64,000 nucleotides of DNA from Naegleria gruberi (lineage: Eukaryota): NCBI GenBank assembly GCA_000004985.1, contig GG738902.1. The stretch is one strand, 5' to 3'. Position 1 is the first letter of the stretch, and each line of letters starts with the position of its first letter. This document shows, one piece after another, positions 1 through 64,000 of the stretch. The translations under genes were made by a program, and so were the position numbers. The notes under the pieces are model-generated. The model did not search any database, had not been told where the DNA came from, and saw only the letters and a list, made by a program, of their open reading frames with translations.

Positions 1-512
1 CAAAAACAATTGCTTATCATTACAATGACCTAACAGTTACAAGCTATTTGCCACCTGGTAACAATACAAACGATCGCTCCATAATCAACATCATAAACTG
101 GAGGGGAAAGAAATTGGTTTTTGCTGGAGACCAACAATATTCAACAATACTGAAAGTATTGGCTGCGAAAGGGATTGAAAGTGTATATTTATTCCATATC
201 CCTCATCATGGTTCTAAGCATAATTGGGACTGTGACGTCTTAATACCAGCCAAAAATTATCTTGTAACTGGCTATCCAACAACCAAATACCCTGAGTTTA
301 ATAGTGACTCTCATTTCCAAGTTGTGAGAGGTGTTTGTGAGATGTTGTTGCTACATAAGAATTTTGGAGAAGTTATCATTTATTTTACTAACTGTCGTTT
401 AACTGTTGAGGATTGGTGTCGTATTCAAAATAACGAACGTTACGCTACGGTGAAAAGGTTTGTTCGTATTGTTACAACCAACAACCATCAACAAACTTTC
501 AGTATTTTGTAA
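1..512 (+). CDS. Metallo-beta-lactamase-fold protein, 3' partial gene fragment whose 5' exons lie outside the window. A probable acceptor (aacag|TT) sits near position 25.
   Basis: The translation ...KKLVFAGDQQYS...LFHIPHHGSKHNWDCDVL resembles the C-terminal ComEC/Rec2-type MBL motifs (FxGD ... HHGS). An upstream in-frame stop and an AG acceptor suggest an internal exon start. Confidence 0.35.
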   Translation, partial: KTIAYHYNDLTVTSYLPPGNNTNDRSIINIINWRGKKLVFAGDQQYSTILKVLAAKGIESVYLFHIPHHGSKHNWDCDVLIPAKNYLVTGYPTTKYPEFNSDSHFQVVRGVCEMLLLHKNFGEVIIYFTNCRLTVEDWCRIQNNERYATVKRFVRIVTTNNHQQTFSIL

Positions 513-847
513 TTTTAATAAATATATTATTAGTCTATCAATAAAAGCTTTCAATTCAAATTTAGACTTGATCACAAGAAATTCCAAAAATCTTGAATCA
601 ATATCTTATAAATCTGAAATTGTTCAACAATCCAAAATATCAGTTTGTTCTTATTTTTTCAAATTGATGTTCAGATTGGATAATTTTGTGGGAATCGAAA
701 ATAAATCTCAGAAGCAATCAATATGTTCTTGAAATGCTAGAGTGTATAATCATCCAATACTTATTTCACATCTTACTGCTCAATTCAAATACGATAGTAG
801 GAAATAATTCTTCAAAGTATGCCAATAAGGGGTTTCAAACTGGTTTT

Positions 848-2400
848 TTAATGTTGAGTTTGTTGGGTTGGGTTTTCAGTCAATTCTGCCAATTCGTTTT
901 CAAGTTGAATAACCTTGAGTTCGTGTTGGATAAACATGAATTGTTCATCAATGTTAGCAAATTTGTTTCTTTCTCTGCTATCCAAAACTTTGAGTAAATC
1001 CAATTTGATGAGCTTTGGTGTACTGTCACTCTTAGAGAGGTTTTGAATCTGAGTCATAATTCCATCCATGAGTGTTTTAGTATTTGGTGAGTCAATACTG
1101 CAGCCAACTTCTAAAAGGAATTCACAGACAAGTTTGAGATTCAGCTCTGTAGGATTTTGTAATAAAGAAGAAATAATTAAAAATGCAATCTTTCTATCTA
1201 AAACATGATAAGAAATCAACTTGGCAACAAGTTTCAATGTGTTGGATTTCTTCTGGAAAGATTTAAACTCTTCTTCTAATTCCTTTTCCTTATTTTGAAC
1301 AATGAATTCTTCCTTAAATAATTGCTGACACTTGGTAGCAATCTTCTTCTTGATTGAGACGATCACATCTTGGGGAAGTCTAGATACATTCTCTTCGAGT
1401 TGCTCATAGAATAAACTTGCAATAGTTCCAGCAATGCCTCGATACAAAACCTTCTCTATCAAGATGTCAACCCACAAACTTTGCATATTTTCAGAATTCT
1501 TAAAGAATGAAAAGTTCTTTAACAACTTGTGTCTAGTATTTTCATAAATTTCTGGAGTGAGTCTGGTGGAAGCATAAACCTTGTCATAACTGGATAAGAG
1601 TTTGGACAACAAGATTTTGATAAATTCAATAGTTTCCTGTTCTGTTCTGTGTTTCTTTCTCTCGTTTTGTGGCTTATGTTGCTTGATATTTCTTCTTTCG
1701 TACTTTCTATCATTTTGAAATGTTTCCGATTGACCTTGTTGTGCTGGTTGAGATACTGGTTTGGTTTCACTCTTTCCTGATACTGGTCGTTGATTAGTGT
1801 TAGCAGTACTGTTTGTTGGAGTTGCTGTAGTTGTTGTGGTAGTAACATGTTGTACAGGAGGAGCATTAGTGACACTTGTTGTTGAAGATCCTGTTGTTGG
1901 AGTGTTTTCAGTAATGGTTGTTGTGGCAGGTTTTGAAGATGTTGCACTAGGCTTAATTGGTGAAGTTGTAGATGGTGGTGATTGATGATGATCCTTAAGG
2001 TGAGCAACATTTCTCTTGTGGTGATGCTTGTTGCTTGGATGGCTCTTTTCTGTTAGTTATTTGAATATTAATGATCAATATTATTTAACAATTAATACAA
2101 AATAAATAATTTGATCAATTATTAAAACCTACCCGATGATGCATCTGTTGCTGATACAGCAGTAGTTGTTGTTGCCGATTGTGTTGGTGTTGTATTACTT
2201 GTTGATGGTGTTGTTGTTTTTGTGGCAGTGGTAGTACTACTTTGAGCCGATGATGATGGTTTAGACAGGGATTTCATGTATTGTTCATACTCCCTTTGAA
2301 ATTTATCTTCATCATAATCATCATCAATGACTCCATCATCATCCCAATCACCATCATCGTCTTTAACATCGACCCATTCCTCTTCGAACTTTTTACTCAT
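848..2400 (-). CDS. MIF4G-domain protein with an acidic N-terminus and an S/T/P-rich linker. Two exons: complement(join(848..2049,2133..2400)).
   Basis: The donor sits at tcg g|GTAGGT (2127-2132 on the minus strand) and the acceptor at aacAG (2050-2051). The reading frame runs unbroken from exon 1 through to the 848..1612 ORF. The C-terminal part has a MIF4G-like helical repeat signature. The track ORF 1519..2010 is a wrong-frame artefact. Confidence 0.5.
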
Positions 2401-2533
2401 TTTTTTGTGTGCTTAACAACGTCAACAGCAGAACGTGAGTTGGGAATTCTAAAATATTGACTCTTGAGTTGTAGGTTTACGATCTTGTCAGCAACATTTA
2501 AAAACTCAATATGACATTTTTTTAATTAGGATA

Positions 2534-2577
2534 TGGCGCCAATTTAAAACTACAATTTTTATCAATTTTGGCGCCAC
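2534..2577. promoter_or_regulatory. Two E2F-type sites, TGGCGCCAA (2534-2542) and TTTTGGCGCCAC (2566-2577), in the bidirectional promoter between the MIF4G gene and the SGL gene.
   Basis: These are GC-rich palindromic TTTSGCGC-class motifs in an otherwise AT-rich intergenic region. The 12-mer is identical to the site at 4237-4248. Confidence 0.45.
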
Positions 2578-2583
2578 AATACA

Positions 2584-3408
2584 ATGGAAAAAATAATTGA
2601 AATTAAGGGTGCTGTCATCAGCTCACCAATTTTTGATACTCAAGGAGGTTTATGTTTCTCTTCAATAAATACTGGAGATGTTTATTTAGTGCCGCAAGGA
2701 GGAGAATCGGATCAGACAATTCATTTGACAAATACAAAAGGCTCACCAACGGGAGTTGCTTTTAACTATGTTGATGGAAGTATTCTTGTTGCTGATTCAG
2801 CAAATCAGGCAATTTTAAAAGTAAATCCCGAGAATAATAATCAAGTTCAAATAATAAGAGGTGATTTTAGAGGAAAGCCATTTATTGGACCAAATAATGT
2901 AATTGTAGATTCTAAAGGAATGATGTATTTTTCAGATAGTGGACCATTAGGTGAAACATCTATTGAGAATCCAAAGGGATCGGTTTATTGTCTTAGTACG
3001 GATGGAAAGATTTTGAAATCACTTGCTTATGAATGTTTGGCATATCCTAGTGGCCTTGCATTTTCACCTCATTCAGAAGATGTAATTTATGTGGCAGAGA
3101 CAATGAAAAATCGTATCTTGAGATTTACCCATATTAATGGAGCATTCTATTGCTCTGTTTTTCAACAATTGAGTGGAGGATTTGGACCAACTGGAATATG
3201 TGTTGATGATGAAGGAAATATCTATGTAGCAATGTACGAATTCAAACAAGTTTCTACTGAAGGAAGAATTCTTGTACTGAGTGAGGCTGGAGTTTTAAAG
3301 AAGGAAATTATCCTTGAGAATATTAGTGAAATTACTGGAATAACCTACAAGAGAGGATTTTTATACATTACAGAAGGCAACAGTGTTTACAAGTATGAAT
3401 TGGATTAA
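2584..3408 (+). CDS. SMP-30/gluconolactonase/LRE-like (SGL) six-bladed beta-propeller protein
   Basis: An intact 274-aa ORF from an ATG. It has repeated ...GxAF/...VADSxN... blade-like segments typical of SGL/strictosidine-synthase-like propellers. Confidence 0.45.
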   Translation: MEKIIEIKGAVISSPIFDTQGGLCFSSINTGDVYLVPQGGESDQTIHLTNTKGSPTGVAFNYVDGSILVADSANQAILKVNPENNNQVQIIRGDFRGKPFIGPNNVIVDSKGMMYFSDSGPLGETSIENPKGSVYCLSTDGKILKSLAYECLAYPSGLAFSPHSEDVIYVAETMKNRILRFTHINGAFYCSVFQQLSGGFGPTGICVDDEGNIYVAMYEFKQVSTEGRILVLSEAGVLKKEIILENISEITGITYKRGFLYITEGNSVYKYELD

Positions 3409-3453
3409 ATTTCAAAAAAAAATATTTAATTACATATTATACAAGAATAAAGT

Positions 3454-4011
3454 TTAACACTTATTAACATTGTAACCCAAAGGTTGTTTGAGGACAGTTT
3501 CTCTAAAACCAAAGGCATTGAAATATCCTTCAATATCAAAGGCAGCACATCCTTCACCCTTAATATCAAATCTAATGTTTCTAACTTGAACACAGAAACC
3601 AATATCTAACAAGAAATCCAAACAAATTGGATCAAGATTAACAAGTCCCATATCAAACTCCTTATCAAAGAGAGTTTTACCTCCAGTTTCAACCTTAAGT
3701 TGAACCTTTTGTCTAGTCAAATAAGCGACCATAGTAACAGTTCCAGAAACTTTGATCTTCTTGAGAACCAATTTCTTCTCATATGAAACATCACAAATAA
3801 AAGTCTTGGTAAGCAAATCAGTATTAACAAATCTACAAGTAGCTCCGGCACCTCTAACATTTCCTCTCAATTTACCAATAAGTTGACGGGCCATTTCTTC
3901 TTCAGAAAAAGCAGCAGGGGCAACAGTGAGTGAAGCCTTTTCCTCAGCTCCACAAACAACACCAATCATCAAACAAGCCAACAAGGCAACCAACAACAGA
4001 TAAGCTCTCAT
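3454..4011 (-). CDS. Small secreted cysteine-containing protein (signal peptide, about 185 aa) of unknown family
   Basis: ATG start. N-terminal hydrophobic signal MRAYLLLVALLACLMIGVVCGA, and no later TM segment. Confidence 0.4.
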   Translation of the reverse strand: MRAYLLLVALLACLMIGVVCGAEEKASLTVAPAAFSEEEMARQLIGKLRGNVRGAGATCRFVNTDLLTKTFICDVSYEKKLVLKKIKVSGTVTMVAYLTRQKVQLKVETGGKTLFDKEFDMGLVNLDPICLDFLLDIGFCVQVRNIRFDIKGEGCAAFDIEGYFNAFGFRETVLKQPLGYNVNKC

Positions 4012-4236
4012 TTTTTTAATAAGATTTCGTTAGCACTACTGCGCTCCTTGATAAAATTAAGCTGGCGTTGTTTTTAATTGGTGGGGTGATAATTGCCTGA
4101 TAACAAGCAAAGATTTGCTCCACCTGTTTGTAAGACCGTACTGTGTAGTAAAGTTTTTTAGTTGTTTTATCAAAGTTAAAGTACTTTCAAATGGTTTAGT
4201 TGACTATTTGTGCTTGCAAAACCATTCTAATGGATA

Positions 4237-4248
4237 GTGGCGCCAAAA
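4237..4248. promoter_or_regulatory. E2F-type site GTGGCGCCAAAA (reverse complement TTTTGGCGCCAC) in the divergent promoter of the 3454..4011 and 4299..6020 genes
   Basis: This is an exact reverse-complement copy of the 12-mer at 2566-2577. It lies 51 bp upstream of the ATG at 4299. Confidence 0.45.
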
Positions 4249-4298
4249 TCCAGTTCTAGCAAACATTCGAACGTTAAAAAAAATATTTGAACAAAAAA

Positions 4299-6020
4299 AT
4301 GAAGAAACGAAAACAATCAACCTTGTTCTCGGCAAATCAATCGACAACACCCAATAAGAAGAAGAATAAATCCATTACTTCTCAATCCCCTGCCTTTGAT
4401 AATGTTGTGGTTGATCTGATTGATAGTAGCGATGATGATGAAGAAGAAATTGTTTCACCTTCTCCTCCGATGAGAACAAATCAAATCATTGAAATTATGG
4501 ATGAGAATGATGAGAGATGTAAATTTACAATTCATATTGAAAATAAGACCATTCAGAGTATTAAATTGGATACCAGCAAGGCAAAGATTGTAAAACAGAA
4601 AACCATTACAAACTATTTTAAAAAATCAGTCAAGTTGGAAAAGTCAACTTTTAATTCATATCTTGTGGAGGCTCCTTCTAAGGATTGGTTTGAAAAGAGG
4701 AGGAATGTTTTGGAAATAAGGGATGTGGAATCTAATTTTAAGAGTACTGATGGTGGTCCACTAGTACCAGTTTTTCAAGTCATTGGAAATAACAGCTCAA
4801 CTGTGAATATTAGATCGAGTGATAGAAAGTTGACATTTAAATTGGATACTCTGATTGAATGTGGTGATAATTCAATTTATCATCATGTAACTGTGCCAAT
4901 CCAAAATAAGAAGACACACTCTGTTTGTGTTTCGAATAATTTATCCAATAATAGTGAGAAGAAGATAATACCAAAATTATCCCTTTCTTTCCTTAAATCA
5001 CTGCTCCAGAAGAATACTCGTTTGGGGAGAGCAGAATCGTGCGTCAGAATAGCATCCCTCATGATTTACAAATATTCATTCTTGGAATTTCTGAGAAGGA
5101 TACAGATTATCATTGTGGAAGATTGTCTAATGCATCCGTGTGCTCATTTGATTACTTGGTTAATGATTAATTATGGAAGTAAGGAAGCAACTACACCACA
5201 ATTGGATAATAACTTTTCCACAGCAATTATACCAAAGATATTTATTGATGCATGTTTACAAATTGTTTATGATATTGCCAAGGTAAATTATAGAGAGGAT
5301 TTGTCAAATTGTGAAATGTTTATTTCACAAGATGAAATGAATGCCTTGTTTGGAAGCAAATCTGCTCAATTTTCAGAATTTGAAGAAGATTTGTGTAGAT
5401 CCCTATTTATTAGATCATGTTTTGGAGGAATGAAGGGTGATATTGTACTTTTACATAGTCAATGCAGTCTATGGCTTTACAGGTTTTCAAATAGAGTTTC
5501 TCAGCCACCAAATGAGAATTCAAAAGAATACAACATACCTGAAATATTCCAAAGCATGCTTAATCCTGCAATTGAATATGGTTCACCATGGTTCAAGTAT
5601 TTATGTTCGTTGTACTATTCAGAGAAGAGAGATTTGAACTTTCTTGTATCCTTCCTAAAATCAAAACCTAGTGTGGATTTGTTATGTGAGGATATTGTAC
5701 TTTCAGCCGTTGATTTTCATTGCTTTCCAGTTCTATTAGGGAAGTGTTTGGAAAAATTTAGAGAGCTATCCCCAAATTCTGATATACAAGACCAACTATT
5801 AATGGATGCCCTTAAAAAGATTATTTGGCATAAGGCATCAAAGCTCAACATTCGAACATTTATTGCAACCCTTCCAAAGGAAGAACCGTTCGAAGATACT
5901 GATTGGTATTCAATGGAATGGGATAAATCTCTTGATCCATTTGAGGAGGAAATTTTCCAAGTGATAGAACCTCATTTAAGGGAGATAGAGGCTGATACAT
6001 TCAGACAGCAATGTTTATAA
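4299..6020 (+). CDS. Hypothetical nuclear protein with a basic N-terminus, an acidic SIM-like stretch (VVDLIDSSDDDEEEIV) and a conserved C-terminal globular domain
   Basis: A long ORF whose first ATG is at 4299 (the track start at 4287 is TTG). The N-terminus is K-rich and NLS-like. No family could be assigned. Confidence 0.45.
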   Translation: MKKRKQSTLFSANQSTTPNKKKNKSITSQSPAFDNVVVDLIDSSDDDEEEIVSPSPPMRTNQIIEIMDENDERCKFTIHIENKTIQSIKLDTSKAKIVKQKTITNYFKKSVKLEKSTFNSYLVEAPSKDWFEKRRNVLEIRDVESNFKSTDGGPLVPVFQVIGNNSSTVNIRSSDRKLTFKLDTLIECGDNSIYHHVTVPIQNKKTHSVCVSNNLSNNSEKKIIPKLSLSFLKSLLQKNTRLGRAESCVRIASLMIYKYSFLEFLRRIQIIIVEDCLMHPCAHLITWLMINYGSKEATTPQLDNNFSTAIIPKIFIDACLQIVYDIAKVNYREDLSNCEMFISQDEMNALFGSKSAQFSEFEEDLCRSLFIRSCFGGMKGDIVLLHSQCSLWLYRFSNRVSQPPNENSKEYNIPEIFQSMLNPAIEYGSPWFKYLCSLYYSEKRDLNFLVSFLKSKPSVDLLCEDIVLSAVDFHCFPVLLGKCLEKFRELSPNSDIQDQLLMDALKKIIWHKASKLNIRTFIATLPKEEPFEDTDWYSMEWDKSLDPFEEEIFQVIEPHLREIEADTFRQQCL

Positions 6021-6066
6021 ATTTATTATAAACTGATAACTCACACAAAATATATATTCAGTAATT

Positions 6067-8850
6067 TTACATGTTGATCTTTTGTCTGATTGGAATGACA
6101 TGGTTAGCAATAGTGAGACCAATAAAAATGGCCACACCAACCAAGAACACATCCAAGAAGAAATTCATTCCAGCCTGAGTATTATTGGTATAAATCAAAG
6201 AGGCCATACCTCTATATGACATACTACCTGGACTAAGCATTAACACAGCAACCCCAGCAACTAAAACAGGGGGACAGTGAGTAAAAATAGTAAAAATATT
6301 TGCCATTAAACCAACTGCAACAGCTGCAAGTACTGTAGAAATTTCAATTTTAAGGAATGAAAGAGAAAAATTCAACAGGTGAGCAGTTAAACTAGTTCCT
6401 AAAACAGCAACAATAACCTTTGGATCAGAAGGAACTTTTCTTGAAATCATTGTTGCTAAACTCAATGACAATACAACAATAATTCTCAACCAAATAGGAA
6501 TTGCTAATCTTTCTATATCCTTATCCTCACTTTCTGATAGTAGTGGAATTTGATTAACAATACCTGCTGTAAATATGAGGCCAAATCCTAATTTCAAAAT
6601 AATACTGAAAGCATTGGTAAGTCTTATTACTCCTGCTAGAGAGGCACCTATCGAAATTTCAGATAAGGCCACTGTAATGATTGACCCGGGTAAGAACTGA
6701 TACGATGTGCACAAACTAGTTAAATTGTAAGAATATTAATCGATAATGCTAAAACTTACGTAATCAATGAAACTGAAATATAATACTTGTCGAACAAGAC
6801 CCATTTCATGAAAATACCAACCAATCCACCAATCAAACTAGCAACAGCTGGAATAATCGTCGAGAATATTGGCATTCTCGAGAAGAAAAAGTTAACAACA
6901 CCAATAATTAATCCAATGAGAAGACAAGTAAACACCTCAGGTAAAGTTCCCTTCCATAATAATACAAACAATCCAGGTGTTAAAAAGTGGAAGAATAAAT
7001 TAATCATTGGATGGGAATAAATAACTGGTTCTTGAATGATCTTATTGATCTCAGCTTGAGCTTCATCAATTGTGAAATGTCCATGAGAAATATCACTGGC
7101 AACTTTATCAAGCTTTGCCAATTTATCCATATTTACAGTTTGTCCTTCTAATTTGATAAAATAAGTAAACATATTGTCATTCGATTCTTTTGGTCTATGT
7201 CCTAATCCAATCCAAATTCCATTAGTATTTACAGAAAAGTATGCATCTATACCGTAATACGACGAAATTAAAGTAAGGTGGTATTCCACTTTGTAAGAAC
7301 TCAATCCATATATTGAGAGAGCGTACGCCAGATCTTGAAACTTGTCAAAAAATTATCCAAACAGAAAACATACCAATAAGCAATGAGTGTACCTTCTTTC
7401 TATCGTCTGTCGATAAATCCTTATATAAAACTCTTGATTGATTCTTTTCTGATTGTCCTGTGAAAAAGTATTTGAATGAGCCAATAACTTTTTGTAATTT
7501 AGTCTTTGGTTTAGACACAGGCTCCTCCTCTATGGAGGGAATCCTCAGCATTGCTGTATCATTACCATCCTCTCCACTGCAACTAGATTCAGTTTCCACA
7601 GATACATCAGCTCCATCTATCAATTCCTCCTCATCACCTCCTGATTGCATTTGCTTTTCCTTTGCCTTGAGTAATTTTCTCTGATACCTAAGAGTGTTTC
7701 TGAGCTTTTTGAAATTGTAGGCACGCAAAGTTCTGGTTTGAGACGGAAGTAATACTCTTGGTGTTTCCAGAACAGATGCCAGCTTTTTTGTAGCTCTCTT
7801 AATGAAAGATGGTTTTTCTTCCAAGTTTTTCGATGAGAATATCATTGGCATTCGTTCTTTCAATGAGACACCTGTTTTCTTTTCAATTTGTCTTGCAAGA
7901 TTGTGAGCTGAATTGAACAGAGCACCTATTGCAGAATTTCCTCCATTTGTGAGTTCTTTTTCAGCCAACTTGCGCATATATTCATCCTCCAAAATACTTG
8001 GCTGCATAGTTGGATCCAAAACAAGAGATGAAATAGATTCCATTGAATCTGATGGCCTTAATAAATAACCAGGAATGGTTGGCAAAACAATTCCATCAAT
8101 AGATACTTCCTCCTTTCCAGAAAGTTGCAAAGTTGGTGGGATATGTAACAATCCTTCATCATCCACAGTTGCATCCACAGAAATTGTTTCATCATATGGT
8201 TGCAATTCATCCAATTCTACTTGTATAGGGGTTGAAGGTTTACTCTGATTTCGTTTAAGAATGATTGATCCATGTTGTTCACCAGTTTTCGATCCTCCAA
8301 AACTGAATTTAGCAGCCGATGATGTCACTGCTTCCTTTTGTAAATTATTGTAATTAGAATTTGGAATATCAACATTTAAATTTGGCTTGCTCCTAAATGA
8401 TGCAGGTGTAGTAGCCATAGTAAAATGTGATTGATTATTTGCATGATGATTTAAATTATGAATGGTTGGAGAACTACTCTCGGAAGAATCCTTTGAAAGA
8501 GCAACACCTTTAATATTCGATCGGGTTGATGTATTAATTGTTGTTTCATCATAGTGAGTTGCTGATGATTCTTCCACTGGTGTAGAGTATGGATTAACAA
8601 CCTCTTCATAAGTAGATGATGATGATTGTAGAGGATTCGTAAATACCAACAAATTAGCTTCGGAAGTTGCTGAAGACTGAGGATTTTGATGAGTCGTATT
8701 ATTTGCATGATTAGCATGCTGATGATGATTTGCTTCAAAAACCTGATGTAGCAGAGATGATCCTCCTTTGTTCTTGCTATTCATAGTAGCACTGCCCGTT
8801 GTTGGTGTTTTTGTGGGTTGAGCAGAAATAGAGTTTGAGTTTGCGCTCAT
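6067..8850 (-). CDS. PRM10/ThrE-family (DUF1212+DUF3815) putative threonine/serine exporter-like membrane protein with a long disordered N-terminus. Three exons: complement(join(6067..6715,6760..7333,7374..8850)).
   Basis: The middle and 3' exons encode the characteristic ThrE/PRM10 membrane core. Introns are att g|GTATGT...caAG (7334-7373, 40 nt) and att ac|GTAAGT...ctAG (6716-6759, 44 nt). Frames join to give ...SLLIDLAYALSIYGLSSYKVEY... and ...SVSLITLCTSYQF... Confidence 0.6.
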
Positions 8851-9217
8851 TTTTTTTGCTTTGATATTTTAAAAAAATAGACGTTGGACGATGAAAACTT
8901 TCCAACTATGTATTAATGTACAAAGGTGATGAAATTTGTTGATATTATCATCTTCTACCTCAAGTCAATCGCCTCCCCAATTAACAATGAGCAACAGGTA
9001 TTGTTTTTACTGTGATAACAACCACACTAATATGGATAACGTGCCGTTTTTGCATCATGGCTCTTGTTTTGGGTGACGAAATTTTTTAAAACAAAAAAAT
9101 TAACAAATTTTCAATCTTCCACAAAATTTCATCATCACGAGGTGAGAAAAGGAAGCAACAACAACAAGGCTTCTTATTAAATTTATCAGACCAACAACAA
9201 TAACATCATCTGACAGA

Positions 9218-12200
9218 ATGGCCTCATCACCCGAGATTGTGGAGGTTGTTGATTCATCATCTACAATAGATAATTCTGAACAGAAGAGTTCTCTGATACC
9301 ATCTACTGACCATAACTCTTGGCTAACACCAGTTTCTATAAATCAACTTCTTCATAAAGCACAACAAGAAAAGGAAGAAGAAGAAAATAAGGAGGAAAAT
9401 ACAGATCCAAAGAAGAAAAAGAAGAAGATTCGTTGGTATCACACTAAATGTTTTATCTATTTTGCTGCTATTATACTTGCCGCTATTTCAATTTTGACCA
9501 TTATAATTTCATATGTCTTGTTTGTTAGACATAATCACTTGCTTTTTGTTTGTAATTCTGCAGAGTTTATTGTTGTTTCCTTCTTTGAAGTTATTATTTT
9601 GATTTGTGCTGCCATTGTTGCTTTTAAACTTAATGAATGGTACAAACAGCATCACTCAGAAGTTGCTGAATCAGATGAGGATTTAAAGTTGAAATATTCG
9701 GATAACTTGGCCAGAGACAAGTTGATTATGAAATTCCAAAACACAAGTGTAGTCATTTCACTCTGTTTACTTACAATTTTCACATTAATTTATTTAGCCC
9801 TTTTCGTCATCCTTCTTTACGGAATTTCTAAAACAACACCTTCGCTTTCAGGAGTAGAATATTATACACCAATTCAACATGAAACTGTGATAGAAAAGGA
9901 AAAGACAAGTGGTGTTTTTCACATTCACGCCAAGACTGACTATGAGTTATTCTTTGCACAAGGTGTAGTCACAGCAAAGGAGAGACTATTCCAAATGGAA
10001 ATTATGAGAAGAATGGGTCGTGGTACATTGTCTGCTCTGATTGGTGAAGATGCTCTTGAATTGGATAAGTGGAGCAGAACTCTAGGCCTTTTGAGAAATT
10101 CCAAAAATCATCTTCAAGATTTGGATTATCGTGCTAATTTAACTCTTACTGCTTTCTTTGATGGTGTAAATTCCTATTTGAAAACTAATCCTAAAATGCC
10201 ACCAGAATATTGGTTAATATTTAACAAGAAGACAATTCACAAGTTTGAGGTTGTTGATGCTCTCGTATTTTGGAAATTAGCTGCTTTGGATATTTCTACA
10301 AACATTTTTATGGAAAAAGTAAGATTTAATTCTTTAAGAAAGAACAATACTCTTGCTCATACTATGGAATTTTATCCAACCTATCCAAGAAGTTGGCCTG
10401 AACAATTCAAAAAGACTGATTTGAACATTCAAGCTACTCAAGAGGAGATTGATGCTCTTGAAGAAAGATTTACCAACAACTTTGGAGCCTTTATGCCAAA
10501 GAATGAACAAAGTGACAATGATAATAACAATGATGGAGATGGTGATATTGTTCCTGAAGACCCAGAAGATCCAATCGTACAAGAAGGATTCACTAGAAAA
10601 TTGAGAAAGATTAAGAAAAATCATCCGGCCGTCTATAATTCAATTGAATCATTCTTCAATAAGAAATCACACGAATCATACTTTGCTTCCAATGCTTGGG
10701 CAGTCCATGGATCAAAAACAAAGAATGGAAAACCAATATTGGCCAACGATCCACACATGAAATTAACTGCTCCACTTCCGTTCATTATGTTCCACTTGGT
10801 TTCAGAAGAAAGTGGTTTAGATACCATTGGTGCTACCTATCCACTCATTCCTGGTATTGTTATCGGAAGAAACAAGAATAGTTCATGGGCTATTACTTCA
10901 TCAGGATCTGACGTTCAGGATTTATTTGTATTGGATCAAATTAGTGACTCAACCTATGTTGTCAATGGAACAGAACATGACTATGTAACACATCAAGAGG
11001 AAATTCACTTTGATAATACTCAAAGTGTTACCATTCACGTTAAGGATAGCATTTATGGACCTGTTGTTAATACTCTTTTGGGATGGGAAGATATTCAAGA
11101 AGTTGTTGCTTTGAGCTGGACTGGTATTAAGGATAATGATACCAGTTTGAATGCTGTTATTGGAATCATGTACCAAAATAATTGGCCTCAATTCCATGAA
11201 AATATGAGACATTTGGTTTCTCCTCCTATGAATTATATTTATACTGATGCTGAAAATATTTGCTCACTCGTTGCTGGAATGGTTCCAATCAGAAAGTATG
11301 GACATACTGGATTGTTCCCAGTTTCTGGAAATGGTACCTTTGATTATGAAGGTTATGTTCCATATGAAAAGATGCCATATGTATGCAACCCAGAGAGAAA
11401 GTTTGTTGTTGCTGCCAATGCAAGAATTGAACCACCAGGATATCCATATTATCTTGGTGCTGATGTAGGTACAAAGTACAGACTGGAAAGAATCGAGGAT
11501 TTATTAAGTTCAAACAAGACCTTCAATATTACAAATATGGTCGACATTCAATTAGATACCTATTCTAAACTCTTCTTTGATTTGAAGCCATTTATCTCCA
11601 AGTTGAAAAATACTAGTTTAACATTCCAAGAAGAAGTTATCAGAAAAGATTTGGAAAAGTGGGACGGCTATCTTATTCTTGGATCTAAACAAGCAAGTCT
11701 TTTCGAAATGTTCCACACCAAACTTTGGAATATGTCTTATGCTGATTTGGGTGTTGAAAATTCAAATATTATTTACATTAAGAATGCTCTCAACAAAACA
11801 GGACGATGCTCTCCAAATCTTCCAAAGACTTGTATGTCATATGCAGTATCTGCATTCAAACAGTCTATTGCTGATTTGAAGGTACTCTCCAAGAGTACAG
11901 AGATTCCTTCTTGGGGTGTTGGTATTCACTCAACTACATATTTCCATCCAGTTTTCCACTCATATGCATTCTCTTGTGCATGCGACAAACGTCACTATGT
12001 TCCTGGTGGAACAGACACAATCAACTTTTCTCGTGTTACTGAGACCAATTTAGATTCTTCACATGGTGTTGCTTTCAGACAAATAACTTCTATGAGTGAT
12101 GCTGATGGTGATTTATTTATTACTCCTCTTGGGCAAAGTGCTAACTGGTTAGACTATGACTATCACTCTAATTTGCAAATATTTGCTGAGGGAAGATATC

Positions 12201-12268
12201 ACTCACTTAAACGAAAGAATTACAAGGTAACTTCAACACTTACTTTGAAACCTAAGGTCTCCCAATAA
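9218..12268 (+). CDS. Penicillin amidase / acyl-homoserine-lactone acylase family Ntn-hydrolase with an N-terminal transmembrane region (1016 aa, no introns)
   Basis: SNAWAVHGSKTKNGKPILANDPHM is the hallmark beta-subunit N-terminal nucleophile region of the penicillin acylase family. Residues about 75-210 contain 3-4 hydrophobic helices. Confidence 0.7.
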   Translation: MASSPEIVEVVDSSSTIDNSEQKSSLIPSTDHNSWLTPVSINQLLHKAQQEKEEEENKEENTDPKKKKKKIRWYHTKCFIYFAAIILAAISILTIIISYVLFVRHNHLLFVCNSAEFIVVSFFEVIILICAAIVAFKLNEWYKQHHSEVAESDEDLKLKYSDNLARDKLIMKFQNTSVVISLCLLTIFTLIYLALFVILLYGISKTTPSLSGVEYYTPIQHETVIEKEKTSGVFHIHAKTDYELFFAQGVVTAKERLFQMEIMRRMGRGTLSALIGEDALELDKWSRTLGLLRNSKNHLQDLDYRANLTLTAFFDGVNSYLKTNPKMPPEYWLIFNKKTIHKFEVVDALVFWKLAALDISTNIFMEKVRFNSLRKNNTLAHTMEFYPTYPRSWPEQFKKTDLNIQATQEEIDALEERFTNNFGAFMPKNEQSDNDNNNDGDGDIVPEDPEDPIVQEGFTRKLRKIKKNHPAVYNSIESFFNKKSHESYFASNAWAVHGSKTKNGKPILANDPHMKLTAPLPFIMFHLVSEESGLDTIGATYPLIPGIVIGRNKNSSWAITSSGSDVQDLFVLDQISDSTYVVNGTEHDYVTHQEEIHFDNTQSVTIHVKDSIYGPVVNTLLGWEDIQEVVALSWTGIKDNDTSLNAVIGIMYQNNWPQFHENMRHLVSPPMNYIYTDAENICSLVAGMVPIRKYGHTGLFPVSGNGTFDYEGYVPYEKMPYVCNPERKFVVAANARIEPPGYPYYLGADVGTKYRLERIEDLLSSNKTFNITNMVDIQLDTYSKLFFDLKPFISKLKNTSLTFQEEVIRKDLEKWDGYLILGSKQASLFEMFHTKLWNMSYADLGVENSNIIYIKNALNKTGRCSPNLPKTCMSYAVSAFKQSIADLKVLSKSTEIPSWGVGIHSTTYFHPVFHSYAFSCACDKRHYVPGGTDTINFSRVTETNLDSSHGVAFRQITSMSDADGDLFITPLGQSANWLDYDYHSNLQIFAEGRYHSLKRKNYKVTSTLTLKPKVSQ

Positions 12269-12360
12269 ATCGACTGATTAGTTGTGAATTAATGGTATTG
12301 TTGATTGGTAAACCCAATCAATTTTATTGTAAAAGTTCCACAACAATCAGAATAAAAAAA

Positions 12361-14607
12361 ATGAAGCGAAATCTACTTCGTTCTTCTCATGTGAGAAATA
12401 AGATCAAAACACATGCCAACAAGATTACACTTACCCGTCCAAACATATCACAGAAAATATCTCTCCAATCAGAATCCTACAATTTGTCCCCAAATGTTCG
12501 TTCCATCAGCTCCACGATCACACATGGTAACCCCTTGTTGAAACAGTCAATCAATGTTAATGATATTGGCTCAACTAATACTGCCAACATCAATAGAACA
12601 TTCTCAACTAATATATTGGTCATGCAAAATAATGACACAACCAAGACAGATGCCTTCTCCAATTTGATGGACAATCTCTTTGTGAAAGTTAAACGACACG
12701 ATGTATCTGAGCATGATAGGACATTTGCCAAGTTTTATGATTTGGATAGTGATGAATATGGATATGTGGATCCAAAAACAGATCCAAACAATAGGACTGT
12801 GACTGAGAATGGAGCTACAACCTTCAGCTCATCAGGATCAAATCTTGTTGATTTCTTTTATTTCACAGTGGAGGGAATTTCTCAACAAAAAATTCACAAA
12901 TTGTTGGATGCAAGTTGGAGAGAACAACCATTGAAAACTCTTAAAGTAATCTTCTTCATTAGAGATATTAGAAATGGAAAGGGTGAAAATGAAATCTTTT
13001 ACGAAACTCAAAGATGGCTTGCATTAAATCATCCTCAAACATTCCTTGAAAATCTCAAAAATGTTCCAACATCTGGTTATTGGAAAGATTTACAAAACGT
13101 ATTGCTCTACATTCGATATGGTGGTCATGAGCGAGACGAACGTCCTAATTGGGCTAAGGAAAAAAATGTATTATTGAAACGGTTGCCATCAGAAAAATCA
13201 CTCTATGAGAAAGCCATTTTCCAAAAGAGGCGTTCATATAGACCAATTAAAACAGAAGAAGATAGAAGAATAAGAGAGAAAGATATTGCCAATCAGGTCA
13301 AGCAGTCATTCTCACCAAACGAGTTGTGGAACCAAGAAGTAAGAAATACTGAAAAATTGGTTCTTACAAAGGAGGAAAGTAAGAAGTTGAAATTGGTTTA
13401 TGAGAAGGCTAAGGATATAGTTGTTGATTTGTATGTGGACCAATTATTGAAGGATCGTGAAAACCTTTCTAAGGGAGAAGTAAAATCTCTAACATTATGC
13501 GCTAAATGGGCTCCCACTATTAATCTATCAACTGATAGACAGTTGGGTATTGGTAAACAAATAGCTCAGAAACTTTTCCCATTCGATCAACCTGATGGTA
13601 TTCAACTTACAATTAGAAAAGAAGGAAAGGGAGATAAGAAATACACAGACCAACAAGTTTACAGATATTTGGCAAATATCAAGTATCAAAAGCTGTTGAG
13701 AGATTTGAGAAAGGCAACTGTTACTATTGAAACATTCATGTCATCAAAAGAGTGGTCCAATATTCCATACGAAAGGGTACCTTCTGTTTGTATGAATAAG
13801 AAGAAGAAATTATTTTCCTTAAAAGACAATGAAAGATTTGTATCTTTTTTGGAAAGTGTTAAAAAAGGAGAAAAGAAGATTAATGGAGCTGTTCTATTCC
13901 CTCACCAACTGATTGAACAGTTATATGCCTCACACTCAAAAGAAGTGAGTGATACTATTGAGCTACAATGGAGAGAAATTGTAAAGAATGTAAAAGAGAA
14001 ATCAGACAATGGAATATTCAACTGTATTCCTGTTTGTGATGTGAGTGGAAGTATGAATGGCACACCTTTAAACGTCTGTGTAGCATTAGGTCTATTAATG
14101 TCTGAAATTAATACTGGAATATTTAGAAATAAGATTATTACCTTCTCTGAAAACCCATCCTTTGTCGATTTATCTGGAATTGAAGGTGTTAAAGAGAGGT
14201 TTGATAATCTATGCAAGGCCGATTGGGGAATGTCCACCAATTATATATCCACTTTTAAATTAATATTGGAAATGGCATTGAAAAATAATCTACCAAAGGA
14301 TCAAATGATTAAGAAGGTTGTTGTCTTTTCAGATATGCAATTCAATGAAAGTAGTGCTGATACGACAAGCCATCAAGAAATTGTGGACATGTTCGCTGAA
14401 CATGGTTATGAAGCCCCTGGAATAATTTATTGGAATCTAAGAGGAGATGTCGATAATATTCCAATCACAGTGACAACAGATAATGTTGCTTGCATGTCTG
14501 GATTTAATGCAATTCTATTGAAAATGTTGATGGATATGGACTTGAGCATTGAAGGTCTTGTTGATGCTTCCATTAAAGATTATGATTTTGTAACATTACA
14601 CGACTAG
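12361..14607 (+). CDS. vWA-domain protein with a MIDAS motif (DVSGSM), DUF2828/UCP015417-like
   Basis: Long ORF. The start is most likely the ATG at 12361, because the track start at 12292 is only 23 bp after the previous gene's stop. The C-terminal region has a DxSxS MIDAS and a vWA-like fold signature. Confidence 0.5.
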   Translation: MKRNLLRSSHVRNKIKTHANKITLTRPNISQKISLQSESYNLSPNVRSISSTITHGNPLLKQSINVNDIGSTNTANINRTFSTNILVMQNNDTTKTDAFSNLMDNLFVKVKRHDVSEHDRTFAKFYDLDSDEYGYVDPKTDPNNRTVTENGATTFSSSGSNLVDFFYFTVEGISQQKIHKLLDASWREQPLKTLKVIFFIRDIRNGKGENEIFYETQRWLALNHPQTFLENLKNVPTSGYWKDLQNVLLYIRYGGHERDERPNWAKEKNVLLKRLPSEKSLYEKAIFQKRRSYRPIKTEEDRRIREKDIANQVKQSFSPNELWNQEVRNTEKLVLTKEESKKLKLVYEKAKDIVVDLYVDQLLKDRENLSKGEVKSLTLCAKWAPTINLSTDRQLGIGKQIAQKLFPFDQPDGIQLTIRKEGKGDKKYTDQQVYRYLANIKYQKLLRDLRKATVTIETFMSSKEWSNIPYERVPSVCMNKKKKLFSLKDNERFVSFLESVKKGEKKINGAVLFPHQLIEQLYASHSKEVSDTIELQWREIVKNVKEKSDNGIFNCIPVCDVSGSMNGTPLNVCVALGLLMSEINTGIFRNKIITFSENPSFVDLSGIEGVKERFDNLCKADWGMSTNYISTFKLILEMALKNNLPKDQMIKKVVVFSDMQFNESSADTTSHQEIVDMFAEHGYEAPGIIYWNLRGDVDNIPITVTTDNVACMSGFNAILLKMLMDMDLSIEGLVDASIKDYDFVTLHD

Positions 14608-14785
14608 TAACTTTACAATAAAAAACATTGTAAACATTTCTTACATTAACATATATAAGGAAATTATAAGAAAAAATTAATATTGAAAAAAGATGTAAGG
14701 TCAATATTGGTAATATAAATACTGTTCCATCTTAATAATATTTTAATATTCAGGCTAAATATTCTCATTTGCATTTCGGATAATT

Positions 14786-14797
14786 TTCCGATCGGAA
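14786..14797. promoter_or_regulatory. Perfect 12-bp palindrome TTCCGATCGGAA, 22 bp upstream of the 5'-nucleotidase ATG
   Basis: Read directly from the sequence. It is GC-containing and sits in an AT-rich promoter. Confidence 0.3.
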
Positions 14798-14818
14798 GTA
14801 AAAAAAAGACCAAAAACA

Positions 14819-17409
14819 ATGAAGAGTTTCATATTCCTACTTTTCATCACAATTCACTATTGTTGCCAAATTATCAACGCCTCCAATCCGATAATCAATA
14901 CCAACGACAACGACAATATTAAATTTAGTAATATTAATAATAATAATAATAATAATATTAAATATATTAATATTAATAATCAGAATGAAATTTCCTTTCT
15001 ATTAATGCACACTGATGATATGCACTCACATTTCGAAGGCTCTGGTCCTGATTCCTCACTCAATGATCGGAGTGTGATGAATGGAGGAAATCAAGTGATC
15101 GGACATTATGCTCGATTATTGACATTGATAAGGAAATTGAAAAGCAAGTTTAAGAATAATTTATTATTGGGTAAGTAGTAGTTGAATGGGTTTGGATTTG
15201 ATGGTCAATTGGGGTTAGATGCTGGTGATTCACATATTGGAACATTGTTTCATACGATTTCAATTTCTGGAGTGTTGCCACAGGTTGCTCCTCCAGAATT
15301 GGACTTTTTTAGGATTGCTGAATATGATGCAATAGTATTAGGTTAGTTTCTAATAAGTGTGAATTTTTGTAATGGTTTGGAATGGCAGGTAATCATGAGT
15401 TTGATTTATTTCAGGATGGTTTATTGTCAATTATTGATAGAATGAATAATCAGAATTATTCCTTCTCACTTCCAATCATTTCGTCCAATTTAATTACTCA
15501 AGGTGAAAATAATATCTATCGTGAGCAGTGTGGAAAAATATGGGAGAAACATTATCAGAAACCAACTAATCTTAATAGTCCAGGAAATAATGGTGTGTTT
15601 TTAACACCCTATGCCACTAAAACATTCAAATCTGATAATGGACAAGATTTGACAGTAGGTATCATTGGAACTATGTCCCCAGCTAGTGCTATGGTTTCCA
15701 TTACAGGTCGTCAACCATGTTTCCATTATACTGGATTCAATGAATCCAAGAAGGAAGTGAATGCTGAGGAATATTCGAATCAAATTTATGAAATGGCTAT
15801 GGATTTGAAATTAGGAAGAAATGGAGCTCCAAAATGTCAAGTGATTGTAGTGTTATCTCATGAGGGAGAGCCAGAGGATAAACAAATTGCTGAAATGATT
15901 GTAAAGAAACACAAGTCAACTTACAAGGAGGGTATGCCAAAAGTTGCTGTAGATATTCACATTTCCTCTCATTCCCATAATATTTATTTGGAAAAGCTTC
16001 AAATTGATAGTGAACACGAGGTATATATTCATCAATCTGGTCCATATGCTTCAAATTTGGGAGTTCTCCAACTTTCTTACAACTTTGACACGCAACAAGT
16101 AAGATTACTCAATGAAAAGGTAAAAGTTCCTCTTTCAAACTTGGTTGGGGATGCTTCCAACAGAGACCTATTCGAGAAGGATCATCTTGGTCCATTGAGC
16201 CCATCAACCTCGCTATTTGAAACCAATGGAATTTGTTTTGATTGCATTTCAAACTCAATCTTGTTTCCTGTGAGAATACCAATTACTAATGAAATACCTA
16301 TGGATCAACCGTATAGAAAAAAGATTGAGAATTACAAACATCTCATTAACAAGTATATTTTGGGAGATTCTTTTGGATATAGATTTGACAGCTTTGTTGG
16401 ATCCATTGATGTTTCAAATGTCCATGACAAAACTGGTGTTGGCTCTATAGTTTCGAATTGTGTTATTCAACAATTTAGAGAGAAACAAGCAGAGGCTCTT
16501 GTCCTTTTGGAATTTTTAAAAAAGCAAGAACAATATAATGAGGAACAGTCAATTGAGGAAAATATTCACAAGTTGGACAAGTCATTGAACGTGCCAAAAT
16601 TCCATAGATTCTTTTCCAAGCTCAGAATTAAGGACGCTGAAAATATACTTGACCAAAGATATGATATTTACTTGATACCAACAGACGGTTTGAGAACTCA
16701 TATAATTTCTCTTAAGCAATGGAACGAAACCAGACTAAACTTTCAATTTTCTGATGCTTACACTTTCCTCTCCTTGGGAAGACTCAGAAGCAGTATTAGA
16801 GAGGATGTATTACCTGGTGAAACAATGGAGGTATACTATCTCCCTCAAAGAATAGCCAAACGGTTGTTTGTTTATACCAGATTTTTGAGTGATTTGCTTA
16901 ATTTACATATTATTGCTTTTTGTCACAGTACTAACTTTTCCTACAAAACTAGATGGTATGGAATTCCGTTCTTGGTAGAGGATCAACTTCACAAGAAGGA
17001 GGAGAAGGAATTGTCTTGGTTCTGGAAAATTATTCGAAAGGTAAAGAATGCCTTGGCAAGACATTACGACTTTTCATTGGATGGAAAATCTGAAGCTCAA
17101 TTCTTTGATGAATATTATTCTAAACCACATACCTTTCCTGAACCACTATATGGTATTACAATTCCAGGATGGTTAGTCAATTTCATGTCCAAGACTGCCA
17201 TGTATACAGGTGGTTTCTTAACTCTCGATATGAGAGACAAGTATGGTAGAATTATCAAAGTTCCCCAAACAAATGAAGGGAAAAGAAGTGATGGTCAATA
17301 CAATGCAAAAGATGAAACAAGATCACTACTTCAAACCTCTGTTAGTGCCACTCCTTTTATGGATTATCACATGTTTGCTGAATGTTTGGCCAAACAAAGA
17401 AATAATTAA
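14819..17409 (+). CDS. 5'-nucleotidase family (calcineurin-like metallophosphatase plus 5'-NT C-terminal domain), secreted. Three exons: join(14819..15170,15219..15341,15389..17409).
   Basis: Signal peptide, then MHTDDMHSHFEG, ...LLLG|DAGDSHIGT... and ...AIVLG|NHEFD. These match the 5'-NT metal-binding motifs (xHxND.H, DAGD, GNHEFD) only after removing two GTAAGT/GTTAGT introns of 48 and 47 nt. Confidence 0.75.
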
Positions 17410-17906
17410 GGTTGTTTATCGTGAGATTCGGTTTCAATCTCTGTAACTTGTTGTTTCTTATTAAAAAACCATCCACCTGAATTCCTTCTCAAACTCTTTT
17501 CCTCTAGAATCCAAGCTGAAATAGCTCTGGAATAGCGTGTAAAGAATTTCGCCACTGCAACATCTTGAAACTCAACCAAACCAAACTTACATTGGAATAA
17601 GTTGGAAGTACAAATGCTATCCCACAATTCTTGTGAAATAACCTCCCTATTCCAATACTCTACTAGTTCATGTCTCGAATGAGTAACTAGTAATTTTGCC
17701 ATGTGAAAAGCATGTTGTTGAGCTGCTCTTGGCATTGTAGCCAAAATGATTTGAAACATGCTATCAATTTTCTGTTTAAACATTCTGATATCACCACCAG
17801 AGTTTATCAATTGTTCCAACTACTTTAATGGCTTTGGATATTGTCTCCTTCTTCAATCCGAAACTCTTAAATATTGAATTACAAATGGCTTTGATAAATT
17901 CTTCAT
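17406..17906 (-). CDS. Small hypothetical protein (about 144 aa), two exons: complement(join(17406..17819,17883..17906))
   Basis: A putative first mini-exon ATGAAGAATTTATCAAAGCCATTT ends at a GTAATT donor, with a gtAG acceptor immediately before the TTG that the track used as its start. This is a tentative model. Confidence 0.3.
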
Positions 17907-18218
17907 CTTGACGAAATCAGTCTTCCTCCAATCGAATCTTGTGAGCATTTCTAACAATTATGATTTTCATAAATAATAAAATAAGACAGCATTCTCCCAT
18001 GTTGTTATTATTATTATTAGTAGTGGTGGTCGTAGTAGTAGGTACTGTGATTGTTCTCTCTGGACCGTTATTCAAAGAAGCTTTGAGGTTTTTTCAATTA
18101 AGATTTCCAACGTATGAGTTATCGAGAGATTGTAAAATTGATGTTGAAAGAAGAAAATGCAACTTTTCACAATTGTTCTAAAGAAGTTTGTGTATAAGCT
18201 TGAAGCTTTTGATAAATT

Positions 18219-20393
18219 TTAATGTTGTGGTTTGTTAAAGAATGTGTCAATTACGAACCAACGGGCCTGATAAAACTTTTGTCTAGCATATCCAACTACT
18301 CGTTTACCAATAGAATAGAGAGATGGAAGTGATTGATAGGCAGATCTGTAACCAAAGAAGAGGAGGTACCGGCGAGCAATCCAAATCAAATATCCATTAA
18401 TGAGCTCGGCTCCCTTTCGATGAAGGAAAGACGTATTATTGGATAACTTGGCTTCAATCAAGTAGACAAACAAGATGAGGGCTGAAATGTTTTCTACCAC
18501 CTTACCAATTTGCTTGTCCATTCCTGGAACTTTCTTACTGAATCTATCACTAATACATTTGAGTACAAGAGAAGGCCAATTAATAAATAAATAATACAGA
18601 GCCAATCCTATTTGCAATTTAAAAATTTCAATTGTAAGTCTCGTTGCCAAGAATTGAGAGAGTGGCATTGATCGATCAGGACTTTCGTTCAAGTATTCCA
18701 TATATTCCTTGTACAATTTGTATGTTAAATACAAAGAGAGGGAAAGCAGTGATCCCTTATATAAAATGATATTTACAAGCTCTGCTGGAGTGCTTATGAA
18801 AAGATATGGTGAATTGAGTCTAATGTCATATGCTAAAATTTGATTTGTATCCAATAATCTACCCTTGAATTCTATCAAGTCTCCTGGCTTGAGGAGGAAT
18901 TTGAGTGGACGTATTCTTCCAATGGTATTTGGCCACAGCAAATTATAATTGGAAAATAACTTTGGATGGATATGATATAATGTGAAAACATTGAGCTGAG
19001 TAGAATTATTCTCCAGAACTTCCTTTGGATTAAATTCTGAAAAGAGACCCTTTGTTCTTTCCCATAAGTTTCTGTGCAATTTTACAGAGGCAGAGTATGG
19101 TTCAACTTTTAGAGTTAATCTCTTGTTATCCCTCACATCTTGATCGAGAAGGGTTGCTTCTTTACAATAAACGAGAGAACCAATATATCTTGAACTTAAC
19201 TCCTCAGGGTTTGATAAAAAGTGTTGAATATTCTTCAAAATAGCATTTCCTCTGAGATTGGAAAGCGTTTGCTTCTCACGAACTGTTTCCAAAATGTCAA
19301 AATCTTGGACATCAATAATGTAATGCTTAATGAGAGACTGACTTTGAGACACTTGTAAATCACCTCTTACTTGAATCCATTTTGGAATAATCCATGGTCT
19401 TTCGAATGGAGATTCATAGCTTGATGACCTCTTTGTAAATGCACTACAAATTTCTTGTAACTTGGAAATGTGGTCTTGGAAAAACTGTTGCAAGACATTT
19501 TTCAAATTGTCTTGTGTAACTTTCACATACGCATTATTTGATGGGCTAATTCCATGATTGAGTAAAAGTTCCAATTTTTTACAGAGGTCATTCTTGTTGA
19601 ATCTCAATTGGATTAATGATTGATAGCTTGTAACTTTTCTGAGTGTGACAGAATCGCATAATCTTGCAGGAATTGAAATAGTTTCCTCTTCATCAGATCC
19701 CCAATTCACTTGTTCTCCAATAGATACATGAACATTCCACCTCACATTATCAATATGAACATTCTTGACCTCCTCTTGATTATCCACAAGGAAATAGGAT
19801 TTAATATTCGGAATGGTAAAAGTTAAGCTTCTCCACTGATAGATAATCTTCTTATTCAACTTGAGCCACAATCTTATTGGCAAATATTGTGTTGGATTAT
19901 AAGAAAGAGGTTGATCATTCAACAAGTAAGTTGTTGTCGATAAGAGAAAGTACGACAAGGACTCGGAATCACCACATACTTTAACACAAGCTTCTCTTTC
20001 CCTCTCATCAACACACCCAATCAGTGATTTATATGAATTACCAATATACTCGAGTGGAATCTTTGATAATACTCTCTTCAGACTCCTAAAAGCAAATTGA
20101 TGAATAAATTCCTCAAATCTAACTTGACTATTCTTTGATGGAAGGGAGTTTTTAAAATTGGCTACCAGTGATCTTTCATACTCCTCTCGTGAGATGAAAC
20201 TCTTCTCGAGTGCTGGCATTAATCCAAATATTAAATCATAGGTATCAAGGAAGGGATTTATATTCTCTGTCAATATTTCAGAGGAGAGAAAGTACTTGAT
20301 GGTATTCTTCTCCTTCTTCTTTGCATATAATGATTGATCAAAGGACAAAACAATCCCAAAATCAATATTCGGATTTTCAATTATTGTGTTCAT
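18219..20393 (-). CDS. Large hypothetical protein with a soluble N-terminal region of about 560 aa and a C-terminal multi-pass membrane domain
   Basis: A 724-aa ORF from an ATG. The last 170 aa or so carry 3-4 hydrophobic helices. No family was recognised. Confidence 0.45.
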   Translation of the reverse strand: MNTIIENPNIDFGIVLSFDQSLYAKKKEKNTIKYFLSSEILTENINPFLDTYDLIFGLMPALEKSFISREEYERSLVANFKNSLPSKNSQVRFEEFIHQFAFRSLKRVLSKIPLEYIGNSYKSLIGCVDEREREACVKVCGDSESLSYFLLSTTTYLLNDQPLSYNPTQYLPIRLWLKLNKKIIYQWRSLTFTIPNIKSYFLVDNQEEVKNVHIDNVRWNVHVSIGEQVNWGSDEEETISIPARLCDSVTLRKVTSYQSLIQLRFNKNDLCKKLELLLNHGISPSNNAYVKVTQDNLKNVLQQFFQDHISKLQEICSAFTKRSSSYESPFERPWIIPKWIQVRGDLQVSQSQSLIKHYIIDVQDFDILETVREKQTLSNLRGNAILKNIQHFLSNPEELSSRYIGSLVYCKEATLLDQDVRDNKRLTLKVEPYSASVKLHRNLWERTKGLFSEFNPKEVLENNSTQLNVFTLYHIHPKLFSNYNLLWPNTIGRIRPLKFLLKPGDLIEFKGRLLDTNQILAYDIRLNSPYLFISTPAELVNIILYKGSLLSLSLYLTYKLYKEYMEYLNESPDRSMPLSQFLATRLTIEIFKLQIGLALYYLFINWPSLVLKCISDRFSKKVPGMDKQIGKVVENISALILFVYLIEAKLSNNTSFLHRKGAELINGYLIWIARRYLLFFGYRSAYQSLPSLYSIGKRVVGYARQKFYQARWFVIDTFFNKPQH

Positions 20394-20617
20394 TCTATTT
20401 TTTTAGGCTTTGATTGTTGTGGCTAATCATTAACACTTTAATCAAAATCCCTAATCAATCAATATGATCATCAATTAATATTGATTTAATTTCATTCCGT
20501 GATGGTGATGAAGAACATTTTCGAAAAACACCACAAGTGTAATACATTTGAGTAGTGCAATATCAGAGATGACTTTTCATAGCCTTTCAAAGAGCAAACA
20601 TAACATTACAGTAAAAA

Positions 20618-21085
20618 ATGAAGATAAACGTACATTTGAAGGTGAGTATTGAAGAGAATAACTCTTGTAATTGTCTAATAATAATTGGATGACGGAATTT
20701 GATGATGACGATCGGATATGGTTATATTGATGCTGGATTGAATGATGATATTTTAAATTGTCATGATGATTTTGTATTTTGGAATAGGAAAAAACCTTCT
20801 CAGTTAGTTGTGGATCAGGAGAACAAAGAGTCATTTGGTTGGCTCATGTTGCTCTTGCTAGATATGATAATAGTTTTGGTTTGGAATTGGGAGTGCCAAA
20901 GGGATTAAAGACAGATGAGGGAGATTCATTGGACTCGGATTCTTCAATCAATGAAGTTTTAGAAGATGGACAACACGTGTGGGTTGTTCTTAAGGGTAAG
21001 TAATTGTAATTCTATTACAAATTTTAGGATTAATAATTATTTAGGATTTGAAGTTAATCCAATTAGGGTCAATTCTACAAAATAA
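20618..21085 (+). CDS. Previously un-called small gene (about 92 aa) with a Par-3 N-terminal-domain-like / ubiquitin-like fold. Three exons: join(20618..20641,20788..20995,21045..21085).
   Basis: MKINVHLK|EKTFSVSCGSGEQRVIWLAHVALARYDNS...HVWVVLKG|GFEVNPIRVNSTK. The donors are aag|GTGAGT and g|GTAAGT and the acceptors are aatAG and tttAG. The length and residue pattern parallel the Par-3 NTD (MKVTVCFGRTRVVVPCGDG...). Confidence 0.45.
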
Positions 21086-21313
21086 TTGGCAATTGTTTGA
21101 TGAGGAGAATTTAACAATGTCGGAAAGAATCACAGATAGTTTTTGTCGATTATTATTACATGATTGTACATTATTGATCAATATATAGAGTGAATCTCTT
21201 ATTGATAATAAAAAAGTTAACATATTTCAGTAATTTTGGAATTAGTTCAATAAGAGATTATACTTTGGCAATACTTTTGGATTTTTCATCTGTCATAGTA
21301 AGACAGAGATTGT

Positions 21314-22870
21314 TTATTTGACTGGGTTAAATTTGTAAAAAACTAATTTTGAAGGAGATTCTTGATCTAAACTAAAAGGTTCTTTGACATCACCATTGTA
21401 TGAGAAAAATCTCCAATTGCCTGTTTCTTCATTAAGTGGAGAAAAGTTGTTTGGAACTGGTTGACATTTTCTTCCCTTTCGAGATGGAGATCCTTTTGTC
21501 TTGCTTGCTTTAGTTATTTGCTTTCCAATCGATCCTGAAGAGCAAACAGAGTTCTTTCTCGATGCTTGAATGCATTTTCGATTCAAAGTTCCTGTTGGGA
21601 TAGTTTGCTTTCCAAATAGTGATCTCATTATTTCTATTTCAGCATCTGAGAGATCTAGCTTGAGATTTAGTGGTTTTCTATATTGCTCGCTTGTCAATTG
21701 TGAACTATCATAATATACAAATTGTTGTGTAGTTAACTGGCTATTGTAAACATCTTCGCTTATTGCATTTCCAAATACTTGTTGAAATCTTGATTGCAGA
21801 AGAGATGAATAGTACTCTACGATTTGTTGCTTTTCAAGCAAGTTATTATTCGAATATTCTAATGGAGTGATCAATTCAGAGGTTTGCATTTCAGAGAGTG
21901 AAGATATGCCATACATGGAGAAAATATTTGGACTTTCATCAGCTGTAGTTGATTGATGAGAATTAGATTGAAATAGATCTGAAATTGTTGCATCTTTCAA
22001 CGAAATATTGCTGTTTTTGATATGGTTACTTCCTTGATCATCGTGCATGAAATCCTTAAACATTGAGGGAGATATTGCTTTAATAAGGGGAGCTGAATTT
22101 TTGGTTTCAAAATCCATGCAAGACCATGTTTGATCATTGAATGATTTCAGGAGAGAATCACTATCATTATGGATGTTATTGTTCACTTCTTGACATGTGG
22201 AAGAGGATGACGGTATTGGATAGAGCATATTAAACTCGTCTTCAAGAATATGATGATTCGAATTGAATGAATCGACAACGGAATGTGATTCGGAAGGATG
22301 CATCTTGTTTGCCATCTTGTTAGTGGAGGGAGTTGAATATTGTACATGTGGAAATGTTGATTGAAGAGTGGAGGAATTTGATGCGTTATTAGTGAGGTTA
22401 TCAAGGAGAAGGCTGACTGGAGATGGTTGATTAAGGTTCATCAGATTGGAAAGGAGATTGGCAAGGTGTTGATTATTGGTTGATTCATCACTACTGGATG
22501 AGCTACTAAACGTTAGGGTGGATGCTGAAGGATGCAATGAGGAAGTGGTAGTTGCTGATTCCATCATTAACATTGAAGGATTCATCATATTGTTGTTGGA
22601 TTCGTTGAATGATGATGTTGAGGATGCTGAAGGAAGATGATAGAGACTGAGCATGTTATTATTATTAGTGGGGTTCAAGGACGTTTTGGTAACTGATGTT
22701 GTTGTTGGAGTATAGATAGTTTGAGTGTTTGGAAGATTGTTATTAAGGCCCGATAATGTTTGTGATAATGATGAATGTTGTGCTTTCTTACTTGTTGACA
22801 ATTGGTGTTGCGATGATGATGATGATGATTGAATGATTGGTTGAGGGTGTTGATGATGATTAAGATTCAT
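21314..22870 (-). CDS. Low-complexity S/N/T/Q-rich protein (518 aa) with a short conserved basic/Cys-containing C-terminal region
   Basis: ATG start. The composition is dominated by Ser/Asn/Thr homopolymer runs, typical of dictyostelid proteins. No domain could be assigned. Confidence 0.4.
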   Translation of the reverse strand: MNLNHHQHPQPIIQSSSSSSQHQLSTSKKAQHSSLSQTLSGLNNNLPNTQTIYTPTTTSVTKTSLNPTNNNNMLSLYHLPSASSTSSFNESNNNMMNPSMLMMESATTTSSLHPSASTLTFSSSSSSDESTNNQHLANLLSNLMNLNQPSPVSLLLDNLTNNASNSSTLQSTFPHVQYSTPSTNKMANKMHPSESHSVVDSFNSNHHILEDEFNMLYPIPSSSSTCQEVNNNIHNDSDSLLKSFNDQTWSCMDFETKNSAPLIKAISPSMFKDFMHDDQGSNHIKNSNISLKDATISDLFQSNSHQSTTADESPNIFSMYGISSLSEMQTSELITPLEYSNNNLLEKQQIVEYYSSLLQSRFQQVFGNAISEDVYNSQLTTQQFVYYDSSQLTSEQYRKPLNLKLDLSDAEIEIMRSLFGKQTIPTGTLNRKCIQASRKNSVCSSGSIGKQITKASKTKGSPSRKGRKCQPVPNNFSPLNEETGNWRFFSYNGDVKEPFSLDQESPSKLVFYKFNPVK

Positions 22871-23293
22871 CTCGCAGCAGAGAAACTATTAAAGGGTATC
22901 AAATAGCTGACTATTTCATAAACAATGTTTGCTTGTTTTTTTTGTGTTTGTTATTTCTAAGGTCAAATCTGTTGGGCGTTTAATTGAAAGGTTTGCAAGT
23001 CATAGAGAATCCCACGAGGATTCTTTGCCTTAATAAGCTGAAAAGTCACATGGCAACGAAGAGCTCTTCATCACCTTATTTGAAAAATTGCCAGATCCTT
23101 GAGAAGACCACAGAATTTCAAATAAGGATATTCGATATTGAGCTGTAGGAGAAATGTTGAATAAAGCAATGAGAATCCTAGGTTTTTAATCAGTTTGGCT
23201 TTTCGTTGTGGCTGAACAGACAGAAACCAACAGTCATTAAGGCGTTTTGGAAAATAACTTTGAAAGGAATAAACTCTTCGTGAACATAAGGAG

Positions 23294-24496
23294 TTAGAAA
23301 ATGTTGCGAGAGGCAATTTGTTGAGACCACCAGTAAAAGTTTCGGGCACTGGTTATTTCTTGAGGAGAGTTCATTCTAATCTTACGTTCGCCGCCACTTT
23401 GGCAGTACAGGACTCCATGATAGAGATCTAGCAAATCGAGACATGAATTCTCCCTTAATAATTTGGTATTATATGATTGCATAATTGGCTGAACATTGGA
23501 TCGAATATGTTCAATTTCTAGTTTGGTAATTTTGTTATCTCGCTCGAAATATCTTGAAACATGTCCTTGACCATCAAATTCTTCAATAATGAAAACATCA
23601 TTGATCTTTTCCCATAAATCACTTCTAGAGGAATTGATTGTGATTTCATGACCCTCACTTGTCTTACAGGTAAGGTCAGATTGAGTCAAGTCCTTATCAA
23701 CACTCTCCTTTTGTTGTTTCCACATTTGTTTGATAACCTTCTTAAAGATTGCTTCATTATTAACACTGAAAAAGACAGTTTCATAAACAGCACTCTTAAC
23801 TTCAGGCTCTTGATCTTGTGAAGTCATGCACTCTTCATATTCTTTGATTTGTGCCTTCATTCCATCAATAATATTATCAATATTTTGAGATTCCAATCCA
23901 GCAGCTTCTGATTTAATAATGGAAAGTCTTGATTCCAAACTAGACAAAGTTCTCTTTACAAATTCCAAATATTTATGTCTGTTAATAACTACACGAATGG
24001 ATTGGGCTTTTTTATCTTGTCCATAACTGGCTTGCATTGATAACATGGACTCCGTATTCCACAAAGGAAAGTTAATCTCTTCAATAAAATCCAAACAAAG
24101 TGGCAAGATGGCATTGGCTCTAATTGAGCAAGTAGGAAAGGCGCTTTCATAATTTGAATTAATAAATAAACATGGTGTTTTAAAGAGTTCTGCACTTTCC
24201 GAATCAAAATTATCCAAATCCAATAATTCAACAGTAGCTTGTTGAGCATTTACAACAGGCATATCGAGAGAATAGGTTTGTTTAACATATCTCTGATGGG
24301 AATTGGATTGCAGGTGTCGGAATGACATTTTGTTATGGAATTGGTCATCAAGAGGTTGAATCATCATGGATTTAATACATTGGTGATAATTTAATGTTTT
24401 GATGGATCCAAAAACTGTCAATGGAGTGTAATTTCTTCTAGAAATTCTAGGGAGAATAGTTGAGAGTGATGAATGGTTTGTTGCGAGTTTTCTCAT
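23294..24496 (-). CDS. Hypothetical 400-aa protein, with an N-terminus resembling a mitochondrial targeting peptide
   Basis: ATG start. The N-terminus MRKLATNHSSLSTILPRISRRNYTPLTVF is basic and hydroxylated. Confidence 0.35.
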   Translation of the reverse strand: MRKLATNHSSLSTILPRISRRNYTPLTVFGSIKTLNYHQCIKSMMIQPLDDQFHNKMSFRHLQSNSHQRYVKQTYSLDMPVVNAQQATVELLDLDNFDSESAELFKTPCLFINSNYESAFPTCSIRANAILPLCLDFIEEINFPLWNTESMLSMQASYGQDKKAQSIRVVINRHKYLEFVKRTLSSLESRLSIIKSEAAGLESQNIDNIIDGMKAQIKEYEECMTSQDQEPEVKSAVYETVFFSVNNEAIFKKVIKQMWKQQKESVDKDLTQSDLTCKTSEGHEITINSSRSDLWEKINDVFIIEEFDGQGHVSRYFERDNKITKLEIEHIRSNVQPIMQSYNTKLLRENSCLDLLDLYHGVLYCQSGGERKIRMNSPQEITSARNFYWWSQQIASRNIF

Positions 24497-24539
24497 TTTT
24501 TTAATTTAATTATATTTAAATATTAAATGGATAACTTAA

Positions 24540-26231
24540 TTATGGAGTAATATTTTGCAAATAGAATGGATTGACAGTTGACCTTTGTTTTTTGTTTTCT
24601 GGGAGTGTTGGTGTTGAGGGAGTTGATGTGTTTAAGATATTTGTATCGTTTCTTTTGTGTTTCCTTCTACAGTAAAAATCTTTTGCTGCTTGTTGGATTT
24701 CAGGATGATTCTTGAAGGTTGTGGCATATCCAATAGTGATTGGATCTTGAGAAACAGCACATAATACAATATCTATTGTTTTTTCTAAAGCATATTCTAG
24801 AAGGTGGGGATTTCTCTTCAAGCATTCTTTGAGTAGGTCTATATATCCATCAAATTTGTTTGTAACATGCATGATGGCGCAAGCTGTTTCATCTGTTGCT
24901 ATCTTTACAAAATCCTTGTTCCATTTCAAGTGTTCAGCAGCATACTGTAGTAATAGCCCATCTTTTCGAATATACTTTTCCATAAATTCAGTCTTACTTG
25001 TTAAATCAGAATGAACATATTTCAAAAGGTGTACATCTTTTTCCAAAACCATTTCAACGAACTCTTGCTCTTTTCTAAGAGTTTCATGAGCAAACTTGAA
25101 AGCAATTGGATTGATCTCAATTAATTTCTGCATAAAATTCTTGTTATTTGCTAAGGAAAAGGAGTTATACTCTAACGCAAATTCTGGTCTAATTGTAAAG
25201 GCCATGATTGTAAAGCTCTTGAGAATCTCAGTAATATTTAAAGGTATCTCTTTTGAAGATTCTTCTTGAATTTTGTTGATTAATTCTTTCAGTTCGTTTT
25301 GATATTTCCAATTTTCTCCGTGGGAATAAAGTTCCAATAAGCAATCCCCAAAATTTTTCAAATCTTCAGCAAATGCTTGATTTTGAATTTTTGATTTGGT
25401 GAGGGTTTCTTTTGATTTAATTAAGGAGGTCAAAGACGCAGCATATTCCAGATCAATTAGAATTGGATCGTAAATTACATCGTACCCTCTTATAACTTTC
25501 GATCCAATCAGAAAGTTACTTAGCTTCAAATCATAATGTACATGCTCCATTTGCTGTAAATATTCTATAATGGAGGCCATTCTCATTGCAATTATCAAAA
25601 AGGATATTTCACTTAATGGCTTTGGAATATTTGACAAGTCACCATTTGGATAGAAAACCATATGATAACCCATGTAGGATTGAAAATCCTTATCATATGC
25701 ATCCATAAACTCAATGGCACGTTCATAACTAATAATGTTTGAGCAATTTTCTAACAACATTACTTTCTCAACCTCTCTCTTGACCTCCTTTTTCGGACCT
25801 TTGGTAATCTTTATCACTACTTTTTTTCCTTTCCATAGGGCTGTGTATAAGTGACTTCTTTGACCCTTTCCATATGACTTTAAATCTCCGTATCCTAATA
25901 TCTGTAAATAATTTAATATGAATCTCGTTTCATAATCAAAGAAAATCTTTTTCTGTTGTTTTGTGGTGTCAAAGTATTGCCACATCTCCTTCAAACAATC
26001 ATCATTCGCAATATTGACGATTTCTTTCTTGGAATCATCCAAATAGTAAAACCTGGCAATATAAGGATCTTGTTCGTCTAAAAGTTTTTCAAAATTTGTT
26101 TTAAATTCCATCAAGTTTAATTGTTTGAATTCCTTCGCACCAACAACTATGTGTGGTGTAGCATCATTAACAGACGTGAAGAAATACACTGTTTCATTGT
26201 CATAAACAGGGCTGTTACCATTTAGCAACAT
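24540..26231 (-). CDS. Protein-kinase-like (probably pseudokinase) protein with C-terminal DUF4116-type alpha-helical repeats
   Basis: The glycine loop is degenerate (GYGDLKSYGKG) and is followed by VVIKITKG. The catalytic loop reads HYDLKLSNFLIG in place of HRDLKxxN. DFG is replaced by IDLEYA. The C-terminal part has 4-5 repeats of the ~25-aa unit ...LLxYAxExLKxNxxFV.... Confidence 0.5.
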   Translation of the reverse strand: MLLNGNSPVYDNETVYFFTSVNDATPHIVVGAKEFKQLNLMEFKTNFEKLLDEQDPYIARFYYLDDSKKEIVNIANDDCLKEMWQYFDTTKQQKKIFFDYETRFILNYLQILGYGDLKSYGKGQRSHLYTALWKGKKVVIKITKGPKKEVKREVEKVMLLENCSNIISYERAIEFMDAYDKDFQSYMGYHMVFYPNGDLSNIPKPLSEISFLIIAMRMASIIEYLQQMEHVHYDLKLSNFLIGSKVIRGYDVIYDPILIDLEYAASLTSLIKSKETLTKSKIQNQAFAEDLKNFGDCLLELYSHGENWKYQNELKELINKIQEESSKEIPLNITEILKSFTIMAFTIRPEFALEYNSFSLANNKNFMQKLIEINPIAFKFAHETLRKEQEFVEMVLEKDVHLLKYVHSDLTSKTEFMEKYIRKDGLLLQYAAEHLKWNKDFVKIATDETACAIMHVTNKFDGYIDLLKECLKRNPHLLEYALEKTIDIVLCAVSQDPITIGYATTFKNHPEIQQAAKDFYCRRKHKRNDTNILNTSTPSTPTLPENKKQRSTVNPFYLQNITP

Positions 26232-26780
26232 TTTTTCTCTAAACCTCTAAAAAGGCTGATCACGTTCTAGTCATAATCATTCCGAAAAACTGATGGTTGA
26301 TCAGATGATTAAGATATGGAAGGATTAATTTTTGTTAAATTTTTTTTAAGAAATTCAAATTGAAAGACATATTATAAATTTGAGGCAACAAATTGTTTTA
26401 AATTAATTGAGAATAGGATTTATTTGTAAAATTGTAGGCTAATCCTTTGATTTCACCAAATCTTAGAATTTCACAACACTTCCTTTACTGTTTTGGTTGT
26501 TATAGAATTTGTATTTCGAAAGCATTAAATTGAAACAAACTGAAAGCTCAAAACATTCCACTCATCTATGTACTCACCGTTTCAATTTAATGCAAACACA
26601 AACAATTGACTGCTTTTATGTTGTTTTATTAAATTGTTTGAATAGGAATCTTTCAGCTTGCACTAATAACATGAAATCATCAAGTTATTTTGTTGGTTAT
26701 TTAAAAGAATCTCACGGAGGACAATATACCACTCCGAATCATCATCATCAACACAAAAAAATAACATTCAACACCTTGTG

Positions 26781-27593
26781 ATGCTCTCAAAGAAATTTCT
26801 TCTTCTATTAGTGCTAAATCTTCTTTCAATTGCTGCTTTACATGTTAATGCTGCAGGTAGTCAAGCTTTTTGCATTCACACACTTTCGGATGGAAGAACA
26901 ATTGACTTGAATAGAGCAACCAAATCATCAGCCGATTATTTCCTCTACGATAAGGATACCAATTATTACTTTTATATGAATATTTGCAAGGATGCACTCA
27001 AGAGTTGTGATGGACAAAGTTACGGAGGAGTTGCCTATACGAAAGATCCAGGAGCTGAGAGTGAATTTTGTGCAACCTACATGAGTGGATCAACCAGTGA
27101 ACAGAATTATCAAATTTCACTTATAAACTCACAGAAACCTGAATTGGGAGTTGTTTTAGTTGTGAGAGGAGGTGAAAAAGTCCTCACAAGAACACAACAA
27201 ATGAAAATTACAATGAATTGTGCAAAGAGTGTTGGAGATTTGAAATTTGTTCAGGAAAACTTTGTGGACTCGAATATTGTTTTTGAATTTTCATTGGATA
27301 CTCCAGCTGCTTGCATTGTAACTGATGATAATAATTTGGGAGGATTGGGATATTTGGGTTTAGCTCTCTTGTTGATAATTATTATCATGATTCTCTATTT
27401 TGCAATTGGATACATTGTAAATTGTCTTGCTTTGAATAAGGAAGGTGGTTGGTCCTATACTCAACTTCCTCAATTCAAATATTGGAAATTACTATTCCAA
27501 TTGGCTTGGGAAGGATGTTTATTTATCAAGGAAGGAATTCAAAGTTTAATTTTCAAATTTATTTTGAGAAGAGCAATTTATGATCAAATATAA
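26781..27593 (+). CDS. Type-I membrane protein with an MRH (mannose-6-phosphate receptor homology)-like luminal domain, a single TM and a YTQL sorting-like tail
   Basis: A signal peptide, Cys spacing with the Y-x-Y-x-x-N-I-C pattern, one TM segment (GLALLLIIIIMILYFAIGYIV), and a cytosolic Y-x-x-hydrophobic motif. Confidence 0.4.
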   Translation: MLSKKFLLLLVLNLLSIAALHVNAAGSQAFCIHTLSDGRTIDLNRATKSSADYFLYDKDTNYYFYMNICKDALKSCDGQSYGGVAYTKDPGAESEFCATYMSGSTSEQNYQISLINSQKPELGVVLVVRGGEKVLTRTQQMKITMNCAKSVGDLKFVQENFVDSNIVFEFSLDTPAACIVTDDNNLGGLGYLGLALLLIIIIMILYFAIGYIVNCLALNKEGGWSYTQLPQFKYWKLLFQLAWEGCLFIKEGIQSLIFKFILRRAIYDQI

Positions 27594-27646
27594 TTCTTTA
27601 TTTTCATTGTTTTCATTTAATATTCCGATATGACAAAGATGTTTAA

Positions 27647-28567
27647 ATGCCAAGCTGTCAAAGATCAAAAAAATGTTTCATGCAATGCTCCCACAGAACA
27701 ACAAACACCACACAACCACACCACAACAGGCAAGTAAATTATTTTCATTCCACTCTAATAATTAATCCAGATATTCCTTCGGATTGGGTATTAATTGGAG
27801 AGGGAGGTTTCGGAAAAGTTTACAAAGGTAAAAAGGATGGACAAGTTAAAGCTTTTAAAATTATTAACAACAAAGATGATGCACTCACTGAATTCACGAA
27901 TACTGCCACAGTTTCTGGTCATCATCATGTTGTCAAAATTTATAGTGCAACAATTATTACAAATCAATCTCTCTGTATTGAGATGGATTATTATGAGAAT
28001 GGTAGTTTGCATGATTATTTCATTAGAAAGAATAACAAACCTCCTTCTGCTAACATGATCAAGTCAATCATGACACAAGTACTTGATGCTCTCATGTACA
28101 TGAAACAAAATTTTAATATGGTCCACAGAGATATCAAACCAGGAAATATTTTGGTTAGGAGAATTGAAAATGATAGTATTGATATTTGTTTGGCAGATTT
28201 TGGAATGGCAAAGAATACTCCTGGTTTATCTGAGAATTCTTCATTGTCACGTGCTAAGGGAACTGAGGGATTTATTGCACCTGAAATATATAGGCCAATA
28301 TCTGAGCAACGTTACTCATTGGCATCTGACATTTTCGCTTTAGGTGCAACCTTATTTAAACTCATGACTCGAATTTCACTAAATGAGTTTCCTTATTTTC
28401 AATGGAGTCTGGATGAACCAACAAAAAGAAATCATTCATCAAAACTAGAAGAAATGATTTACAAAATGTTAAAAATCAACACCTCTACTCCACATGAATT
28501 AATCCAAAACATTTCGAAAATGTTCATTACAGATACAAAACTCGATTTTAATTGTGAAATACTTTAA
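27647..28567 (+). CDS. Ser/Thr protein kinase (306 aa)
   Basis: IGEGGFGKVYKG...VKAFK, HRDIKPGNILV, DFGMAK and APE motifs are all present. The last 8 codons plus the stop lie inside an inverted repeat arm. Confidence 0.7.
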   Translation: MPSCQRSKKCFMQCSHRTTNTTQPHHNRQVNYFHSTLIINPDIPSDWVLIGEGGFGKVYKGKKDGQVKAFKIINNKDDALTEFTNTATVSGHHHVVKIYSATIITNQSLCIEMDYYENGSLHDYFIRKNNKPPSANMIKSIMTQVLDALMYMKQNFNMVHRDIKPGNILVRRIENDSIDICLADFGMAKNTPGLSENSSLSRAKGTEGFIAPEIYRPISEQRYSLASDIFALGATLFKLMTRISLNEFPYFQWSLDEPTKRNHSSKLEEMIYKMLKINTSTPHELIQNISKMFITDTKLDFNCEIL

Positions 28568-28939
28568 ATTTACAATATTAAATGAATGAAAATAAAGAAA
28601 ATAAAGAATTATATTTGATCATAAATTGTTCTTCTTAAAAGATTTTGTGTGTTGTGATTTGTTTCTTGTAAATGAAAGAATTTTAACAGTTATTGATTCA
28701 CAGAGCTGTTCTCACTACTAACATTGTAACTCAAACAAAAGAGCGTTAATTTACGAGCTAGACATTCAGGATCTTTTTCCTATCGTAATCTTTCGATTGG
28801 TTCGCTAACCTCACCTTTGGAGAGTTCACTTAATTCACTTGTTAACTTTTTAACTTGATTGAAATTGTAATTACATAGCTGATTAAGTCTGTGTTCTTTT
28901 GCAGCTCTTCCATAAAGTATTTCACAATTAAAATCGAGT
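28541..28939. repeat. Perfect 26-bp inverted repeat CTCGATTTTAATTGTGAAATACTTTA at 28541-28566 and 28914-28939, with a 347-bp spacer
   Basis: Exact reverse-complement identity was checked base by base. The left arm overlaps the kinase stop codon. The right arm is 68 bp upstream of the ATG at 29008. Confidence 0.7.
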
Positions 28940-29007
28940 TGGCAGAGATTTTTTATTATCAAATGTCAGCACGTCAAACTGCCAAAATTATAATCAAACG
29001 ATAAAAA

Positions 29008-30366
29008 ATGAATCACAAGCTGGTGGGCCAAGGGTCTTTGTCATCCAACAGGTTCTCATCCTCACCATCTAACCACAATCATCTCAACAAATTATTCCTT
29101 CTCCTCGTAACAATTTTCACAATTTTCTTTATTAATTTTTCCACATCGACCTTCATTCCACCGATCAATGAAATTCTTTCCGATCAAAAAGAATTTAACT
29201 CCTTGACTGGTTCTCCATCAAGTAGCCCCCCAGGTGCTAGCAATGTTGTAATTCTTCAATCACCTGGAGTTTACAATTATTCAGTTTATGATGATTTGGA
29301 TTTTTCATTCCATTTGCCTGCTTGTCCAGATTCATTGTACAGAAATAAGAATACTAATCAATTGGAATTAATTGTTCAATCACCATCTACTTTTTCATTA
29401 TTTATTGTTATTGCCTTTTCCTCACTTTTATTTGCTAGTATTGTTTTTAGTTCTTTCAATTCTGTTTTCTTACCTCATATTAGAAAGAGAATTAGAACAA
29501 GTTCAATTTCTAATAATTTGTGGATTGTTTACTTTGTTTTTGTTGGATTGAGAGCTGTTTTGAATGCAGTTCACTTTGGAAAACCAACAAGTTTGAGAAA
29601 GGACAGTAAATTCCTATATGCCATGACCATAGTAGGAATGATTCTTCATTCATTGACTGCCTACTTTTTAACACTTGCTTTGAATTATCAGAGAAAACAT
29701 AGAAGTGGATTTTCTGTGGAGGCAACAGGTAATAGTAGACTCTCCTCATTCCACCAACAAATTTACGAAGATAGAGAGGAAGAAAAATTACAATCAACAT
29801 TCCAGAGAAGAACTGCATGGATTAGGAAAATTGTGGTGAAGGGATTTTGGGTTATTTTCTCATTTGAATCATTGGCAACTATTTGTTTCACATTTTCATT
29901 GATTGCCATCTTTTTACGTGCCTTGAATGCCAACTCTGCTCAAAGTGGTGAGCTCTACAGATGGATTCAATTAGGAGCAATGCTCTTTCAAAGAATTCCA
30001 ATTATTATCATTTGCTTTTTAATTATCATGAGTGGATTCTTCTCAATTTTCAAGAAGAAATCTTCACAAGATCACAGAACAGGAGGTCCAACAATTTTCA
30101 CAAGAATTCTCATCTTTGTTGCCCTACTCTTAAATATTCCCAATGATCTTCCACTTTCGTATTGGAACTATTTCCTTTACGGATTGAGAGAGGATAGAAT
30201 TGTTCCTGGATGCATGTTCTATTTTGCAAGTATTTTCGATGCTGTCCTGTTGCTTTTCTTCTTTTCACTTGTCTTGTGGCTTTTTGTGATGATTATTGAG
30301 TTTAGAAGATATAGAAAGGAAACTGTTGAAGCAGCACTTTCTGATACCGTAGAGAATTTCGAATAA
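29008..30366 (+). CDS. Signal peptide plus seven-transmembrane receptor-like membrane protein
   Basis: 452 aa. An N-terminal signal/anchor, an S/P-rich luminal segment of about 90 aa, then 7 hydrophobic helices. Confidence 0.5.
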   Translation: MNHKLVGQGSLSSNRFSSSPSNHNHLNKLFLLLVTIFTIFFINFSTSTFIPPINEILSDQKEFNSLTGSPSSSPPGASNVVILQSPGVYNYSVYDDLDFSFHLPACPDSLYRNKNTNQLELIVQSPSTFSLFIVIAFSSLLFASIVFSSFNSVFLPHIRKRIRTSSISNNLWIVYFVFVGLRAVLNAVHFGKPTSLRKDSKFLYAMTIVGMILHSLTAYFLTLALNYQRKHRSGFSVEATGNSRLSSFHQQIYEDREEEKLQSTFQRRTAWIRKIVVKGFWVIFSFESLATICFTFSLIAIFLRALNANSAQSGELYRWIQLGAMLFQRIPIIIICFLIIMSGFFSIFKKKSSQDHRTGGPTIFTRILIFVALLLNIPNDLPLSYWNYFLYGLREDRIVPGCMFYFASIFDAVLLLFFFSLVLWLFVMIIEFRRYRKETVEAALSDTVENFE

Positions 30367-30612
30367 ACTTGTATGGTTTCAAAGTTCACATCCTTTTTGT
30401 TTCCTTTAGTTTCTACCACTTTCTAATACTAAGAATCCTTAGATGGAAACAAAAAGGAAGTAATCATCCCTTTAAATATTGTGCACAGATCTCTATTCCT
30501 TACCTCACTCATACAAAAACAAAACTCACCAGTCATGATTGTGCACCTGTCAAGAATCAATATACTTCAACGAACACCAAAAAAAATTAGCTCAAAATCA
30601 TCTTCCGCTATA

Positions 30613-32039
30613 ATGCCCCTCTTTTCCTCTGTATTCAATCATCATAATTCCAACAATCAAAATGATAATGATGAAGATGAAATTGCCTCGGCACTGATGA
30701 GAACAAAAATCAACACTCCTTCATCCTCACAACCATCAACTCCGTCAGAGAATGGCACATCGACCACTCCTAGAAAGGGTCAGTCACCTGCAACACCTAG
30801 AACACCAAGGGATAATGGTAAATTTGATATGGATAATAATATTGTGAGCTTGGCAAGAATATTTAATATTGAACTTTGTCATACGGAACATGATAATCAG
30901 AAATTTGAAAGAGATTTGATGAGAATGTTAAAGTAAGTTGTTTCTTACATATGGATGAAGTAAATATTTTGGAAATTAGGGTTATTTCAATCGTGGTTGT
31001 GAAAAAGAAACAAGTGGCTCTGAATAGTAGTTTAATTGGATATGATTCTGCAGTGGATTTGTTAGCTGTTAATGATCAACCAAATGAGTTTGAGGAAATT
31101 CAGTGGAAATCAACAGATAAGATCACTGTTCAACTCTTTGTTGATTTTATAAATGGAATTGGTAAATTATTTAATGGACATGATGAGAATATTGATTTAC
31201 CAACTTCATTTACGGAGGAACAATTCTTTGAAATGGTCGGAAGAAATAAGAGATCTGAAACTGATAATGATTTGGATGAAAATGAAATGAAAACAGTATT
31301 TAAAAAGCTCTATAGTGAAAAACATCCAGAAGTGATTAGATATTTGAGTGGAATAGCTCAATTGGTTGTAGTTTCAACTCTAGGCAAACTTGCATCTGGA
31401 ATTATTGCCACAAAAGCTCCACTTCAACCAAAGGATGTCAGAGGATCATGGACAGTTCAATTCAGAAGGTATGAGCAAGAGGCCGATGACGATGATTGTG
31501 CATTTGGAATTCTACATGAAAGAACTGATTGTATCATGAAGAAGGAAAGTGCAGCAATCATGAAACCAATGTACAATTTCAAATGGCAAGTTGAAATCAA
31601 ATTCAAAACTAGGGAAATTCTTGATGTTCAAGCAGTTCATGTGAGATTGGTGGGTATTGAATGGATTTGTGATCCATTATTGAAAGTACCTGAATCTGAA
31701 AAGGAAGAATTCATTGCCTCATGCAAAAAGTTTTTCTCTGTGGAAAAAGCTGCCCTGCCAAACCATCAACATGACAACTGTCCTCTCATTCCTTCTGGAA
31801 AAGCTCTTATCGAATGTGTTTGCCATGATGTTCTGTTAGCCCTCGTATCCTACACACCACCAACTCCATCAACACCATCCAGCCAAGCCATCTCAACCTC
31901 ATCACTTAAACCAAAAAAGAACAAACATGAATTGTCCTGGCTAAAGAAACTCCTTCTCAATTCAACCTCTGATTCTGATGAAATATTTGCAGCACTCTCC
32001 AAGAAGAGTTCTTCCAATATAGCAGAAATGAAACACTAA
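30613..32039 (+). CDS. Hypothetical protein with an S/T/P-rich N-terminus and a conserved C-terminal domain. Two exons: join(30613..30932,30980..32039).
   Basis: The donor is tta aa|GTAAGT (30933-30938) and the acceptor attAG (30978-30979), a 47-nt intron. The frame joins ...MRMLK|VISIVVVKKKQ.... The first ATG in frame is at 30613. Confidence 0.45.
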
Positions 32040-32103
32040 TTGTAAATATATTGAATTCAATTTTTAAATTCCAATAAATTCTTGTAAAAAAAATCAAAAA
32101 AAA

Positions 32104-33834
32104 ATGCAAGAACGATCTTTGGTTTCCTTGCTCATCACTCAAGAGAACGAGAGAAACAAGCAACAAGCCAAGAAGAAAAAGATTAAAGCCCTGACCGAGG
32201 AAATTTCCTCTAAAATACAACAAATTAATTTATTGATGGAGGATGAATGTGATGAGCAATTTTGTTTGGATGATGATGATGGAAACACTTCTGATGATGG
32301 AGAAATTATTAAATTAAAGACTAGTCTTTTAAATTGGAAGAAATCTGTAAATAGTAAACTTGAACAAGATCCTAAAGGATTGGCCATAGTCGGTGGTGAA
32401 AATTATTACCAAGCTAGAGATACAATATTCGAATTGGATGAATGTAGAATGATTTTGAGAAAGGAAGTTATTAGAGCAATTTTTAAAAAAGTACCACCAG
32501 AATTGCTCCGTAATATTTTCCTGTTTATAGATCCTATTGATATCTATCAATCTGTAAGTCAGGTTTCAAGAGAATGGTTGACCATTTGTGAGAATTTGCA
32601 ATTTTCTGCGAATTTGGTTCAGAAAATTCCAGTTTTAAGATTGAACTTGAAAAAATTTTGTGATTCTCCACTAGTTGGACGAACCTTGACTAAACTAGAT
32701 CTTTCATACAATGATATCCATAATGAAGACATTAAAGCAATTACACAGAGCAAGGAGTTAAAAAATCTTACTTCACTAATTCTATGCAACGAATCATTGA
32801 CTGCCAAGGGTGCCGAATACATTGCCAAGAGTAAAATCTTGTCAAATCTAACTGAACTAGATTTGGATTTTAATTATTTAGACGATGAAGGAGTAGAGTA
32901 TATCGCAAATAGTCATTATATGTCCAAGTTGACTTCTTTGAAAGTTGGTGATAGTGGATTAACTTCTCAATCCATTAGTGCGGTTTGTTCAAAGCTCAAA
33001 CTGAAAACATTTGGAGTTTATCTTAATGAATGTTTGTCCGAGGGTATAAAGCCAATATGTGAAAGTTCAAAATTGTCTAAGCTCACTGATCTTAGCATTG
33101 GATGTAATATTATTGAAGACAAGGGCATGAAAATTTTTGTGAACAGTAATAACATTGCAAATCTTACCAGACTTGACGTTTCATGCAATATAATGACAGA
33201 TATAAGTTTGATTTTGTTATCTAACTGTAATAAGCTATCTAATTTGACCGATTTAGACATTGGTGAAAATGATTTTACTATCAAAGGAATGAAATCATTT
33301 TGTGAAAGCAAGTATATTACAAAGTTAGTCACTTTGAAAGCTAAGGACTTGAAGTTTGGAAATGCTGGTATGCTGATGTTGGGCTCCTCTTCTAATATGA
33401 AAAACCTGACACATTTGAGCTTGCAATCAAATGCATTGACTGAAGATGGACTGAAAGTATTCTCTCAATCAAAAACATTTGAAAACCTGAAGTATCTTGA
33501 TATGTATGGTAATCCTTGCAGTTCGGGAATAAGACATATTTTACAATCCAAATTTTTACCCAATTTGACCTATCTGAATGCCTCATCATGTTCCATTGGC
33601 AATGATATTTTATCCAAGCATTTCAACTCTATAGAACTTCCTAAACTCAAAACATTAGAATTGGAACTTAATAAGATTTCATCAGAGGGAGTCAAATTTA
33701 TTGCCAAACACAAGAAATTATCCAAAGTAGATAGAATATATCTTGGAAATAATTCGTTAGATCCAAAATATGAAAGATTTTTCTCCATGTATCCTTTCAT
33801 TCGTATGGATAGAAATTGGGATGTTGTTATATAG
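32104..33834 (+). CDS. F-box / leucine-rich-repeat (RNI-like) protein
   Basis: The F-box is PPELLRNIFLFIDPIDIYQSVSQVSREWLTIC. It is followed by about 14 repeats of about 26 aa of the type ...LTxLxLxxNxIxxxGxxxIAxSxxLxN.... Confidence 0.65.
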   Translation: MQERSLVSLLITQENERNKQQAKKKKIKALTEEISSKIQQINLLMEDECDEQFCLDDDDGNTSDDGEIIKLKTSLLNWKKSVNSKLEQDPKGLAIVGGENYYQARDTIFELDECRMILRKEVIRAIFKKVPPELLRNIFLFIDPIDIYQSVSQVSREWLTICENLQFSANLVQKIPVLRLNLKKFCDSPLVGRTLTKLDLSYNDIHNEDIKAITQSKELKNLTSLILCNESLTAKGAEYIAKSKILSNLTELDLDFNYLDDEGVEYIANSHYMSKLTSLKVGDSGLTSQSISAVCSKLKLKTFGVYLNECLSEGIKPICESSKLSKLTDLSIGCNIIEDKGMKIFVNSNNIANLTRLDVSCNIMTDISLILLSNCNKLSNLTDLDIGENDFTIKGMKSFCESKYITKLVTLKAKDLKFGNAGMLMLGSSSNMKNLTHLSLQSNALTEDGLKVFSQSKTFENLKYLDMYGNPCSSGIRHILQSKFLPNLTYLNASSCSIGNDILSKHFNSIELPKLKTLELELNKISSEGVKFIAKHKKLSKVDRIYLGNNSLDPKYERFFSMYPFIRMDRNWDVVI

Positions 33835-33987
33835 GCCTACTTCTCTCATCAACAAAAATAATGCCCATAGAAATACATAGAAATATCTTTTTTTCTTGTT
33901 GGAAATAGAGCTGTATTGTATAATACGGAATTGTAAGATTGGTTTAAAATCCAAGATATAAGAAGAATAACGGAAAGGTGATGAAAA

Positions 33988-34014
33988 GTTTCCCGCCACA
34001 ACACTTTGCGCCCT
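33988..34014. promoter_or_regulatory. E2F-like site TTTCCCGCCAC (plus a weaker TTTGCGCCC) 55-80 bp upstream of the coiled-coil gene ATG
   Basis: It matches the TTTSSCGC consensus and stands out as GC-rich in an AT-rich promoter. Confidence 0.35.
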
Positions 34015-34068
34015 TAATTTTCATAAACGACCGTTTAAAATGATTAAGAAAATCATCTTTAAAAAAAT

Positions 34069-37000
34069 ATGTCGACCACCACTAGGAAGCCATTGCAAGA
34101 CATTTCCAATAAGGTACACCTTGTGAAGTCTACTACTAGCCAATCCACTAGTAGTCAGATGAAGAGTAAAGCTAAGGAAATGATACCTGTAAAACAATCA
34201 AAGAGCTCTAGGATGTTTGATATCAGGGCCAACAATAACAAATACGATACTCCGGAACGTGATAATGATATGGATTATGGTTCTCCAACATCGATTGGTT
34301 CCTTGGAAGAGGAATTTGGGGAATTGTCTGATTTAAGGGAGTTTTATGATGAAGTCTCATCAGACATTAACGAAAAAATTGTAAAGTCTCTTGAAAGAGA
34401 AAAGGAAAAGAATACACGATTAGAGTTACAAAGCGAGAGGGATAGAGCTCAAATTATAGAACTCCAACAAGAAAAGAACAAGCTATCACGCACTATTGAA
34501 CAACTAAAAAAACCTGCAAAGGTTGAAAAGCCAGAAATTGATTTTAATGGGCAAGTTAATCAACTAAATGAAAAGATTTCCAAATTGGAAAAGAAGGTTG
34601 AAATTGAAACTCAACAAAAAGAAAGACTATCTAACTTGTTAAAAACTAAGGAACAAGCACTCTCTAAAATTAAAGAAGAAAACGATAAGGCAGTAACAAA
34701 AGGGCCAATAGAGGAAAAGTGCTCTAGAAAACTCCAAGATCAAATCAAAATCAAGGAAGAAAAGATTGAGCGTATGAGTAAGGAAATTGAAAAGGAAAAG
34801 AACACAAAACAAGAATATGAAAACCTTATTCAAGGGCTTCAAGAAGTTTCAGACAATCTGAGAATGAAATTATCTGCCTCCAACGAAGAAATTGAAACTT
34901 CCAACAAGCTGATCGAGATTTTGGATGCCAAGCTCAAGATTGCCAACGATAGATGTAAGGACTTGGATGAGCGATTGAAAAAAGGAGAAGAAAAGAGAGA
35001 AGAGGAAAGTTCAGAACTGTTAGCACTCAGAGAAGAGATGTCACATTTATGTGATTCAGTGTTGAAGGAAAAGCAGGAATCAGAGAGAAAGACTCAACAA
35101 CTCAATCACATCCAAGCAGCTAAAGAAAAATATGAAAATGAATATACAAGAACTTGCACCAAGCTGAAAGAAAAAGAGGAAGAAACTGAAGAACTCAAAA
35201 AGGTTATTGAAAGGCTTGAACAACAAATCGAACAAATGGGCCACGATATTGATGATTCTTCAAAGGAACTTGAAGAAATCGAGAATAACTTTAGAACAAG
35301 GCTTACTGACGCAGAAGAACAACTTGCTGAAAAAGAGGAAGAAATACAGTCCATGAAAGTGAAGGAAGAAAGAACAATGGAACAATTAAAAGAGCTTGAT
35401 GTATTTGTAGAGAGAACTAAACGAAAGATTGACAAGGAGAAAGAAAAGACCAAAGACTCTGAAGAAAGAGCCAATGCAGAATATGAAAAGGCCCTTCAAA
35501 TGATTGAAAGAAACAATGCTTTGATGAGAAAGTTAGAAGCTGTAACAAGAGCAAACCATTCCTTGGAGGAAGAAGTCAAGGAAAAGGAAGACTTAATGTT
35601 AAGATTCAAGAACTATATCGAAGATGTTGAAAATAAGCTCCACAATAAGGAAGATGAATGTAGTCAAACAGTATCCAGATTAAACTCAACATATGAAGAG
35701 TTACAAAAGGAGAAGGCAAAATCAGACAGATCATGGAAAGAGCTTGAGGAGACTGTCAAAATGCTCCATCAAATCCAAGCTGAGAAGGAAGTTTTGGAAA
35801 AGAAGAGCAGCCACTCAAAGGAAGTATTGGAAATGAAGATGAATAATAAGATTTCCATGTTAGAAAAGAAGTGTGACTACCTCAAACGTTTGCATGAAAT
35901 GAATGGAGCAAGTGAAAGCGATCAAATCAAGGAAATGGAAGGGTACATTGAAAGATTAACAAAGGAAAATGAAAAATCAGGTGAAGCTGTTTCTCAACTA
36001 GAGATTACCCTTTCCGAAAAGGAATCTGAAATTTCAGTCTTGCAAGAAAAGGTAAGACAATTAGAAGATCTCCTCAACAATCAAAATCAATTACATTCAG
36101 CAAATCTTAAACCTAATGATCTCAAGAAGAGACTCATGACTGTTGAAAAATCCATGGATGAAATAATTATTGACCTTTCTATTGAAGGAATAACTTTGAG
36201 TCAACTTAATCCAAGAGAAAAAGCTGTTGTCATTCTAGAAAAGTTTACTGACATCAAGAAGGAGTGTCAATCTTTGGCTAGTATTAAGGATCAATATAGC
36301 GCAGAATTACAAAGACTTCGTGAAGCCAAAGCAAATTCTGAACGCCAAATGATCTCCCTCAGAGATGCTCTAACCAACGAAGTTGTTGAGAGAAACGAAG
36401 GGTGTATTACCGATCTCACTGACAGTTGTACCTTCCTTTACAATACTCTCACAGATGCTATTGAACAAAGAGAACTAGAAGATGCAAATATTCCACTGAG
36501 TTCTGAACTCTTGGATGAATTGTTGGAATCTGTTCTCTCTATTCAAGTTAACTTGAAGAAAGTTAGTAACCATTTGAATCAAGTTGATACTCTTCAACAA
36601 GTGATGGATTCTCAAAATGTATTTAATAAGGACTTTGTTTCTTTATGTGGGGAATTGGAAAACAGAGTAAGATCATTAATAGAAGAAAGAGATACTTTGC
36701 TAACTGCTCAATTCCAATTAAAGGACAAGGAAAAAGGAATCTCGAATGGTGTAAAGAAAAAGCTTGACAAGTTAATGTATAAGAATGTTATGATTCAAAC
36801 AAGTTCACAAACTCAATCTGCAGAGGGTGAAACCCAAACAGTGGAAAGTGGAGTTGGTTGTGAAGCAGAACAAGATCAACCAACCAACGCAGAAAGAGAA
36901 CAAAACACTCACACAGAGCAAGAACATGAGAGCCTTAAGAATAAGTATCAAAAGCTTTTGGCTACCTGTCACAAGTATAAGAAGCTCATGCTTAAATTTA

Positions 37001-37467
37001 CTCAACTCCACACCAAAGAAAAAACCAATGTCAGACAATCCATCCCAAGAGTGACCAATCAATCGAATATTTCACAACAAGATTCTATTCACAATGAAGA
37101 TGAAACTCATCAAGATCAATATGAAGAAGAACAAAATGAGGTGGTTGACCATGATGATTATCAAGACAATTACCAAGATAATTATCAAGAAAATGTTCCA
37201 GTCATTCGTGCCTCTCTTCACCACCCACTTTCATTTGATAAGGAAAATACCACACCAAAATCAACAAGACATAACCAATCAAATGGTGACAGTAGTGATA
37301 ATAGCCCTTCCAATGCCTCTGTTTCATCTGTAAGATCTGTCTCTACAACATTGAGTGTAGCATCTGAAAGAAGTTCCTTCTCTACCATTTCCTCCAAATT
37401 TAGAAAAAATCAAGCTCCAAACTCTTACCTTTCCAGTCATATGTCAGTAAGAAACAGACTCAAATAA
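34069..37467 (+). CDS. Large coiled-coil protein (1132 aa, E/K/L-rich heptads) with disordered S/Q/D-rich termini
   Basis: A continuous ORF from an ATG. The central stretch of about 850 aa has a strong heptad periodicity. There is no motor or other catalytic domain. Confidence 0.55.
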   Translation: MSTTTRKPLQDISNKVHLVKSTTSQSTSSQMKSKAKEMIPVKQSKSSRMFDIRANNNKYDTPERDNDMDYGSPTSIGSLEEEFGELSDLREFYDEVSSDINEKIVKSLEREKEKNTRLELQSERDRAQIIELQQEKNKLSRTIEQLKKPAKVEKPEIDFNGQVNQLNEKISKLEKKVEIETQQKERLSNLLKTKEQALSKIKEENDKAVTKGPIEEKCSRKLQDQIKIKEEKIERMSKEIEKEKNTKQEYENLIQGLQEVSDNLRMKLSASNEEIETSNKLIEILDAKLKIANDRCKDLDERLKKGEEKREEESSELLALREEMSHLCDSVLKEKQESERKTQQLNHIQAAKEKYENEYTRTCTKLKEKEEETEELKKVIERLEQQIEQMGHDIDDSSKELEEIENNFRTRLTDAEEQLAEKEEEIQSMKVKEERTMEQLKELDVFVERTKRKIDKEKEKTKDSEERANAEYEKALQMIERNNALMRKLEAVTRANHSLEEEVKEKEDLMLRFKNYIEDVENKLHNKEDECSQTVSRLNSTYEELQKEKAKSDRSWKELEETVKMLHQIQAEKEVLEKKSSHSKEVLEMKMNNKISMLEKKCDYLKRLHEMNGASESDQIKEMEGYIERLTKENEKSGEAVSQLEITLSEKESEISVLQEKVRQLEDLLNNQNQLHSANLKPNDLKKRLMTVEKSMDEIIIDLSIEGITLSQLNPREKAVVILEKFTDIKKECQSLASIKDQYSAELQRLREAKANSERQMISLRDALTNEVVERNEGCITDLTDSCTFLYNTLTDAIEQRELEDANIPLSSELLDELLESVLSIQVNLKKVSNHLNQVDTLQQVMDSQNVFNKDFVSLCGELENRVRSLIEERDTLLTAQFQLKDKEKGISNGVKKKLDKLMYKNVMIQTSSQTQSAEGETQTVESGVGCEAEQDQPTNAEREQNTHTEQEHESLKNKYQKLLATCHKYKKLMLKFTQLHTKEKTNVRQSIPRVTNQSNISQQDSIHNEDETHQDQYEEEQNEVVDHDDYQDNYQDNYQENVPVIRASLHHPLSFDKENTTPKSTRHNQSNGDSSDNSPSNASVSSVRSVSTTLSVASERSSFSTISSKFRKNQAPNSYLSSHMSVRNRLK

Positions 37468-37529
37468 GAATGATTCTCCAAATTACTGAACATAAATTGT
37501 AAATCAAAATAAACTTAAAATAAAAAAAA

Positions 37530-38297
37530 ATGAAAAACGAGTATTCTGCTATTTGTGAAATTTTCCAGAAAGATTTTATTGTTCACATTCTGCAATCTAA
37601 ACTGTTAGCAAGGAAGGATCCAATGTCTTTGGGAACATCTAATGGAAATCAATTGTTGTACAGATATTTATTCCGACATGTTGAACCGAATTTTGGAAAA
37701 ATTAAATCATCACCAATTTCATCCTCCGAATTATTGGATGATAATTTCGAAATTGGACAAACAAATAGCAGAGACACTGTACTAACAAGTTTATCACGAG
37801 CCGAATATGAAATAATAATTTCTAAATTCTTAAAATTACAACATTTTCTCGCAAAGGAAAATATTAATCCTTTGACCTTACTCAAAACCATGGAAGTAAC
37901 AACAGAGGAAGAACAAGCCAAACAAAATCATTTGCAAAATATTTACAATTTCATGAAGGATAAGTTGGAAGAGGCTTTTATTGATTCTATGAGTGAATAC
38001 TACTTGTTGGATGAAAATCAAGTGGACAAGTTGTGGAGATTTGGTCTATTAGAGTATATTCTCATTGGATCCATGTCTGCATTCCAAGCCAATAGACTTA
38101 CCGGTATCATTGATGAAATTGTACAAGGACAAGTTCCTAACACATTTCCAGAGACCTTAGATCTTACTGATGCAAATAATCAAATTGTAGATGTAAAGAA
38201 AACACCAACTCAAATCTATGTAACTCCAAAATTCGAAAAGGAAACTTGGAATTGGCAAGTTGAAGACGAAACTGAAAGAAAATCAAAAAAAGATTAA
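37530..38297 (+). CDS. Hypothetical protein (255 aa)
   Basis: An intact ORF from an ATG, with no recognisable motif. Confidence 0.35.
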   Translation: MKNEYSAICEIFQKDFIVHILQSKLLARKDPMSLGTSNGNQLLYRYLFRHVEPNFGKIKSSPISSSELLDDNFEIGQTNSRDTVLTSLSRAEYEIIISKFLKLQHFLAKENINPLTLLKTMEVTTEEEQAKQNHLQNIYNFMKDKLEEAFIDSMSEYYLLDENQVDKLWRFGLLEYILIGSMSAFQANRLTGIIDEIVQGQVPNTFPETLDLTDANNQIVDVKKTPTQIYVTPKFEKETWNWQVEDETERKSKKD

Positions 38298-38317
38298 TAT
38301 TTTTGTTTTTATTGAAA

Positions 38318-39430
38318 TTATGAGTATAACTTGATCAACTCATCAGAAACTCCACTCGGTGTCATGATACCAAAATCTGTGAAAAGCATAGTAATATACT
38401 TTGGTGGAGTGAAATCACTTGTTGGATTACTGATTTGAATAGAGTCTGATTCCAATACTGATTCATCCTCAAATCCTAAAGCTGGAATCATCTTGAATTC
38501 TGGCTTATTAATATAATAAATCCATCCCTTTTCTTCAAGTTCAAGAATATCTTTTTGGTTAACTGGATATTGTCTAGCAAATCTAAATCTTTCAGCAGCA
38601 ACATAGAATGGTTTCTTGTGTTCCTTTGCCAAAATTGCAGCTTGATATGTACCAATCTTATTAATAATACCACCACTTTCAACAACACCTTCAGCACCAG
38701 TCAAAACAAAGTCAAGATCATGACTGGACATGTGATAAGCAATACTGGCATCAGTAATAATAGTAACTGGAATATTACAACTTGAAAGAGCCTTTGCAAG
38801 ACGATAACCACTTCCATCTGGTCTACCTTCTGGAACGAGAACACTCTTAAAACGATAAGCACTTTGTTGCATATATGTAGCAATACCAGTTAACACACTA
38901 ATAACAGTTTCACTATATCCACCAACAATCATCACTTTCATATTATCTCTACTAAAGAATGGTCTAAATAATTCTGTAATACGTTCCTTAGCTTGAGCAC
39001 TGACAAGTTGAATTTCGTTTCCTCTTTCTGTTAATCTCTTTCTACAAGCTTTGAAATCTGTAATTTCCTCTGTTAATCTTCTTGTAACAAAACGTCTATA
39101 TAATTCACAAGCAGATCGGAGAGGAATACTAGATTGGAAGAAGAGTGGGAAATCCTTCAATTCATGTCTAGCACATTTAAGTATTTCTTCTGTTGCATGA
39201 TCAAGTTCGTTTGCCATTTCCATGATTGTTGATGATTTACTATGTTCAACAACACTTGTTAAAAGTGAAATACCAACAACTGCTAAATCAGTAGTATTAT
39301 TCTTAATCAATTCACGTAATTTACTCTTAATATCAACACATAATTCGAAAGTTTGTGGAAAAGGTGAAGAACTTCCTGTTGGAGTCAATGGTGATTCTAC
39401 AATTATTCCGACATTTAATTTCCAAATCAT
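38318..39430 (-). CDS. EIF2B1: Translation initiation factor eIF2B subunit alpha
   Basis: TGAEGVVESGGIINKIGTYQAAILAKEHKKPFYVAAERFRFARQYPVNQKDI, together with the C-terminus ITMLFTDFGIMTPSGVSDELIKLY, matches the eIF2B-alpha signature almost residue for residue. Confidence 0.8.
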   Translation of the reverse strand: MIWKLNVGIIVESPLTPTGSSSPFPQTFELCVDIKSKLRELIKNNTTDLAVVGISLLTSVVEHSKSSTIMEMANELDHATEEILKCARHELKDFPLFFQSSIPLRSACELYRRFVTRRLTEEITDFKACRKRLTERGNEIQLVSAQAKERITELFRPFFSRDNMKVMIVGGYSETVISVLTGIATYMQQSAYRFKSVLVPEGRPDGSGYRLAKALSSCNIPVTIITDASIAYHMSSHDLDFVLTGAEGVVESGGIINKIGTYQAAILAKEHKKPFYVAAERFRFARQYPVNQKDILELEEKGWIYYINKPEFKMIPALGFEDESVLESDSIQISNPTSDFTPPKYITMLFTDFGIMTPSGVSDELIKLYS

Positions 39431-39829
39431 CGTCCAATATTAATATTAATAATAATAATAAATAATCATCATCACAATTTTTCATCATCCATCATCATAA
39501 ATATTGACACAATCATCATCAAGAATAACAACAATATTAAATCCTTCCGCAACCAAATTCAAACTCTTCTCTTACCTTCTTCAATATTTACTTCACTTCT
39601 TGCGCTTCTCATTTTTTTATTTTCGTTTTATTTTAAAAATAAATTTTTCTATGAATAATTTAAATCAATTTTTGGAAGCATTTCGAAATTGTTGTGTTTT
39701 TATTATTACTGAAAGAATTAATATCATCACACATTTGAATTTCAGAATGGAGAAGTTATCCAGCCAGTAGAGATTATTTTGAAAATTTTCGTGGAGCTTT
39801 TTTCATGAGAGAATTAAGAGAGCTTTCGT

Positions 39830-41181
39830 TTAACATATTGAGAGAGTGGCTTCTCCTTGTATTCCTCTTGTGCTGACAATTATGGCATGCTTTGGAGTGA
39901 GTGTAGGAGACCATTCACAGACAGCCATAAACAGTTGTTGTAAAACTTCATCATCTCTTTGCAGTATTATATTAAAGGAAAGGTAGCAGTCAAGAATATT
40001 TCCAGTTACTTTGCCCTTCTGTGAGCCATTCTCAAAGGTTCCTTGTACGTATTTGGTATTTTCTTTAAATTTAAGAGTGAAGACATCTCCACCAGCAATA
40101 CTCAACTTCCAATCTTGTTTTCTTAATAATAATAAGGAATTCTTCTCATATTCAAAATCAAATGTATCATAATTAATCTTGATGAGCTTGTTATTGATGT
40201 CCACCACATTGAAATTTTTGAATTGTCTTTGATTGACATTTTCAGAACTACAGAAACCACTTCTATTGATTGAATCACACCAAACTCCATGAATGGCAAC
40301 GTCTATATTTGCTCCCTTATCTTCTCTCATATTGTATTTGTAATTCTTTTCCTGTGTCCACAATTCCTCTTTACCTTGGCCTTCTCTCTTTTTCTTGGCC
40401 TTATAAACAATTTTTCTACCCAAAACATTTGTAATGAGATCTGTTGAGGTATGCCAAATCTGAAAAATTGAAATATATAAACCCCATGATATTCCAAAAT
40501 AAATGTAGTTATCAGAATCGGGAGCATCAATTGCAAAACATTTTCCTGTAAAGAACTCAATATTGTACAACTTGGCTTTCTTAAGAGATGACTCAACCCA
40601 TGAAAAATCACCCAAATCATAGGAGCCATAGTAATCTACAATTGATCTCATACTTTCATAAGCAGTAATATCAGTTTTCAAAATATAAGTGTAAGACTGA
40701 GCAACTACTTTATGAGTTCCACAATTGTAAAATCTTAAACCAGCCATTTTACCATCAACTATTTGCCATCAGATGATCATTAGTCCAATAATAAACAAAG
40801 AAACATACCAAAAACTGATCGGATCAATTTTTTGTAACTAATATCTTTCATACTAATATTCATCATAGATGTTTTTGATATACTAGTTTTTCCCAACAAG
40901 GAACTCTTCCAAACACTTTCAAAATGTTTATCGGTTAACATTTGTAATTGCCAATCAGGAAAGATACGATAAAACTTTTCCTTCCAACACTCATTGTCAT
41001 CCAACATTATTCTTGCTCTTTTACATAACAAAAACAATGAAAGAACATCAGATACTCCAATAAATGGAAAAATTGAGTGTTTAATCAATTCGGGTGGCAA
41101 AACATTTAACCAATTAACGCGTGATTCATTAGAATCAAGTTGTGGCATTTTTTTTGAGGTTTTTTTAAACAAGTTCACCAC
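39830..41181 (-). CDS. F-box-like protein with a conserved C-terminal domain. Two exons: complement(join(39830..40758,40809..41181)).
   Basis: The N-terminus has LPPELIKHSIFPFIGVSDVLSLFLLCKRAR (F-box-like). The donor is ttt g|GTATGT and the acceptor aatAG, a 50-nt intron. The frame joins ...RSVFG|VDGKMAGLRFYNCGTH..., merging track ORFs 40780..41181 and 39830..40747. Confidence 0.5.
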
Positions 41182-41382
41182 TTTGGAAATGATTAAGCTA
41201 TTTACAATCTAAAAAAACTTCAAATTGATTAGTAGTTGGGACGGTGCAAAACACATGAAAAACACTGTAGTTGGTTCAAGTTGAAAAATGTGTTTGGATT
41301 CTTTTTTTTGAAATGGAATGAACACACAACAATTTGGAACTTTAATAGTGATTGTTGAAGGTACACTACGGAAAAAGAGAAT

Positions 41383-43192
41383 TTAATAGAGGGTAGTGTT
41401 TGGTCTTGGATTTGGAAGAACACCTTTCGATTCAAAATATGTGACCATTTGTTTAGGTATTTCGGCTAAGACTTCTGAGGCCAATTCTGTTAAATTAGAG
41501 CATTTTGAAAAGCTCACAAATTGAACAATGTCTCTGGTCATCTTCTTTCCATTGCTGTGGACGAGTGGTTCATCATCTGCGTCGAATTTTCTACAACTAG
41601 GGAATCTACTATCACCAACACCAACAATGATAATTGAAATTGGTTTGTCATTGGCCTCAACGATTGAATCTATTGTGCCTTGCATGTCAAATGCATCACC
41701 ATCAATAATTAACAATAAAATATTGTAGAATTGTTGGTGTTGAGTTATTGGAGGAGTTTTTTCTACAACGTGTTCAATTACACGATAAAAGTCATCACCA
41801 CGATATGCCTTTCCAGTTTTTGGATTGGTAGCAGAGCCCATATCTCCAAAACTTAATTTTGGAACTGCCTTAACGTAAGCATCCAGAATTTCTTCAGCTC
41901 CACACAATTCTTCCTTATCAGAAAGTGAAAGGTTAAACATTGGGTGCATTTTGGATTCCTTCTCTATAGTAGCACCGTATCCATAAGCTTCCAATAATTG
42001 GTGTAAAACGATTGTAGATTGTATAGTACTTACCGCCATACATCTTGTCAGAATCGTAAGGCTCCAAAATATGCAATACTTGCTCAAGAGCTTGTTGATA
42101 ATCATTCTTGTTTTTGGCGTTCAAATGGTGGAGGGAATAGGGATAAGTGTAAGTACCGTTTGATGCTGTAAAGTCAATTCCAACTGATACTGAAATATTA
42201 CATCCTCCAAACAGATAATCCAAAAATTCAGTTTGTCTGTTTTCCTTTCGTGCAATTGTTGATTCATATATTTCATGGATAGGATTGGGAATTGGAACTT
42301 GTACCACATCAATAGCACATAAAGAAAACTCAAATATTCCAGAATTTTTGTACTTCTTCTTCTTTAGTTGTATGGTTGGCTCAATCAAGTCAAATTGCTT
42401 TACCTTGTTATTCAATACTTGATCTAGAGTGAACCTGAACTCTCCTATCAAATCATCTTTAGAAAATTTGTCCTTATCAAAGCATTTTACAAATATTTCC
42501 TTTTGATAATCGTTATTGAACTCATCAAGATTGATTTTGAATGGTAACCAAGACGGGTTCAATGTCTTGCAGATAACTTCACTAGTATAGAGAGGGACTC
42601 TTCTTCCAGCCACATCCTTCTCAAAATAAAAATATGGATCTGATTTTCCAAGTAAATCCTTCTTGTCTAACCCAATTCCTCTACATTCGAATGAAATAAT
42701 TTTCATTTCCGAGTTAACAGTTAATGGTATCTCAGAATGTAAACCATTCAATTCATCCAAGCTCATATTTGCAAATCGGATCATCATGGCATTCTTTTCA
42801 GCCTCAACAACATCTACATTCGAATCAGATTGTCTCACCACCTTCTCAACATGAACAAAAACTTCACCTTTAACTTCTCCACTCTTCAAAACCAAATCTA
42901 ATTTTAATTTACCATCTCTAGCACAAACAGCTTGTGATAGAGTAAATTCTTTGGTCTTTCCAATAAGTCTATTACTATTTCCTGTATCTTCATCAAATAT
43001 TTCAATATATAATTTCTGCACACACTCAAAGTAATAATGAACACTAAACTTGGTTTTGAATACTGGGTTATGATTATTCTGAATAGTTTCAGTTGAACCG
43101 AGACATGAAAAATCAGTTGATATCAAAGTTTGTGAATTTTCCTGTGGGCCACTATAGTAAAGCTTTGCAAACGGATCACTCTTAGAGTACAT
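41383..43192 (-). CDS. Copine (two C2 domains plus a vWA-like domain). Two exons: complement(join(41383..41987,42034..43192)).
   Basis: Two N-terminal C2 domains and a copine-specific vWA-type A domain. The junction reads ...YDSDKMYG|AYGYGAT..., as in the human copine DKMFPAFGFGAK. The intron is GTAAGT...gaAG, 46 nt. Confidence 0.8.
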
Positions 43193-43403
43193 CCATTCGT
43201 ACCAAATTACTACATGATAGGTAAATATCGACCGATTCTCTGTAGTTCATACTTTGTCAAAGTAATGTTTGTTAGGAAGACGTGTGGTCGATTTTTTTTT
43301 TGCTTTGTTTGATCGAATCCCAAAATGTAAACTACCTGAAGAATTAGGAAAACTTGCTCAATTTAAAAAAAAATCAAACACAAAAAAATACAACAGACCT
43401 GTT

Positions 43404-45930
43404 ATGAAAGAATCATCAGCGTCTCTCGCACAGAGTTGTGTTGAACAAAAGGATTGGAATCATCAGCAGCAGCAACAAGAACAACTGCAACATCATGAGA
43501 GGGATTTATTTTCATCAATAGCAACAACTAACAATGAAACGTGTTGTCAACAAGAACATACAAGTAAAATAGGAAAGTTAATATCATCATTATGTATATA
43601 TAATTCGAAGAGTCATAATCGGATCAGAGTTTCAAAATTTTGCAATGTAAAATTATGGATAATAATTGTATATTTATTAATATTATTAGATTTATTTTCT
43701 GTACAATACATTCATGCGGAGGTTTTATCATTTGAGAACAAACATCATCACGAAACCGATGTTTTAAAAAAGTTTAGGGAAATGATACGGAAAAGTGATT
43801 ATCCATTAGAAAATTTAAAATCACCCTCTGATAATCATCCTCTGATATTTCCGATTTTTGATAAGAAACGAAATTCTTATCATTCCAAAGGATTTTGGAG
43901 GACAATAGAAGGATTTTATCCTGTTTATAACGAGCAACCAAAGAGAGTTAGCAATAGTGAAAAGAAGACATCTACTACATTGAAACTTTTTACTGCTTTA
44001 CAAAAAGAGAATGGATTGGCAGATGCTGTTGGAAATTATCTAAACAAAGGTTTAGATATCGAGTCTATGGTCAATCCAAATGAATTAATTACGAGAACTG
44101 ATTATCTTCCAGAAGACAAATCTAAATTATTTTACACTAATGTGCATGTTGCAGGTTCACTCAAGATGAATCTGGTTTTTAAAAAAACTATTTTGAGAGA
44201 TTATTACTTTGTGTATGGAACAGTTGCCATGAGGAATGGTAAATATTTCCTTGAGCGAGAAAATTTGCTCTTTCTAGAAGGAGTCTACTCTCTCTTTACC
44301 AATCAATTTCATTTCATTTTAAAACCTAAGAAATACTTATTTTATAGAATGCCAGATTATCTAGATAAGGAATTATTGAATCAAACAGTATTTAATGGAG
44401 ATGCTGGAGCAGAGTTGGCCTATCATTCCTATGTGGATCATTATATTGAAGAATTACAAGAAATGGGTATGGACTATGACTCATACTCTTACTATAGCTC
44501 AGCCTACCATTCTCAACAAGACTCTGTCAACTTTGAAAAATCTAAAAGAGAGAGTTGCGTATTTAAAGGACTAGGTATTGGAAAAGCTAATATTCACGAT
44601 CAAAAACTTAAAAACTTTGTTGAATCATTTGAAACCAATGATTTTAATGAAATTTTGGAGTGGAGTCTCTCAGGAATTGTTACTGGTATTAATTGTAATC
44701 ATACCCTCATGTTCTCTCAAACATTCCATGATAATAGTGAATTTACTCATGAAGTCAAGATTTTCTTGAGAATCTCTACACTTCTTTCCATCTTTCTCAT
44801 ATTTGGCATGTTGAGACAGATCAAGAGTACTGCTACAAGATCAGCAGCACAAAGGATCTCAATTCTGTTCGTCGGCTTTACATTTACACTTTCTTTCCTT
44901 TTCTTCTCTGGATCTCTCATTTTCCTTTTCAACTTTTACTCAGTTTTTAGTATTTCATTGGCTCTTTCCTTTATGAGTTTCCTCTACCTAACTTGCAGCA
45001 TTCAGTATGTGCTTTACATTTGGAAGTCTCACTATCCAAATCATTACGAGAATGTGGTGAGAGCCTCTGTTTTCTTTTTCTTTTGGGGATTTTTAATGAC
45101 TGTATTATTTGGAGGGTACGTATTAGAAATAATTGTTAATTTAACATTTGAGAAAGTTATTACCTTTCACACGTATATCCACACTTACTGAGATATATTT
45201 TATTTATTGGATTTTCATTCATTGTTCCTCAAATTATTTCAAACTTTGTTTACAATACCAGAAAGTCGGTGGATTTGGTCTATTTGACCTCTCTTGTGGT
45301 ATTCTTTTCATTCCTGGTACTATGTAAGTTTCATTTATTAATTCATTGAATTGATTGGTTGAACTTCTGTTATTGTAGACTTTGGAACAAGACCTGAAAA
45401 CTTTTTGGAATTTAAAACAAACTATACTTACTGCTTCCTAATTCTATCCTACATGTATATTCAGTATGGTATCTTTTTAGCACAAAACTTGATTGATCCT
45501 AGATTGAATATTTTGAGTACTCACTTATTTGGATTTATGCTTCCACCAAAATACAATTATCATAGACCAATTCCAGAATCGATGTTGGAAGAGGGAGAGT
45601 GTAAATGCGTTATTTGTATGTCGGAAATTGAAATACCTGAAAATGATACAACCAGTGATGCCTTACTAGTGGAGGTCAATAACAATTCAACTCTAACAAA
45701 TAGAAAAAAGAAAGCAGAAAATTATTCGTCAAAAGACTTTATGGTCACACCTTGCAATCACGTTTTCCACACAGTTTGTCTGGAGAAGGTTAGTTTTTTC
45801 TGATTTAAATTAATTTTTAATATTTCTATTGTGATAATTCTCAATAATTATATATTTATTTTAATAATTAAAGTGGAAGGAATATAAGCTAGAATGTCCT
45901 TTGTGCAAAAAGGATTTGCCAATGAACTAG
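43404..45930 (+). CDS. TUL1/Dsc1-like transmembrane RING-H2 E3 ubiquitin ligase. Four exons: join(43404..45115,45262..45323,45379..45788,45874..45930).
   Basis: A luminal N-terminal domain, then about 7 TM helices, then a C-terminal RING-H2 (CKCVICMSE...PCNHVFHTVCLEK|WKEYKLECPLCKK). The RING is assembled across GTACGT, GTAAGT and GTTAGT introns. Every exon junction keeps the frame. Confidence 0.6.
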
Positions 45931-45979
45931 AAATTAGTTTTGTGATAAATAAATAATTGGTATTTCATGGTTGATTTAT

Positions 45980-48679
45980 TTACATAAATTCATCAATATC
46001 AACATTGACAATGGCGATATCCAAAAGATTTTGTCCCTTCTTAGTAGTACTGACATTTAGGTCGTGGAGAACTGGTCTTTCAAACTCATCTGTTGGCACA
46101 CTCTCAATTGAGTGAACAACCTCCATTCCTTTGATCACTTCACCAAACAGGGTATGCTTATTATCCAACCAAGGAGTTGGTACAGTAGTTATAAAGAATT
46201 GAGAGCTGTTTGTTCCTGGTCCTCTGTTGGCCATTGATAACTTTCCAGGTCTGTCGTGTTTGAGACTTGGTGAAAATTCATCCTCAAATTCCTTTCCAAA
46301 TATTGAGGTACCTCCAGTACCATCACGATTATCATTATCACCTGTTTGAATCATAAAGTTCTTAATAACTCTATGGAAAATACAATTATCATAATATCCA
46401 TTCAAAGAAAGTTGAGTAAAGTTTTCCACAGTCTTTGGACAAACATCAGGGAATAATTTAACTTGAATATCTCCAAATGATGTGTGAATGGTGGCAATCT
46501 TGGCAAGTTTTCCAATCTTTTTCTTTCCTCCAAATCCACTAAGAGATGATGCAGATTCTCCAATAGCATTAGCAATTTCCATTTCTTCCTTTGATGGTTT
46601 TTCGTTGAAAATGTCTCTACCAATGCTAGCACTAGCTGTAATGTAGGCAAATCGTTGATGAACAGATCCTGTATGTTCATCATCTTCTGATGGTTCTCTC
46701 TTGCTAAACATGTAAAATCTATTCTTCTTGTAGGCTGAACAGAATAAAGTAGGGTCCAAATAGTCCAATTTAATAATACTGGCCTCGTCGGAGTCACCCA
46801 TTGTAAACATTTGAGAGGAACCATTGGAATTTTTTGAGGCATTATGTTTTGAAAGTTCTGCTCTAGATATTTTAATAATACCTTGGAAGAGCCCAATATT
46901 CATAAATCGTTCAGTACTTTCCACTTTACCCAAAAGTCTATCGACACGATTCGTCCTAATATTTCTAAATTTGATACCAAAGATAGTTGGATAAATTAAA
47001 AATTGTGAGCTATCATCAAAGAGAACATGTGGTGTTGAATGATAATCCTTGAAGAGAGGATTACTAATTGGTTTGGAAGAATGTTTGCTATCAATAACCT
47101 GCTCAATTTCATGTTCAATAGCAACTCTTCTACCAAAATCAAAGTTGTCAGTGGCATACAGTTCCAAATCATTAGTCTCCATTTTGAGTTTTTCTAAAAG
47201 AATCTTAGATTTTTTGATTTCCTCGCTTTGGGTTGGATCTTCAGATGTTGTTGATGCTATATTTTCCAAAGTTTCAATAAAGGCCTTGTTAGTGGCAGCT
47301 TTTTGTAAATTTTCTTGGAGTGGCAAAGATTCATCATAATCTCTCACCATTTTACCAGATAAAAAGTCAAAAACTCTAACATGACCATCTCTACACAAGA
47401 CAACAAACGATTTTCCATCCTTTGAAATATCCAAGCTGATGGCATAGGTTTTTTGTTTGGCCAATTCAAAGAGTGAAGTTTCAGACTTGTACTTGAAAGT
47501 AAAGAGATTAGTTTGCTTTGTAGATAAATATTTGTTTGCTTCCTCAAGTGTTGGGAATTTACCAGTATGTGGATTCCAGTATTCAATCATTCCCTTTTCA
47601 TCACAACTAATCATAGCTCCAAAAACTGAATTGAACTTGCAACAAGTAATCTTAGAACGATGTATCATTATAGATCCAGCAACGTTGTACTTGTAAATTG
47701 GGTCATTGGATGTAGCATCAGGATTACATGGATCATAAAATTCAATAGCTCCATCTTCAAAGAATATTCCTAGTATTTTGTCAGTAGCACTTCCTTGTTT
47801 CTTAGTGATATATTCACATAGATGCAATTCTCTCTTTTGAGTTGGTTCTTCAGGTTTTGTAAAACTAAAAACATTAATCATATCAAAGTTTGTAACATCA
47901 TAAACCTTTAAATCACTTCTAGTCATACTTGCTGCCAATAATCCATCACATGCCATGGTACCATATTTCAAAGGACCCATCACTGAAGTATTATGAGCAG
48001 TAAAATGTTTCACATATTCAATATTATCAATTGTTTTTCTCCAGAATTTAACATGACCATCCTTAGACATGGTAATTATGAAATGAGTAGAACTGTGTGA
48101 ACTACTGGTTGTTACCTTTGATGGTGGAGCTACAAGTACATAACAAATATAATCACGATGCATATAAGACCATTCATACATTAATCCTTCTGGTAATTGT
48201 CCTAAATGTAATTGATCAATTCTCTCTTCCTTTGATAATTTAATTTTAGATCCTAGATTATTATTACTAATTTCCTGTTGTTGAATACTTGATGAGGAGG
48301 CTTCAATACCATCGGAGGAGGAGGAAACAGCTAGTGATGATTGATTATTATTTGTTGTTGTTGTTGGAGGTAATGAAGGAATACTTGGTCCATAACCATC
48401 ATCATCAGATTCCTCTGCTGATGATTTTGTATTACTAGTTGTTGTTGGTTGCATACCTGGAATGGCAGGGCCATAATCATCTTCATCCTCCTCTTCTTCA
48501 TTATTTACTTCTTGATCATCACTCTTTACAGCAGTATTTAATTTAGCAATTTGTTCTTCCAATTGTCTCTTCTTTTTTAATTGTCTTTCAAAGTCATCGT
48601 CCGATTCCGATGATGATAAAGCCGATGATGAGGACGATGAATAACTTGATGAAGAGGACGAAGAATTTCTTCTTTTCAT
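45980..48679 (-). CDS. PPWD1: Peptidyl-prolyl isomerase domain and WD-repeat protein (PPWD1-type: N-terminal WD40 propeller plus C-terminal cyclophilin)
   Basis: The C-terminal cyclophilin motifs are [14 protein letters not shown]...GGTSIFG...FFIT...HTLFGEV. The WD-repeat region is upstream. The protein is 899 aa with a Ser/acidic-rich N-terminal extension. Confidence 0.8.
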
Positions 48680-48822
48680 TTTTTTCTACTTTGTTGAACA
48701 TGAAGGAATGATGATAATCTTCTAATTCTTTCTTCTTTGTGCAATGAATGATATTCATGAGCAGAATAATCTCTGAGGAATGTTTACAAATGGATGTAAT
48801 ATAGAGTTTGAGATTTGATAAT

Positions 48823-49740
48823 TTATTTGTAAATTTGAATTCTATTATTCTTATTATCCACAACATATAATTCACCAGTTCTAATATTGATGGTGAGTCC
48901 TGTTGGATTGACGAGTTCGAGAGGTCCATTTCCCTTACTTCCAAATGATTTGATAAATTCACCTCTTGGTGAGAAAACCTGAATGCGATTATTACTGCTG
49001 TCACAAACAATGATATTCCCTGTTGGCTTGTCAACAGTTAATCCTGTTGGATATAAGAAATCAGAATTAGAAATACCCTTCTTACCGAACATGTAAATAA
49101 AATCGTCACCATTCTTTGACATGATCTGAACTCTATTGTTTTTCATATCGGTCACAATTAAGAAATTGTCTCTATTTGAAATACCAATACCATTTGGTGC
49201 GTGGAATTGCATTGGGCCTTTACCTTCACCTCCTATGTGTCTAATGAATTTACCTTGACGGGATACAAGAACAACCTTACTGTCACTCACAAAAATGTTG
49301 CCATTTGTATCATCAACAGCAATACCTTGTGGTTTTGATAAGAGTTCTTTTGATTCCAAAGACCAAAGTAAATTGTGATCATTACACAAACTATACTTAT
49401 ATACACAACTATTTTCACAAGTGACAATGAGGGAATCATCCTTGTGATCAACAGCCATATACAATGGCTTATCGGGAGTGTCAATTGTATATTTAAATTC
49501 TTGTGAAAACAAATCAAAAGCTTGAATTCTTTGATTTCCATTATCGCTTACAAATATTGTGTGATGTTCAAAGCTAATTTTTACATCAATAGGATTATTA
49601 AAGTTACCAGGTTGATCCGAAACAGGTAAACCTCCTATCGTACCAGTATGTAAAAAGTCTAATCTAAAAGAAACAATATTAGTTGTTGCTCTTTCAGCTT
49701 CGTGATTGCTGATAATCTCGTGTTTCAAGTGCATAGACAT
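48823..49740 (-). CDS. NHL-repeat beta-propeller protein (6 NHL repeats)
   Basis: Recurrent ...F..P.G+..D...NI+V.D..N+RIQ+F... units such as GNQRIQAFD, NNRVQIMS, NNRIQVFS and NNRIQIYK. Confidence 0.65.
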   Translation of the reverse strand: MSMHLKHEIISNHEAERATTNIVSFRLDFLHTGTIGGLPVSDQPGNFNNPIDVKISFEHHTIFVSDNGNQRIQAFDLFSQEFKYTIDTPDKPLYMAVDHKDDSLIVTCENSCVYKYSLCNDHNLLWSLESKELLSKPQGIAVDDTNGNIFVSDSKVVLVSRQGKFIRHIGGEGKGPMQFHAPNGIGISNRDNFLIVTDMKNNRVQIMSKNGDDFIYMFGKKGISNSDFLYPTGLTVDKPTGNIIVCDSSNNRIQVFSPRGEFIKSFGSKGNGPLELVNPTGLTINIRTGELYVVDNKNNRIQIYK

Positions 49741-50329
49741 TTTGTATAGAGTTTAATGTGTTGTTATTAAAGAAGTGTGTATTGTACAAATTCAAATTGT
49801 AAGATGATGATTTTCCAGATGATAAAGTATTATAAAGCCTATCAATATATTCTTCTTCTTGTGTCGGTCGAGGTAATCAGTACGAAATGATGATATTGGT
49901 GAGGAAGATATGTTGTTGTATTGTTGAGGCCTTTTTTTGTGGTGTATTAGCAAAAAATAATATTGCGGCTTTGTGTGTGTTTTGTTCAGATTTGAGTTTG
50001 GCACATAAAAGGATCTTTGGCAACAGACACAAAAAAGCTACTGGGCCAAAACTATTTTAACACAATGAGGATGATTATGGACACGGTCAATGAAAATTAG
50101 TAAGATTGTGAGGTGGCCTTATAAAGCATTGTTGGATTGCTTTCATTGTTGTGTGTGAAATGTGTGAAATGTTTCAAGTTATAAGAGATTATCAGTGCTT
50201 TCATTTTTGGAATATTTGACGATTATGGATTGTTCTCCTTTTAAAATTAAAAACACTTACTGGAATAAACGCCATATTTTTGTACATTTATACAATAGAT
50301 TTCACCAGGTTGACCTCTGTAGATGAAAT

Positions 50330-52156
50330 TTACACAAGTTGTTCTCTGGATGGAGACAATCTTCTAGTTGGAGAGCTTTCATTGTCATCAGTACTTGTGG
50401 TTGGTGAAGTAATACTGCTTACAAGAGGGGAGAGAGTTGGAATTTCAACACCCATATTTCTCTTGGCAAGACTGAAAGCATAAATTCCAAGATTTGTACA
50501 CAATTCTCTTACAACAGAAACAGCAAAGAATGAATAAGCCAAAGCAGACCAAACAATGGAAATAGAAAGGAGGGCAACTGAATTAATGAGAGTTGCACCA
50601 GTTTTTGAGAAAATAACTGTAAGTCCATTCAAGATAAAGACAATCATTGGAAGGACAATGACAAGATATTGCTTAGTATATCTTGGATAAGGTTGATTAC
50701 TGACACGGGCAATATTCATTGTTGTCAAGAAGATGCCAAAAGCAAAACCACCAACAACCATAATTCCAATCCAGTGAGTTTGATAGAATGATCTATCACC
50801 AATAACATCAGATGGAATAACTCTAGCAATAAGACTCATACATAAATATAAAACAGCCATAACTACCAAAACACCTAAATCCAATGTGGCAGTACCAATT
50901 TCTTGTTTGGTTTTGATGATATTACTCTTTTGAGAATCTTTGAATTCCTTGGTTTGCAAACCAGATTCCAAATCAATAGGCTCATTATTGCTATCCTCGT
51001 CCAATGAAACTGTCTTTGACTTTTGTTTGTAGAAATTGAAAACATGATAAATTGAAGTGATTGGAGACATTGCAGAACTAAACATGGTGAGTAAAATAAC
51101 CCAAAATCCAACATTAGCTCCTAGGAATGAAATATTACCCAATCCAACAACTGAATAGCTTGGAACAATAATGTTATAAATGAAAGCAGCCAAATGTGCA
51201 CCAATAACAGCAAATTGACCATCACTAGCAGAAACAAAACCCATGTAAAATCTTCCAGTGTGATAGTGTTCCCAGTGAGCAGTGTAGAAGGCAAACATCA
51301 TAACAATATGAAGAGCAGGCACAATAATATCACCGATAAAGTATCCAAATTCGCTTGAAGCTATTCTGAACGGTGTTTCTCCTAAGACAATGAGGAAAGA
51401 CAATGGTAAAATTGTCAAACTCAAAGCATCGACACCATGGTCAAAGATTTCTCCTAAAGGGCTACTACTACCAGTTCTTCTAGCTTGTTTTCCATCACAT
51501 CCATCCAATGTATTATAACAGAAAATCAATAATGAAATTAAAAGTAATGTAAAGTTATAAAAAGCTTGTGATGTAACTGAAGTTATCACATAGGAATAAT
51601 AATTAATAACGGAAATTGTAAAAACTAGGGCAACACAAAAGAACCCAGAAAGAGTGATTGCATTAGGAGCTAACCACTCTGGGAAAATTCTACTAGTAAT
51701 GAAATTCCAGAAAGGATTCAAAATATAATTTTCAGCTACGGAATTGTTTTGAACATCAAACTTGTAGAGAGCAGCAACCAAGTTTGGAGTGTCAGCACTA
51801 TTATTATTGGCAGCAGCAAGGGCTTGTTGTTCACGTTTTGCTCTCATGATGGATTGTAAATATTCCTTTCCTTGTGGTGAAATGAATGAGTACCACTTTG
51901 GTCTAGTACTAACTTCAGTTATATATGACCACATTAAATTCAAGTTGGCCATAAATCCACTTCCTGATGAAAGAGGGAGAGTAGCTGGATCAAAACGTTC
52001 ACCTGATGATTTTTGAATCATCGGAGAAGAAGATGAAATAAATTCATTTTGGAAAGTTGGTGATACTGCTTGAGATCTTTCATGGTCTCTTTGGGAATGA
52101 CTATCAACTTCTTCAATAGAAAGTTCTTCCGATGATGATTGTCTAGAATTCATCAT
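50330..52156 (-). CDS. CDP-alcohol phosphatidyltransferase family choline/ethanolamine phosphotransferase with a long C-terminal membrane extension
   Basis: DGCDGKQARRTGSSSPLGEIFDHGVDALS matches the DG(x)2AR(x)8G(x)3D(x)3D motif. The N-terminal segment resembles CPT/EPT enzymes. Multi-TM. Confidence 0.75.
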   Translation of the reverse strand: MMNSRQSSSEELSIEEVDSHSQRDHERSQAVSPTFQNEFISSSSPMIQKSSGERFDPATLPLSSGSGFMANLNLMWSYITEVSTRPKWYSFISPQGKEYLQSIMRAKREQQALAAANNNSADTPNLVAALYKFDVQNNSVAENYILNPFWNFITSRIFPEWLAPNAITLSGFFCVALVFTISVINYYSYVITSVTSQAFYNFTLLLISLLIFCYNTLDGCDGKQARRTGSSSPLGEIFDHGVDALSLTILPLSFLIVLGETPFRIASSEFGYFIGDIIVPALHIVMMFAFYTAHWEHYHTGRFYMGFVSASDGQFAVIGAHLAAFIYNIIVPSYSVVGLGNISFLGANVGFWVILLTMFSSAMSPITSIYHVFNFYKQKSKTVSLDEDSNNEPIDLESGLQTKEFKDSQKSNIIKTKQEIGTATLDLGVLVVMAVLYLCMSLIARVIPSDVIGDRSFYQTHWIGIMVVGGFAFGIFLTTMNIARVSNQPYPRYTKQYLVIVLPMIVFILNGLTVIFSKTGATLINSVALLSISIVWSALAYSFFAVSVVRELCTNLGIYAFSLAKRNMGVEIPTLSPLVSSITSPTTSTDDNESSPTRRLSPSREQLV

Positions 52157-52573
52157 AAATAAGTTGCTTTAAATAAATAGTTTTGTTTTTCTATATTCAA
52201 TTGTGCGATCCAACCTTTAAATGTAAAAAACTGCTCTTGCGTTATTGTTGTTGGCAGTAAATAAATGTAACAGCGAAATTTACACTCTAGCTTCTTTTTT
52301 TTAATTTAAATTTTTTAAATAAATTTTAAACGTTGAAGGTTTTGAATTATTTTCAAGGCTAAAAAGCAGAAGTTCTATTTGTTATCCATCTTCATCTGAA
52401 GTGACCTCGATACAACAGTTGTTTCATTGGGAGATGGATAATATTTTGAAGGAAGAGGAACTTTTGAACATGTGCTATTTTCCAAAGTTACGAATGTTCA
52501 AAAAGTTCAAATTAATTCAAGAATGAAAATTAATGAAATTGTTATTACTACTGTTGTATTAGAGTTAATTGAT

Positions 52574-53425
52574 TTACAAATTCAATTCTTTGAATGCTTT
52601 ATAACCAGAAGCTAATGCTTCATAGACTTCTTCAAGTTCAGATTCAGAATAATCCTCTGGAATGTAAGTTGTTCGATTGAATGGATACATGTAGTTTTCA
52701 TATCCCTCACTCTCAGCTCCTGATTCAGGGTCAGCACAAATCTTGTTGTAATATTCTTCTCCTTCAGAGATGATTTTACACACAGCATACATTCCACCAT
52801 CATCTAATCAAATTGTCATTTGACAAGCTCAATAATAAAAAAACAAACCTTCAAAATCATCCATATCATTATCTCTTCCAATACTAACCAAATGATCCAA
52901 AACCTTATAGAATTTAGTTTCAATCCTAGCAGCAATGTCAACCAATGAATTATCCACAATAATCTTTTCAACATTATCACATTTTCCTTCTGATTTTCCA
53001 ACAATCCACCAAAACAATCTCTCAAGTCTCTCATCATCATTCTTTGTTACAAATCTTCTCTTCAACAATTTCATCACCAAGCCATTAAACTCATTTAAAT
53101 GCTTTAATCTTCTAGAATACAATGGAAACTCCTCCATCATGGCCTTCTCATAACGTTTATCCATCACAGAAAGGTCATAAAAACTCTTCGAAACCAATTT
53201 AATGTTTTGCAATGCCTCAACATTTGCATAATCAAGAATTAAGGAGAGAATTTCCTGAGGACACTCAACATTATTCAATTTAATGGACGATAGAGTTGCT
53301 GATTCGGATCCGAATACAAGAACCTGATCAGTCATTGCCAACTCTATCATTTCATTCATGTTCATTTCGTCGCGTTTTGTTTTTTTTGCACCTTTAGTGG
53401 ATTCTTCTTTTAATTGTCGTTTCAT
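52574..53425 (-). CDS. F-box-like hypothetical protein. Two exons: complement(join(52574..52803,52849..53425)).
   Basis: CPQEILSLILDYANVEALQNIKLVSKSFYDL (F-box-like). The donor is gaa g|GTTTGT and the acceptor attAG, a 45-nt intron. The frame joins ...DMDDFEG|DDGGMYAVCKII.... Confidence 0.45.
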
Positions 53426-53667
53426 TTTTTTATGGAAGAGATGAACTTGGTTTTTTAAACTATCTTTTTAAATATGATGAACTTGGTGAACTCTACAAAA
53501 TTCGAGATTATGAAGGAAAATTCAAAAAGTAGGAGTCCCCATTGTATTCCAGAAGATTAACAATTTTCTTTAAATATAATTGAGGTTACGTAGCAATGAT
53601 GTCATCCACTGTTTTTCAAATCATTTCTGTATGCCACTATTTCATATTGAAATCAAAATAGAAAAAA

Positions 53668-54497
53668 ATGAAAGGAAACTCAACCCAAACAATCACCCGA
53701 TCGAATGCAAATTCATCCTCATCACTGACACAACCAATATTCGATAATTCAAGTGATGGAATATTGACTTCAATCCGAAGAGGAAATATCAAACATATAG
53801 AGCATGCCATTGCGCATCGTGAACACATTCCCGATCACTATTTTAATATTCATGTGGCTGCAGAGTGTGGAGAGTTGAGTATTTTGGATTTAATGATTAG
53901 GAAAATACCATGCAAGGATATTAATGCAGTGAATGGAGAGGTAGGTTATTGAGATTGGATAGTTCTTCTCAGTTGAATCGATTGAATGTGTGTTTGTGCG
54001 TGTGGATGAATTGGATGATTAGGGAATGACTTGTTTAACGTTGGCTTGTTGGAGGAATAGAGCTAATGTGGTGAGATATTTGTGTTCGTTTGAAAATTTG
54101 GATTTGAATAAGAAAGTGACGAGGGCAGAGAATACAGCTCTTCATGTTGCTGCTTCGTATAATTATGTGGATGTTGTTTTGATATTGTTGAGATCTGGTG
54201 CTGAGAAAACAATTGAGAATTATGTAAATATTTTTAATTTTTTAAACTTAATTGCTAAATTTGGATAATAGTATGGAAGAAATGCTGAGGATGAAGCATT
54301 GAATAGAGGACTTTCTAATATTGCTGAGTTGATTGCAAGATTTGAAAAGAATTTGGTAAGTTTAGTTTAAATATTCGAAAGGAATTTAAAATATGTTTTA
54401 GGCAATTAAATTGAAATTAAAAAGACAAATTCTTGATCAAGAATCTTACTCAAATTATCGTATTTGGGATATTTCCATAAATATTTCTGAAGATTAA
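53668..54497 (+). CDS. Ankyrin-repeat protein. Four exons: join(53668..53940,54023..54223,54272..54355,54402..54497).
   Basis: The ANK units are NIHVAAECGELSILDLMI and TALHVAASYNYVDVVLILLRSGAE. There are three introns of 82, 48 and 46 nt with GTAGGT, GTAAAT and GTAAGT donors. All junctions are in phase 0. Confidence 0.6.
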
Positions 54498-54523
54498 TAA
54501 ATTTCAAACTTTACAATAATTGT

Positions 54524-56132
54524 TTACAATTTATTCTCAAAAACAAACATATTCTCACCTGTCTTATATTGAACAGATGGCAAAATGGTAGTTTGAACAA
54601 AGTGACTTCTACTTTCCCATAAATCAAGGAATACACGATATTTGAGAGTTTGTTCTAAATAATCAACTCCAGAACTGCCACCAGTTCCAACACGAGTTCC
54701 AATCATTCTCTCAACCATACGAACGTGACGAGTTCTCCACATCAATAGAGCTTCTTCCAAAGCAACTAATTTATCCAATAAATTGGCATAGTCCCACAAC
54801 ATGTGATGATGTCTGTAACTCATAATAAAGAGGAGTGCAGTACGACGTTTCTTAATACGTTCAATCTTTTCATTCACTGATCTCTTCATTGGTTTTTCTT
54901 CTTCTTCAGCAGCAGGAGTATTACTTTCAGAGCTAGCTCCAGTAACTGGACATTTTTCTTCAGTAGTGACATTTTCTTGTTGAGCAAAGAATGGACAACC
55001 TCTTGTGGATGGTTTCTTAAATTTGAATTGTTGTCTTCCCTTAATATGAGTTTCAGTATCCTCAATATGAATCCATTGCTTGGCAGGTTTCATTTCTCTT
55101 TCAATTTGTTCTTGAATAGTTTGCATCTCAGTTTCTGGATTAAACCATCGACATTTTTGGAACATTAAATGATCCTTCTTTCTTTCCAAAAAGATTTGAA
55201 TGAATTGATTTGCAGGAATCTTTGGATAAACAACTTCTTCTAACCATCGATAAACCAACTTTCTAACAGACATTTCAGATTGTCTTTGTTTCAATCTCTT
55301 CATACCAATCAAATCATGTTGTAAATCTTCTTCAAAACTATTTCTACTTCCCATATTTCTGTTACAATCTCTCAATCCAAGCATGACTTCCAATTCACGC
55401 ATTTGAATAGATTGGAAACCACTTGCTGGTCCAATTACTGAACGATATTCCAAAAAGTCAGCTGGATGCATGGTTTCTAAAATGTCAAAAGTTCCCAAAG
55501 TGTAACGAAGAATTTGATCAGCTCTATTTAATCTGTGAACAAGAATTTGAGTTTGTTCAACTGTCAAATCAACATCTTCATTGGAATGACTGGTTGCATA
55601 ATTAACTACCTTTCTCAAAACAGTTTGAACAGAATCCAATTCGAATAATATTTGTTTAAACCATAATTCGAAACTTTGATGAACAACAATGAATAAATGT
55701 TCATCTATTTTAAATTATTTACCACCAAACATCAACCATTATCATGACGATCACATTAATTTTTACATTTCCGATAATATTTAAAAATTCTATTCGAAAC
55801 CAAATAACAAACACTCTCAACTTACCATGATGATTCAATCCACCCTTACAATCACCATTTTGCAATTTCAACAACTCATCAGTCATAATATAATTATTAT
55901 AAGTAACAATAACTTTCTTTGCATTTTCCAATGGATGCAATCCATGCAATTCTTCATACGAAATTGAATGATCGGAGGAGGAGGATGAGGATTTTGAACG
56001 TTCTTGACCAATTTGTGAATTGTTGGATGAGAGAGGATGGGAAGGAGGTGGAGAAGAGGTGGTGGAAGAACCGTTGATTGGTTGTGTTTCTTCAAAGTGT
56101 GGTGGAGTGATTGGATGAGTGTGGGAATCCAT
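54524..56132 (-). CDS. TDO2: Tryptophan 2,3-dioxygenase. Two exons: complement(join(54524..55704,55826..56132)).
   Basis: Exon 2 encodes DEHLFIVVHQSFELWFKQILFELDSV...PASGFQSIQMRELE...GTGGSSGVDYLEQT...YRVFLDLW, the TDO signature. Exon 1 supplies the TYNNYIMTDELLKLQ region. The intron is GTAAGT...atAG, 121 nt. Confidence 0.8.
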
Positions 56133-56752
56133 TGTTGACAGTTGGCTGGTGATGTGAAATTAAAATATTTTTTTTATATTCGAAAGTGGATTTGAGGTGA
56201 AATGGGTTTTACAATGTGCTGAGTTGGACATTTATGGGCAAATGGAGAAAAACTCCTTTTACTGTTTGTCAACCGAATGATTGAAATCAAAAATTATGTA
56301 AAAATTTTTAAAAACGAAATTTAAAAGATGAAATTGCAGGAACCAAAGTTGGGGAGCATTCATTTATTCACATAAACAATCGCATCAAGTTGCAGTACAG
56401 TTCCTTGAAATTCTATGAGTCCATACGTTTCGAATAATTATTCTATTCTTCGGTCCAACGAAATTGTGGTTTCTAAAATTGAAATTTTTGAAATTGAAAC
56501 TTCGTATTTTGGCCATGTTTAAAAATCGTGACATGCGCACTCTTTCAATAAGAATATTTCACTAACAAGATTAGTCTACACTATTAGAATCTATCCAATA
56601 GGGTGCATTGCATTCTGCTGGAGTAGTTGGAGATCATTGTTGGATTCGAACGAGATTTCTCAATCAATTGCAGCAATTATCCAATTGTGGAAGTTTCCAA
56701 AAAGATTATTCTTTGAATATCCAACGAAACCAAACGAAACTAGATAGAAAAA

Positions 56753-58513
56753 ATGTCCTCAAACCTATTTTCACAACCATTCATGCCTCTGAGTGGTACA
56801 TCCTCTAATGTATCCCAATCAGTTGCATCATCTTCAGCACCAACTTTGAAAAAAAGACGAAACTCTGCAATTATGCAACATTTCGAATTGGAAAAGGAGA
56901 ATTTAGAAGAAAGTATAACTGGCAACAATAGTGGTCCTTCTTCAAAGTTTAGATCTTCATTCAATTTTACAAATCCCAATGAAAAAGCTAAACCAAATTT
57001 GGGTAAGAGAAGAGCTTCCCTTCCAGAAGATAAGATTTGCCTTCAGTTGGAAGATATCGTAGAAGCACCTGGACATTTCATGACTAGTGATCCGATATTC
57101 GATATTTTCAAGAAGATTTCTCAATACATGACAGATAAGGATTGTTTCGAATCGTCACTTTCGTTAGCTTGTTCAAGTGCTAGAGAAGCTGTTTTGCAAA
57201 CACATTTCCTTGGAAAACCTTCGATTATTAATAATTATTTGAAGAATTGGATTGTTTCGTAAGTAGTTTGTTAGAATTTAATATTCGAAAGTTTACAATA
57301 TAGAAAAACATATCAAGATCATTCAAGAAAGGAATTGCCAGAACTTGTTCTTAGATTTAACAATGCGTTGTTTGTTCATATGAATCCAATTCTATTAGTA
57401 TTGTGTGCACAACATGGGTAAGTAGTTTACAACAATTTTTTGGTCAACCACCAATTTATTGTAAACCAAAATTGATCAATCCTCAGCTGTGAAGCCATTC
57501 TATTCGATACAATCAACCATCCCTTCCTCACATTTTCCCTCTTCCGTCAATTGAGCACTCATGACATTGGAGAGTTGATGCAATTCACAGATATGAAATT
57601 TTACAGCATCTTCCATCCACTTGATTTATTCTCAATTCTGTTGTGTGAATCTGTGAATTGTAACTTTTACAATTTGGCCACAACTTTACATAATAATCAC
57701 TTGGTGAATGCTACTTGTCCACTTCATGCTAAGGAAAAGGTTTCCAAGCTTGAGATTATGCTGGAAATTGCATTAGAAAGAGATTTGCCGAAAGCATACT
57801 TCTTCCTGTTGGAGAAACTGGTCGAAATGAAGAGATTGTACATTGAAGAATTGACAGATACCTACAATCGATTGAGTCAATCTCTAGATTCGAATCCAAT
57901 TCGTGAATTAGTTGAAGGTGAAGATGCGTCAAATGTTGGCTGGGTTCCAATCTTTGAAGAAGAAGAACAGGAAATGGAATGGAGTGTCGAGAAGAAACTA
58001 GTCCAACGCTATTTCCACACCAAATTCAAACACTTTGTCTTGGATTGTCCACGAATTTTCTATGAAGGATTTTTGGGCAGTGGAAAAGTTGATGAGCACA
58101 TCTTGCAAGTTCTCAAGAGATTTGTTGGACATTGCTCGACCATTCCAGAGAGGGAGTTTATTGTAGAGAAGTTTGTTTTGGCACTTGTTAGAAATTTGGA
58201 TAAGGATCTTCCATATGTGATTGATTGTTTGTCTGAGCATGTGAATGAGTTTTCGTATGGTTTCTCCAGAGCTGTATTTGGTAATGAAGGTGTTGTAAAG
58301 AATGGCATTCTCAAATCAGTTCATATCTTTAAAACAATTGGTCATCTATTAGAAAGAGAGAAGAATGAGAAGGAAAACAATTCACAAGACTATATATTTA
58401 GTATTGATCAATTGAAAAGAATTTTCGAGGAGATGGAATTCAGACACAACTTTATGGCCCTTGACAACTTTAGAAAGAAACTTCTCTCCTATAGAGATAA
58501 GGATTTAGTTTAA
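56753..58513 (+). CDS. F-box-like hypothetical protein with KEN/RxxL-type N-terminal motifs. Three exons: join(56753..57258,57304..57417,57487..58513).
   Basis: PIFDIFKKISQYMTDKDCFESSLSLACSSAREAV is F-box-like. The donors are tc|GTAAGT and gg|GTAAGT and the acceptors are atAG and tcAG, giving introns of 45 and 69 nt. The frame runs on into track ORF 57551..58513. Confidence 0.5.
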
Positions 58514-58636
58514 TGAAGTGTCGTCCTTGAATAAGATAATAAAAGCATACCTATTGTTCAGTAGTAAAATTATTGAGTCATCCTTTTATCAAGAGAAATT
58601 ACTGGCAAATTGGTGAAATGAAACTTTATATGTACA

Positions 58637-60064
58637 TTATTTTGTAACAGCCTTCTTCTTAATGAAGAACTGTTTGAGCCAAAGTGAGAATAATTGTTCA
58701 TTATCCTTTCCATCCTTAAATTTCATAATCCATGGATGAGTCAGTAATTCTTCAGCGAAAGGTCTCTTATCCTTAGTTGGTTCACAACACTTCAATATAA
58801 AGTCCTTAAATTCTGCACTCAGTTTCTTTTCTGGTTTTAGTGTGGCATCATAATTATTCAATATTTGTAACAGTTCATTCTGGATATTTTCCAATTTATC
58901 TACAATATCAAAATGTGAGAGAGTTGTTAGTGTGCTTAGAGGGTGAACACCAGTCATTAATTCAATAGTTAATACACCCAAACTCCAAATATCAGAATTA
59001 TAATTGTAGGAATACCCTTGTAATCTTTCGGGTGAAAGGTAAATTTTGGTACCATTCACAGTACTAAACATTGTTTTTCCAATATCCTTGTTAGATTCCT
59101 TCTTGTGACCGCAAAGACCAAAATCTCCAATTTTAACTTCAGCTTTTTGTGTATTTTGATCATAGTCCACTAAAATATTCTCAGGTTTAATGTCTCTGTG
59201 AACAATATGTTTTTCCTTTTGCAAATATTGGAGACCCTTCAAAATTTTCTCTACAATTACAGACATCATTCTTTCAGTTGTTCCTTCTGTTACTTTGAAC
59301 ACATCTTTCAAACTTCCACAATTGCAATAATCAAGCAACATGTAAAAACACAAATCTTTGAAATAGCAATTGTACACTTTGAGTAGATTAGGATGATCAC
59401 TTTCGTAAATGGCCTTAAACTCTGCCCATATAAGTTTGTTTTGATCAGATTCATCATCACCAAATGGATTTTCTCCCTTCTTTTCTCTAATAGTTTTCAG
59501 AGCAAACTTTTGACCAGTTTGTTTATGCTTTGCGAGTACTACAGTTCCAAAACTACCACTTCCCAAAGTACCCAACTTGAAACATTCCAAATCATCATAT
59601 GGGATATTCATTTGTTTTTTAGCTTCGTTAGATGTATCATCATCATTAAAGATGAGACCATTAGGACCAATATAATATGATTGTGTTTCTCCGAATGAAG
59701 ATCCCTTTACTAACAAATTCCATCATGTAATTTCATCATTAATTCATAAAAATTCATTTAAATTCCATATTTGATTTGAATTAATTATTCATCTACCAAT
59801 AATTAAAAACTTACATGCTTTACTACCACTCACTGGCGTAGTCAAATCCAAATGAGTTTCGACTCTCAAAATCAAATTCGAGACAAAATTTGTATTTCTA
59901 AATCCAGTTGCTGGTTTATGAGCAGCAACAACTGGTGCTTTTTCCTCCTCATCATCACTATCACATCTGAAATTATCCAATCCGTAGGCAATCATTGGTT
60001 TACCCAACGGTTGTTGTTTTTGTTCTTGTTGATCGCCAAATGTTGAATCATCAAAGGCAGACAT
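58637..60064 (-). CDS. MAP kinase kinase (MEK)-like dual-specificity protein kinase. Two exons: complement(join(58637..59709,59815..60064)).
   Basis: LGSGSFGTVVLAKHK...FALKTI, HRDIKPENILV and DFGLCG are present. The activation segment and P+1 read GTKIYLSPERLQG (SPER is MAP2K-typical). The intron is GTAAGT...ttAG, about 105 nt. Confidence 0.7.
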
Positions 60065-60501
60065 TTTTTTCTACTTGTTTTGTTGTTTGTGTTTGTGATG
60101 ATGAATTACAGTTTGTTTTGAGCCTATTGGAGCGGTTTTGTTTCCTATATTATCAGGTTCATCATCAGTGAAATTCGTGCATGTTTTTGAGATGCGAATC
60201 AAGAGTTTTGTTAGCTAATTGCTGTTTTTATATGTTAGGACGTATTTGTGCTTGTTGGATTTTTAAATGTGATGATTGAAAAACAAAATAGTTTGTTATA
60301 TTATACGTTGTAAAAATTCTATTCTTCTTCTTTTCAATAATAATAATTGATGATGATCAAGTCCGTTCATAATACTACTTCCATGTTCATTCAATCGGAA
60401 GATCAATTATTTAAAAAAATAGATTGACGTTAATAATACTACTTTAACTATTTAAAAAACAACAATAACACTCCAATATTGGCCAATACAGCAATTTTTA
60501 A

Positions 60502-61131
60502 ATGGGAATGAGTTATTCACAATCAGTTAGAGAATTAATAAAACAAGTCGAATCGGAGGATGCTATCATTGTTGATGATCATAGTAAGCTTCCACCTGCA
60601 CTTGTACAACATTCGGATGTTGAGTGGATGAAGATTCTCACCTCTAAACAATATGAAGTGTTGAGAAGGGCTGGAACAGAGCCTAGTTTCTGCTCTGGAT
60701 ACAAGGTTTTCAAAGATCAATTGAAGGAAAACAATCAGGAGGAGGGAGTTTTTCATTGTTCGGGATGTGATGCTCCTCTTTTCTCTGCTAAAACAAGTTT
60801 TGATTCTGGTAAGTGTTTTATTAACAATTCTGTGTAATTTATTTCATACATCAATGATTCAATTATTTGTCAATTTGAATTTATTGGAATGCATTCGTCC
60901 ATTATTTGGAATGAATTTTATAAAGGTTCTGGTTGGCCATCATTCTGGGCTCCTTTTAAGCCAAAAGCCATTGGATATGTAGTCGATAAAAAGTTTGGAA
61001 TGGAACGTGTTGAAGTTGTTTGTACAAATTGTCACTCTCATTTGGGTCACGTATTTGAGGATGGACCTCGTGATAAAACCAAATTGAGATATTGCATCAA
61101 TGCTGTTTGCCTTGCTTTGAAGAAATTGTAA
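60502..61131 (+). CDS. MSRB: Peptide methionine-(R)-S-oxide reductase MsrB (SelR domain). Two exons: join(60502..60808,60926..61131).
   Basis: ...GVFHCSGCDAPLFSAKTSFDSG|GSGWPSFWAPF...VCTNCHSHLGHVFEDGP...RYCINA. The two CxxC pairs and the GWPSF/HLGHVF motifs are restored only after removing the 117-nt GTAAGT...aaAG intron. Confidence 0.8.
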
Positions 61132-61179
61132 ATTAATAATATTTCCAAAATTGTAAATATGATTTTTGTGAAATGATTT

Positions 61180-61971
61180 TTATTGTGCAACGGTGTAATA
61201 TTTAACCTTTCGTTTTATTTTCTTTTCTTCCTGTCGTTTGGACTTTTGGTCATGGAGACTTTTACTCCTAGCATTTGCAGTTGATTCTGCTGGTTCTTGT
61301 GGTGGTATTACATAAATAGGAAGTGATTTGGTGCCATGATTATGAAAAGCTCCACCCAAATTGATTGCAATTTTGGGAGATGGTTCTGCTTGAGGATAGG
61401 AAATGGAAGGTGGTGTTAAATTTAATACAGGCAAAGTGTTTCTCTTAAATCTTAATACCGATTTGTTTGGTAAATTACCTCCATTCGAGAGGAATATTAA
61501 ATTCTTATTCGAGCTGGACCTCAGTTTTCTAGTGAGAGGTGAGAATTGTTCAAGGTTTCCAGAGGAGGACATATCTTTCATGGAACTGTAAATCTTAGAT
61601 TGTTTTTCGAGTGTGATTGTTGTATTCGAAGAAGAAGAGGAAGATGAGGAGGAAGATGATGATGATGAGGATGAAGTAGATGGCCTATAAAAACTCAAAG
61701 ACTCTTCACCCATGTGTGAGGTAATATCTACACTTGGCAAGGACCTTGCTGATGAGGAGTATCTTGTTACACTCTTTCCACGTCTGAACATGGCATCATT
61801 GAGGGAATGATGTTTTCTGTAAATATCTTGTACTTTCTTTCTTCTCTCCTGAGAAAGAACTCGTTTGCAGAGAGGACAAAATTTGTGCTTGTGAATGGCA
61901 CTGGTGCTATAGGATAAATGTTCCAACTCGCAGGAACACTCTGTTATGAAGGAGGACTGGCTAAGACCCAT
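61180..61971 (-). CDS. Hypothetical protein with an N-myristoylation-type start (MGLSQSS), a Cys/His cluster and a 19-residue poly-Ser tract
   Basis: ATG start. MGxxxS consensus. CxC...H..H...CxxC spacing near the N-terminus. The poly-S is encoded by an imperfect (TCN)n repeat at about 61621-61690. Confidence 0.45.
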   Translation of the reverse strand: MGLSQSSFITECSCELEHLSYSTSAIHKHKFCPLCKRVLSQERRKKVQDIYRKHHSLNDAMFRRGKSVTRYSSSARSLPSVDITSHMGEESLSFYRPSTSSSSSSSSSSSSSSSSNTTITLEKQSKIYSSMKDMSSSGNLEQFSPLTRKLRSSSNKNLIFLSNGGNLPNKSVLRFKRNTLPVLNLTPPSISYPQAEPSPKIAINLGGAFHNHGTKSLPIYVIPPQEPAESTANARSKSLHDQKSKRQEEKKIKRKVKYYTVAQ

Positions 61972-62467
61972 GTTAAATATATAATGTTTAATGATGAAAA
62001 GTAAGGCGGAATTATTTAAGGATTCTCATACGAGGGTTATTGTTGAAGTGTATGTACAGCAGCAATTATATAACTTGATATTTTGAGAGAGTATTGCTGA
62101 AACTTGTGAAGTTTGTTTTTTTTTGTGTTGTGAAAAAGCAAGGTCTGTTGGTGTTGATTTTATATTGTTCGATGAAATTTCGCGTAGTTGAAGTTTCCTT
62201 TCATCACTTCGCTTAAGGAGGGTCGCTTTTATACATTTTAGCACACTACCTGATAAGGTGGTGGTCTCTTCTTTTATGCAATCCATGCATGGAGTTGTGT
62301 GCAATAAGGTTCCCCTTCAATTTACAATTACCTTAATATGTATCTAAAGGACGTCTGTCCACTCACAAGATTCAATTTCTGTGTGGATAATAACTCGAAA
62401 TGGTATTAAGGATTCTTGAATATGCGGTTTACCTTAATAACAAGGTTAATGCCTGATTCTTAGAAAT

Positions 62468-64000
62468 TTAGAACTGTCGGTAGTGGGAACTGTTGGTGGT
62501 TTTGGGTTTTGCTAAACGGATGATAGCACATACTATGAGGGATATAAGTAAACAAAAGAGGAAAGCGAGCAACAAACTGCCAATCACCACTGGTGCTATT
62601 ATCCAATTAAGATTCTCCTCAATGCATTTTGATGGCGTTACTGGCTGCCCAACAGACACCTTATATCCTGCATTGCACTGCGAGATGATACAACTATCGA
62701 GCAGGAATCCGTCAATGCATTTCCTTACTGAATTACCGTTCTCAGTTGGACAAGACTTATCTGAATTACATTCATTACCACTGGTTGATCTTTGGCCAGT
62801 GAGAGTATACATTGTATTTGATGATAAATCTAGAATGGATCCAGTCATTGAGGAAAGGAGACAGTTTCCATCTCCTGATGAGGATCCTTCTTTAAGAACA
62901 ACGTTGAAGGTGGCTGTCTTGTCATCAATTTGCATAGATCCTTTCCACTTATCTCCAAAGTATGTACCATTCATATTGAATCTGGTTGAGTAAGCTTGCC
63001 AATTGTATGACTCTCTAATGAATACTGTTTCAACACTTGTCTTGTTATAGGAATCTTTGAGAGTGATGGACCAAGTACCAATGATATAACAATTGAGTCC
63101 AAGGTAATACTTGATAGCCTGATGTGAATCAATATTCTTCAAAATACCATTGTGTGAATATGGGAATGAGAGTCTTTGGGTTGCTTCGAAACCATCTGCT
63201 TCCACAGATTGATAAGTGGCCAATCCATCACCAGAAATGTAGTCATCCATGGCATAGAAAATATTACTAAAGTTGGAAATTACTACATTACTGTTGGCAT
63301 CAACAGAAATGCCTTCACCTTTGAGAATGATAGAAATTGGAGTTGGTTTATCCATGCCAATAATGTTGTAGAAATAGCTTGGCTGATCGAGTTTTGAAGA
63401 ATCATAGATTTGTTTGATAATATTGTTGGAAGCTTTCGATGTGTAAATATCATCTCTGAATGGAATAACTCGTGACTTGGCATTATTTTCACCATAGTAT
63501 ACAGTATTTTCTTTCAGGAAAGATTTCAAACCTTGAATCACTTGATCTTCAGTTACTGAAACTCCATTAATTACAATTCTTGGAGTGAGAGAACCTCCAA
63601 CATTCTTTGCCTTGTTGCTGAGTGCCATTCTTTCATAATGTGCAATAGAACCTAACGAAACATCTCTCACAGCCAAAGCATCCAACTTGATATTATTCAA
63701 ATTTCCTCCAAAAAGTGATGAAGCAATCCAATCTCTTCCTGTTCCTTGCCAGGGAGTGGCAAAACTAATGTGAACATTGACAGACTTGTAAAGTTCACGG
63801 TTAACAACATATGCTGTTTTTGAGACGTAGCCTCCCATACTGTGAGAAATGAGATTGACCTTGTTCGCCTTGGTTAGAGTCTTAATATTTGCAATATAAG
63901 TTGACAATTTGAATGCTGAGTTAATGATAGAATCTCTCCAATCATATGGAAATGCAAACAAAGTCACTCCTTCCTCATATCCAATTGACTTTAAATATTC
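62468..64000 (-). CDS. LCAT/PDAT-family lipase (lecithin:cholesterol acyltransferase-like) with a C-terminal Cys-rich EGF-like module and a TM anchor. 5' partial, continuing beyond the window end.
   Basis: ...FPYDWRDS... (the LCAT-family YDWR motif), the GHSMGG lipase nucleophile elbow (ISHSMGGY), and the C-terminal CxxGYxxC...C module followed by a hydrophobic helix and stop. The reading frame stays open to position 64000. Confidence 0.6.
   Translation of the reverse strand, partial: EYLKSIGYEEGVTLFAFPYDWRDSIINSAFKLSTYIANIKTLTKANKVNLISHSMGGYVSKTAYVVNRELYKSVNVHISFATPWQGTGRDWIASSLFGGNLNNIKLDALAVRDVSLGSIAHYERMALSNKAKNVGGSLTPRIVINGVSVTEDQVIQGLKSFLKENTVYYGENNAKSRVIPFRDDIYTSKASNNIIKQIYDSSKLDQPSYFYNIIGMDKPTPISIILKGEGISVDANSNVVISNFSNIFYAMDDYISGDGLATYQSVEADGFEATQRLSFPYSHNGILKNIDSHQAIKYYLGLNCYIIGTWSITLKDSYNKTSVETVFIRESYNWQAYSTRFNMNGTYFGDKWKGSMQIDDKTATFNVVLKEGSSSGDGNCLLSSMTGSILDLSSNTMYTLTGQRSTSGNECNSDKSCPTENGNSVRKCIDGFLLDSCIISQCNAGYKVSVGQPVTPSKCIEENLNWIIAPVVIGSLLLAFLFCLLISLIVCAIIRLAKPKTTNSSHYRQF

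What the first reader, a model, noticed from the sequence alone, without database searches (positions are those of the whole stretch)
1..64000. Eukaryotic locus with 40-50-nt introns: the supplied ORF track fragments at least 14 genes
Fourteen genes are affected: MIF4G, PRM10-like, 5'-NT, copine, TUL1-like, TDO, MsrB, MAP2K, ankyrin, three F-box genes, the 30613 gene and the 17406 gene. In each, adjacent same-strand ORFs in different frames are joined by short introns with GTAAGT, GTATGT or GTAGGT donors and AG acceptors. Conserved motifs are reconstituted only after splicing. Examples are the MsrB GWPSF...HLGHVF, the 5'-NT DAGD/GNHEFD, the RING-H2 and the copine DKMYG|AYGYG. Intron length clusters tightly at 44-50 nt, with a few at 82-146 nt. 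The ORF track also clearly treats TTG/GTG/CTG as M, so many track starts are not real initiation codons. Any annotation of this window with prokaryotic tools would be badly wrong.
Basis: seen in the sequence. Interest (0 to 1): 0.5.

Follow-up and report, generated by a model that had tools for sequence, protein, structure and literature searches.

The report
Naegleria gruberi genes with short introns

Summary
I rebuilt the splice models. For 8 of the 14 named genes (9 introns) the spliced protein is identical from start to stop to a GenBank protein of Naegleria gruberi strain NEG-M, on a 305,921-nt scaffold. These are MIF4G, copine, TDO, MsrB, MAP2K, two of the "F-box" genes and the 30613 gene.

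Five more genes (11 introns) have some support from conserved domains, a solved 5'-nucleotidase structure or homologues that run unbroken across the junctions. These are 5'-NT, TUL1-like, ankyrin, PRM10-like and the F-box gene at 40.8 kb. Two of these junctions (ank-c, PRM10-a) rest on splice signals or an indirect argument.

The "17406 gene" could not be confirmed.

The 20 introns are all GT..AG. The donor consensus is GTAAGT, the median length is 48 nt (10 lie in 44-50, range 40-121) and GC is 24% against 34% for the window. In a second strain that is 98% identical, the five introns covered take up more substitutions and far more indels than coding sequence, four of the six indels frame-breaking.

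The organism is a heterolobosean, not a dictyostelid. Nothing here is new in kind. By-products are two reference gene models that look unspliced or truncated, and a 2-nt frameshift at the 5' end of the copine gene.

The parts
848..2400 (-). MIF4G-domain gene, 2 exons (2400-2133, 2049-848)
   Evidence: The spliced protein (489 aa) is identical to XP_002671882.1, NAEGRDRAFT_73084. Pfam MIF4G, 41.6 bits.
2050..2132 (-). Intron, 83 nt, GTAGGT...CTAACAG
   Evidence: Present in the reference model. GC 0.16.
6067..8850 (-). PRM10-like (ThrE/DUF1212) gene, 3 exons (8850-7374, 7333-6760, 6715-6067)
   Evidence: Pfam ThrE is matched at profile positions 3-238 of 241 in one stretch, followed by ThrE_2. 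The reference annotates only ORF 7345-8850, as XP_002671884.1.
7334..7373 (-). Intron PRM10-a, 40 nt, GTATGT...TTCAAG
   Evidence: The ThrE domain begins at this junction, and the first in-frame ATG lies 53 codons further down. The donor scores 12.6. The intron is not in the reference model, so it is inferred.
6716..6759 (-). Intron PRM10-b, 44 nt, GTAAGT...AACTAG
   Evidence: The junction lies inside the single ThrE stretch.
14819..17409 (+). 5'-nucleotidase-like gene, 3 exons (14819-15170, 15219-15341, 15389-17409)
   Evidence: Pfam Metallophos spans both junctions. The alignment to human CD73 (9p1m, 4h1s) is contiguous through LLLDAGD and VLGNHEFD. No exact reference match was found.
15171..15218 (+). 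Intron NT5-a, 48 nt, GTAAGT...GGTTAG
15342..15388 (+). Intron NT5-b, 47 nt, GTTAGT...TGGCAG
17406..17819 (-).
   Evidence: No Pfam hit. The only strong donor in 17400-18230 is GTAAGT at 17590, inside the ORF. Six model variants are absent from the protein collection.
30535..32039 (+). The '30613 gene', 2 exons (30535-30932, 30980-32039)
   Evidence: The spliced protein (485 aa) is identical to XP_002671825.1, NAEGRDRAFT_59354. Its start is the ATG at 30535, not 30613.
30933..30979 (+). Intron, 47 nt, GTAAGT...AATTAG
   Evidence: Present in the reference model.
39830..41148 (-). F-box-like gene, 2 exons (41148-40809, 40758-39830)
   Evidence: Homologues P0260 and P0262 match query residues 15-236 and 16-233 in one stretch across junction 113/114. 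Fragmentary homologues end or begin at that residue. The reference XP_002671888.1 is the 3' ORF alone. F-box-like scores only 16.9 bits.
40759..40808 (-). Intron, 50 nt, GTATGT...AAATAG
   Evidence: Not in the reference model.
41383..43192 (-). Copine gene, 2 exons (43192-42034, 41987-41383)
   Evidence: The spliced protein (587 aa) is identical to XP_002671889.1. The Copine profile is matched at 1-215 of 218 in one stretch.
41988..42033 (-). Intron, 46 nt, GTAAGT...TGGAAG
   Evidence: Present in the reference model. The paralogue on L002 has a 42-nt intron at the same site, with the indels confined to the intron. Animal and Thecamonas copines have no insertion there.
43404..45932 (+). TUL1-like transmembrane RING-H2 E3 ligase gene, 4 exons (43404-45115, 45157-45323, 45379-45788, 45874-45932)
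   Evidence: Pfam DUF2921 (transmembrane E3 ligase) spans introns a and b. The RING-H2 finger spans intron c. No exact reference match.
45116..45156 (+). Intron TUL1-a, 41 nt, GTACGT...AGAAAG
   Evidence: DUF2921 scores 70.8 bits with the 41-nt intron and 55.9 bits with the 77-nt alternative, 45116-45192.
45324..45378 (+). Intron TUL1-b, 55 nt, GTAAGT...TTGTAG
45789..45873 (+). Intron TUL1-c, 85 nt, GTTAGT...ATTAAAG
   Evidence: It joins HTVCLEK to WKEYKLECPLCKK. zf-RING_2 is matched at profile positions 14-44 of 44 across the junction.
52574..53425 (-). F-box gene, 2 exons (53425-52849, 52803-52574)
   Evidence: The spliced protein (268 aa) is identical to XP_002671893.1.
52804..52848 (-). 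Intron, 45 nt, GTTTGT...GATTAG
   Evidence: Present in the reference model.
53668..54497 (+). Ankyrin-repeat gene, 4 exons (53668-53940, 54023-54223, 54272-54355, 54402-54497)
   Evidence: Ank_2 spans junction a. Support at junction b is weak: 27.0 bits spliced against 25.6 unspliced. Junction c rests on splice signals only. No exact reference match.
53941..54022 (+). Intron ank-a, 82 nt, GTAGGT...GATTAG
54224..54271 (+). Intron ank-b, 48 nt, GTAAAT...TAATAG
   Evidence: Weak support.
54356..54401 (+). Intron ank-c, 46 nt, GTAAGT...GTTTTAG
   Evidence: Signals only; the donor scores 14.7.
54524..56132 (-). Tryptophan 2,3-dioxygenase gene, 2 exons (56132-55826, 55704-54524)
   Evidence: The spliced protein (495 aa) matches P0121, NAEGRDRAFT_81411, at 100% identity over 100% of its length. 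The Pfam domain crosses the junction.
55705..55825 (-). Intron, 121 nt, GTAAGT...AAATAG
   Evidence: Present in the reference model.
56753..58513 (+).
   Evidence: The spliced protein (548 aa) is identical to XP_002671829.1. No F-box was detected by Pfam.
57259..57303 (+). Intron, 45 nt, GTAAGT...ATATAG
   Evidence: Present in the reference model.
57418..57486 (+). Intron, 69 nt, GTAAGT...CCTCAG
   Evidence: Present in the reference model. It differs from the second strain by +1, -4 and -1 nt indels.
58637..60064 (-). MAP2K-like kinase gene, 2 exons (60064-59815, 59709-58637)
   Evidence: The spliced protein (440 aa) is identical to XP_002671895.1.
59710..59814 (-). Intron, 105 nt, GTAAGT...TGTTAG
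   Evidence: Present in the reference model.
60508..61131 (+). MsrB (SelR) gene, 2 exons (60508-60808, 60926-61131)
   Evidence: The spliced protein starting at the third codon of the ORF (168 aa) is identical to XP_002671830.1.
60809..60925 (+). Intron, 117 nt, GTAAGT...ATAAAG
   Evidence: Present in the reference model. SelR is continuous across the junction.

Best explanation
The window is a stretch of a 305,921-nt nuclear scaffold of Naegleria gruberi strain NEG-M, the published reference genome. It is gene-dense and holds about 40 protein-coding genes. At least 13 of them are interrupted by one to three short U2-type GT-AG spliceosomal introns. The donor consensus is GTAAGT, the introns are AT-rich and their median length is 48 nt.

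The spliceosome removes these introns from the pre-mRNA. Most of them shift the frame or carry a stop codon, so a stop-to-stop ORF list shows each gene as two to four fragments in different frames. Its first ATG/GTG/TTG rule also gives false starts.

Shown here: the identity of the locus, restoration of the reading frame, domain continuity, and non-coding-type evolution of five of the introns. Inferred: actual removal of the introns from RNA. That rests on the published gene models and on general knowledge of splicing.
For: - Exact start-to-stop identity of my spliced models with GenBank N. gruberi proteins for 8 genes and 9 introns.
- Two unspliced ORFs of the window are also exact GenBank entries on the same scaffold.
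- Pfam domains run across junctions in a single stretch for Copine, TDO, SelR, ThrE, Ank_2, Metallophos, DUF2921 and RING-H2.
- The 5'-NT model aligns to the solved CD73 structure across both of its junctions.
- Homologues bridge the F-box junction at 40.8 kb.
- All 20 introns are GT..AG, with G at +5 in 19 of 20 and T at +6 in 20 of 20. Intron GC is 0.244 against 0.338 for the window.
- Donor hexamers are enriched at ORF ends, p = 2e-5 and 1e-6.
- A paralogous copine has a 42-nt intron at the same site as the 46-nt one here.
- Against a second strain at 98.3-98.7% identity, five introns show 2.7% substitutions against 0.8% in coding sequence (p = 0.001). They carry 6 indels in 371 nt against 8 in 9,717 nt (p = 6e-6). 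Four of the six intron indels are not multiples of three.
- Published figures for N. gruberi fit: 33% GC and 1.7 exons per gene (PMC8296547).
Against: - No transcript data could be examined here.
- The 17406 gene could not be modelled.
- For PRM10-a, the intron at 40.8 kb, the 5'-NT, TUL1-like and ankyrin genes, my models are not among the GenBank proteins. In two cases the reference is unspliced.
- Ank-c rests on splice signals alone and ank-b on a 1.4-bit difference.
- The published mean intron length for N. gruberi is 203 bp. That is much longer than the mean of 63 nt here, although a mean is sensitive to a few long introns and 20 is a small sample.
Confidence: 0.97

Rival explanations
1. 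The locus comes from a dictyostelid social amoeba, as the reader's suggestion of a gene finder trained on Dictyostelia implies.
For: Composition is AT-rich, with poly-N, poly-S and poly-Q tracts in the proteins. Copines and many F-box/LRR proteins are present. Both features also occur in Dictyostelia (my own knowledge).
Against: Ten proteins encoded in the window are identical from start to stop to N. gruberi NEG-M GenBank entries. The next-best TDO hits are N. lovaniensis (67%), Willaertia magna (58%) and Acrasis kona (41%), all heteroloboseans.
Confidence: 0.005
2. The ORF breaks are not introns. They are frameshifts, pseudogenes or assembly errors in a prokaryotic or giant-virus sequence, or programmed frameshift sites.
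For: One real frame break of this kind does exist: a 2-nt deletion at the copine 5' end relative to a second strain and a paralogue.
Against: - Every one of the 20 breaks is bounded by GT..AG with a shared extended donor.
- The removed segments are 40-121 nt long and AT-rich.
- The second strain keeps them while changing their length by 1 or 4 nt. That would destroy a coding or frameshifting reading.
- Removal yields proteins identical to published eukaryotic gene models.
Confidence: 0.01
3. For the junctions absent from the reference annotation (PRM10-a at 7334-7373, the F-box gene at 40759-40808, and whatever lies upstream of ORF 17406-17819), the adjacent ORFs are separate, closely spaced genes and not exons of one gene.
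For: - GenBank annotates ORF 7345-8850 and ORF 39830-40747 as stand-alone genes.
- ORF 39830-40747 has its own ATG four codons after the proposed acceptor.
- Tandem genes only 44 and 63 nt apart, with no linking intron, occur elsewhere in the window.
- No good donor exists upstream of ORF 17406-17819.
Against: - At 40.8 kb, full-length homologues carry both halves in one alignment stretch across the junction. Fragmentary homologues stop or start exactly there.
- For PRM10-a, the ThrE domain starts at the junction, and the first ATG would delete its first ~50 residues.
- Both donors are GTATGT and score 12.6, among the higher scores in the set, which range from 6.3 to 14.7.
Confidence: 0.15

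Closest known systems
Naegleria gruberi NEG-M reference genome (Fritz-Laylin et al. 2010, Cell 140:631, cited; GenBank proteins EFC39081-EFC39151 / XP_002671825-XP_002671895 on a 305,921-nt scaffold)
   Same: It is the same sequence. Ten proteins encoded in the window are identical from start to stop, and nine of my introns are in the reference models.
   Different: My models differ from the reference in several genes. The PRM10-like gene is annotated as its first ORF only. The F-box gene at 40.8 kb lacks its 5' exon. My 5'-NT, TUL1-like and ankyrin models have no exact counterpart. MsrB starts two codons later in the reference.
Intron-poor, gene-dense genomes of other Naegleria species (N. 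fowleri, N. lovaniensis)
   Same: GC of 35-36%, about 2 exons per gene and a high coding fraction (PMC8296547). The N. lovaniensis TDO orthologue is 67% identical.
   Different: These are different species. Published mean intron lengths are 126-144 bp (N. fowleri) and 203 bp (N. gruberi), against a median of 48 nt for the 20 introns here. Their orthologous loci were not examined.
Short-intron unicellular eukaryotes such as Schizosaccharomyces pombe (own knowledge, not tested)
   Same: A GTAAGT-type donor, introns mostly 40-60 nt, and one or a few introns per gene.
   Different: The lineage is unrelated. No conserved CTAAC-type branch site is evident in the introns here. This is a resemblance only.

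Membership tests
Naegleria gruberi NEG-M nuclear genome | Encoded proteins identical to the deposited proteins of that assembly | tested here: met
   Ten proteins of 168-587 aa are identical from start to stop, all on a contig of 305,921 nt.
Naegleria gruberi NEG-M nuclear genome | Nucleotide identity of the window to the assembly | not testable with these tools
   The assembly's DNA is in none of the searchable collections, and look-ups of its proteins in the gene-position index failed. A different strain in ENA is 98.3-98.7% identical.
U2-type (GT-AG) spliceosomal introns | GT at the 5' end and AG at the 3' end, with an extended donor consensus | tested here: met
   20 of 20 are GT..AG. Position +3 is A in 17 of 20, +5 is G in 19 of 20 and +6 is T in 20 of 20.
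U2-type (GT-AG) spliceosomal introns | Removal restores one open reading frame and a contiguous conserved protein | tested here: met
   All 13 gene models are open after splicing. Domains and homologues run across 15 or more junctions.
U2-type (GT-AG) spliceosomal introns | Evolves as non-coding sequence (faster, with indels that ignore the frame) | tested here: met
   In the five introns covered by a second strain, substitutions are 3.4-fold and indels about 20-fold more frequent than in coding sequence. Four of the six indels are not multiples of 3. A paralogue has 42 nt where the window has 46 nt.
U2-type (GT-AG) spliceosomal introns | Branch-point motif upstream of the acceptor | tested here: inconclusive
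   A few introns have CTAAC or CTAAT (for example 2050-2132 and 40759-40808), but no common motif is evident by eye. No formal motif search was done.
U2-type (GT-AG) spliceosomal introns | Absence from mature mRNA | not testable with these tools
   No transcript data are available here. N. gruberi RNA-seq exists under PRJEB23822.
   The best hits are N. gruberi (100%), followed by N. lovaniensis, Willaertia and Acrasis. No dictyostelid appears among the named hits in the listed tops of the two searches.
   The 53-kb gene scores 20.3 bits against a cut-off of 20.5. The 40.8-kb gene scores 16.9 bits against 24.3. The 56753 gene has no hit. The single-exon gene 32104-33834 has a clear F-box plus LRRs.

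The most novel reading that the evidence does not exclude
The only new content is a set of corrections to the 2010 reference annotation or assembly of N. gruberi:
(a) The PRM10-like ThrE transporter is one 899-aa gene, not a 501-aa orphan ORF plus an unannotated remainder.
(b) NAEGRDRAFT_73103 has a missing 5' exon that encodes an F-box-like motif.
(c) The 5'-NT, TUL1-like and ankyrin genes have the multi-exon structures given here.
(d) The copine NAEGRDRAFT_73104 carries a 2-nt frameshift, either an assembly error or a strain mutation, that removes the start of its first C2 domain.
Probability: 0.6. Interest if true: 0.1.

Novelty: already known. Interest (0 to 1): 0.07.

Why it matters
The main use is as a sanity check for the scan. 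The window is eukaryotic, so any first-stage finding that relies on the bacterial ORF track (starts, gene boundaries, "overlapping" or "frameshifted" ORFs) must be re-read with these splice models. A public metagenome assembly has already mis-annotated the same genes in exactly this way. For Naegleria biology it offers a few corrections to gene models. It reveals no new mechanism and no new kind of element.

Tried and rejected
- **Gene-position index.** Looking up single-exon ORFs (1016 aa, 899 aa) and N. gruberi proteins P0003, P0004 and P0121 found nothing. That assembly is not indexed.
- **Early misreading of the copine search.** I first took it to show a Naegleria species only 64-81% identical to N. 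gruberi. Those hits are paralogues. The true protein was hidden inside a cluster represented by a metagenome ORF.
- **TUL1-like first intron.** The 77-nt alternative (45116-45192) and a 188-nt GTATGT alternative were rejected in favour of 41 nt, on the DUF2921 score.
- **TDO.** A 145-nt alternative with a GTAAGG donor was rejected, because the 121-nt intron reproduces the reference protein.
- **17406 gene.** Six models were tried: a single exon from MFKQ, and upstream mini-exons MKNLSKPF and MGECC... with introns of 45-111 nt. None is in the protein collection, and all need donors that score below 2.
- **Closely spaced tandem ORFs.** No canonical intron links 24540/24496, 26778/27647 or 37467/37530, so I treat them as separate genes.
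- **Other checks.** Candidate intron 458-533 gives a low-complexity continuation and was judged unlikely. The paper search for PRJEB11402 found nothing. Rfam and tRNA scans of the window were empty.

Full report
**What the window looks like.** GC is 32-37% throughout. Long ORFs fill both strands, and many begin at TTG or GTG in the mechanical ORF list. Several pairs of neighbouring same-strand ORFs sit in different frames only tens of bases apart.

**Rebuilding the splice models.** I also read the junctions base by base. Thirteen genes gave clean models with 20 introns in total. Every intron is GT..AG. The donors are:
- GTAAGT, 11 times
- GTATGT, 2
- GTAGGT, 2
- GTTAGT, 2
- GTTTGT, GTACGT and GTAAAT, once each

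Position +5 is G in 19 of 20 and +6 is T in 20 of 20. The lengths are 40, 41, 44, 45, 45, 46, 46, 47, 47, 48, 48, 50, 55, 69, 82, 83, 85, 105, 117 and 121 nt. Intron GC is 0.244 against 0.338 for the window.

**Is it more than chance?** I used a test that does not depend on my choice of junctions. Of all 62 open frames of at least 100 codons, 14 end within 40 nt after a GT[AT]NGT hexamer, against 3.8 expected from the density of that hexamer inside the same frames (p = 2e-5). Eight end after GTA[ATG]GT, against 0.8 expected (p = 1e-6). GTAAGT is under-represented in the window as a whole, with 29 copies against about 44 expected. Eleven of the 29 sit at the proposed 5' splice sites.

**Protein-level tests.** After splicing, Pfam domains are matched in one unbroken stretch across the junctions:
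- Copine, profile positions 1-215 of 218
- Trp_dioxygenase
- SelR, 1-115 of 116
- ThrE, 3-238 of 241
- Ank_2
- Metallophos
- DUF2921, the transmembrane E3 ligase domain
- RING-H2

The DUF2921 score chose between two candidates for the first TUL1-like intron: 70.8 bits for 41 nt against 55.9 bits for 77 nt. The spliced 5'-nucleotidase aligns to solved human CD73 straight through NNLLLDAGD and AIVLGNHEFD, the two junctions. All four motif examples in the finding are therefore real.

**What the organism is.** The spliced TDO model hit NAEGRDRAFT_81411 of Naegleria gruberi at 100% identity over 100% of its 495 residues. N. lovaniensis (67%), Willaertia magna (58%) and Acrasis kona (41%) followed. 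Exact-sequence look-ups then found my spliced models, from first to last residue, among GenBank proteins of N. gruberi NEG-M, all on a 305,921-nt contig:

| Gene | GenBank protein | Note |
|---|---|---|
| MIF4G | XP_002671882.1 | |
| Copine | XP_002671889.1 | |
| MAP2K | XP_002671895.1 | |
| F-box gene at 53 kb | XP_002671893.1 | |
| 56753 gene | XP_002671829.1 | two introns |
| MsrB | XP_002671830.1 | starts two codons later than my model |
| 30613 gene | XP_002671825.1 | starts at the ATG at 30535 |

The window is therefore part of the published reference genome of a heterolobosean amoeba. It is not a dictyostelid. Published statistics fit: 33% GC, 1.7 exons per gene and 57.8% coding (PMC8296547).

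**Junctions not in the reference.** Two reference entries are simply unspliced ORFs of the window. XP_002671884.1 is ORF 7345-8850, the N-terminal half of the PRM10-like gene. XP_002671888.1 is ORF 39830-40747, the 3' part of the F-box gene at 40.8 kb.

For the 40.8-kb gene, a full HMMER scan of 1.84 billion representatives found two long homologues (P0260 and P0262). Their best stretch covers query residues 15-236 and 16-233, straight across junction 113/114. It also found shorter ORF fragments that end or begin exactly at that residue. The spliced model is therefore the better one.

For PRM10-a the argument is indirect. The ThrE domain starts at the junction, and the next in-frame ATG lies 53 codons inside it.

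My 5'-NT, TUL1-like and ankyrin models have no exact counterpart among the deposited proteins. They rest on domain and structure alignments. Ank-b is weak and ank-c is supported by signals only.

**The gene that failed.** No convincing exon could be found upstream of ORF 17406-17819. The only strong donor in that kilobase lies inside the ORF, and six candidate models are absent from the protein collection. This part of the finding is unverified.

**Independent evolutionary evidence.** An ENA assembly (ERZ929261, run ERR1078381) holds contigs 98.3-98.7% identical to the window. About 11.9 kb of these aligned to the window. The table compares the classes.

| Class | Substitutions | Indels |
|---|---|---|
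| Coding sequence | 74 in 9,717 nt (0.8%) | 8, of which 6 are multiples of three |
| Five introns covered | 10 in 371 nt (2.7%) | 6, of which 4 are not multiples of three |
| Fisher p, introns against coding | 0.001 | 6e-6 |

A paralogous copine locus has a 42-nt intron at the same site as the 46-nt intron here. Its splice sites are conserved and all its indels lie inside the intron. Read through in frame, that intron yields the 14-residue insertion GKYLTFNTFTNYSK seen in protein P0001, which is encoded on that locus, and in the N. gruberi model P0003. Animal and Thecamonas copines lack it.

The gene calls on those ENA contigs split the same genes:
- MsrB into 109 + 79 aa
- MAP2K into 91 + 359 aa
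- copine into 439 + 188 aa
- the 56753 gene into 170 + 290 aa

**Verdict.** The taxon hint, the tightness of the length cluster, the donor list and some family labels need correction. The locus is ordinary and already annotated. The by-products are a handful of probable corrections to reference gene models and a 2-nt frameshift at the copine 5' end.

Noticed in passing
window 43180-43195 (- strand), 5' end of the copine gene: The window lacks 2 nt (CT in a CTCTCT run) relative to a 98%-identical second strain (L003) and to the paralogue L002. The frame shifts, so the reference protein starts at MYSKSDPF and loses about 22 residues (MNYRESVDIYLSCSNLVRMDVL) of the first C2 domain. This is either an assembly error or a strain-specific mutation.
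   Followed up: partly
window 6067-8850 (-) and 39830-41148 (-): Two GenBank reference models are the bare ORFs. XP_002671884.1 is 7345-8850 only, without the ThrE domain. XP_002671888.1 is 39830-40747 only, without the exon that encodes an F-box-like motif. Both look like annotation errors.
   Followed up: partly
loci L001, L003, L004, L006 (ENA ERZ929261 / ERR1078381, PRJEB11402): A public assembly labelled as a metagenome contains contigs of a second N. gruberi-like strain, 98.3-98.7% identical to the window. The same sample also holds the copine paralogue (L002, 77.6% identical). Its prokaryote-style gene calls split the intron-containing genes.
   Followed up: partly
window 17406-17409: The convergent 5'-NT gene (+, stop 17407-17409) and ORF 17406-17819 (-, stop 17406-17408) overlap at their stop codons, so their 3' UTRs would have to overlap.
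   Followed up: no
window 20560-21250 (+): A GTAAGT donor at 20996 ends a 69-codon open frame (…DGQHVWVVLKG). Acceptors follow at 21044 (49 nt) or 21066 (71 nt). This may be an unlisted small multi-exon gene. It has no in-frame ATG and no Pfam hit.
   Followed up: partly
window 24496-24540 (-), 37467-37530 (+): Tandem same-strand genes lie only 44 and 63 nt apart, with no canonical intron to join them. Intergenic spacers here are very short.
   Followed up: partly
window 9218-12268 (+) and 12292-14607 (+): Two large single-exon genes lie 23 nt apart. One is a 1016-aa penicillin amidase family protein with an N-terminal transmembrane extension. The other is a DUF2828/DUF7788 protein.
   Followed up: no
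whole window: The mean length of the 20 introns is 63 nt (median 48), against a published genome-wide mean of 203 bp for N. gruberi. The published mean may be inflated by a few long or mis-called introns, or this sample may be unrepresentative.
   Followed up: no

What the first reader, a model, noticed from the sequence alone, without database searches (positions are those of the whole stretch)
9218..12268. Intronless penicillin-amidase-family Ntn hydrolase with a membrane-anchoring N-terminal extension
A 1016-aa single-exon gene sits in a locus where most genes carry introns. The catalytic region (SNAWAV... beta-subunit nucleophile) belongs to the bacterial-type penicillin G acylase / AHL-acylase / aculeacin-acylase family. 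The first 210 aa or so add several TM helices not present in bacterial enzymes. Candidate functions include N-acyl-homoserine-lactone quorum quenching and fatty-acyl amide signalling, relevant for a bacterivorous amoeba. The intronless bacterial-like body suggests ancient horizontal acquisition followed by eukaryotic-style membrane anchoring.
Basis: partly seen in the sequence, partly recalled or inferred. Interest (0 to 1): 0.5.

Follow-up and report, generated by a model that had tools for sequence, protein, structure and literature searches.

The report
Membrane-anchored acylase family shared across protists
The gene is a real, apparently active penicillin-acylase-type enzyme of Naegleria gruberi, but it is not a private bacterial import: it belongs to a previously undescribed family, with three membrane helices and a signature cysteine pair, shared by bacteria-eating protists from at least four eukaryotic supergroups.

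Summary
The ORF (9218-12268, +, 1016 aa) is real and matches an annotated Naegleria gruberi protein at 100%. It is a full-length Pfam Penicil_amidase (S45 Ntn hydrolase) with an intact catalytic set (S491, N492, H513, N734, R755) and three N-terminal TM helices.

The window is dominated by long uninterrupted ORFs, so lacking introns is not distinctive. About 91% of bacterial relatives already carry one N-terminal hydrophobic helix.

An exhaustive search found what the word-indexed search missed. About 60 cluster representatives share the same layout of three TMs plus acylase. They come from Naegleria, Willaertia, Percolomonas, Andalucia, Balamuthia, Pelomyxa, the choanoflagellate Didymoeca and the stramenopile Cafeteria.

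The family has a signature cysteine pair: C112 in the TM1-TM2 loop, and C920, present in 55/63 members and 0/91 sequences outside.

Orthologues in Balamuthia (at least 4) and Pelomyxa (about 11) have introns.

Most likely it is an outward- or lumen-facing, self-cleaving, two-chain acylase, possibly held to its anchor by a disulfide. The substrate is unknown, and AHL quenching is only one candidate.

The parts
9218..12268 (+). Complete single-exon gene for a 1016-aa S45/penicillin-acylase-family precursor (stop codon included)
   Evidence: ORF. 100% identical to an annotated N. gruberi protein. Pfam PF01804 at 514.7 bits. No upstream exon.
9218..9409 (+). Hydrophilic N-terminal head (aa 1-64), predicted cytosolic, ending in a KKKKKK run
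   Evidence: AF2 pLDDT below 50 for aa 1-40 and 56-67. 8 K/R residues in aa 62-81, just before TM1. Variable in length: N. fowleri and N. lovaniensis have about 220 extra residues.
9452..9526 (+). TM1 (aa 79-103)
   Evidence: Kyte-Doolittle 19-residue window score 2.85. Lies within AF2 helix 65-104. Present in the 44 family members aligned, conserved only in hydrophobicity.
9527..9565 (+). Short extracytoplasmic TM1-TM2 loop (aa 104-116, RHNHLLFVCNSAE) carrying Cys112 (codon 9551-9553), the only conserved residue of the N-terminal module
   Evidence: Cys is conserved in 95% of 44 aligned family members. It is present in 41/44 3-TM members and 1/91 sequences outside the clade. The loop has only 1 K/R, so it is predicted non-cytosolic.
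9566..9631 (+). TM2 (aa 117-138)
   Evidence: Kyte-Doolittle score 2.90. Lies within AF2 helix 115-149.
9632..9745 (+). Cytosolic TM2-TM3 loop (aa 139-176), charged and variable across the family
   Evidence: 7 K/R residues. Variable and acidic in the family alignment. AF2 pLDDT 56-76.
9746..9826 (+). TM3 (aa 177-203), the counterpart of the single N-terminal helix of bacterial relatives
   Evidence: Kyte-Doolittle scan. Lies within AF2 helix 164-206. Aligns with the bacterial N-terminal helix, with the conserved G212 and following residues at the same spacing.
9827..10477 (+). Alpha-subunit part of the acylase domain (aa 204-420)
   Evidence: Matches PGA and cephalosporin-acylase alpha chains. 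Invariant R256, Q259, R264, R265, G269, D283, R287 and others. pLDDT 95-99.
10478..10687 (+). Alpha/beta linker (spacer, aa 421-490), about 60-70 aa longer than in bacterial relatives, with an acidic low-complexity stretch
   Evidence: Insertion relative to bacteria in alignment A1. AF2 pLDDT below 50 at aa 445-458 and 480-485.
10688..12265 (+). Beta subunit (aa 491-1016). It starts with nucleophile Ser491 (10688-10690) and carries H513 (10754-10756), N734 (11417-11419) and R755 (11480-11482).
   Evidence: S491 aligns to residue 1 of crystallised beta chains. These residues are invariant from Naegleria to bacteria. pLDDT is mostly above 90. Foldseek TM-score 0.82-0.86 to D-succinylase and class III cephalosporin acylase.
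11975..11977 (+). Cys920 codon: family-specific cysteine in the beta chain, proposed disulfide partner of Cys112
   Evidence: Present in 55/63 clade members and 0/91 outside. Within 3-TM members its presence or absence tracks that of C112, 2x2 table [[2,0],[2,40]], Fisher p=0.006. All named bacterial relatives have W, P, G, N or a gap at this position.

Best explanation
The gene encodes the N. gruberi member of a eukaryote-wide family of polytopic, membrane-anchored S45 (penicillin-acylase-type) Ntn hydrolases.

SHOWN
- The catalytic domain is full length and all catalytic residues are intact.
- Three TM helices precede it.
- The same layout, plus a family-specific cysteine pair, is shared by phagotrophic protists of Discoba, Amoebozoa, Opisthokonta and SAR.
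- The third TM corresponds to the single N-terminal helix of bacterial relatives.

INFERRED
- The precursor inserts with its N-terminus in the cytosol, so the catalytic domain faces the lumen or the outside. This matches the periplasmic location of the bacterial enzymes.
- The precursor cleaves itself at Ala490|Ser491, as other family members do. This exposes Ser491 as the nucleophile of the beta chain, while the alpha chain stays integral to the membrane.
- The beta chain is held by the alpha/beta interface and, I propose, by a Cys112-Cys920 disulfide from the TM1-TM2 loop.
- The mature enzyme removes an acyl group from an N-acylated amine at the cell surface or in phagosomes or lysosomes. 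The substrate is most plausibly a bacterial product met during feeding, such as acyl-homoserine lactones, N-acyl amino acids or lipopeptides.

The family probably began with one old bacterium-to-eukaryote transfer or early eukaryotic inheritance, followed by addition of the hairpin and cysteines. It was not acquired within the Naegleria lineage.
For: - Family and activity: Pfam 514.7 bits. Beta-chain residue 1 aligns to S491. S491, N492, H513, N734 and R755 are invariant or nearly so in three alignments and in all named eukaryotes. The AF2 model has pLDDT 87.4 and pTM 0.85. Foldseek TM-score is 0.82-0.86 to D-succinylase and cephalosporin acylase.
- Topology: three TMs. K/R counts are 8 before TM1, 1 in loop 1, 7 in loop 2 and 1 after TM3. 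The ancestral Cys864-Cys872 pair is shared with 56/91 outside sequences. This fits an oxidising compartment.
- Family breadth: the top ~50 representatives in the exhaustive search score 300-457 bits, against about 280 for bacterial-type hits, and most have three TMs. Named members are given. Metagenome contigs have eukaryote-only neighbours such as Ist1, Dpy-30, PIG-X and UBP.
- Tree: the NJ clade holds 47 of the 50 sequences with two or more TMs. Known eukaryotes separate from named bacteria in 100/100 bootstraps, and in 69/100 once the nearest bacteria are included.
- Cysteine pair.
- Host-like composition: GC3 0.281.
- Introns in Balamuthia and Pelomyxa.
- Protein-level evidence in N. fowleri: 'Penicillin amidase homolog' Q25548 was found in extracellular vesicles (PMC9312180) and in an immunogenic band (PMC7350353).
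Against: - No biochemical data exist for any eukaryotic member. The substrate, the self-cleavage and the cellular location are all inferred.
- The C112-C920 distance could not be measured, because model coordinates are not exposed. The co-occurrence statistics are not corrected for shared ancestry.
- The exact clade boundary is unstable: the 63-member clade recurs in only 10-11 of 100 bootstraps. The tree is a crude distance tree on very divergent sequences.
- Most clade members are unnamed metagenome proteins, and only two of their contigs were checked.
- N-glycosylation sequons are not significantly enriched in the catalytic domain: 12 observed against 7.6 +/- 2.5 expected.
- It is not established whether Q25548 corresponds to this gene or to the second Naegleria paralogue (P0156).
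Confidence: 0.7

Rival explanations
1. A bacterial acylase gene was transferred specifically into the Naegleria or heterolobosean lineage, stayed intron-free as a mark of that origin, and gained TM helices afterwards.
For: The word-indexed search shows only Naegleria orthologues, followed by a jump to bacterial hits at 25-30% identity. The Naegleria and Willaertia genes are single exons.
Against: The exhaustive search finds about 50 closer, non-bacterial relatives with the same 3-TM layout. They come from four supergroups. The derived Cys112/Cys920 pair is shared with them and absent from bacteria. GC3 matches the neighbouring genes. Surrounding genes are also long uninterrupted ORFs. Balamuthia and Pelomyxa orthologues have introns.
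Confidence: 0.04
2. Same enzyme and mechanism, different history. After one bacterial acquisition and invention of the 3-TM hairpin, the gene spread among phagotrophic protists by eukaryote-to-eukaryote transfer, rather than by vertical descent from an early eukaryote with many losses.
For: All named members are free-living phagotrophs. The NJ topology does not follow species relationships: heterolobosean sequences sit in three places, and Willaertia groups with the second Naegleria paralogue.
Against: The scattered placement is explained equally well by old paralogy, since N. lovaniensis has two copies, and by poor tree resolution. Intron-rich lineages carry many introns in the gene, which suggests long residence. 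Absence from animals, fungi and plants was not tested.
Confidence: 0.3
3. The enzyme is specifically an acyl-homoserine-lactone acylase that quenches the quorum sensing of bacterial prey.
For: Bacterial enzymes of this Pfam family include AHL acylases, and some are cell-associated (review PMC5474475). An automatic annotation of the Andalucia member reads 'AHL acylase QuiP'. His at beta-23 (H513) is shared with D-succinylase in the printed alignment; from memory it is also present in cephalosporin and AHL acylases. All named hosts eat bacteria.
Against: The PvdQ equivalog model scores 36.8 bits against a cut-off of 950. PvdQ and MacQ are more distant than D-succinylase and cephalosporin acylase, by both sequence and fold. 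In this family, specificity cannot be read from overall similarity. No eukaryotic PF01804 AHL acylase has been described; the 2017 review lists only AtFAAH and porcine Acy1 from eukaryotes.
Confidence: 0.2
4. The enzyme acts on an endogenous membrane lipid amide, such as a ceramide-like or N-acyl-ethanolamine-like lipid. The TM bundle would hold the active site next to the bilayer. This would be a functional analogue of acid ceramidase and NAAA, which are Ntn hydrolases of a different family (from general knowledge).
For: The polytopic anchor is conserved across the whole family, where a cleavable signal peptide would suffice for secretion. The proposed disulfide would hold the catalytic body close to the membrane.
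Against: The TM sequences are conserved only in hydrophobicity, and no polar or gating residues are conserved. There is no direct evidence. The family appears limited to phagotrophs rather than being universal.
Confidence: 0.15
5. A beta-lactam role: penicillin hydrolysis, or 'penicillin biosynthesis' as suggested for Willaertia.
For: KEGG K01434 assignment and comments in PMC6892926 and PMC7285305.
Against: Those are name-based inferences. Identity to true PGAs is about 18%. The closest solved relatives are not penicillin G acylases.
Confidence: 0.05

Closest known systems
D-succinylase (DSA) of Cupriavidus sp. P4-10-C, PDB 7EA4/7EBY
   Same: Best solved relative by sequence (154 bits, both alpha and beta regions) and by fold (Foldseek E=1e-47, TM-score 0.82). 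It has the same Ser-Asn start of the beta chain and the same 'ANDPH' motif with His at beta-23 (alignment).
   Different: About 21% identity. It is a soluble bacterial enzyme acting on N-succinyl-D-amino acids. It lacks the 3-TM module and Cys920, and its linker is shorter.
Bacterial 'penicillin acylase family proteins' of 780-830 aa with one N-terminal hydrophobic helix (Cyanobacteria, Chloroflexi, Deinococcota, Alphaproteobacteria, Pseudomonas)
   Same: Closest non-family sequences. Same domain order. Their N-terminal helix aligns with Naegleria TM3, followed by the same conserved G..L..V motif. The Cys864-Cys872 pair is shared.
   Different: They have 0-1 helix instead of 3, no loop cysteine, no Cys920 (0/91) and a shorter alpha/beta linker. 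Their functions are mostly uncharacterised.
AHL acylases PvdQ, QuiP, HacB and MacQ
   Same: Same Pfam family and fold. They deacylate N-acyl amides outside the cytoplasm, and some are cell-associated (PMC5474475). This is the best model for what the Naegleria enzyme might do.
   Different: Weak similarity: PvdQ scores 24.6 bits in PDB and 36.8 bits against a 950-bit NCBIfam cut-off. No TM hairpin. AHL activity was not tested here.
E. coli penicillin G acylase and cephalosporin (glutaryl-7-ACA) acylases
   Same: The archetypes for maturation: precursor, self-cleavage at the Ser nucleophile, alpha/beta heterodimer. Beta-chain residue 1 aligns to S491. TM-scores are 0.70-0.86.
   Different: 15-21% identity. 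They are soluble periplasmic enzymes with a cleaved signal peptide, and act on beta-lactams.
Earlier reports of protist 'penicillin amidase' genes (N. fowleri Q25548; Willaertia magna K01434; Acanthamoeba and Rhynchopus mentions)
   Same: The gene's existence in Naegleria, Willaertia and 'several protists' is already on record.
   Different: In the passages I read, those reports treat it as an antibiotic-metabolism or HGT curiosity. They do not mention the 3-TM layout, the cysteine pair or a eukaryote-wide clade.

Membership tests
Peptidase S45 / Pfam PF01804 penicillin-amidase family (Ntn hydrolases) | Profile match above the curated threshold over the whole domain | tested here: met
   514.7 bits against a 21.3 cut-off, profile positions 9-673 of 675.
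Peptidase S45 / Pfam PF01804 penicillin-amidase family (Ntn hydrolases) | Ser nucleophile at the first residue of the beta chain, preceded by a spacer | tested here: met
   S491 aligns to residue 1 of many crystallised beta chains. It is invariant or nearly so in alignments A1-A3.
Peptidase S45 / Pfam PF01804 penicillin-amidase family (Ntn hydrolases) | Supporting catalytic and oxyanion residues (beta-23 His/Gln, the Asn of the 'AN' motif, a conserved Arg) | tested here: met
   H513, N734 and R755 are invariant from Naegleria to bacteria. Their equivalence to PGA beta-N241 and beta-R263 is from memory and was not checked by superposition.
Peptidase S45 / Pfam PF01804 penicillin-amidase family (Ntn hydrolases) | Penicillin-acylase-type fold | tested here: met
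   AF2 model pLDDT 87.4. Foldseek TM-score 0.68-0.86 to D-succinylase, cephalosporin acylases, PGA, MacQ and PvdQ.
Peptidase S45 / Pfam PF01804 penicillin-amidase family (Ntn hydrolases) | Self-cleavage into alpha and beta chains | not testable with these tools
   Needs protein work. The residues involved are present.
AHL acylases (PvdQ/QuiP/HacB type) | Equivalog-level sequence match to a characterised AHL acylase | tested here: not met
   NCBIfam NF051460 (PvdQ) scores 36.8 bits against a 950 cut-off. The PDB PvdQ match is 24.6 bits.
AHL acylases (PvdQ/QuiP/HacB type) | Hydrolysis of the AHL amide bond; a deep hydrophobic acyl pocket | not testable with these tools
Penicillin G acylase in the strict sense (EC 3.5.1.11) | Close similarity to characterised PGAs and activity on phenylacetyl substrates | tested here: inconclusive
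   Only about 18% identity and TM-score 0.70. PGAs rank below D-succinylase and cephalosporin acylases. Activity was not tested.
Eukaryotic 3-TM S45 acylase clade (defined here) | Three N-terminal TM helices: a hairpin, a cytosolic loop, then a third TM next to the domain | tested here: met
   for N. gruberi. 40 of 154 sampled sequences have exactly three TMs, and 47 of the 50 with two or more fall in one clade.
Eukaryotic 3-TM S45 acylase clade (defined here) | Signature cysteines: one in the TM1-TM2 loop, one at the position of C920 | tested here: met
   C112 and C920 are both present. Frequencies are 41/44 and 55/63 inside the clade, against 1/91 and 0/91 outside. Named eukaryotes were all checked.
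Recent or lineage-specific horizontal gene transfer from bacteria | Nests among bacterial sequences, with no eukaryotic relatives outside the recipient lineage | tested here: not met
Recent or lineage-specific horizontal gene transfer from bacteria | Base composition unlike the host's | tested here: not met
   GC 0.352 and GC3 0.281, against 0.247-0.341 for 16 other long ORFs in the window.

The most novel reading that the evidence does not exclude
Bacteria-eating protists across the eukaryotic tree share an old, dedicated, surface or phagosomal two-chain acylase. Its catalytic body is disulfide-stapled to a TM hairpin, a mode of anchoring not described for Ntn hydrolases. It would deacylate bacterial N-acyl signals or lipids, for example AHLs, making it a conserved eukaryotic counter-measure to, or sensor of, bacterial prey chemistry.
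Probability: 0.15. Interest if true: 0.65.

Novelty: new variant of a known kind. Interest (0 to 1): 0.4.

Why it matters
Penicillin-acylase-family enzymes are treated as essentially bacterial. The reviews I consulted list no characterised eukaryotic member, and protist copies have been mentioned only as antibiotic-metabolism or HGT oddities.

This work shows that the protist copies form one conserved family, with its own membrane layout and signature cysteines, in phagotrophs from at least four supergroups. That turns a one-species HGT anecdote into a defined, testable enzyme family of unknown substrate. It may bear on how protists process bacterial acyl-amide compounds.

It is also a caution about method. 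The apparent 'Naegleria, then bacteria' pattern came from a word-indexed search, and the intron argument fails in an intron-poor genome.

Tried and rejected
- Profile search of the named database with the family alignment. It re-collected only the candidates of the first sequence and did not return the alignment's own members, so it gave no taxonomy.
- NCBIfam scans of the query and of seven relatives. Only far-sub-threshold PvdQ hits appeared, so no subfamily name is available.
- Measuring the C112-C920 distance. Model coordinates are not exposed, so this was not testable.
- Foldseek against AFDB, to obtain organism names. The library was unavailable.
- N-glycosylation sequon enrichment as evidence for a lumenal location. 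The result was 12 against 7.6 +/- 2.5 expected, which is not significant.
- A hidden 5' exon in N. gruberi matching the longer N. fowleri N-terminus. None was found.
- The annotated N. lovaniensis 'intron'. It is two single-base frame changes in fully collinear coding sequence, not an intron.
- Literature figures for N. gruberi intron density. They were not found in the papers opened. I relied instead on the ORF structure of the window.
- Exact-clade bootstrap support is low, 10-11 of 100. I therefore rely on separation of named taxa and on the two rare shared characters, not on the clade boundary.


Full report
**1. The observation**

A single ATG-to-stop ORF lies at 9218..12268 on the + strand and encodes 1016 aa. 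It is 100% identical to an annotated Naegleria gruberi 'predicted protein', so the window is N. gruberi nuclear DNA, at 32-37% GC. Pfam Penicil_amidase (PF01804) matches at 514.7 bits over aa 231-1004, covering profile positions 9-673 of 675. The 'SNAWAV' motif is at aa 491-496, and S491 aligns with residue 1 of many crystallised beta chains of penicillin G and cephalosporin acylases.

A hydropathy scan finds three TM segments. An AlphaFold2 model built on a 74-sequence alignment has mean pLDDT 87.4 and pTM 0.85. It places helices at 65-104, 115-149 and 164-206, with pLDDT 81-88.

The 1016-aa single-exon model is sound. The 367 bp upstream of the start have stop codons in all three frames. The extra ~220 N-terminal residues of the N. 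fowleri and N. lovaniensis proteins find no match anywhere in the window.

**2. Two premises that do not hold**

*'Most genes in the locus carry introns.'* 70% of the window lies inside ATG-initiated ORFs of at least 200 aa. Twelve ORFs exceed 500 aa, and one is longer than the acylase. I examined the five tightest same-strand ORF pairs. Only the copine gene (41383-43192, minus strand) has a domain split across two ORFs; the other pairs are separate genes. I did not search systematically for short 5' introns, but a long uninterrupted ORF is the norm here rather than an exception. The acylase's GC3 of 0.281 falls within the 0.247-0.341 range of 16 other long ORFs.

*'TM helices are not present in bacterial enzymes.'* 105 of 116 bacterial hits have one hydrophobic helix within their first ~50 residues. 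In alignment A1 that helix aligns with the third Naegleria TM and is followed by the same conserved residues, G212 onward. The true additions are the hydrophilic head, the TM1-TM2 hairpin and a charged ~40-aa loop.

**3. The turning point**

The word-indexed homologue search showed only three Naegleria-type orthologues: N. fowleri (60% identity), N. lovaniensis (58%) and an environmental sequence (66%). After these, identity dropped to 25-30% for bacterial proteins. That pattern looks like lineage-specific HGT.

The exhaustive HMMER search with the catalytic domain alone gave a different picture. It returned 13,646 hits at E<=1e-3. The top ~50 cluster representatives score 300-457 bits at 31-39% identity, well above the ~280 bits of bacterial-type proteins. 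Most are 900-1050 aa long and repeat the layout: two close TM helices, a 50-80-aa loop, a third TM, then the acylase domain with its nucleophile at about residue 400-480.

Exact look-ups and a further search put names on several of them:
- Willaertia magna
- Andalucia godoyi, a jakobid
- Balamuthia mandrillaris
- Didymoeca costata, a choanoflagellate
- a second N. lovaniensis paralogue
- Percolomonas cosmopolitus, from MMETSP0758
- Cafeteria roenbergensis, a stramenopile
- Pelomyxa schiedti

The two longest unnamed metagenome contigs carrying family members are eukaryotic by their neighbouring genes: Ist1, Dpy-30, PIG-X and PPR on one, and a UBP deubiquitinase and poly(A) polymerase on the other.

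**4. Phylogeny and shared derived characters**

I built a neighbour-joining tree from 154 sequences and 699 catalytic-domain columns. It places 47 of the 50 proteins with two or more TMs in one 63-member clade, which contains every named eukaryote. The next branch out is a TM-less group that includes a Prochloraceae cyanobacterium. Deinobacterium is among the closest non-clade sequences by mean distance. Seen from the choanoflagellate member, the nearest bacteria are Cyanobacteria, Chloroflexi and Deinococcota.

Named eukaryotes separate from nine named bacteria in 100/100 bootstraps. With the two nearest bacteria added, the figure is 69/100. The exact clade boundary recurs in only 10-11 of 100 replicates. 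The tree alone is therefore moderate evidence.

Two rare characters add independent support: the 3-TM layout and a family-specific cysteine pair. Across 44 aligned N-terminal modules, the only conserved residue is one Cys in the short TM1-TM2 loop, C112, at 95%. C920 in the beta chain is present in 55/63 clade members and 0/91 outside. Both 3-TM members that lack C112 also lack C920 (Fisher p=0.006, not corrected for shared ancestry). Two clade members with only a short signal-like N-terminus lack both cysteines. All named eukaryotes have both, and all named bacterial relatives have neither. The C864-C872 pair, by contrast, is shared with 56/91 outside sequences and so is ancestral.

**5. Introns in orthologues**

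- N. fowleri: 3711 bp for 1236 aa plus stop, a single exon.
- Willaertia: 2976 bp for 991 aa plus stop, a single exon.
- The environmental Naegleria-like contigs: single ORFs.
- N. lovaniensis: the annotated 'intron' is an artefact. The coding sequence is fully collinear in three overlapping pieces in frames 3, 2 and 1. That means two single-base frame changes, from assembly error or decay.
- Balamuthia: at least four interruptions of 55-171 bp, with GT...AG-type ends visible.
- Pelomyxa: twelve collinear exon blocks in alternating frames, so about 11 introns.

**6. How it most likely works**

*Shown.* The catalytic set is intact and invariant. The fold is that of the family. There are three TM helices. 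Basic residues are distributed 8 / 1 / 7 / 1 across the segments before TM1, in loop 1, in loop 2 and after TM3.

*Inferred.*
- By the positive-inside rule the N-terminus and loop 2 are cytosolic. Loop 1 and the catalytic domain are then lumenal or extracellular, matching the extracytoplasmic location of the bacterial enzymes and the ancestral disulfide.
- By analogy with the family, whose precursors have a signal peptide, alpha chain, spacer and beta chain and cleave themselves (PMC11241749), the precursor should cleave at A490|S491. The alpha chain would remain integral to the membrane.
- I propose that C112 in the loop of the alpha chain forms a disulfide with C920 in the beta chain. This would staple the catalytic body to the anchor.

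*Substrate.* This is open. The closest solved relatives are D-succinylase and class III cephalosporin acylase, not PvdQ or MacQ. The PvdQ equivalog model is far below threshold. All named hosts are phagotrophs that eat bacteria, so a bacterial N-acyl amide such as an AHL, N-acyl amino acid or lipopeptide is the most plausible class. Low confidence attaches to any single substrate.

*Expression.* A 'penicillin amidase homolog' peptide, Q25548, has been detected in N. fowleri extracellular vesicles and in an immunogenic ~100 kDa band (PMC9312180 and PMC7350353). That fits an expressed membrane protein. I could not tell whether it maps to this gene or to the paralogue. Willaertia transcribes its copy at a low level (PMC7285305).

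**7. Comparison with what is known, and novelty**

The protein is a member of S45/PF01804, and every testable defining feature is met. It cannot be filed as an AHL acylase or as a penicillin G acylase in the strict sense.

Penicillin-amidase genes in Naegleria, Willaertia, Acanthamoeba and a diplonemid are already on record. A 2017 review of AHL acylases lists only AtFAAH and porcine Acy1 as eukaryotic examples, and neither belongs to this family. In the passages I read I found no description of the 3-TM layout, the cysteine pair or the cross-supergroup clade.

I rate it a new variant of a known kind, of moderate interest. The original claim of a Naegleria HGT with a newly added anchor is largely replaced by an old, conserved protist enzyme family of unknown substrate.

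Noticed in passing
window 12292-14607 (+): The next ORF (771 aa, DUF2828 + DUF7788) has its first ATG only 24 bp after the acylase stop codon. The DUF2828 domain begins at aa 171, so the real start is probably a downstream Met.
   Followed up: no
window 41383-43192 (-): A copine gene (C2 + Copine domains) is split across two overlapping ORFs, with the Copine domain divided between them. This was the only clear case of an intron or frame change among the five ORF pairs tested.
   Followed up: partly
L003 8001-11706 (N. lovaniensis PYSW02000017.1): The N. lovaniensis orthologue has two single-base frame changes near its 3' end (frames 3 to 2 to 1, overlapping coordinates). The public annotation patches them with a 98-bp 'intron' and an altered C-terminus. 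The cause is assembly error or incipient pseudogenisation.
   Followed up: partly
P0156 (N. lovaniensis C9374_009879, 1350 aa); L007 (Willaertia): Naegleria has a second, divergent paralogue of the 3-TM acylase. In the NJ tree, Willaertia's copy groups with that paralogue rather than with the gene in this window. I did not check whether N. gruberi keeps the paralogue.
   Followed up: no
L001/L003 versus window 7345-14607: Gene neighbourhood is not conserved. In N. fowleri and N. lovaniensis the acylase lies between two small ORFs (preceded by G-patch and WD40 genes) and an OTCase/amino-acid-kinase gene. In N. gruberi it lies between an unknown 501-aa ORF and the DUF2828 gene.
   Followed up: no
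P0003/P0004 residues 1-~220: The N. fowleri and N. lovaniensis proteins carry an extra ~220-aa Ser/Thr/Asp-rich N-terminal region. It is conserved between those two species and absent from N. gruberi and the environmental relative.
   Followed up: partly
window 34069-37467 (+): The longest ORF in the window (1132 aa) has no Pfam match. It lies in a stretch with unusually strong AT skew, 0.358 at 34001-36000.
   Followed up: no
window 24540-26231 (-): ORF combining a weak protein-kinase match with three DUF4116 repeats.
   Followed up: no
method: The word-indexed homologue search missed every non-Naegleria eukaryotic relative at 31-39% identity, both with the single sequence and with the family profile. 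This produced a false 'eukaryote, then bacteria' gap that mimics HGT.
   Followed up: yes

What the first reader, a model, noticed from the sequence alone, without database searches (positions are those of the whole stretch)
28541..28939. Perfect 26-bp inverted repeat bridging a kinase stop codon and the next gene's promoter
CTCGATTTTAATTGTGAAATACTTTA at 28541-28566 is exactly reverse-complemented at 28914-28939. The spacer is 347 bp. The left arm encodes the last 8 residues (KLDFNCEIL) and the stop of the Ser/Thr kinase. The right arm lies 68 bp upstream of the 7TM gene ATG. Three origins are possible. It could be the terminal inverted repeats of a roughly 400-bp MITE-like insertion, though no obvious target-site duplication is visible. 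It could be a long-range RNA hairpin in the kinase 3'UTR. It could be a small inverted segmental duplication. A perfect 26-mer is far beyond chance in 64 kb.
Basis: seen in the sequence. Interest (0 to 1): 0.55.

Follow-up and report, generated by a model that had tools for sequence, protein, structure and literature searches.

The report
Inverted copies of neighbouring gene ends
The perfect inverted repeat is real, but it is one of two interleaved inverted copies of the tail ends of neighbouring Naegleria gruberi genes, most likely a scar of a local DNA rearrangement and not a transposon or a demonstrated RNA switch.

Summary
The window is Naegleria gruberi nuclear DNA. The repeat exists and is slightly longer than reported. 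It is 28 bp and perfect (28539-28566 / 28913-28940), with about 5e-7 expected by chance.

Segment A (27562-27624) is the last 32 nt of the upstream ATG27/M6PR-like gene plus 31 nt of its 3' flank. It is copied in reverse complement as A' (28574-28640), 7 nt after the kinase stop, with 59 matches, 4 mismatches and one 4-nt indel. These are the only above-chance local inverted repeats in 64 kb. They interleave as A < B < A' < B'.

The protein tail encoded by A is conserved in N. fowleri and N. lovaniensis, so A' is a derived copy of unique host sequence.

Nothing supports a MITE. There is no target-site duplication, no further copy in the window, no coding capacity and no Rfam match.

Best reading: a footprint of local rearrangement, either template switching in replication or repair, or an inversion with breakpoint duplication. 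Which arm of the 28-mer is the original is unresolved. A dsRNA role is possible but untested. Genome-wide copy number could not be checked with these tools.

Modest interest.

The parts
28539..28566 (+). B: left arm of the perfect 28-bp inverted repeat. It covers the last 9 codons of the kinase and the first two bases of its TAA stop.
28913..28940 (-). B': right arm, the exact reverse complement of B. It lies in annotated intergenic DNA and ends 67 nt upstream of the 7TM gene ATG.
27562..27624 (+). A: the native 3' end of the ATG27/M6PR-like gene. It comprises the last 10 codons ..LRRAIYDQI, the stop, and 31 nt of 3' flank. It ends 22 nt before the kinase ATG.
   Evidence: The protein tail is conserved in N. 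fowleri and N. lovaniensis.
28574..28640 (-). A': a derived inverted copy of A, with 59 matches, 4 mismatches, one 4-nt indel and a 32-nt perfect core. It begins 7 nt after the kinase stop. It contains a 9-nt tandem repeat, GAAAATAAA x2.3.
28567..28573 (.). 7-nt junction (AATTTAC) between B and A'. Its first base completes the kinase stop codon.
28641..28912 (.). X: 272-nt spacer between A' and B'. GC is 33%. It has no significant similarity to neighbouring genes, no ATG-initiated ORF, no protein or RNA family match, and its origin is unknown.
27647..28567 (+). Ser/Thr protein kinase ORF of 306 aa. The NCBI model covers only the last 194 aa. The ORF is bracketed by A (22 nt upstream) and A' (6 nt downstream).
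26781..27593 (+). ATG27 / mannose-6-phosphate-receptor-like gene of 270 aa, identical to an NCBI N. gruberi model. It is the source of A.
29008..30366 (+). Multi-pass membrane protein gene of 452 aa (XP_002671824.1, NAEGRDRAFT_81406), downstream of B'.

Best explanation
The 28-bp repeat is one half of a compound, interleaved pair of local inverted duplications at the 3' end of a Naegleria gruberi kinase gene. Short stretches of unique neighbouring sequence now also exist nearby in reverse complement: the 3' end of the ATG27-like gene (A) and the 3' end of the kinase CDS (B). The order is A - kinase...B - 7 nt - A' - 272 nt - B' - 67 nt - 7TM gene.

I read this as a mutational footprint of local DNA rearrangement. 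The most likely cause is template switching during replication or break repair, which copies a nearby stretch from the complementary strand. The alternative is a small inversion of the kinase segment whose staggered breakpoint was filled in, which leaves inverted duplicates at its ends.

Shown:
- the two repeats, their coordinates and their non-randomness;
- that they are the only such repeats in the window;
- that A is the native copy and A' the derived one;
- the absence of transposon hallmarks.

Inferred:
- the mechanism;
- whether one event or two occurred;
- the direction of the B/B' copy.

If B is the derived arm, one event rewrote 28539-28640 and created the kinase's last 9 codons, its stop and its proximal 3'UTR. 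If B' is the derived arm, the patches were written into the kinase-7TM spacer.

I expect no dedicated function. The incidental consequence is that any transcript reading through the spacer carries sequence antisense to two neighbouring mRNAs.
For: - Repeat real and far beyond chance.
- A second repeat of 63/67 nt at 94% identity sits at the same locus.
- These two are the only local perfect inverted repeats longer than 15 nt in 64 kb, while shuffles reach 17 nt at most. The events are therefore clustered, which argues for one complex event or a locus-specific history.
- B and A' lie 7 nt apart.
- The ATG27 tail encoded by A (IFKFILRRAIYDQI) is conserved in N. fowleri and N. lovaniensis orthologues (IFKYILK[RT/RS]VYNAI). 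A is therefore ancestral host sequence and A' is its copy.
- No target-site duplication, no other copy in the window, and no hit in the protein databases, which include the N. gruberi proteome.
- The divergence of A/A' (6.3%) is compatible with zero mismatches in 28 nt (P = 0.16), so a single event is not excluded.
- Template switching is documented to create perfect inverted repeats and hairpins de novo (PMC5453318, PMC8794818, PMC10710096).
- N. gruberi is repeat-poor at 5.1% (PMC6125883), which lowers the prior for a MITE.
- Gene order and orientation around ATG27 differ between N. gruberi and N. lovaniensis, so this neighbourhood has been rearranged.
Against: - No outgroup or second N. gruberi strain close enough to show the pre-event state. 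The nearest genomes share no synteny downstream of ATG27.
- The source-to-copy distances (346 and 949 nt) are much longer than the tens of bp typical of described short template-switch mutations (PMC5453318).
- The origin of the 272-nt spacer is unexplained if A'-X-B' was written as one block.
- The rest of the N. gruberi genome could not be searched, so additional copies elsewhere are not excluded.
- Perfect identity of the 28-mer could also reflect selection or arm homogenisation, not only youth.
Confidence: 0.68

Rival explanations
1. Regulatory RNA duplex. The kinase transcript, or a spacer transcript, runs through A' and B'. B:B' then forms a 28-bp perfect hairpin, or A' pairs with the 3' end of the ATG27-like mRNA. 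The resulting dsRNA feeds an RNAi-type pathway or controls mRNA 3'-end processing or stability. This resembles young plant MIRNA or hairpin loci born by inverted duplication of their target genes.
For: - The stems are thermodynamically strong: -35.7 kcal/mol for B:B' and -69.1 kcal/mol for A:A'.
- B:B' closes the minimum-free-energy fold of 28530-28950 on both strands, with z = -3.2.
- Both copies are antisense to mRNAs of adjacent genes when read on the + strand.
- Naegleria has candidate Dicer and Argonaute homologues (PMC13315211).
Against: - There is no transcript evidence, and no poly(A) signal could be derived to place the kinase 3' end.
- The two helices are interleaved, hence mutually exclusive without a pseudoknot. 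In a transcript holding all four arms A:A' wins and B:B' is lost.
- A/A' has already accumulated 4 mismatches and an indel.
- There is no Rfam match.
- The folding z-score is a trivial consequence of the repeat itself.
- A 13-codon uORF at 28963-29004 (read) suggests the 7TM transcription start may lie downstream of B'.
Confidence: 0.1
2. MITE-like or other non-autonomous DNA transposon of about 400 bp (28539-28940), with 28-bp terminal inverted repeats, inserted at the 3' end of the kinase CDS. Alternatively, a 1.08-kb element (27562-28640) carrying the kinase between A and A'.
For: The size, AT-richness, perfect 28-bp terminal inverted repeats, lack of coding capacity and gene-proximal location all fit a MITE.
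Against: - No target-site duplication of any length at either repeat.
- No second copy of the arms or interior in 64 kb.
- Arm A is the conserved native end of a host gene.
- The putative 400-bp element would carry an inverted copy of the adjacent host gene end right beside its terminal repeat.
- The genome is repeat-poor (PMC6125883).
- The arms are absent from the viral, metagenome and prokaryote collections, though that is an uninformative negative for a Naegleria-specific family.
Confidence: 0.05
3. Eroded remnant of a larger inverted segmental duplication. On this view an inverted paralogous copy of a kinase + ATG27-like gene block decayed until only the two gene-end fragments stayed recognisable.
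For: - On the minus strand the B copy and the A copy lie in the same reading frame, and a 60-codon open stretch follows the B copy.
- There are weak same-strand similarities of the spacer to the region upstream of ATG27L and to kinase paralogues.
Against: - The order is wrong for a simple inverted copy of the present ATG27L-kinase block, which would give B'...A' and not A'...B'.
- The weak similarities are not significant: 6 of 200 shuffles reached the best one, and p >= 0.07 against paralogues.
- There is no Pfam hit and no ATG in the open stretch.
- The single phmmer hit is a spurious tandem-repeat ORF.
- Sharp repeat boundaries with 94-100% identity next to unrecognisable sequence do not fit uniform decay.
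Confidence: 0.1
4. Assembly or cloning artefact in the Sanger draft.
For: None specific. The scaffold is a draft assembly.
Against: The two repeats are short, sit in unique sequence, and one of them has diverged through substitutions and an indel in a 9-nt tandem repeat. Chimeric clones do not produce that pattern.
Confidence: 0.02

Closest known systems
Template-switch mutations (four-point model; Loytynoja & Goldman 2017, PMC5453318; Monttinen & Loytynoja 2022, PMC8794818; 2023, PMC10710096)
   Same: A stretch of nearby sequence is written in reverse complement. In one step this creates a perfect inverted repeat that can fold as a hairpin. The copies have sharp boundaries and need no transposase or target-site duplication.
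   Different: Described events are short-range, with source and copy within tens of bp and fragments usually under 100 nt. Here the copies lie 346 and 949 nt from their sources and there are two interleaved patches, which is closer to multi-switch MMBIR/FoSTeS-type repair (own knowledge). No ancestral sequence is available to show the event.
Inversions with inverted duplications at their breakpoints (staggered-break model, Ranz et al. 2007 PLoS Biol; cited from memory)
   Same: A and A' tightly bracket a 949-bp segment holding just the kinase CDS, with 22 nt on one side and 6 nt on the other. This is as expected if that segment was flipped and one staggered breakpoint was filled in. The inferred ancestral layout would be ATG27L and kinase convergent with about 37 nt between their stops, and kinase and 7TM divergent with about 389 nt between them. 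Both distances match other gene pairs in the window.
   Different: The model does not by itself explain B/B', which would have been a direct repeat before the flip. No outgroup shows the opposite orientation.
MITEs (Stowaway/Tourist-type non-autonomous DNA transposons)
   Same: About 400 bp, AT-rich, non-coding, perfect terminal inverted repeats, next to genes.
   Different: There is no target-site duplication and no other copy in the window. The repeat material is demonstrably host gene sequence, and a second host-derived inverted copy sits inside.
Young hairpin or MIRNA loci formed by inverted duplication of target genes (Allen et al. 2004 Nat Genet, cited from memory; de novo miRNAs by template switching, PMC10710096)
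   Same: Inverted copies of gene segments sit next to the genes they match and could give dsRNA with extended complementarity to those genes.
   Different: The arms are 346-949 nt apart and are not a compact foldback. One arm is the coding gene itself. No transcript or small-RNA evidence exists, and RNAi in Naegleria is only inferred from homologues (PMC13315211).

Membership tests
MITE / non-autonomous DNA transposon | Terminal inverted repeats at both ends of a short non-coding unit | tested here: met
   28-bp perfect arms enclose a 346-nt interior that has no ATG-initiated ORF.
MITE / non-autonomous DNA transposon | Target-site duplication directly flanking the terminal repeats | tested here: not met
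   The flanks are ...ACAGATACAA| and |GGCAGAGATT..., with no direct repeat of 2-10 nt abutting the arms. The same holds for A/A' (TTCAAATTTA| and |GATTTTGTGT).
MITE / non-autonomous DNA transposon | Multiple dispersed copies in the genome | tested here: inconclusive
   There is no further copy of the arms (up to 3 mismatches) or the interior (word size 7) in the 64-kb window. The rest of the N. gruberi genome is not searchable with these tools. The viral, metagenome and prokaryote scans were empty.
MITE / non-autonomous DNA transposon | Element sequence is foreign to the insertion site and not copied from adjacent unique genes | tested here: not met
   A' inside the unit is a copy of the neighbouring ATG27-like gene end, whose protein tail is conserved across Naegleria species.
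Template-switch / templated inverted patch | The patch equals the reverse complement of a nearby unique sequence and has sharp boundaries | tested here: met
   B/B' match 28/28. A/A' have 59 matches, 4 mismatches and one 4-nt indel. Similarity stops abruptly at the ends.
Template-switch / templated inverted patch | Source and copy lie within one replication-fork neighbourhood (tens of bp in described short-range events) | tested here: not met
   The distances are 346 nt and 949 nt, longer than in PMC5453318. This fits long-range multi-switch repair better than the classical short-range class.
Template-switch / templated inverted patch | The ancestral or sister sequence lacks the patch | not testable with these tools
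   No close relative is available. N. lovaniensis and a metagenomic relative share only the ATG27 gene, not its downstream flank.
Inversion with breakpoint duplication | Inverted duplicates directly flank the inverted segment | tested here: met
   A ends at 27624 and A' starts at 28574. The 949-bp segment between them is essentially the kinase CDS.
Inversion with breakpoint duplication | An outgroup shows the segment in the opposite orientation with a single copy of the duplicated sequence | not testable with these tools
   The kinase has no orthologue in the databases. The best paralogue is 45% identical.
Hairpin-RNA / proto-miRNA locus | Both arms lie on one transcript and are processed into small RNAs | not testable with these tools
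   No transcript or small-RNA data are available. Folding only shows that the stems would form if co-transcribed.

The most novel reading that the evidence does not exclude
The kinase-7TM spacer is a newborn antisense or hairpin locus. A rearrangement placed reverse-complement copies of the 3' ends of two adjacent genes (ATG27-like and kinase) into the kinase 3'UTR and the 7TM upstream region. Read-through transcription then yields dsRNA (a 28-bp perfect stem and a 59/63-bp stem). That dsRNA couples the expression of neighbouring genes through an RNAi-type pathway in a heterolobosean, where endogenous small-RNA regulation has not been described. A related variant is that the event created the kinase's present C-terminal 9 residues and stop codon. 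That would be protein-end innovation by template switching.
Probability: 0.08. Interest if true: 0.6.

Novelty: new member of a known kind. Interest (0 to 1): 0.25.

Why it matters
The practical value here is a correct label. A perfect 28-bp inverted repeat next to genes is easily filed as a MITE or a regulatory hairpin. Here the second, interleaved repeat and the conserved host origin of its source show a local rearrangement scar.

If confirmed with a related strain, it would be a clean, datable example in a free-living heterolobosean. It would show template switching or breakpoint duplication rewriting gene ends and intergenic DNA at distances of several hundred bp. It would also provide raw material, in the form of antisense segments to two neighbouring genes, from which hairpin regulators could evolve.

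It does not open a long-standing question by itself.

Tried and rejected
- Exact look-up of the window proteins in assembled contigs, to get N. gruberi context or transcripts, found nothing on record for the kinase, 7TM or ATG27L products.
- Scans of the metagenome, prokaryote-genome and viral collections with the 28-mer and with the 32-nt core of A gave 0 hits each. This says nothing about copies within N. gruberi itself.
- I tested the minus-strand open stretch 28780-28962 as a gene or pseudogene, and reject it.
  - It has no ATG.
  - The word-index search returned 1 candidate and none with E <= 10.
  - The full phmmer search gave one hit (P0037, E = 3e-8). That hit is a spurious translation of a tandem DNA repeat matched in 8 weak stretches.
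  - There is no Pfam match.
  - Similarity to kinase paralogues is not above shuffles.
- Spacer X was compared with ATG27L, its upstream region, the kinase and the 7TM gene. The best local alignment was reached by 6 of 200 shuffles, which is not significant after six comparisons.
- The apparent ATG27L paralogue at 52688-52722 (I2) proved to be a chance 35-nt match inside an unrelated ORF.
- Rfam and tRNA searches found nothing.
- I tried to infer a poly(A) signal from 34 3' flanks in order to place the kinase mRNA end. AATAAA is no more frequent than its complement, and no k-mer stood out.
- Synteny with N. lovaniensis and a metagenomic relative: only ATG27 itself is shared, so the event cannot be polarised.
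- I considered a phase-variation-like invertible switch using A/A' and reject it, because the arms have diverged by 6% plus an indel and so show no ongoing recombination.
- The bacterial promoter/terminator scanner was not used, because the organism is a eukaryote.

Full report
**Organism and setting**

The kinase ORF at 27647-28567 is 100% identical to an NCBI 'predicted protein [Naegleria gruberi]' on a 305,921-bp contig. The flanking ORFs 26781-27593 and 29008-30366 are identical to N. gruberi models P0032 and XP_002671824.1. The window is therefore N. gruberi nuclear DNA, at about 33% GC, with densely packed genes.

Pfam identifies three of the neighbouring genes:
- 27647-28567 is a protein kinase (E = 2e-38).
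- 26778-27593 is an ATG27 / mannose-6-phosphate-receptor-like membrane protein.
- 24540-26231 is a DUF4116 protein with a kinase-like domain.

The 452-aa downstream ORF has no Pfam family. It has one N-terminal and seven further hydrophobic segments.

**Checking the observation**

The repeat is real and one base longer at each end than reported. AACTCGATTTTAATTGTGAAATACTTTA at 28539-28566 is exactly reverse-complemented at 28913-28940, with 346 nt between the arms.
- No shuffle produced a match.
- The analytic expectation is about 5e-7 per window.
- Block shuffles never gave a local perfect inverted repeat longer than 17 nt.
- The left arm is the last nine codons of the kinase plus the 'TA' of its TAA stop.
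- The right arm lies in annotated intergenic DNA and ends 67 nt before the 7TM ATG.

The same locus holds a second, longer inverted repeat.
- Segment A (27562-27624) is the last 32 nt of the ATG27-like CDS, including the stop, plus 31 nt of its 3' flank.
- It recurs in reverse complement as A' (28574-28640), with 59 matches, 4 mismatches, one 4-nt indel and a 32-nt perfect core.
- A ends 22 nt before the kinase ATG, and A' begins 7 nt after the kinase stop. The pair therefore brackets the kinase CDS tightly.
- A whole-window search shows that A/A' and B/B' are the only local inverted repeats above chance length in 64 kb.
- The four arms are interleaved in the order A < B < A' < B'. The layout is A - kinase...B - AATTTAC - A' - 272-nt spacer X - B' - 67 nt - ATG.

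**Polarity**

The protein tail encoded by A (..IFKFILRRAIYDQI) aligns with the C-termini of the ATG27 orthologues of N. fowleri and N. lovaniensis and of a metagenomic relative (..IFKYILKRTVYNAI and similar). A is therefore native gene sequence and A' is a derived inverted copy of it.

For B/B' no orthologue exists, since the nearest paralogue is 45% identical, so the direction is open. Two observations would be explained if B were the derived arm:
- The repeat stops exactly inside the stop codon.
- B and A' are only 7 nt apart.

In that case one event rewrote 28539-28640 and thereby created the kinase's last nine codons and its stop. If instead B' is derived, A' and B' were written into the spacer, either separately or as a block with X.

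The A/A' substitution divergence of 6.3% still allows zero mismatches in 28 nt (P = 0.16). The two repeats may therefore be the same age.

**Testing the transposon idea**
- No direct repeat abuts either pair of arms.
- Neither the arms nor the interior recur in the window at relaxed stringency.
- The interior has no ATG-initiated ORF.
- The interior has no relative in the protein databases, which include the N. gruberi proteome.
- The full phmmer search gave only a spurious repeat-ORF hit.
- The interior has no Pfam domain.
- The putative element would contain an inverted copy of the neighbouring host gene end immediately beside its left terminal repeat.
- N. gruberi is repeat-poor at 5.1% (PMC6125883).

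The MITE reading fails the target-site-duplication test and the 'foreign sequence' test. Its copy-number test could only be done within the window.

**Testing the RNA idea**

If co-transcribed, B:B' forms a 28-bp stem of -35.7 kcal/mol that closes the minimum-free-energy fold on either strand, with z about -3.2. That follows trivially from the repeat. A:A' is stronger at -69.1 kcal/mol. Because the pairs interleave, it displaces B:B' in a transcript spanning all four arms.

There is no Rfam family. I could not derive a poly(A) signal from the window's 34 3' flanks to place the kinase mRNA end. Candidate Dicer and Argonaute genes exist in Naegleria (PMC13315211), so a dsRNA consequence is conceivable. 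Nothing here shows it.

**Testing a decayed larger duplication**

The arm order is wrong for an inverted copy of the present ATG27L-kinase block. The spacer also shows no significant similarity to ATG27L, its upstream region, the kinase, the 7TM gene or kinase paralogues.

**Most likely explanation**

The structure is a footprint of local rearrangement that copied unique neighbouring sequence in reverse complement. Two known processes fit.

(a) Template switching in replication or break repair. This writes reverse-complement patches with sharp ends and creates perfect inverted repeats in one step (PMC5453318, PMC8794818, PMC10710096). The distances here, 346 and 949 nt, and the double patch are beyond the classical short-range class. 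They resemble multi-switch repair.

(b) Inversion of the 949-bp kinase segment with fill-in of a staggered breakpoint (the Ranz et al. 2007 model, cited from memory). This would explain why A/A' hug the CDS. It implies an ordinary ancestral layout:
- ATG27L and the kinase convergent with about 37 nt between their stops. Other convergent pairs in the window have 20-46 nt.
- The kinase and the 7TM gene divergent across about 389 nt.

It leaves B/B' to a second event.

The neighbourhood has been rearranged between N. gruberi and N. lovaniensis, but those genomes are too distant to polarise this event. I put about 0.68 on the rearrangement-scar reading overall, 0.10 on a selected RNA duplex, 0.10 on a decayed larger duplication, 0.05 on a MITE and 0.02 on an artefact.

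**Novelty and score**

This is a new instance of a known kind of mutation, with an unusual interleaved geometry and longer range than usually described. Interest is modest (0.25). The most novel reading still allowed is a newborn antisense or hairpin locus linking three adjacent genes, or a kinase C-terminus created by template switching. I give that about 0.08.

Noticed in passing
27647-28567: The NCBI gene model for the kinase (P0001) is 194 aa and starts at an internal Met (MDYYENGS...). The ORF is 306 aa, and its N-terminal part carries the glycine loop GEGGFGKVYKG and the rest of the N-lobe, matching Pfam Pkinase from residue 49. The public model looks 5'-truncated.
   Followed up: partly
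27594-27646: Only 53 nt separate the ATG27-like stop from the kinase ATG on the same strand. The kinase promoter and 5'UTR must therefore overlap the upstream gene's 3' end, or the two genes are co-transcribed.
   Followed up: no
3408/3454, 6020/6067, 38297/38318: Convergent ORF pairs in this window have only 20-46 nt between their stop codons. This implies overlapping 3' UTRs as a general feature of this genome region. Some of these ORFs may be exons and not whole genes.
   Followed up: no
28963-29004: A 13-codon ATG-initiated upstream ORF (MSARQTAKIIIKR*) ends 3 nt before the 7TM gene ATG. Either the transcription start lies downstream of it, or the gene carries a uORF.
   Followed up: no
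28588-28608: A' contains a perfect 9-nt tandem repeat (GAAAATAAA x2.3) that is absent from A. It accounts for the 4-nt indel between the arms and puts two AATAAA hexamers 24-40 nt after the kinase stop.
   Followed up: partly
43269-45924 and L001:2962-5163: A DUF2921 + RING gene lies about 16 kb downstream of ATG27L on the same strand here. In N. lovaniensis it lies about 5 kb upstream of ATG27 on the opposite strand. The neighbourhood is kept but its order and orientation have changed.
   Followed up: partly
34069-37467: A 1132-aa ORF with very strong A-over-T bias (AT skew 0.36 at 34-36 kb) and no Pfam match.
   Followed up: no
24540-26231 (minus strand): A 563-aa protein combining a weak kinase-like domain with three DUF4116 repeats. 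It is transcribed divergently from the ATG27-like gene across a 546-nt spacer.
   Followed up: no
P0037 (database protein, not in the window): The only phmmer hit to the spacer ORF is a 797-aa 'protein' made of about 66-aa tandem repeats (..CVWLSVCTVQYGTAQSEHYLNSVFGCQFVQFSMVLHSQNI..). It is evidently a translated satellite. Its E-value of 3e-8 comes from summing eight weak repeats and is not homology.
   Followed up: yes
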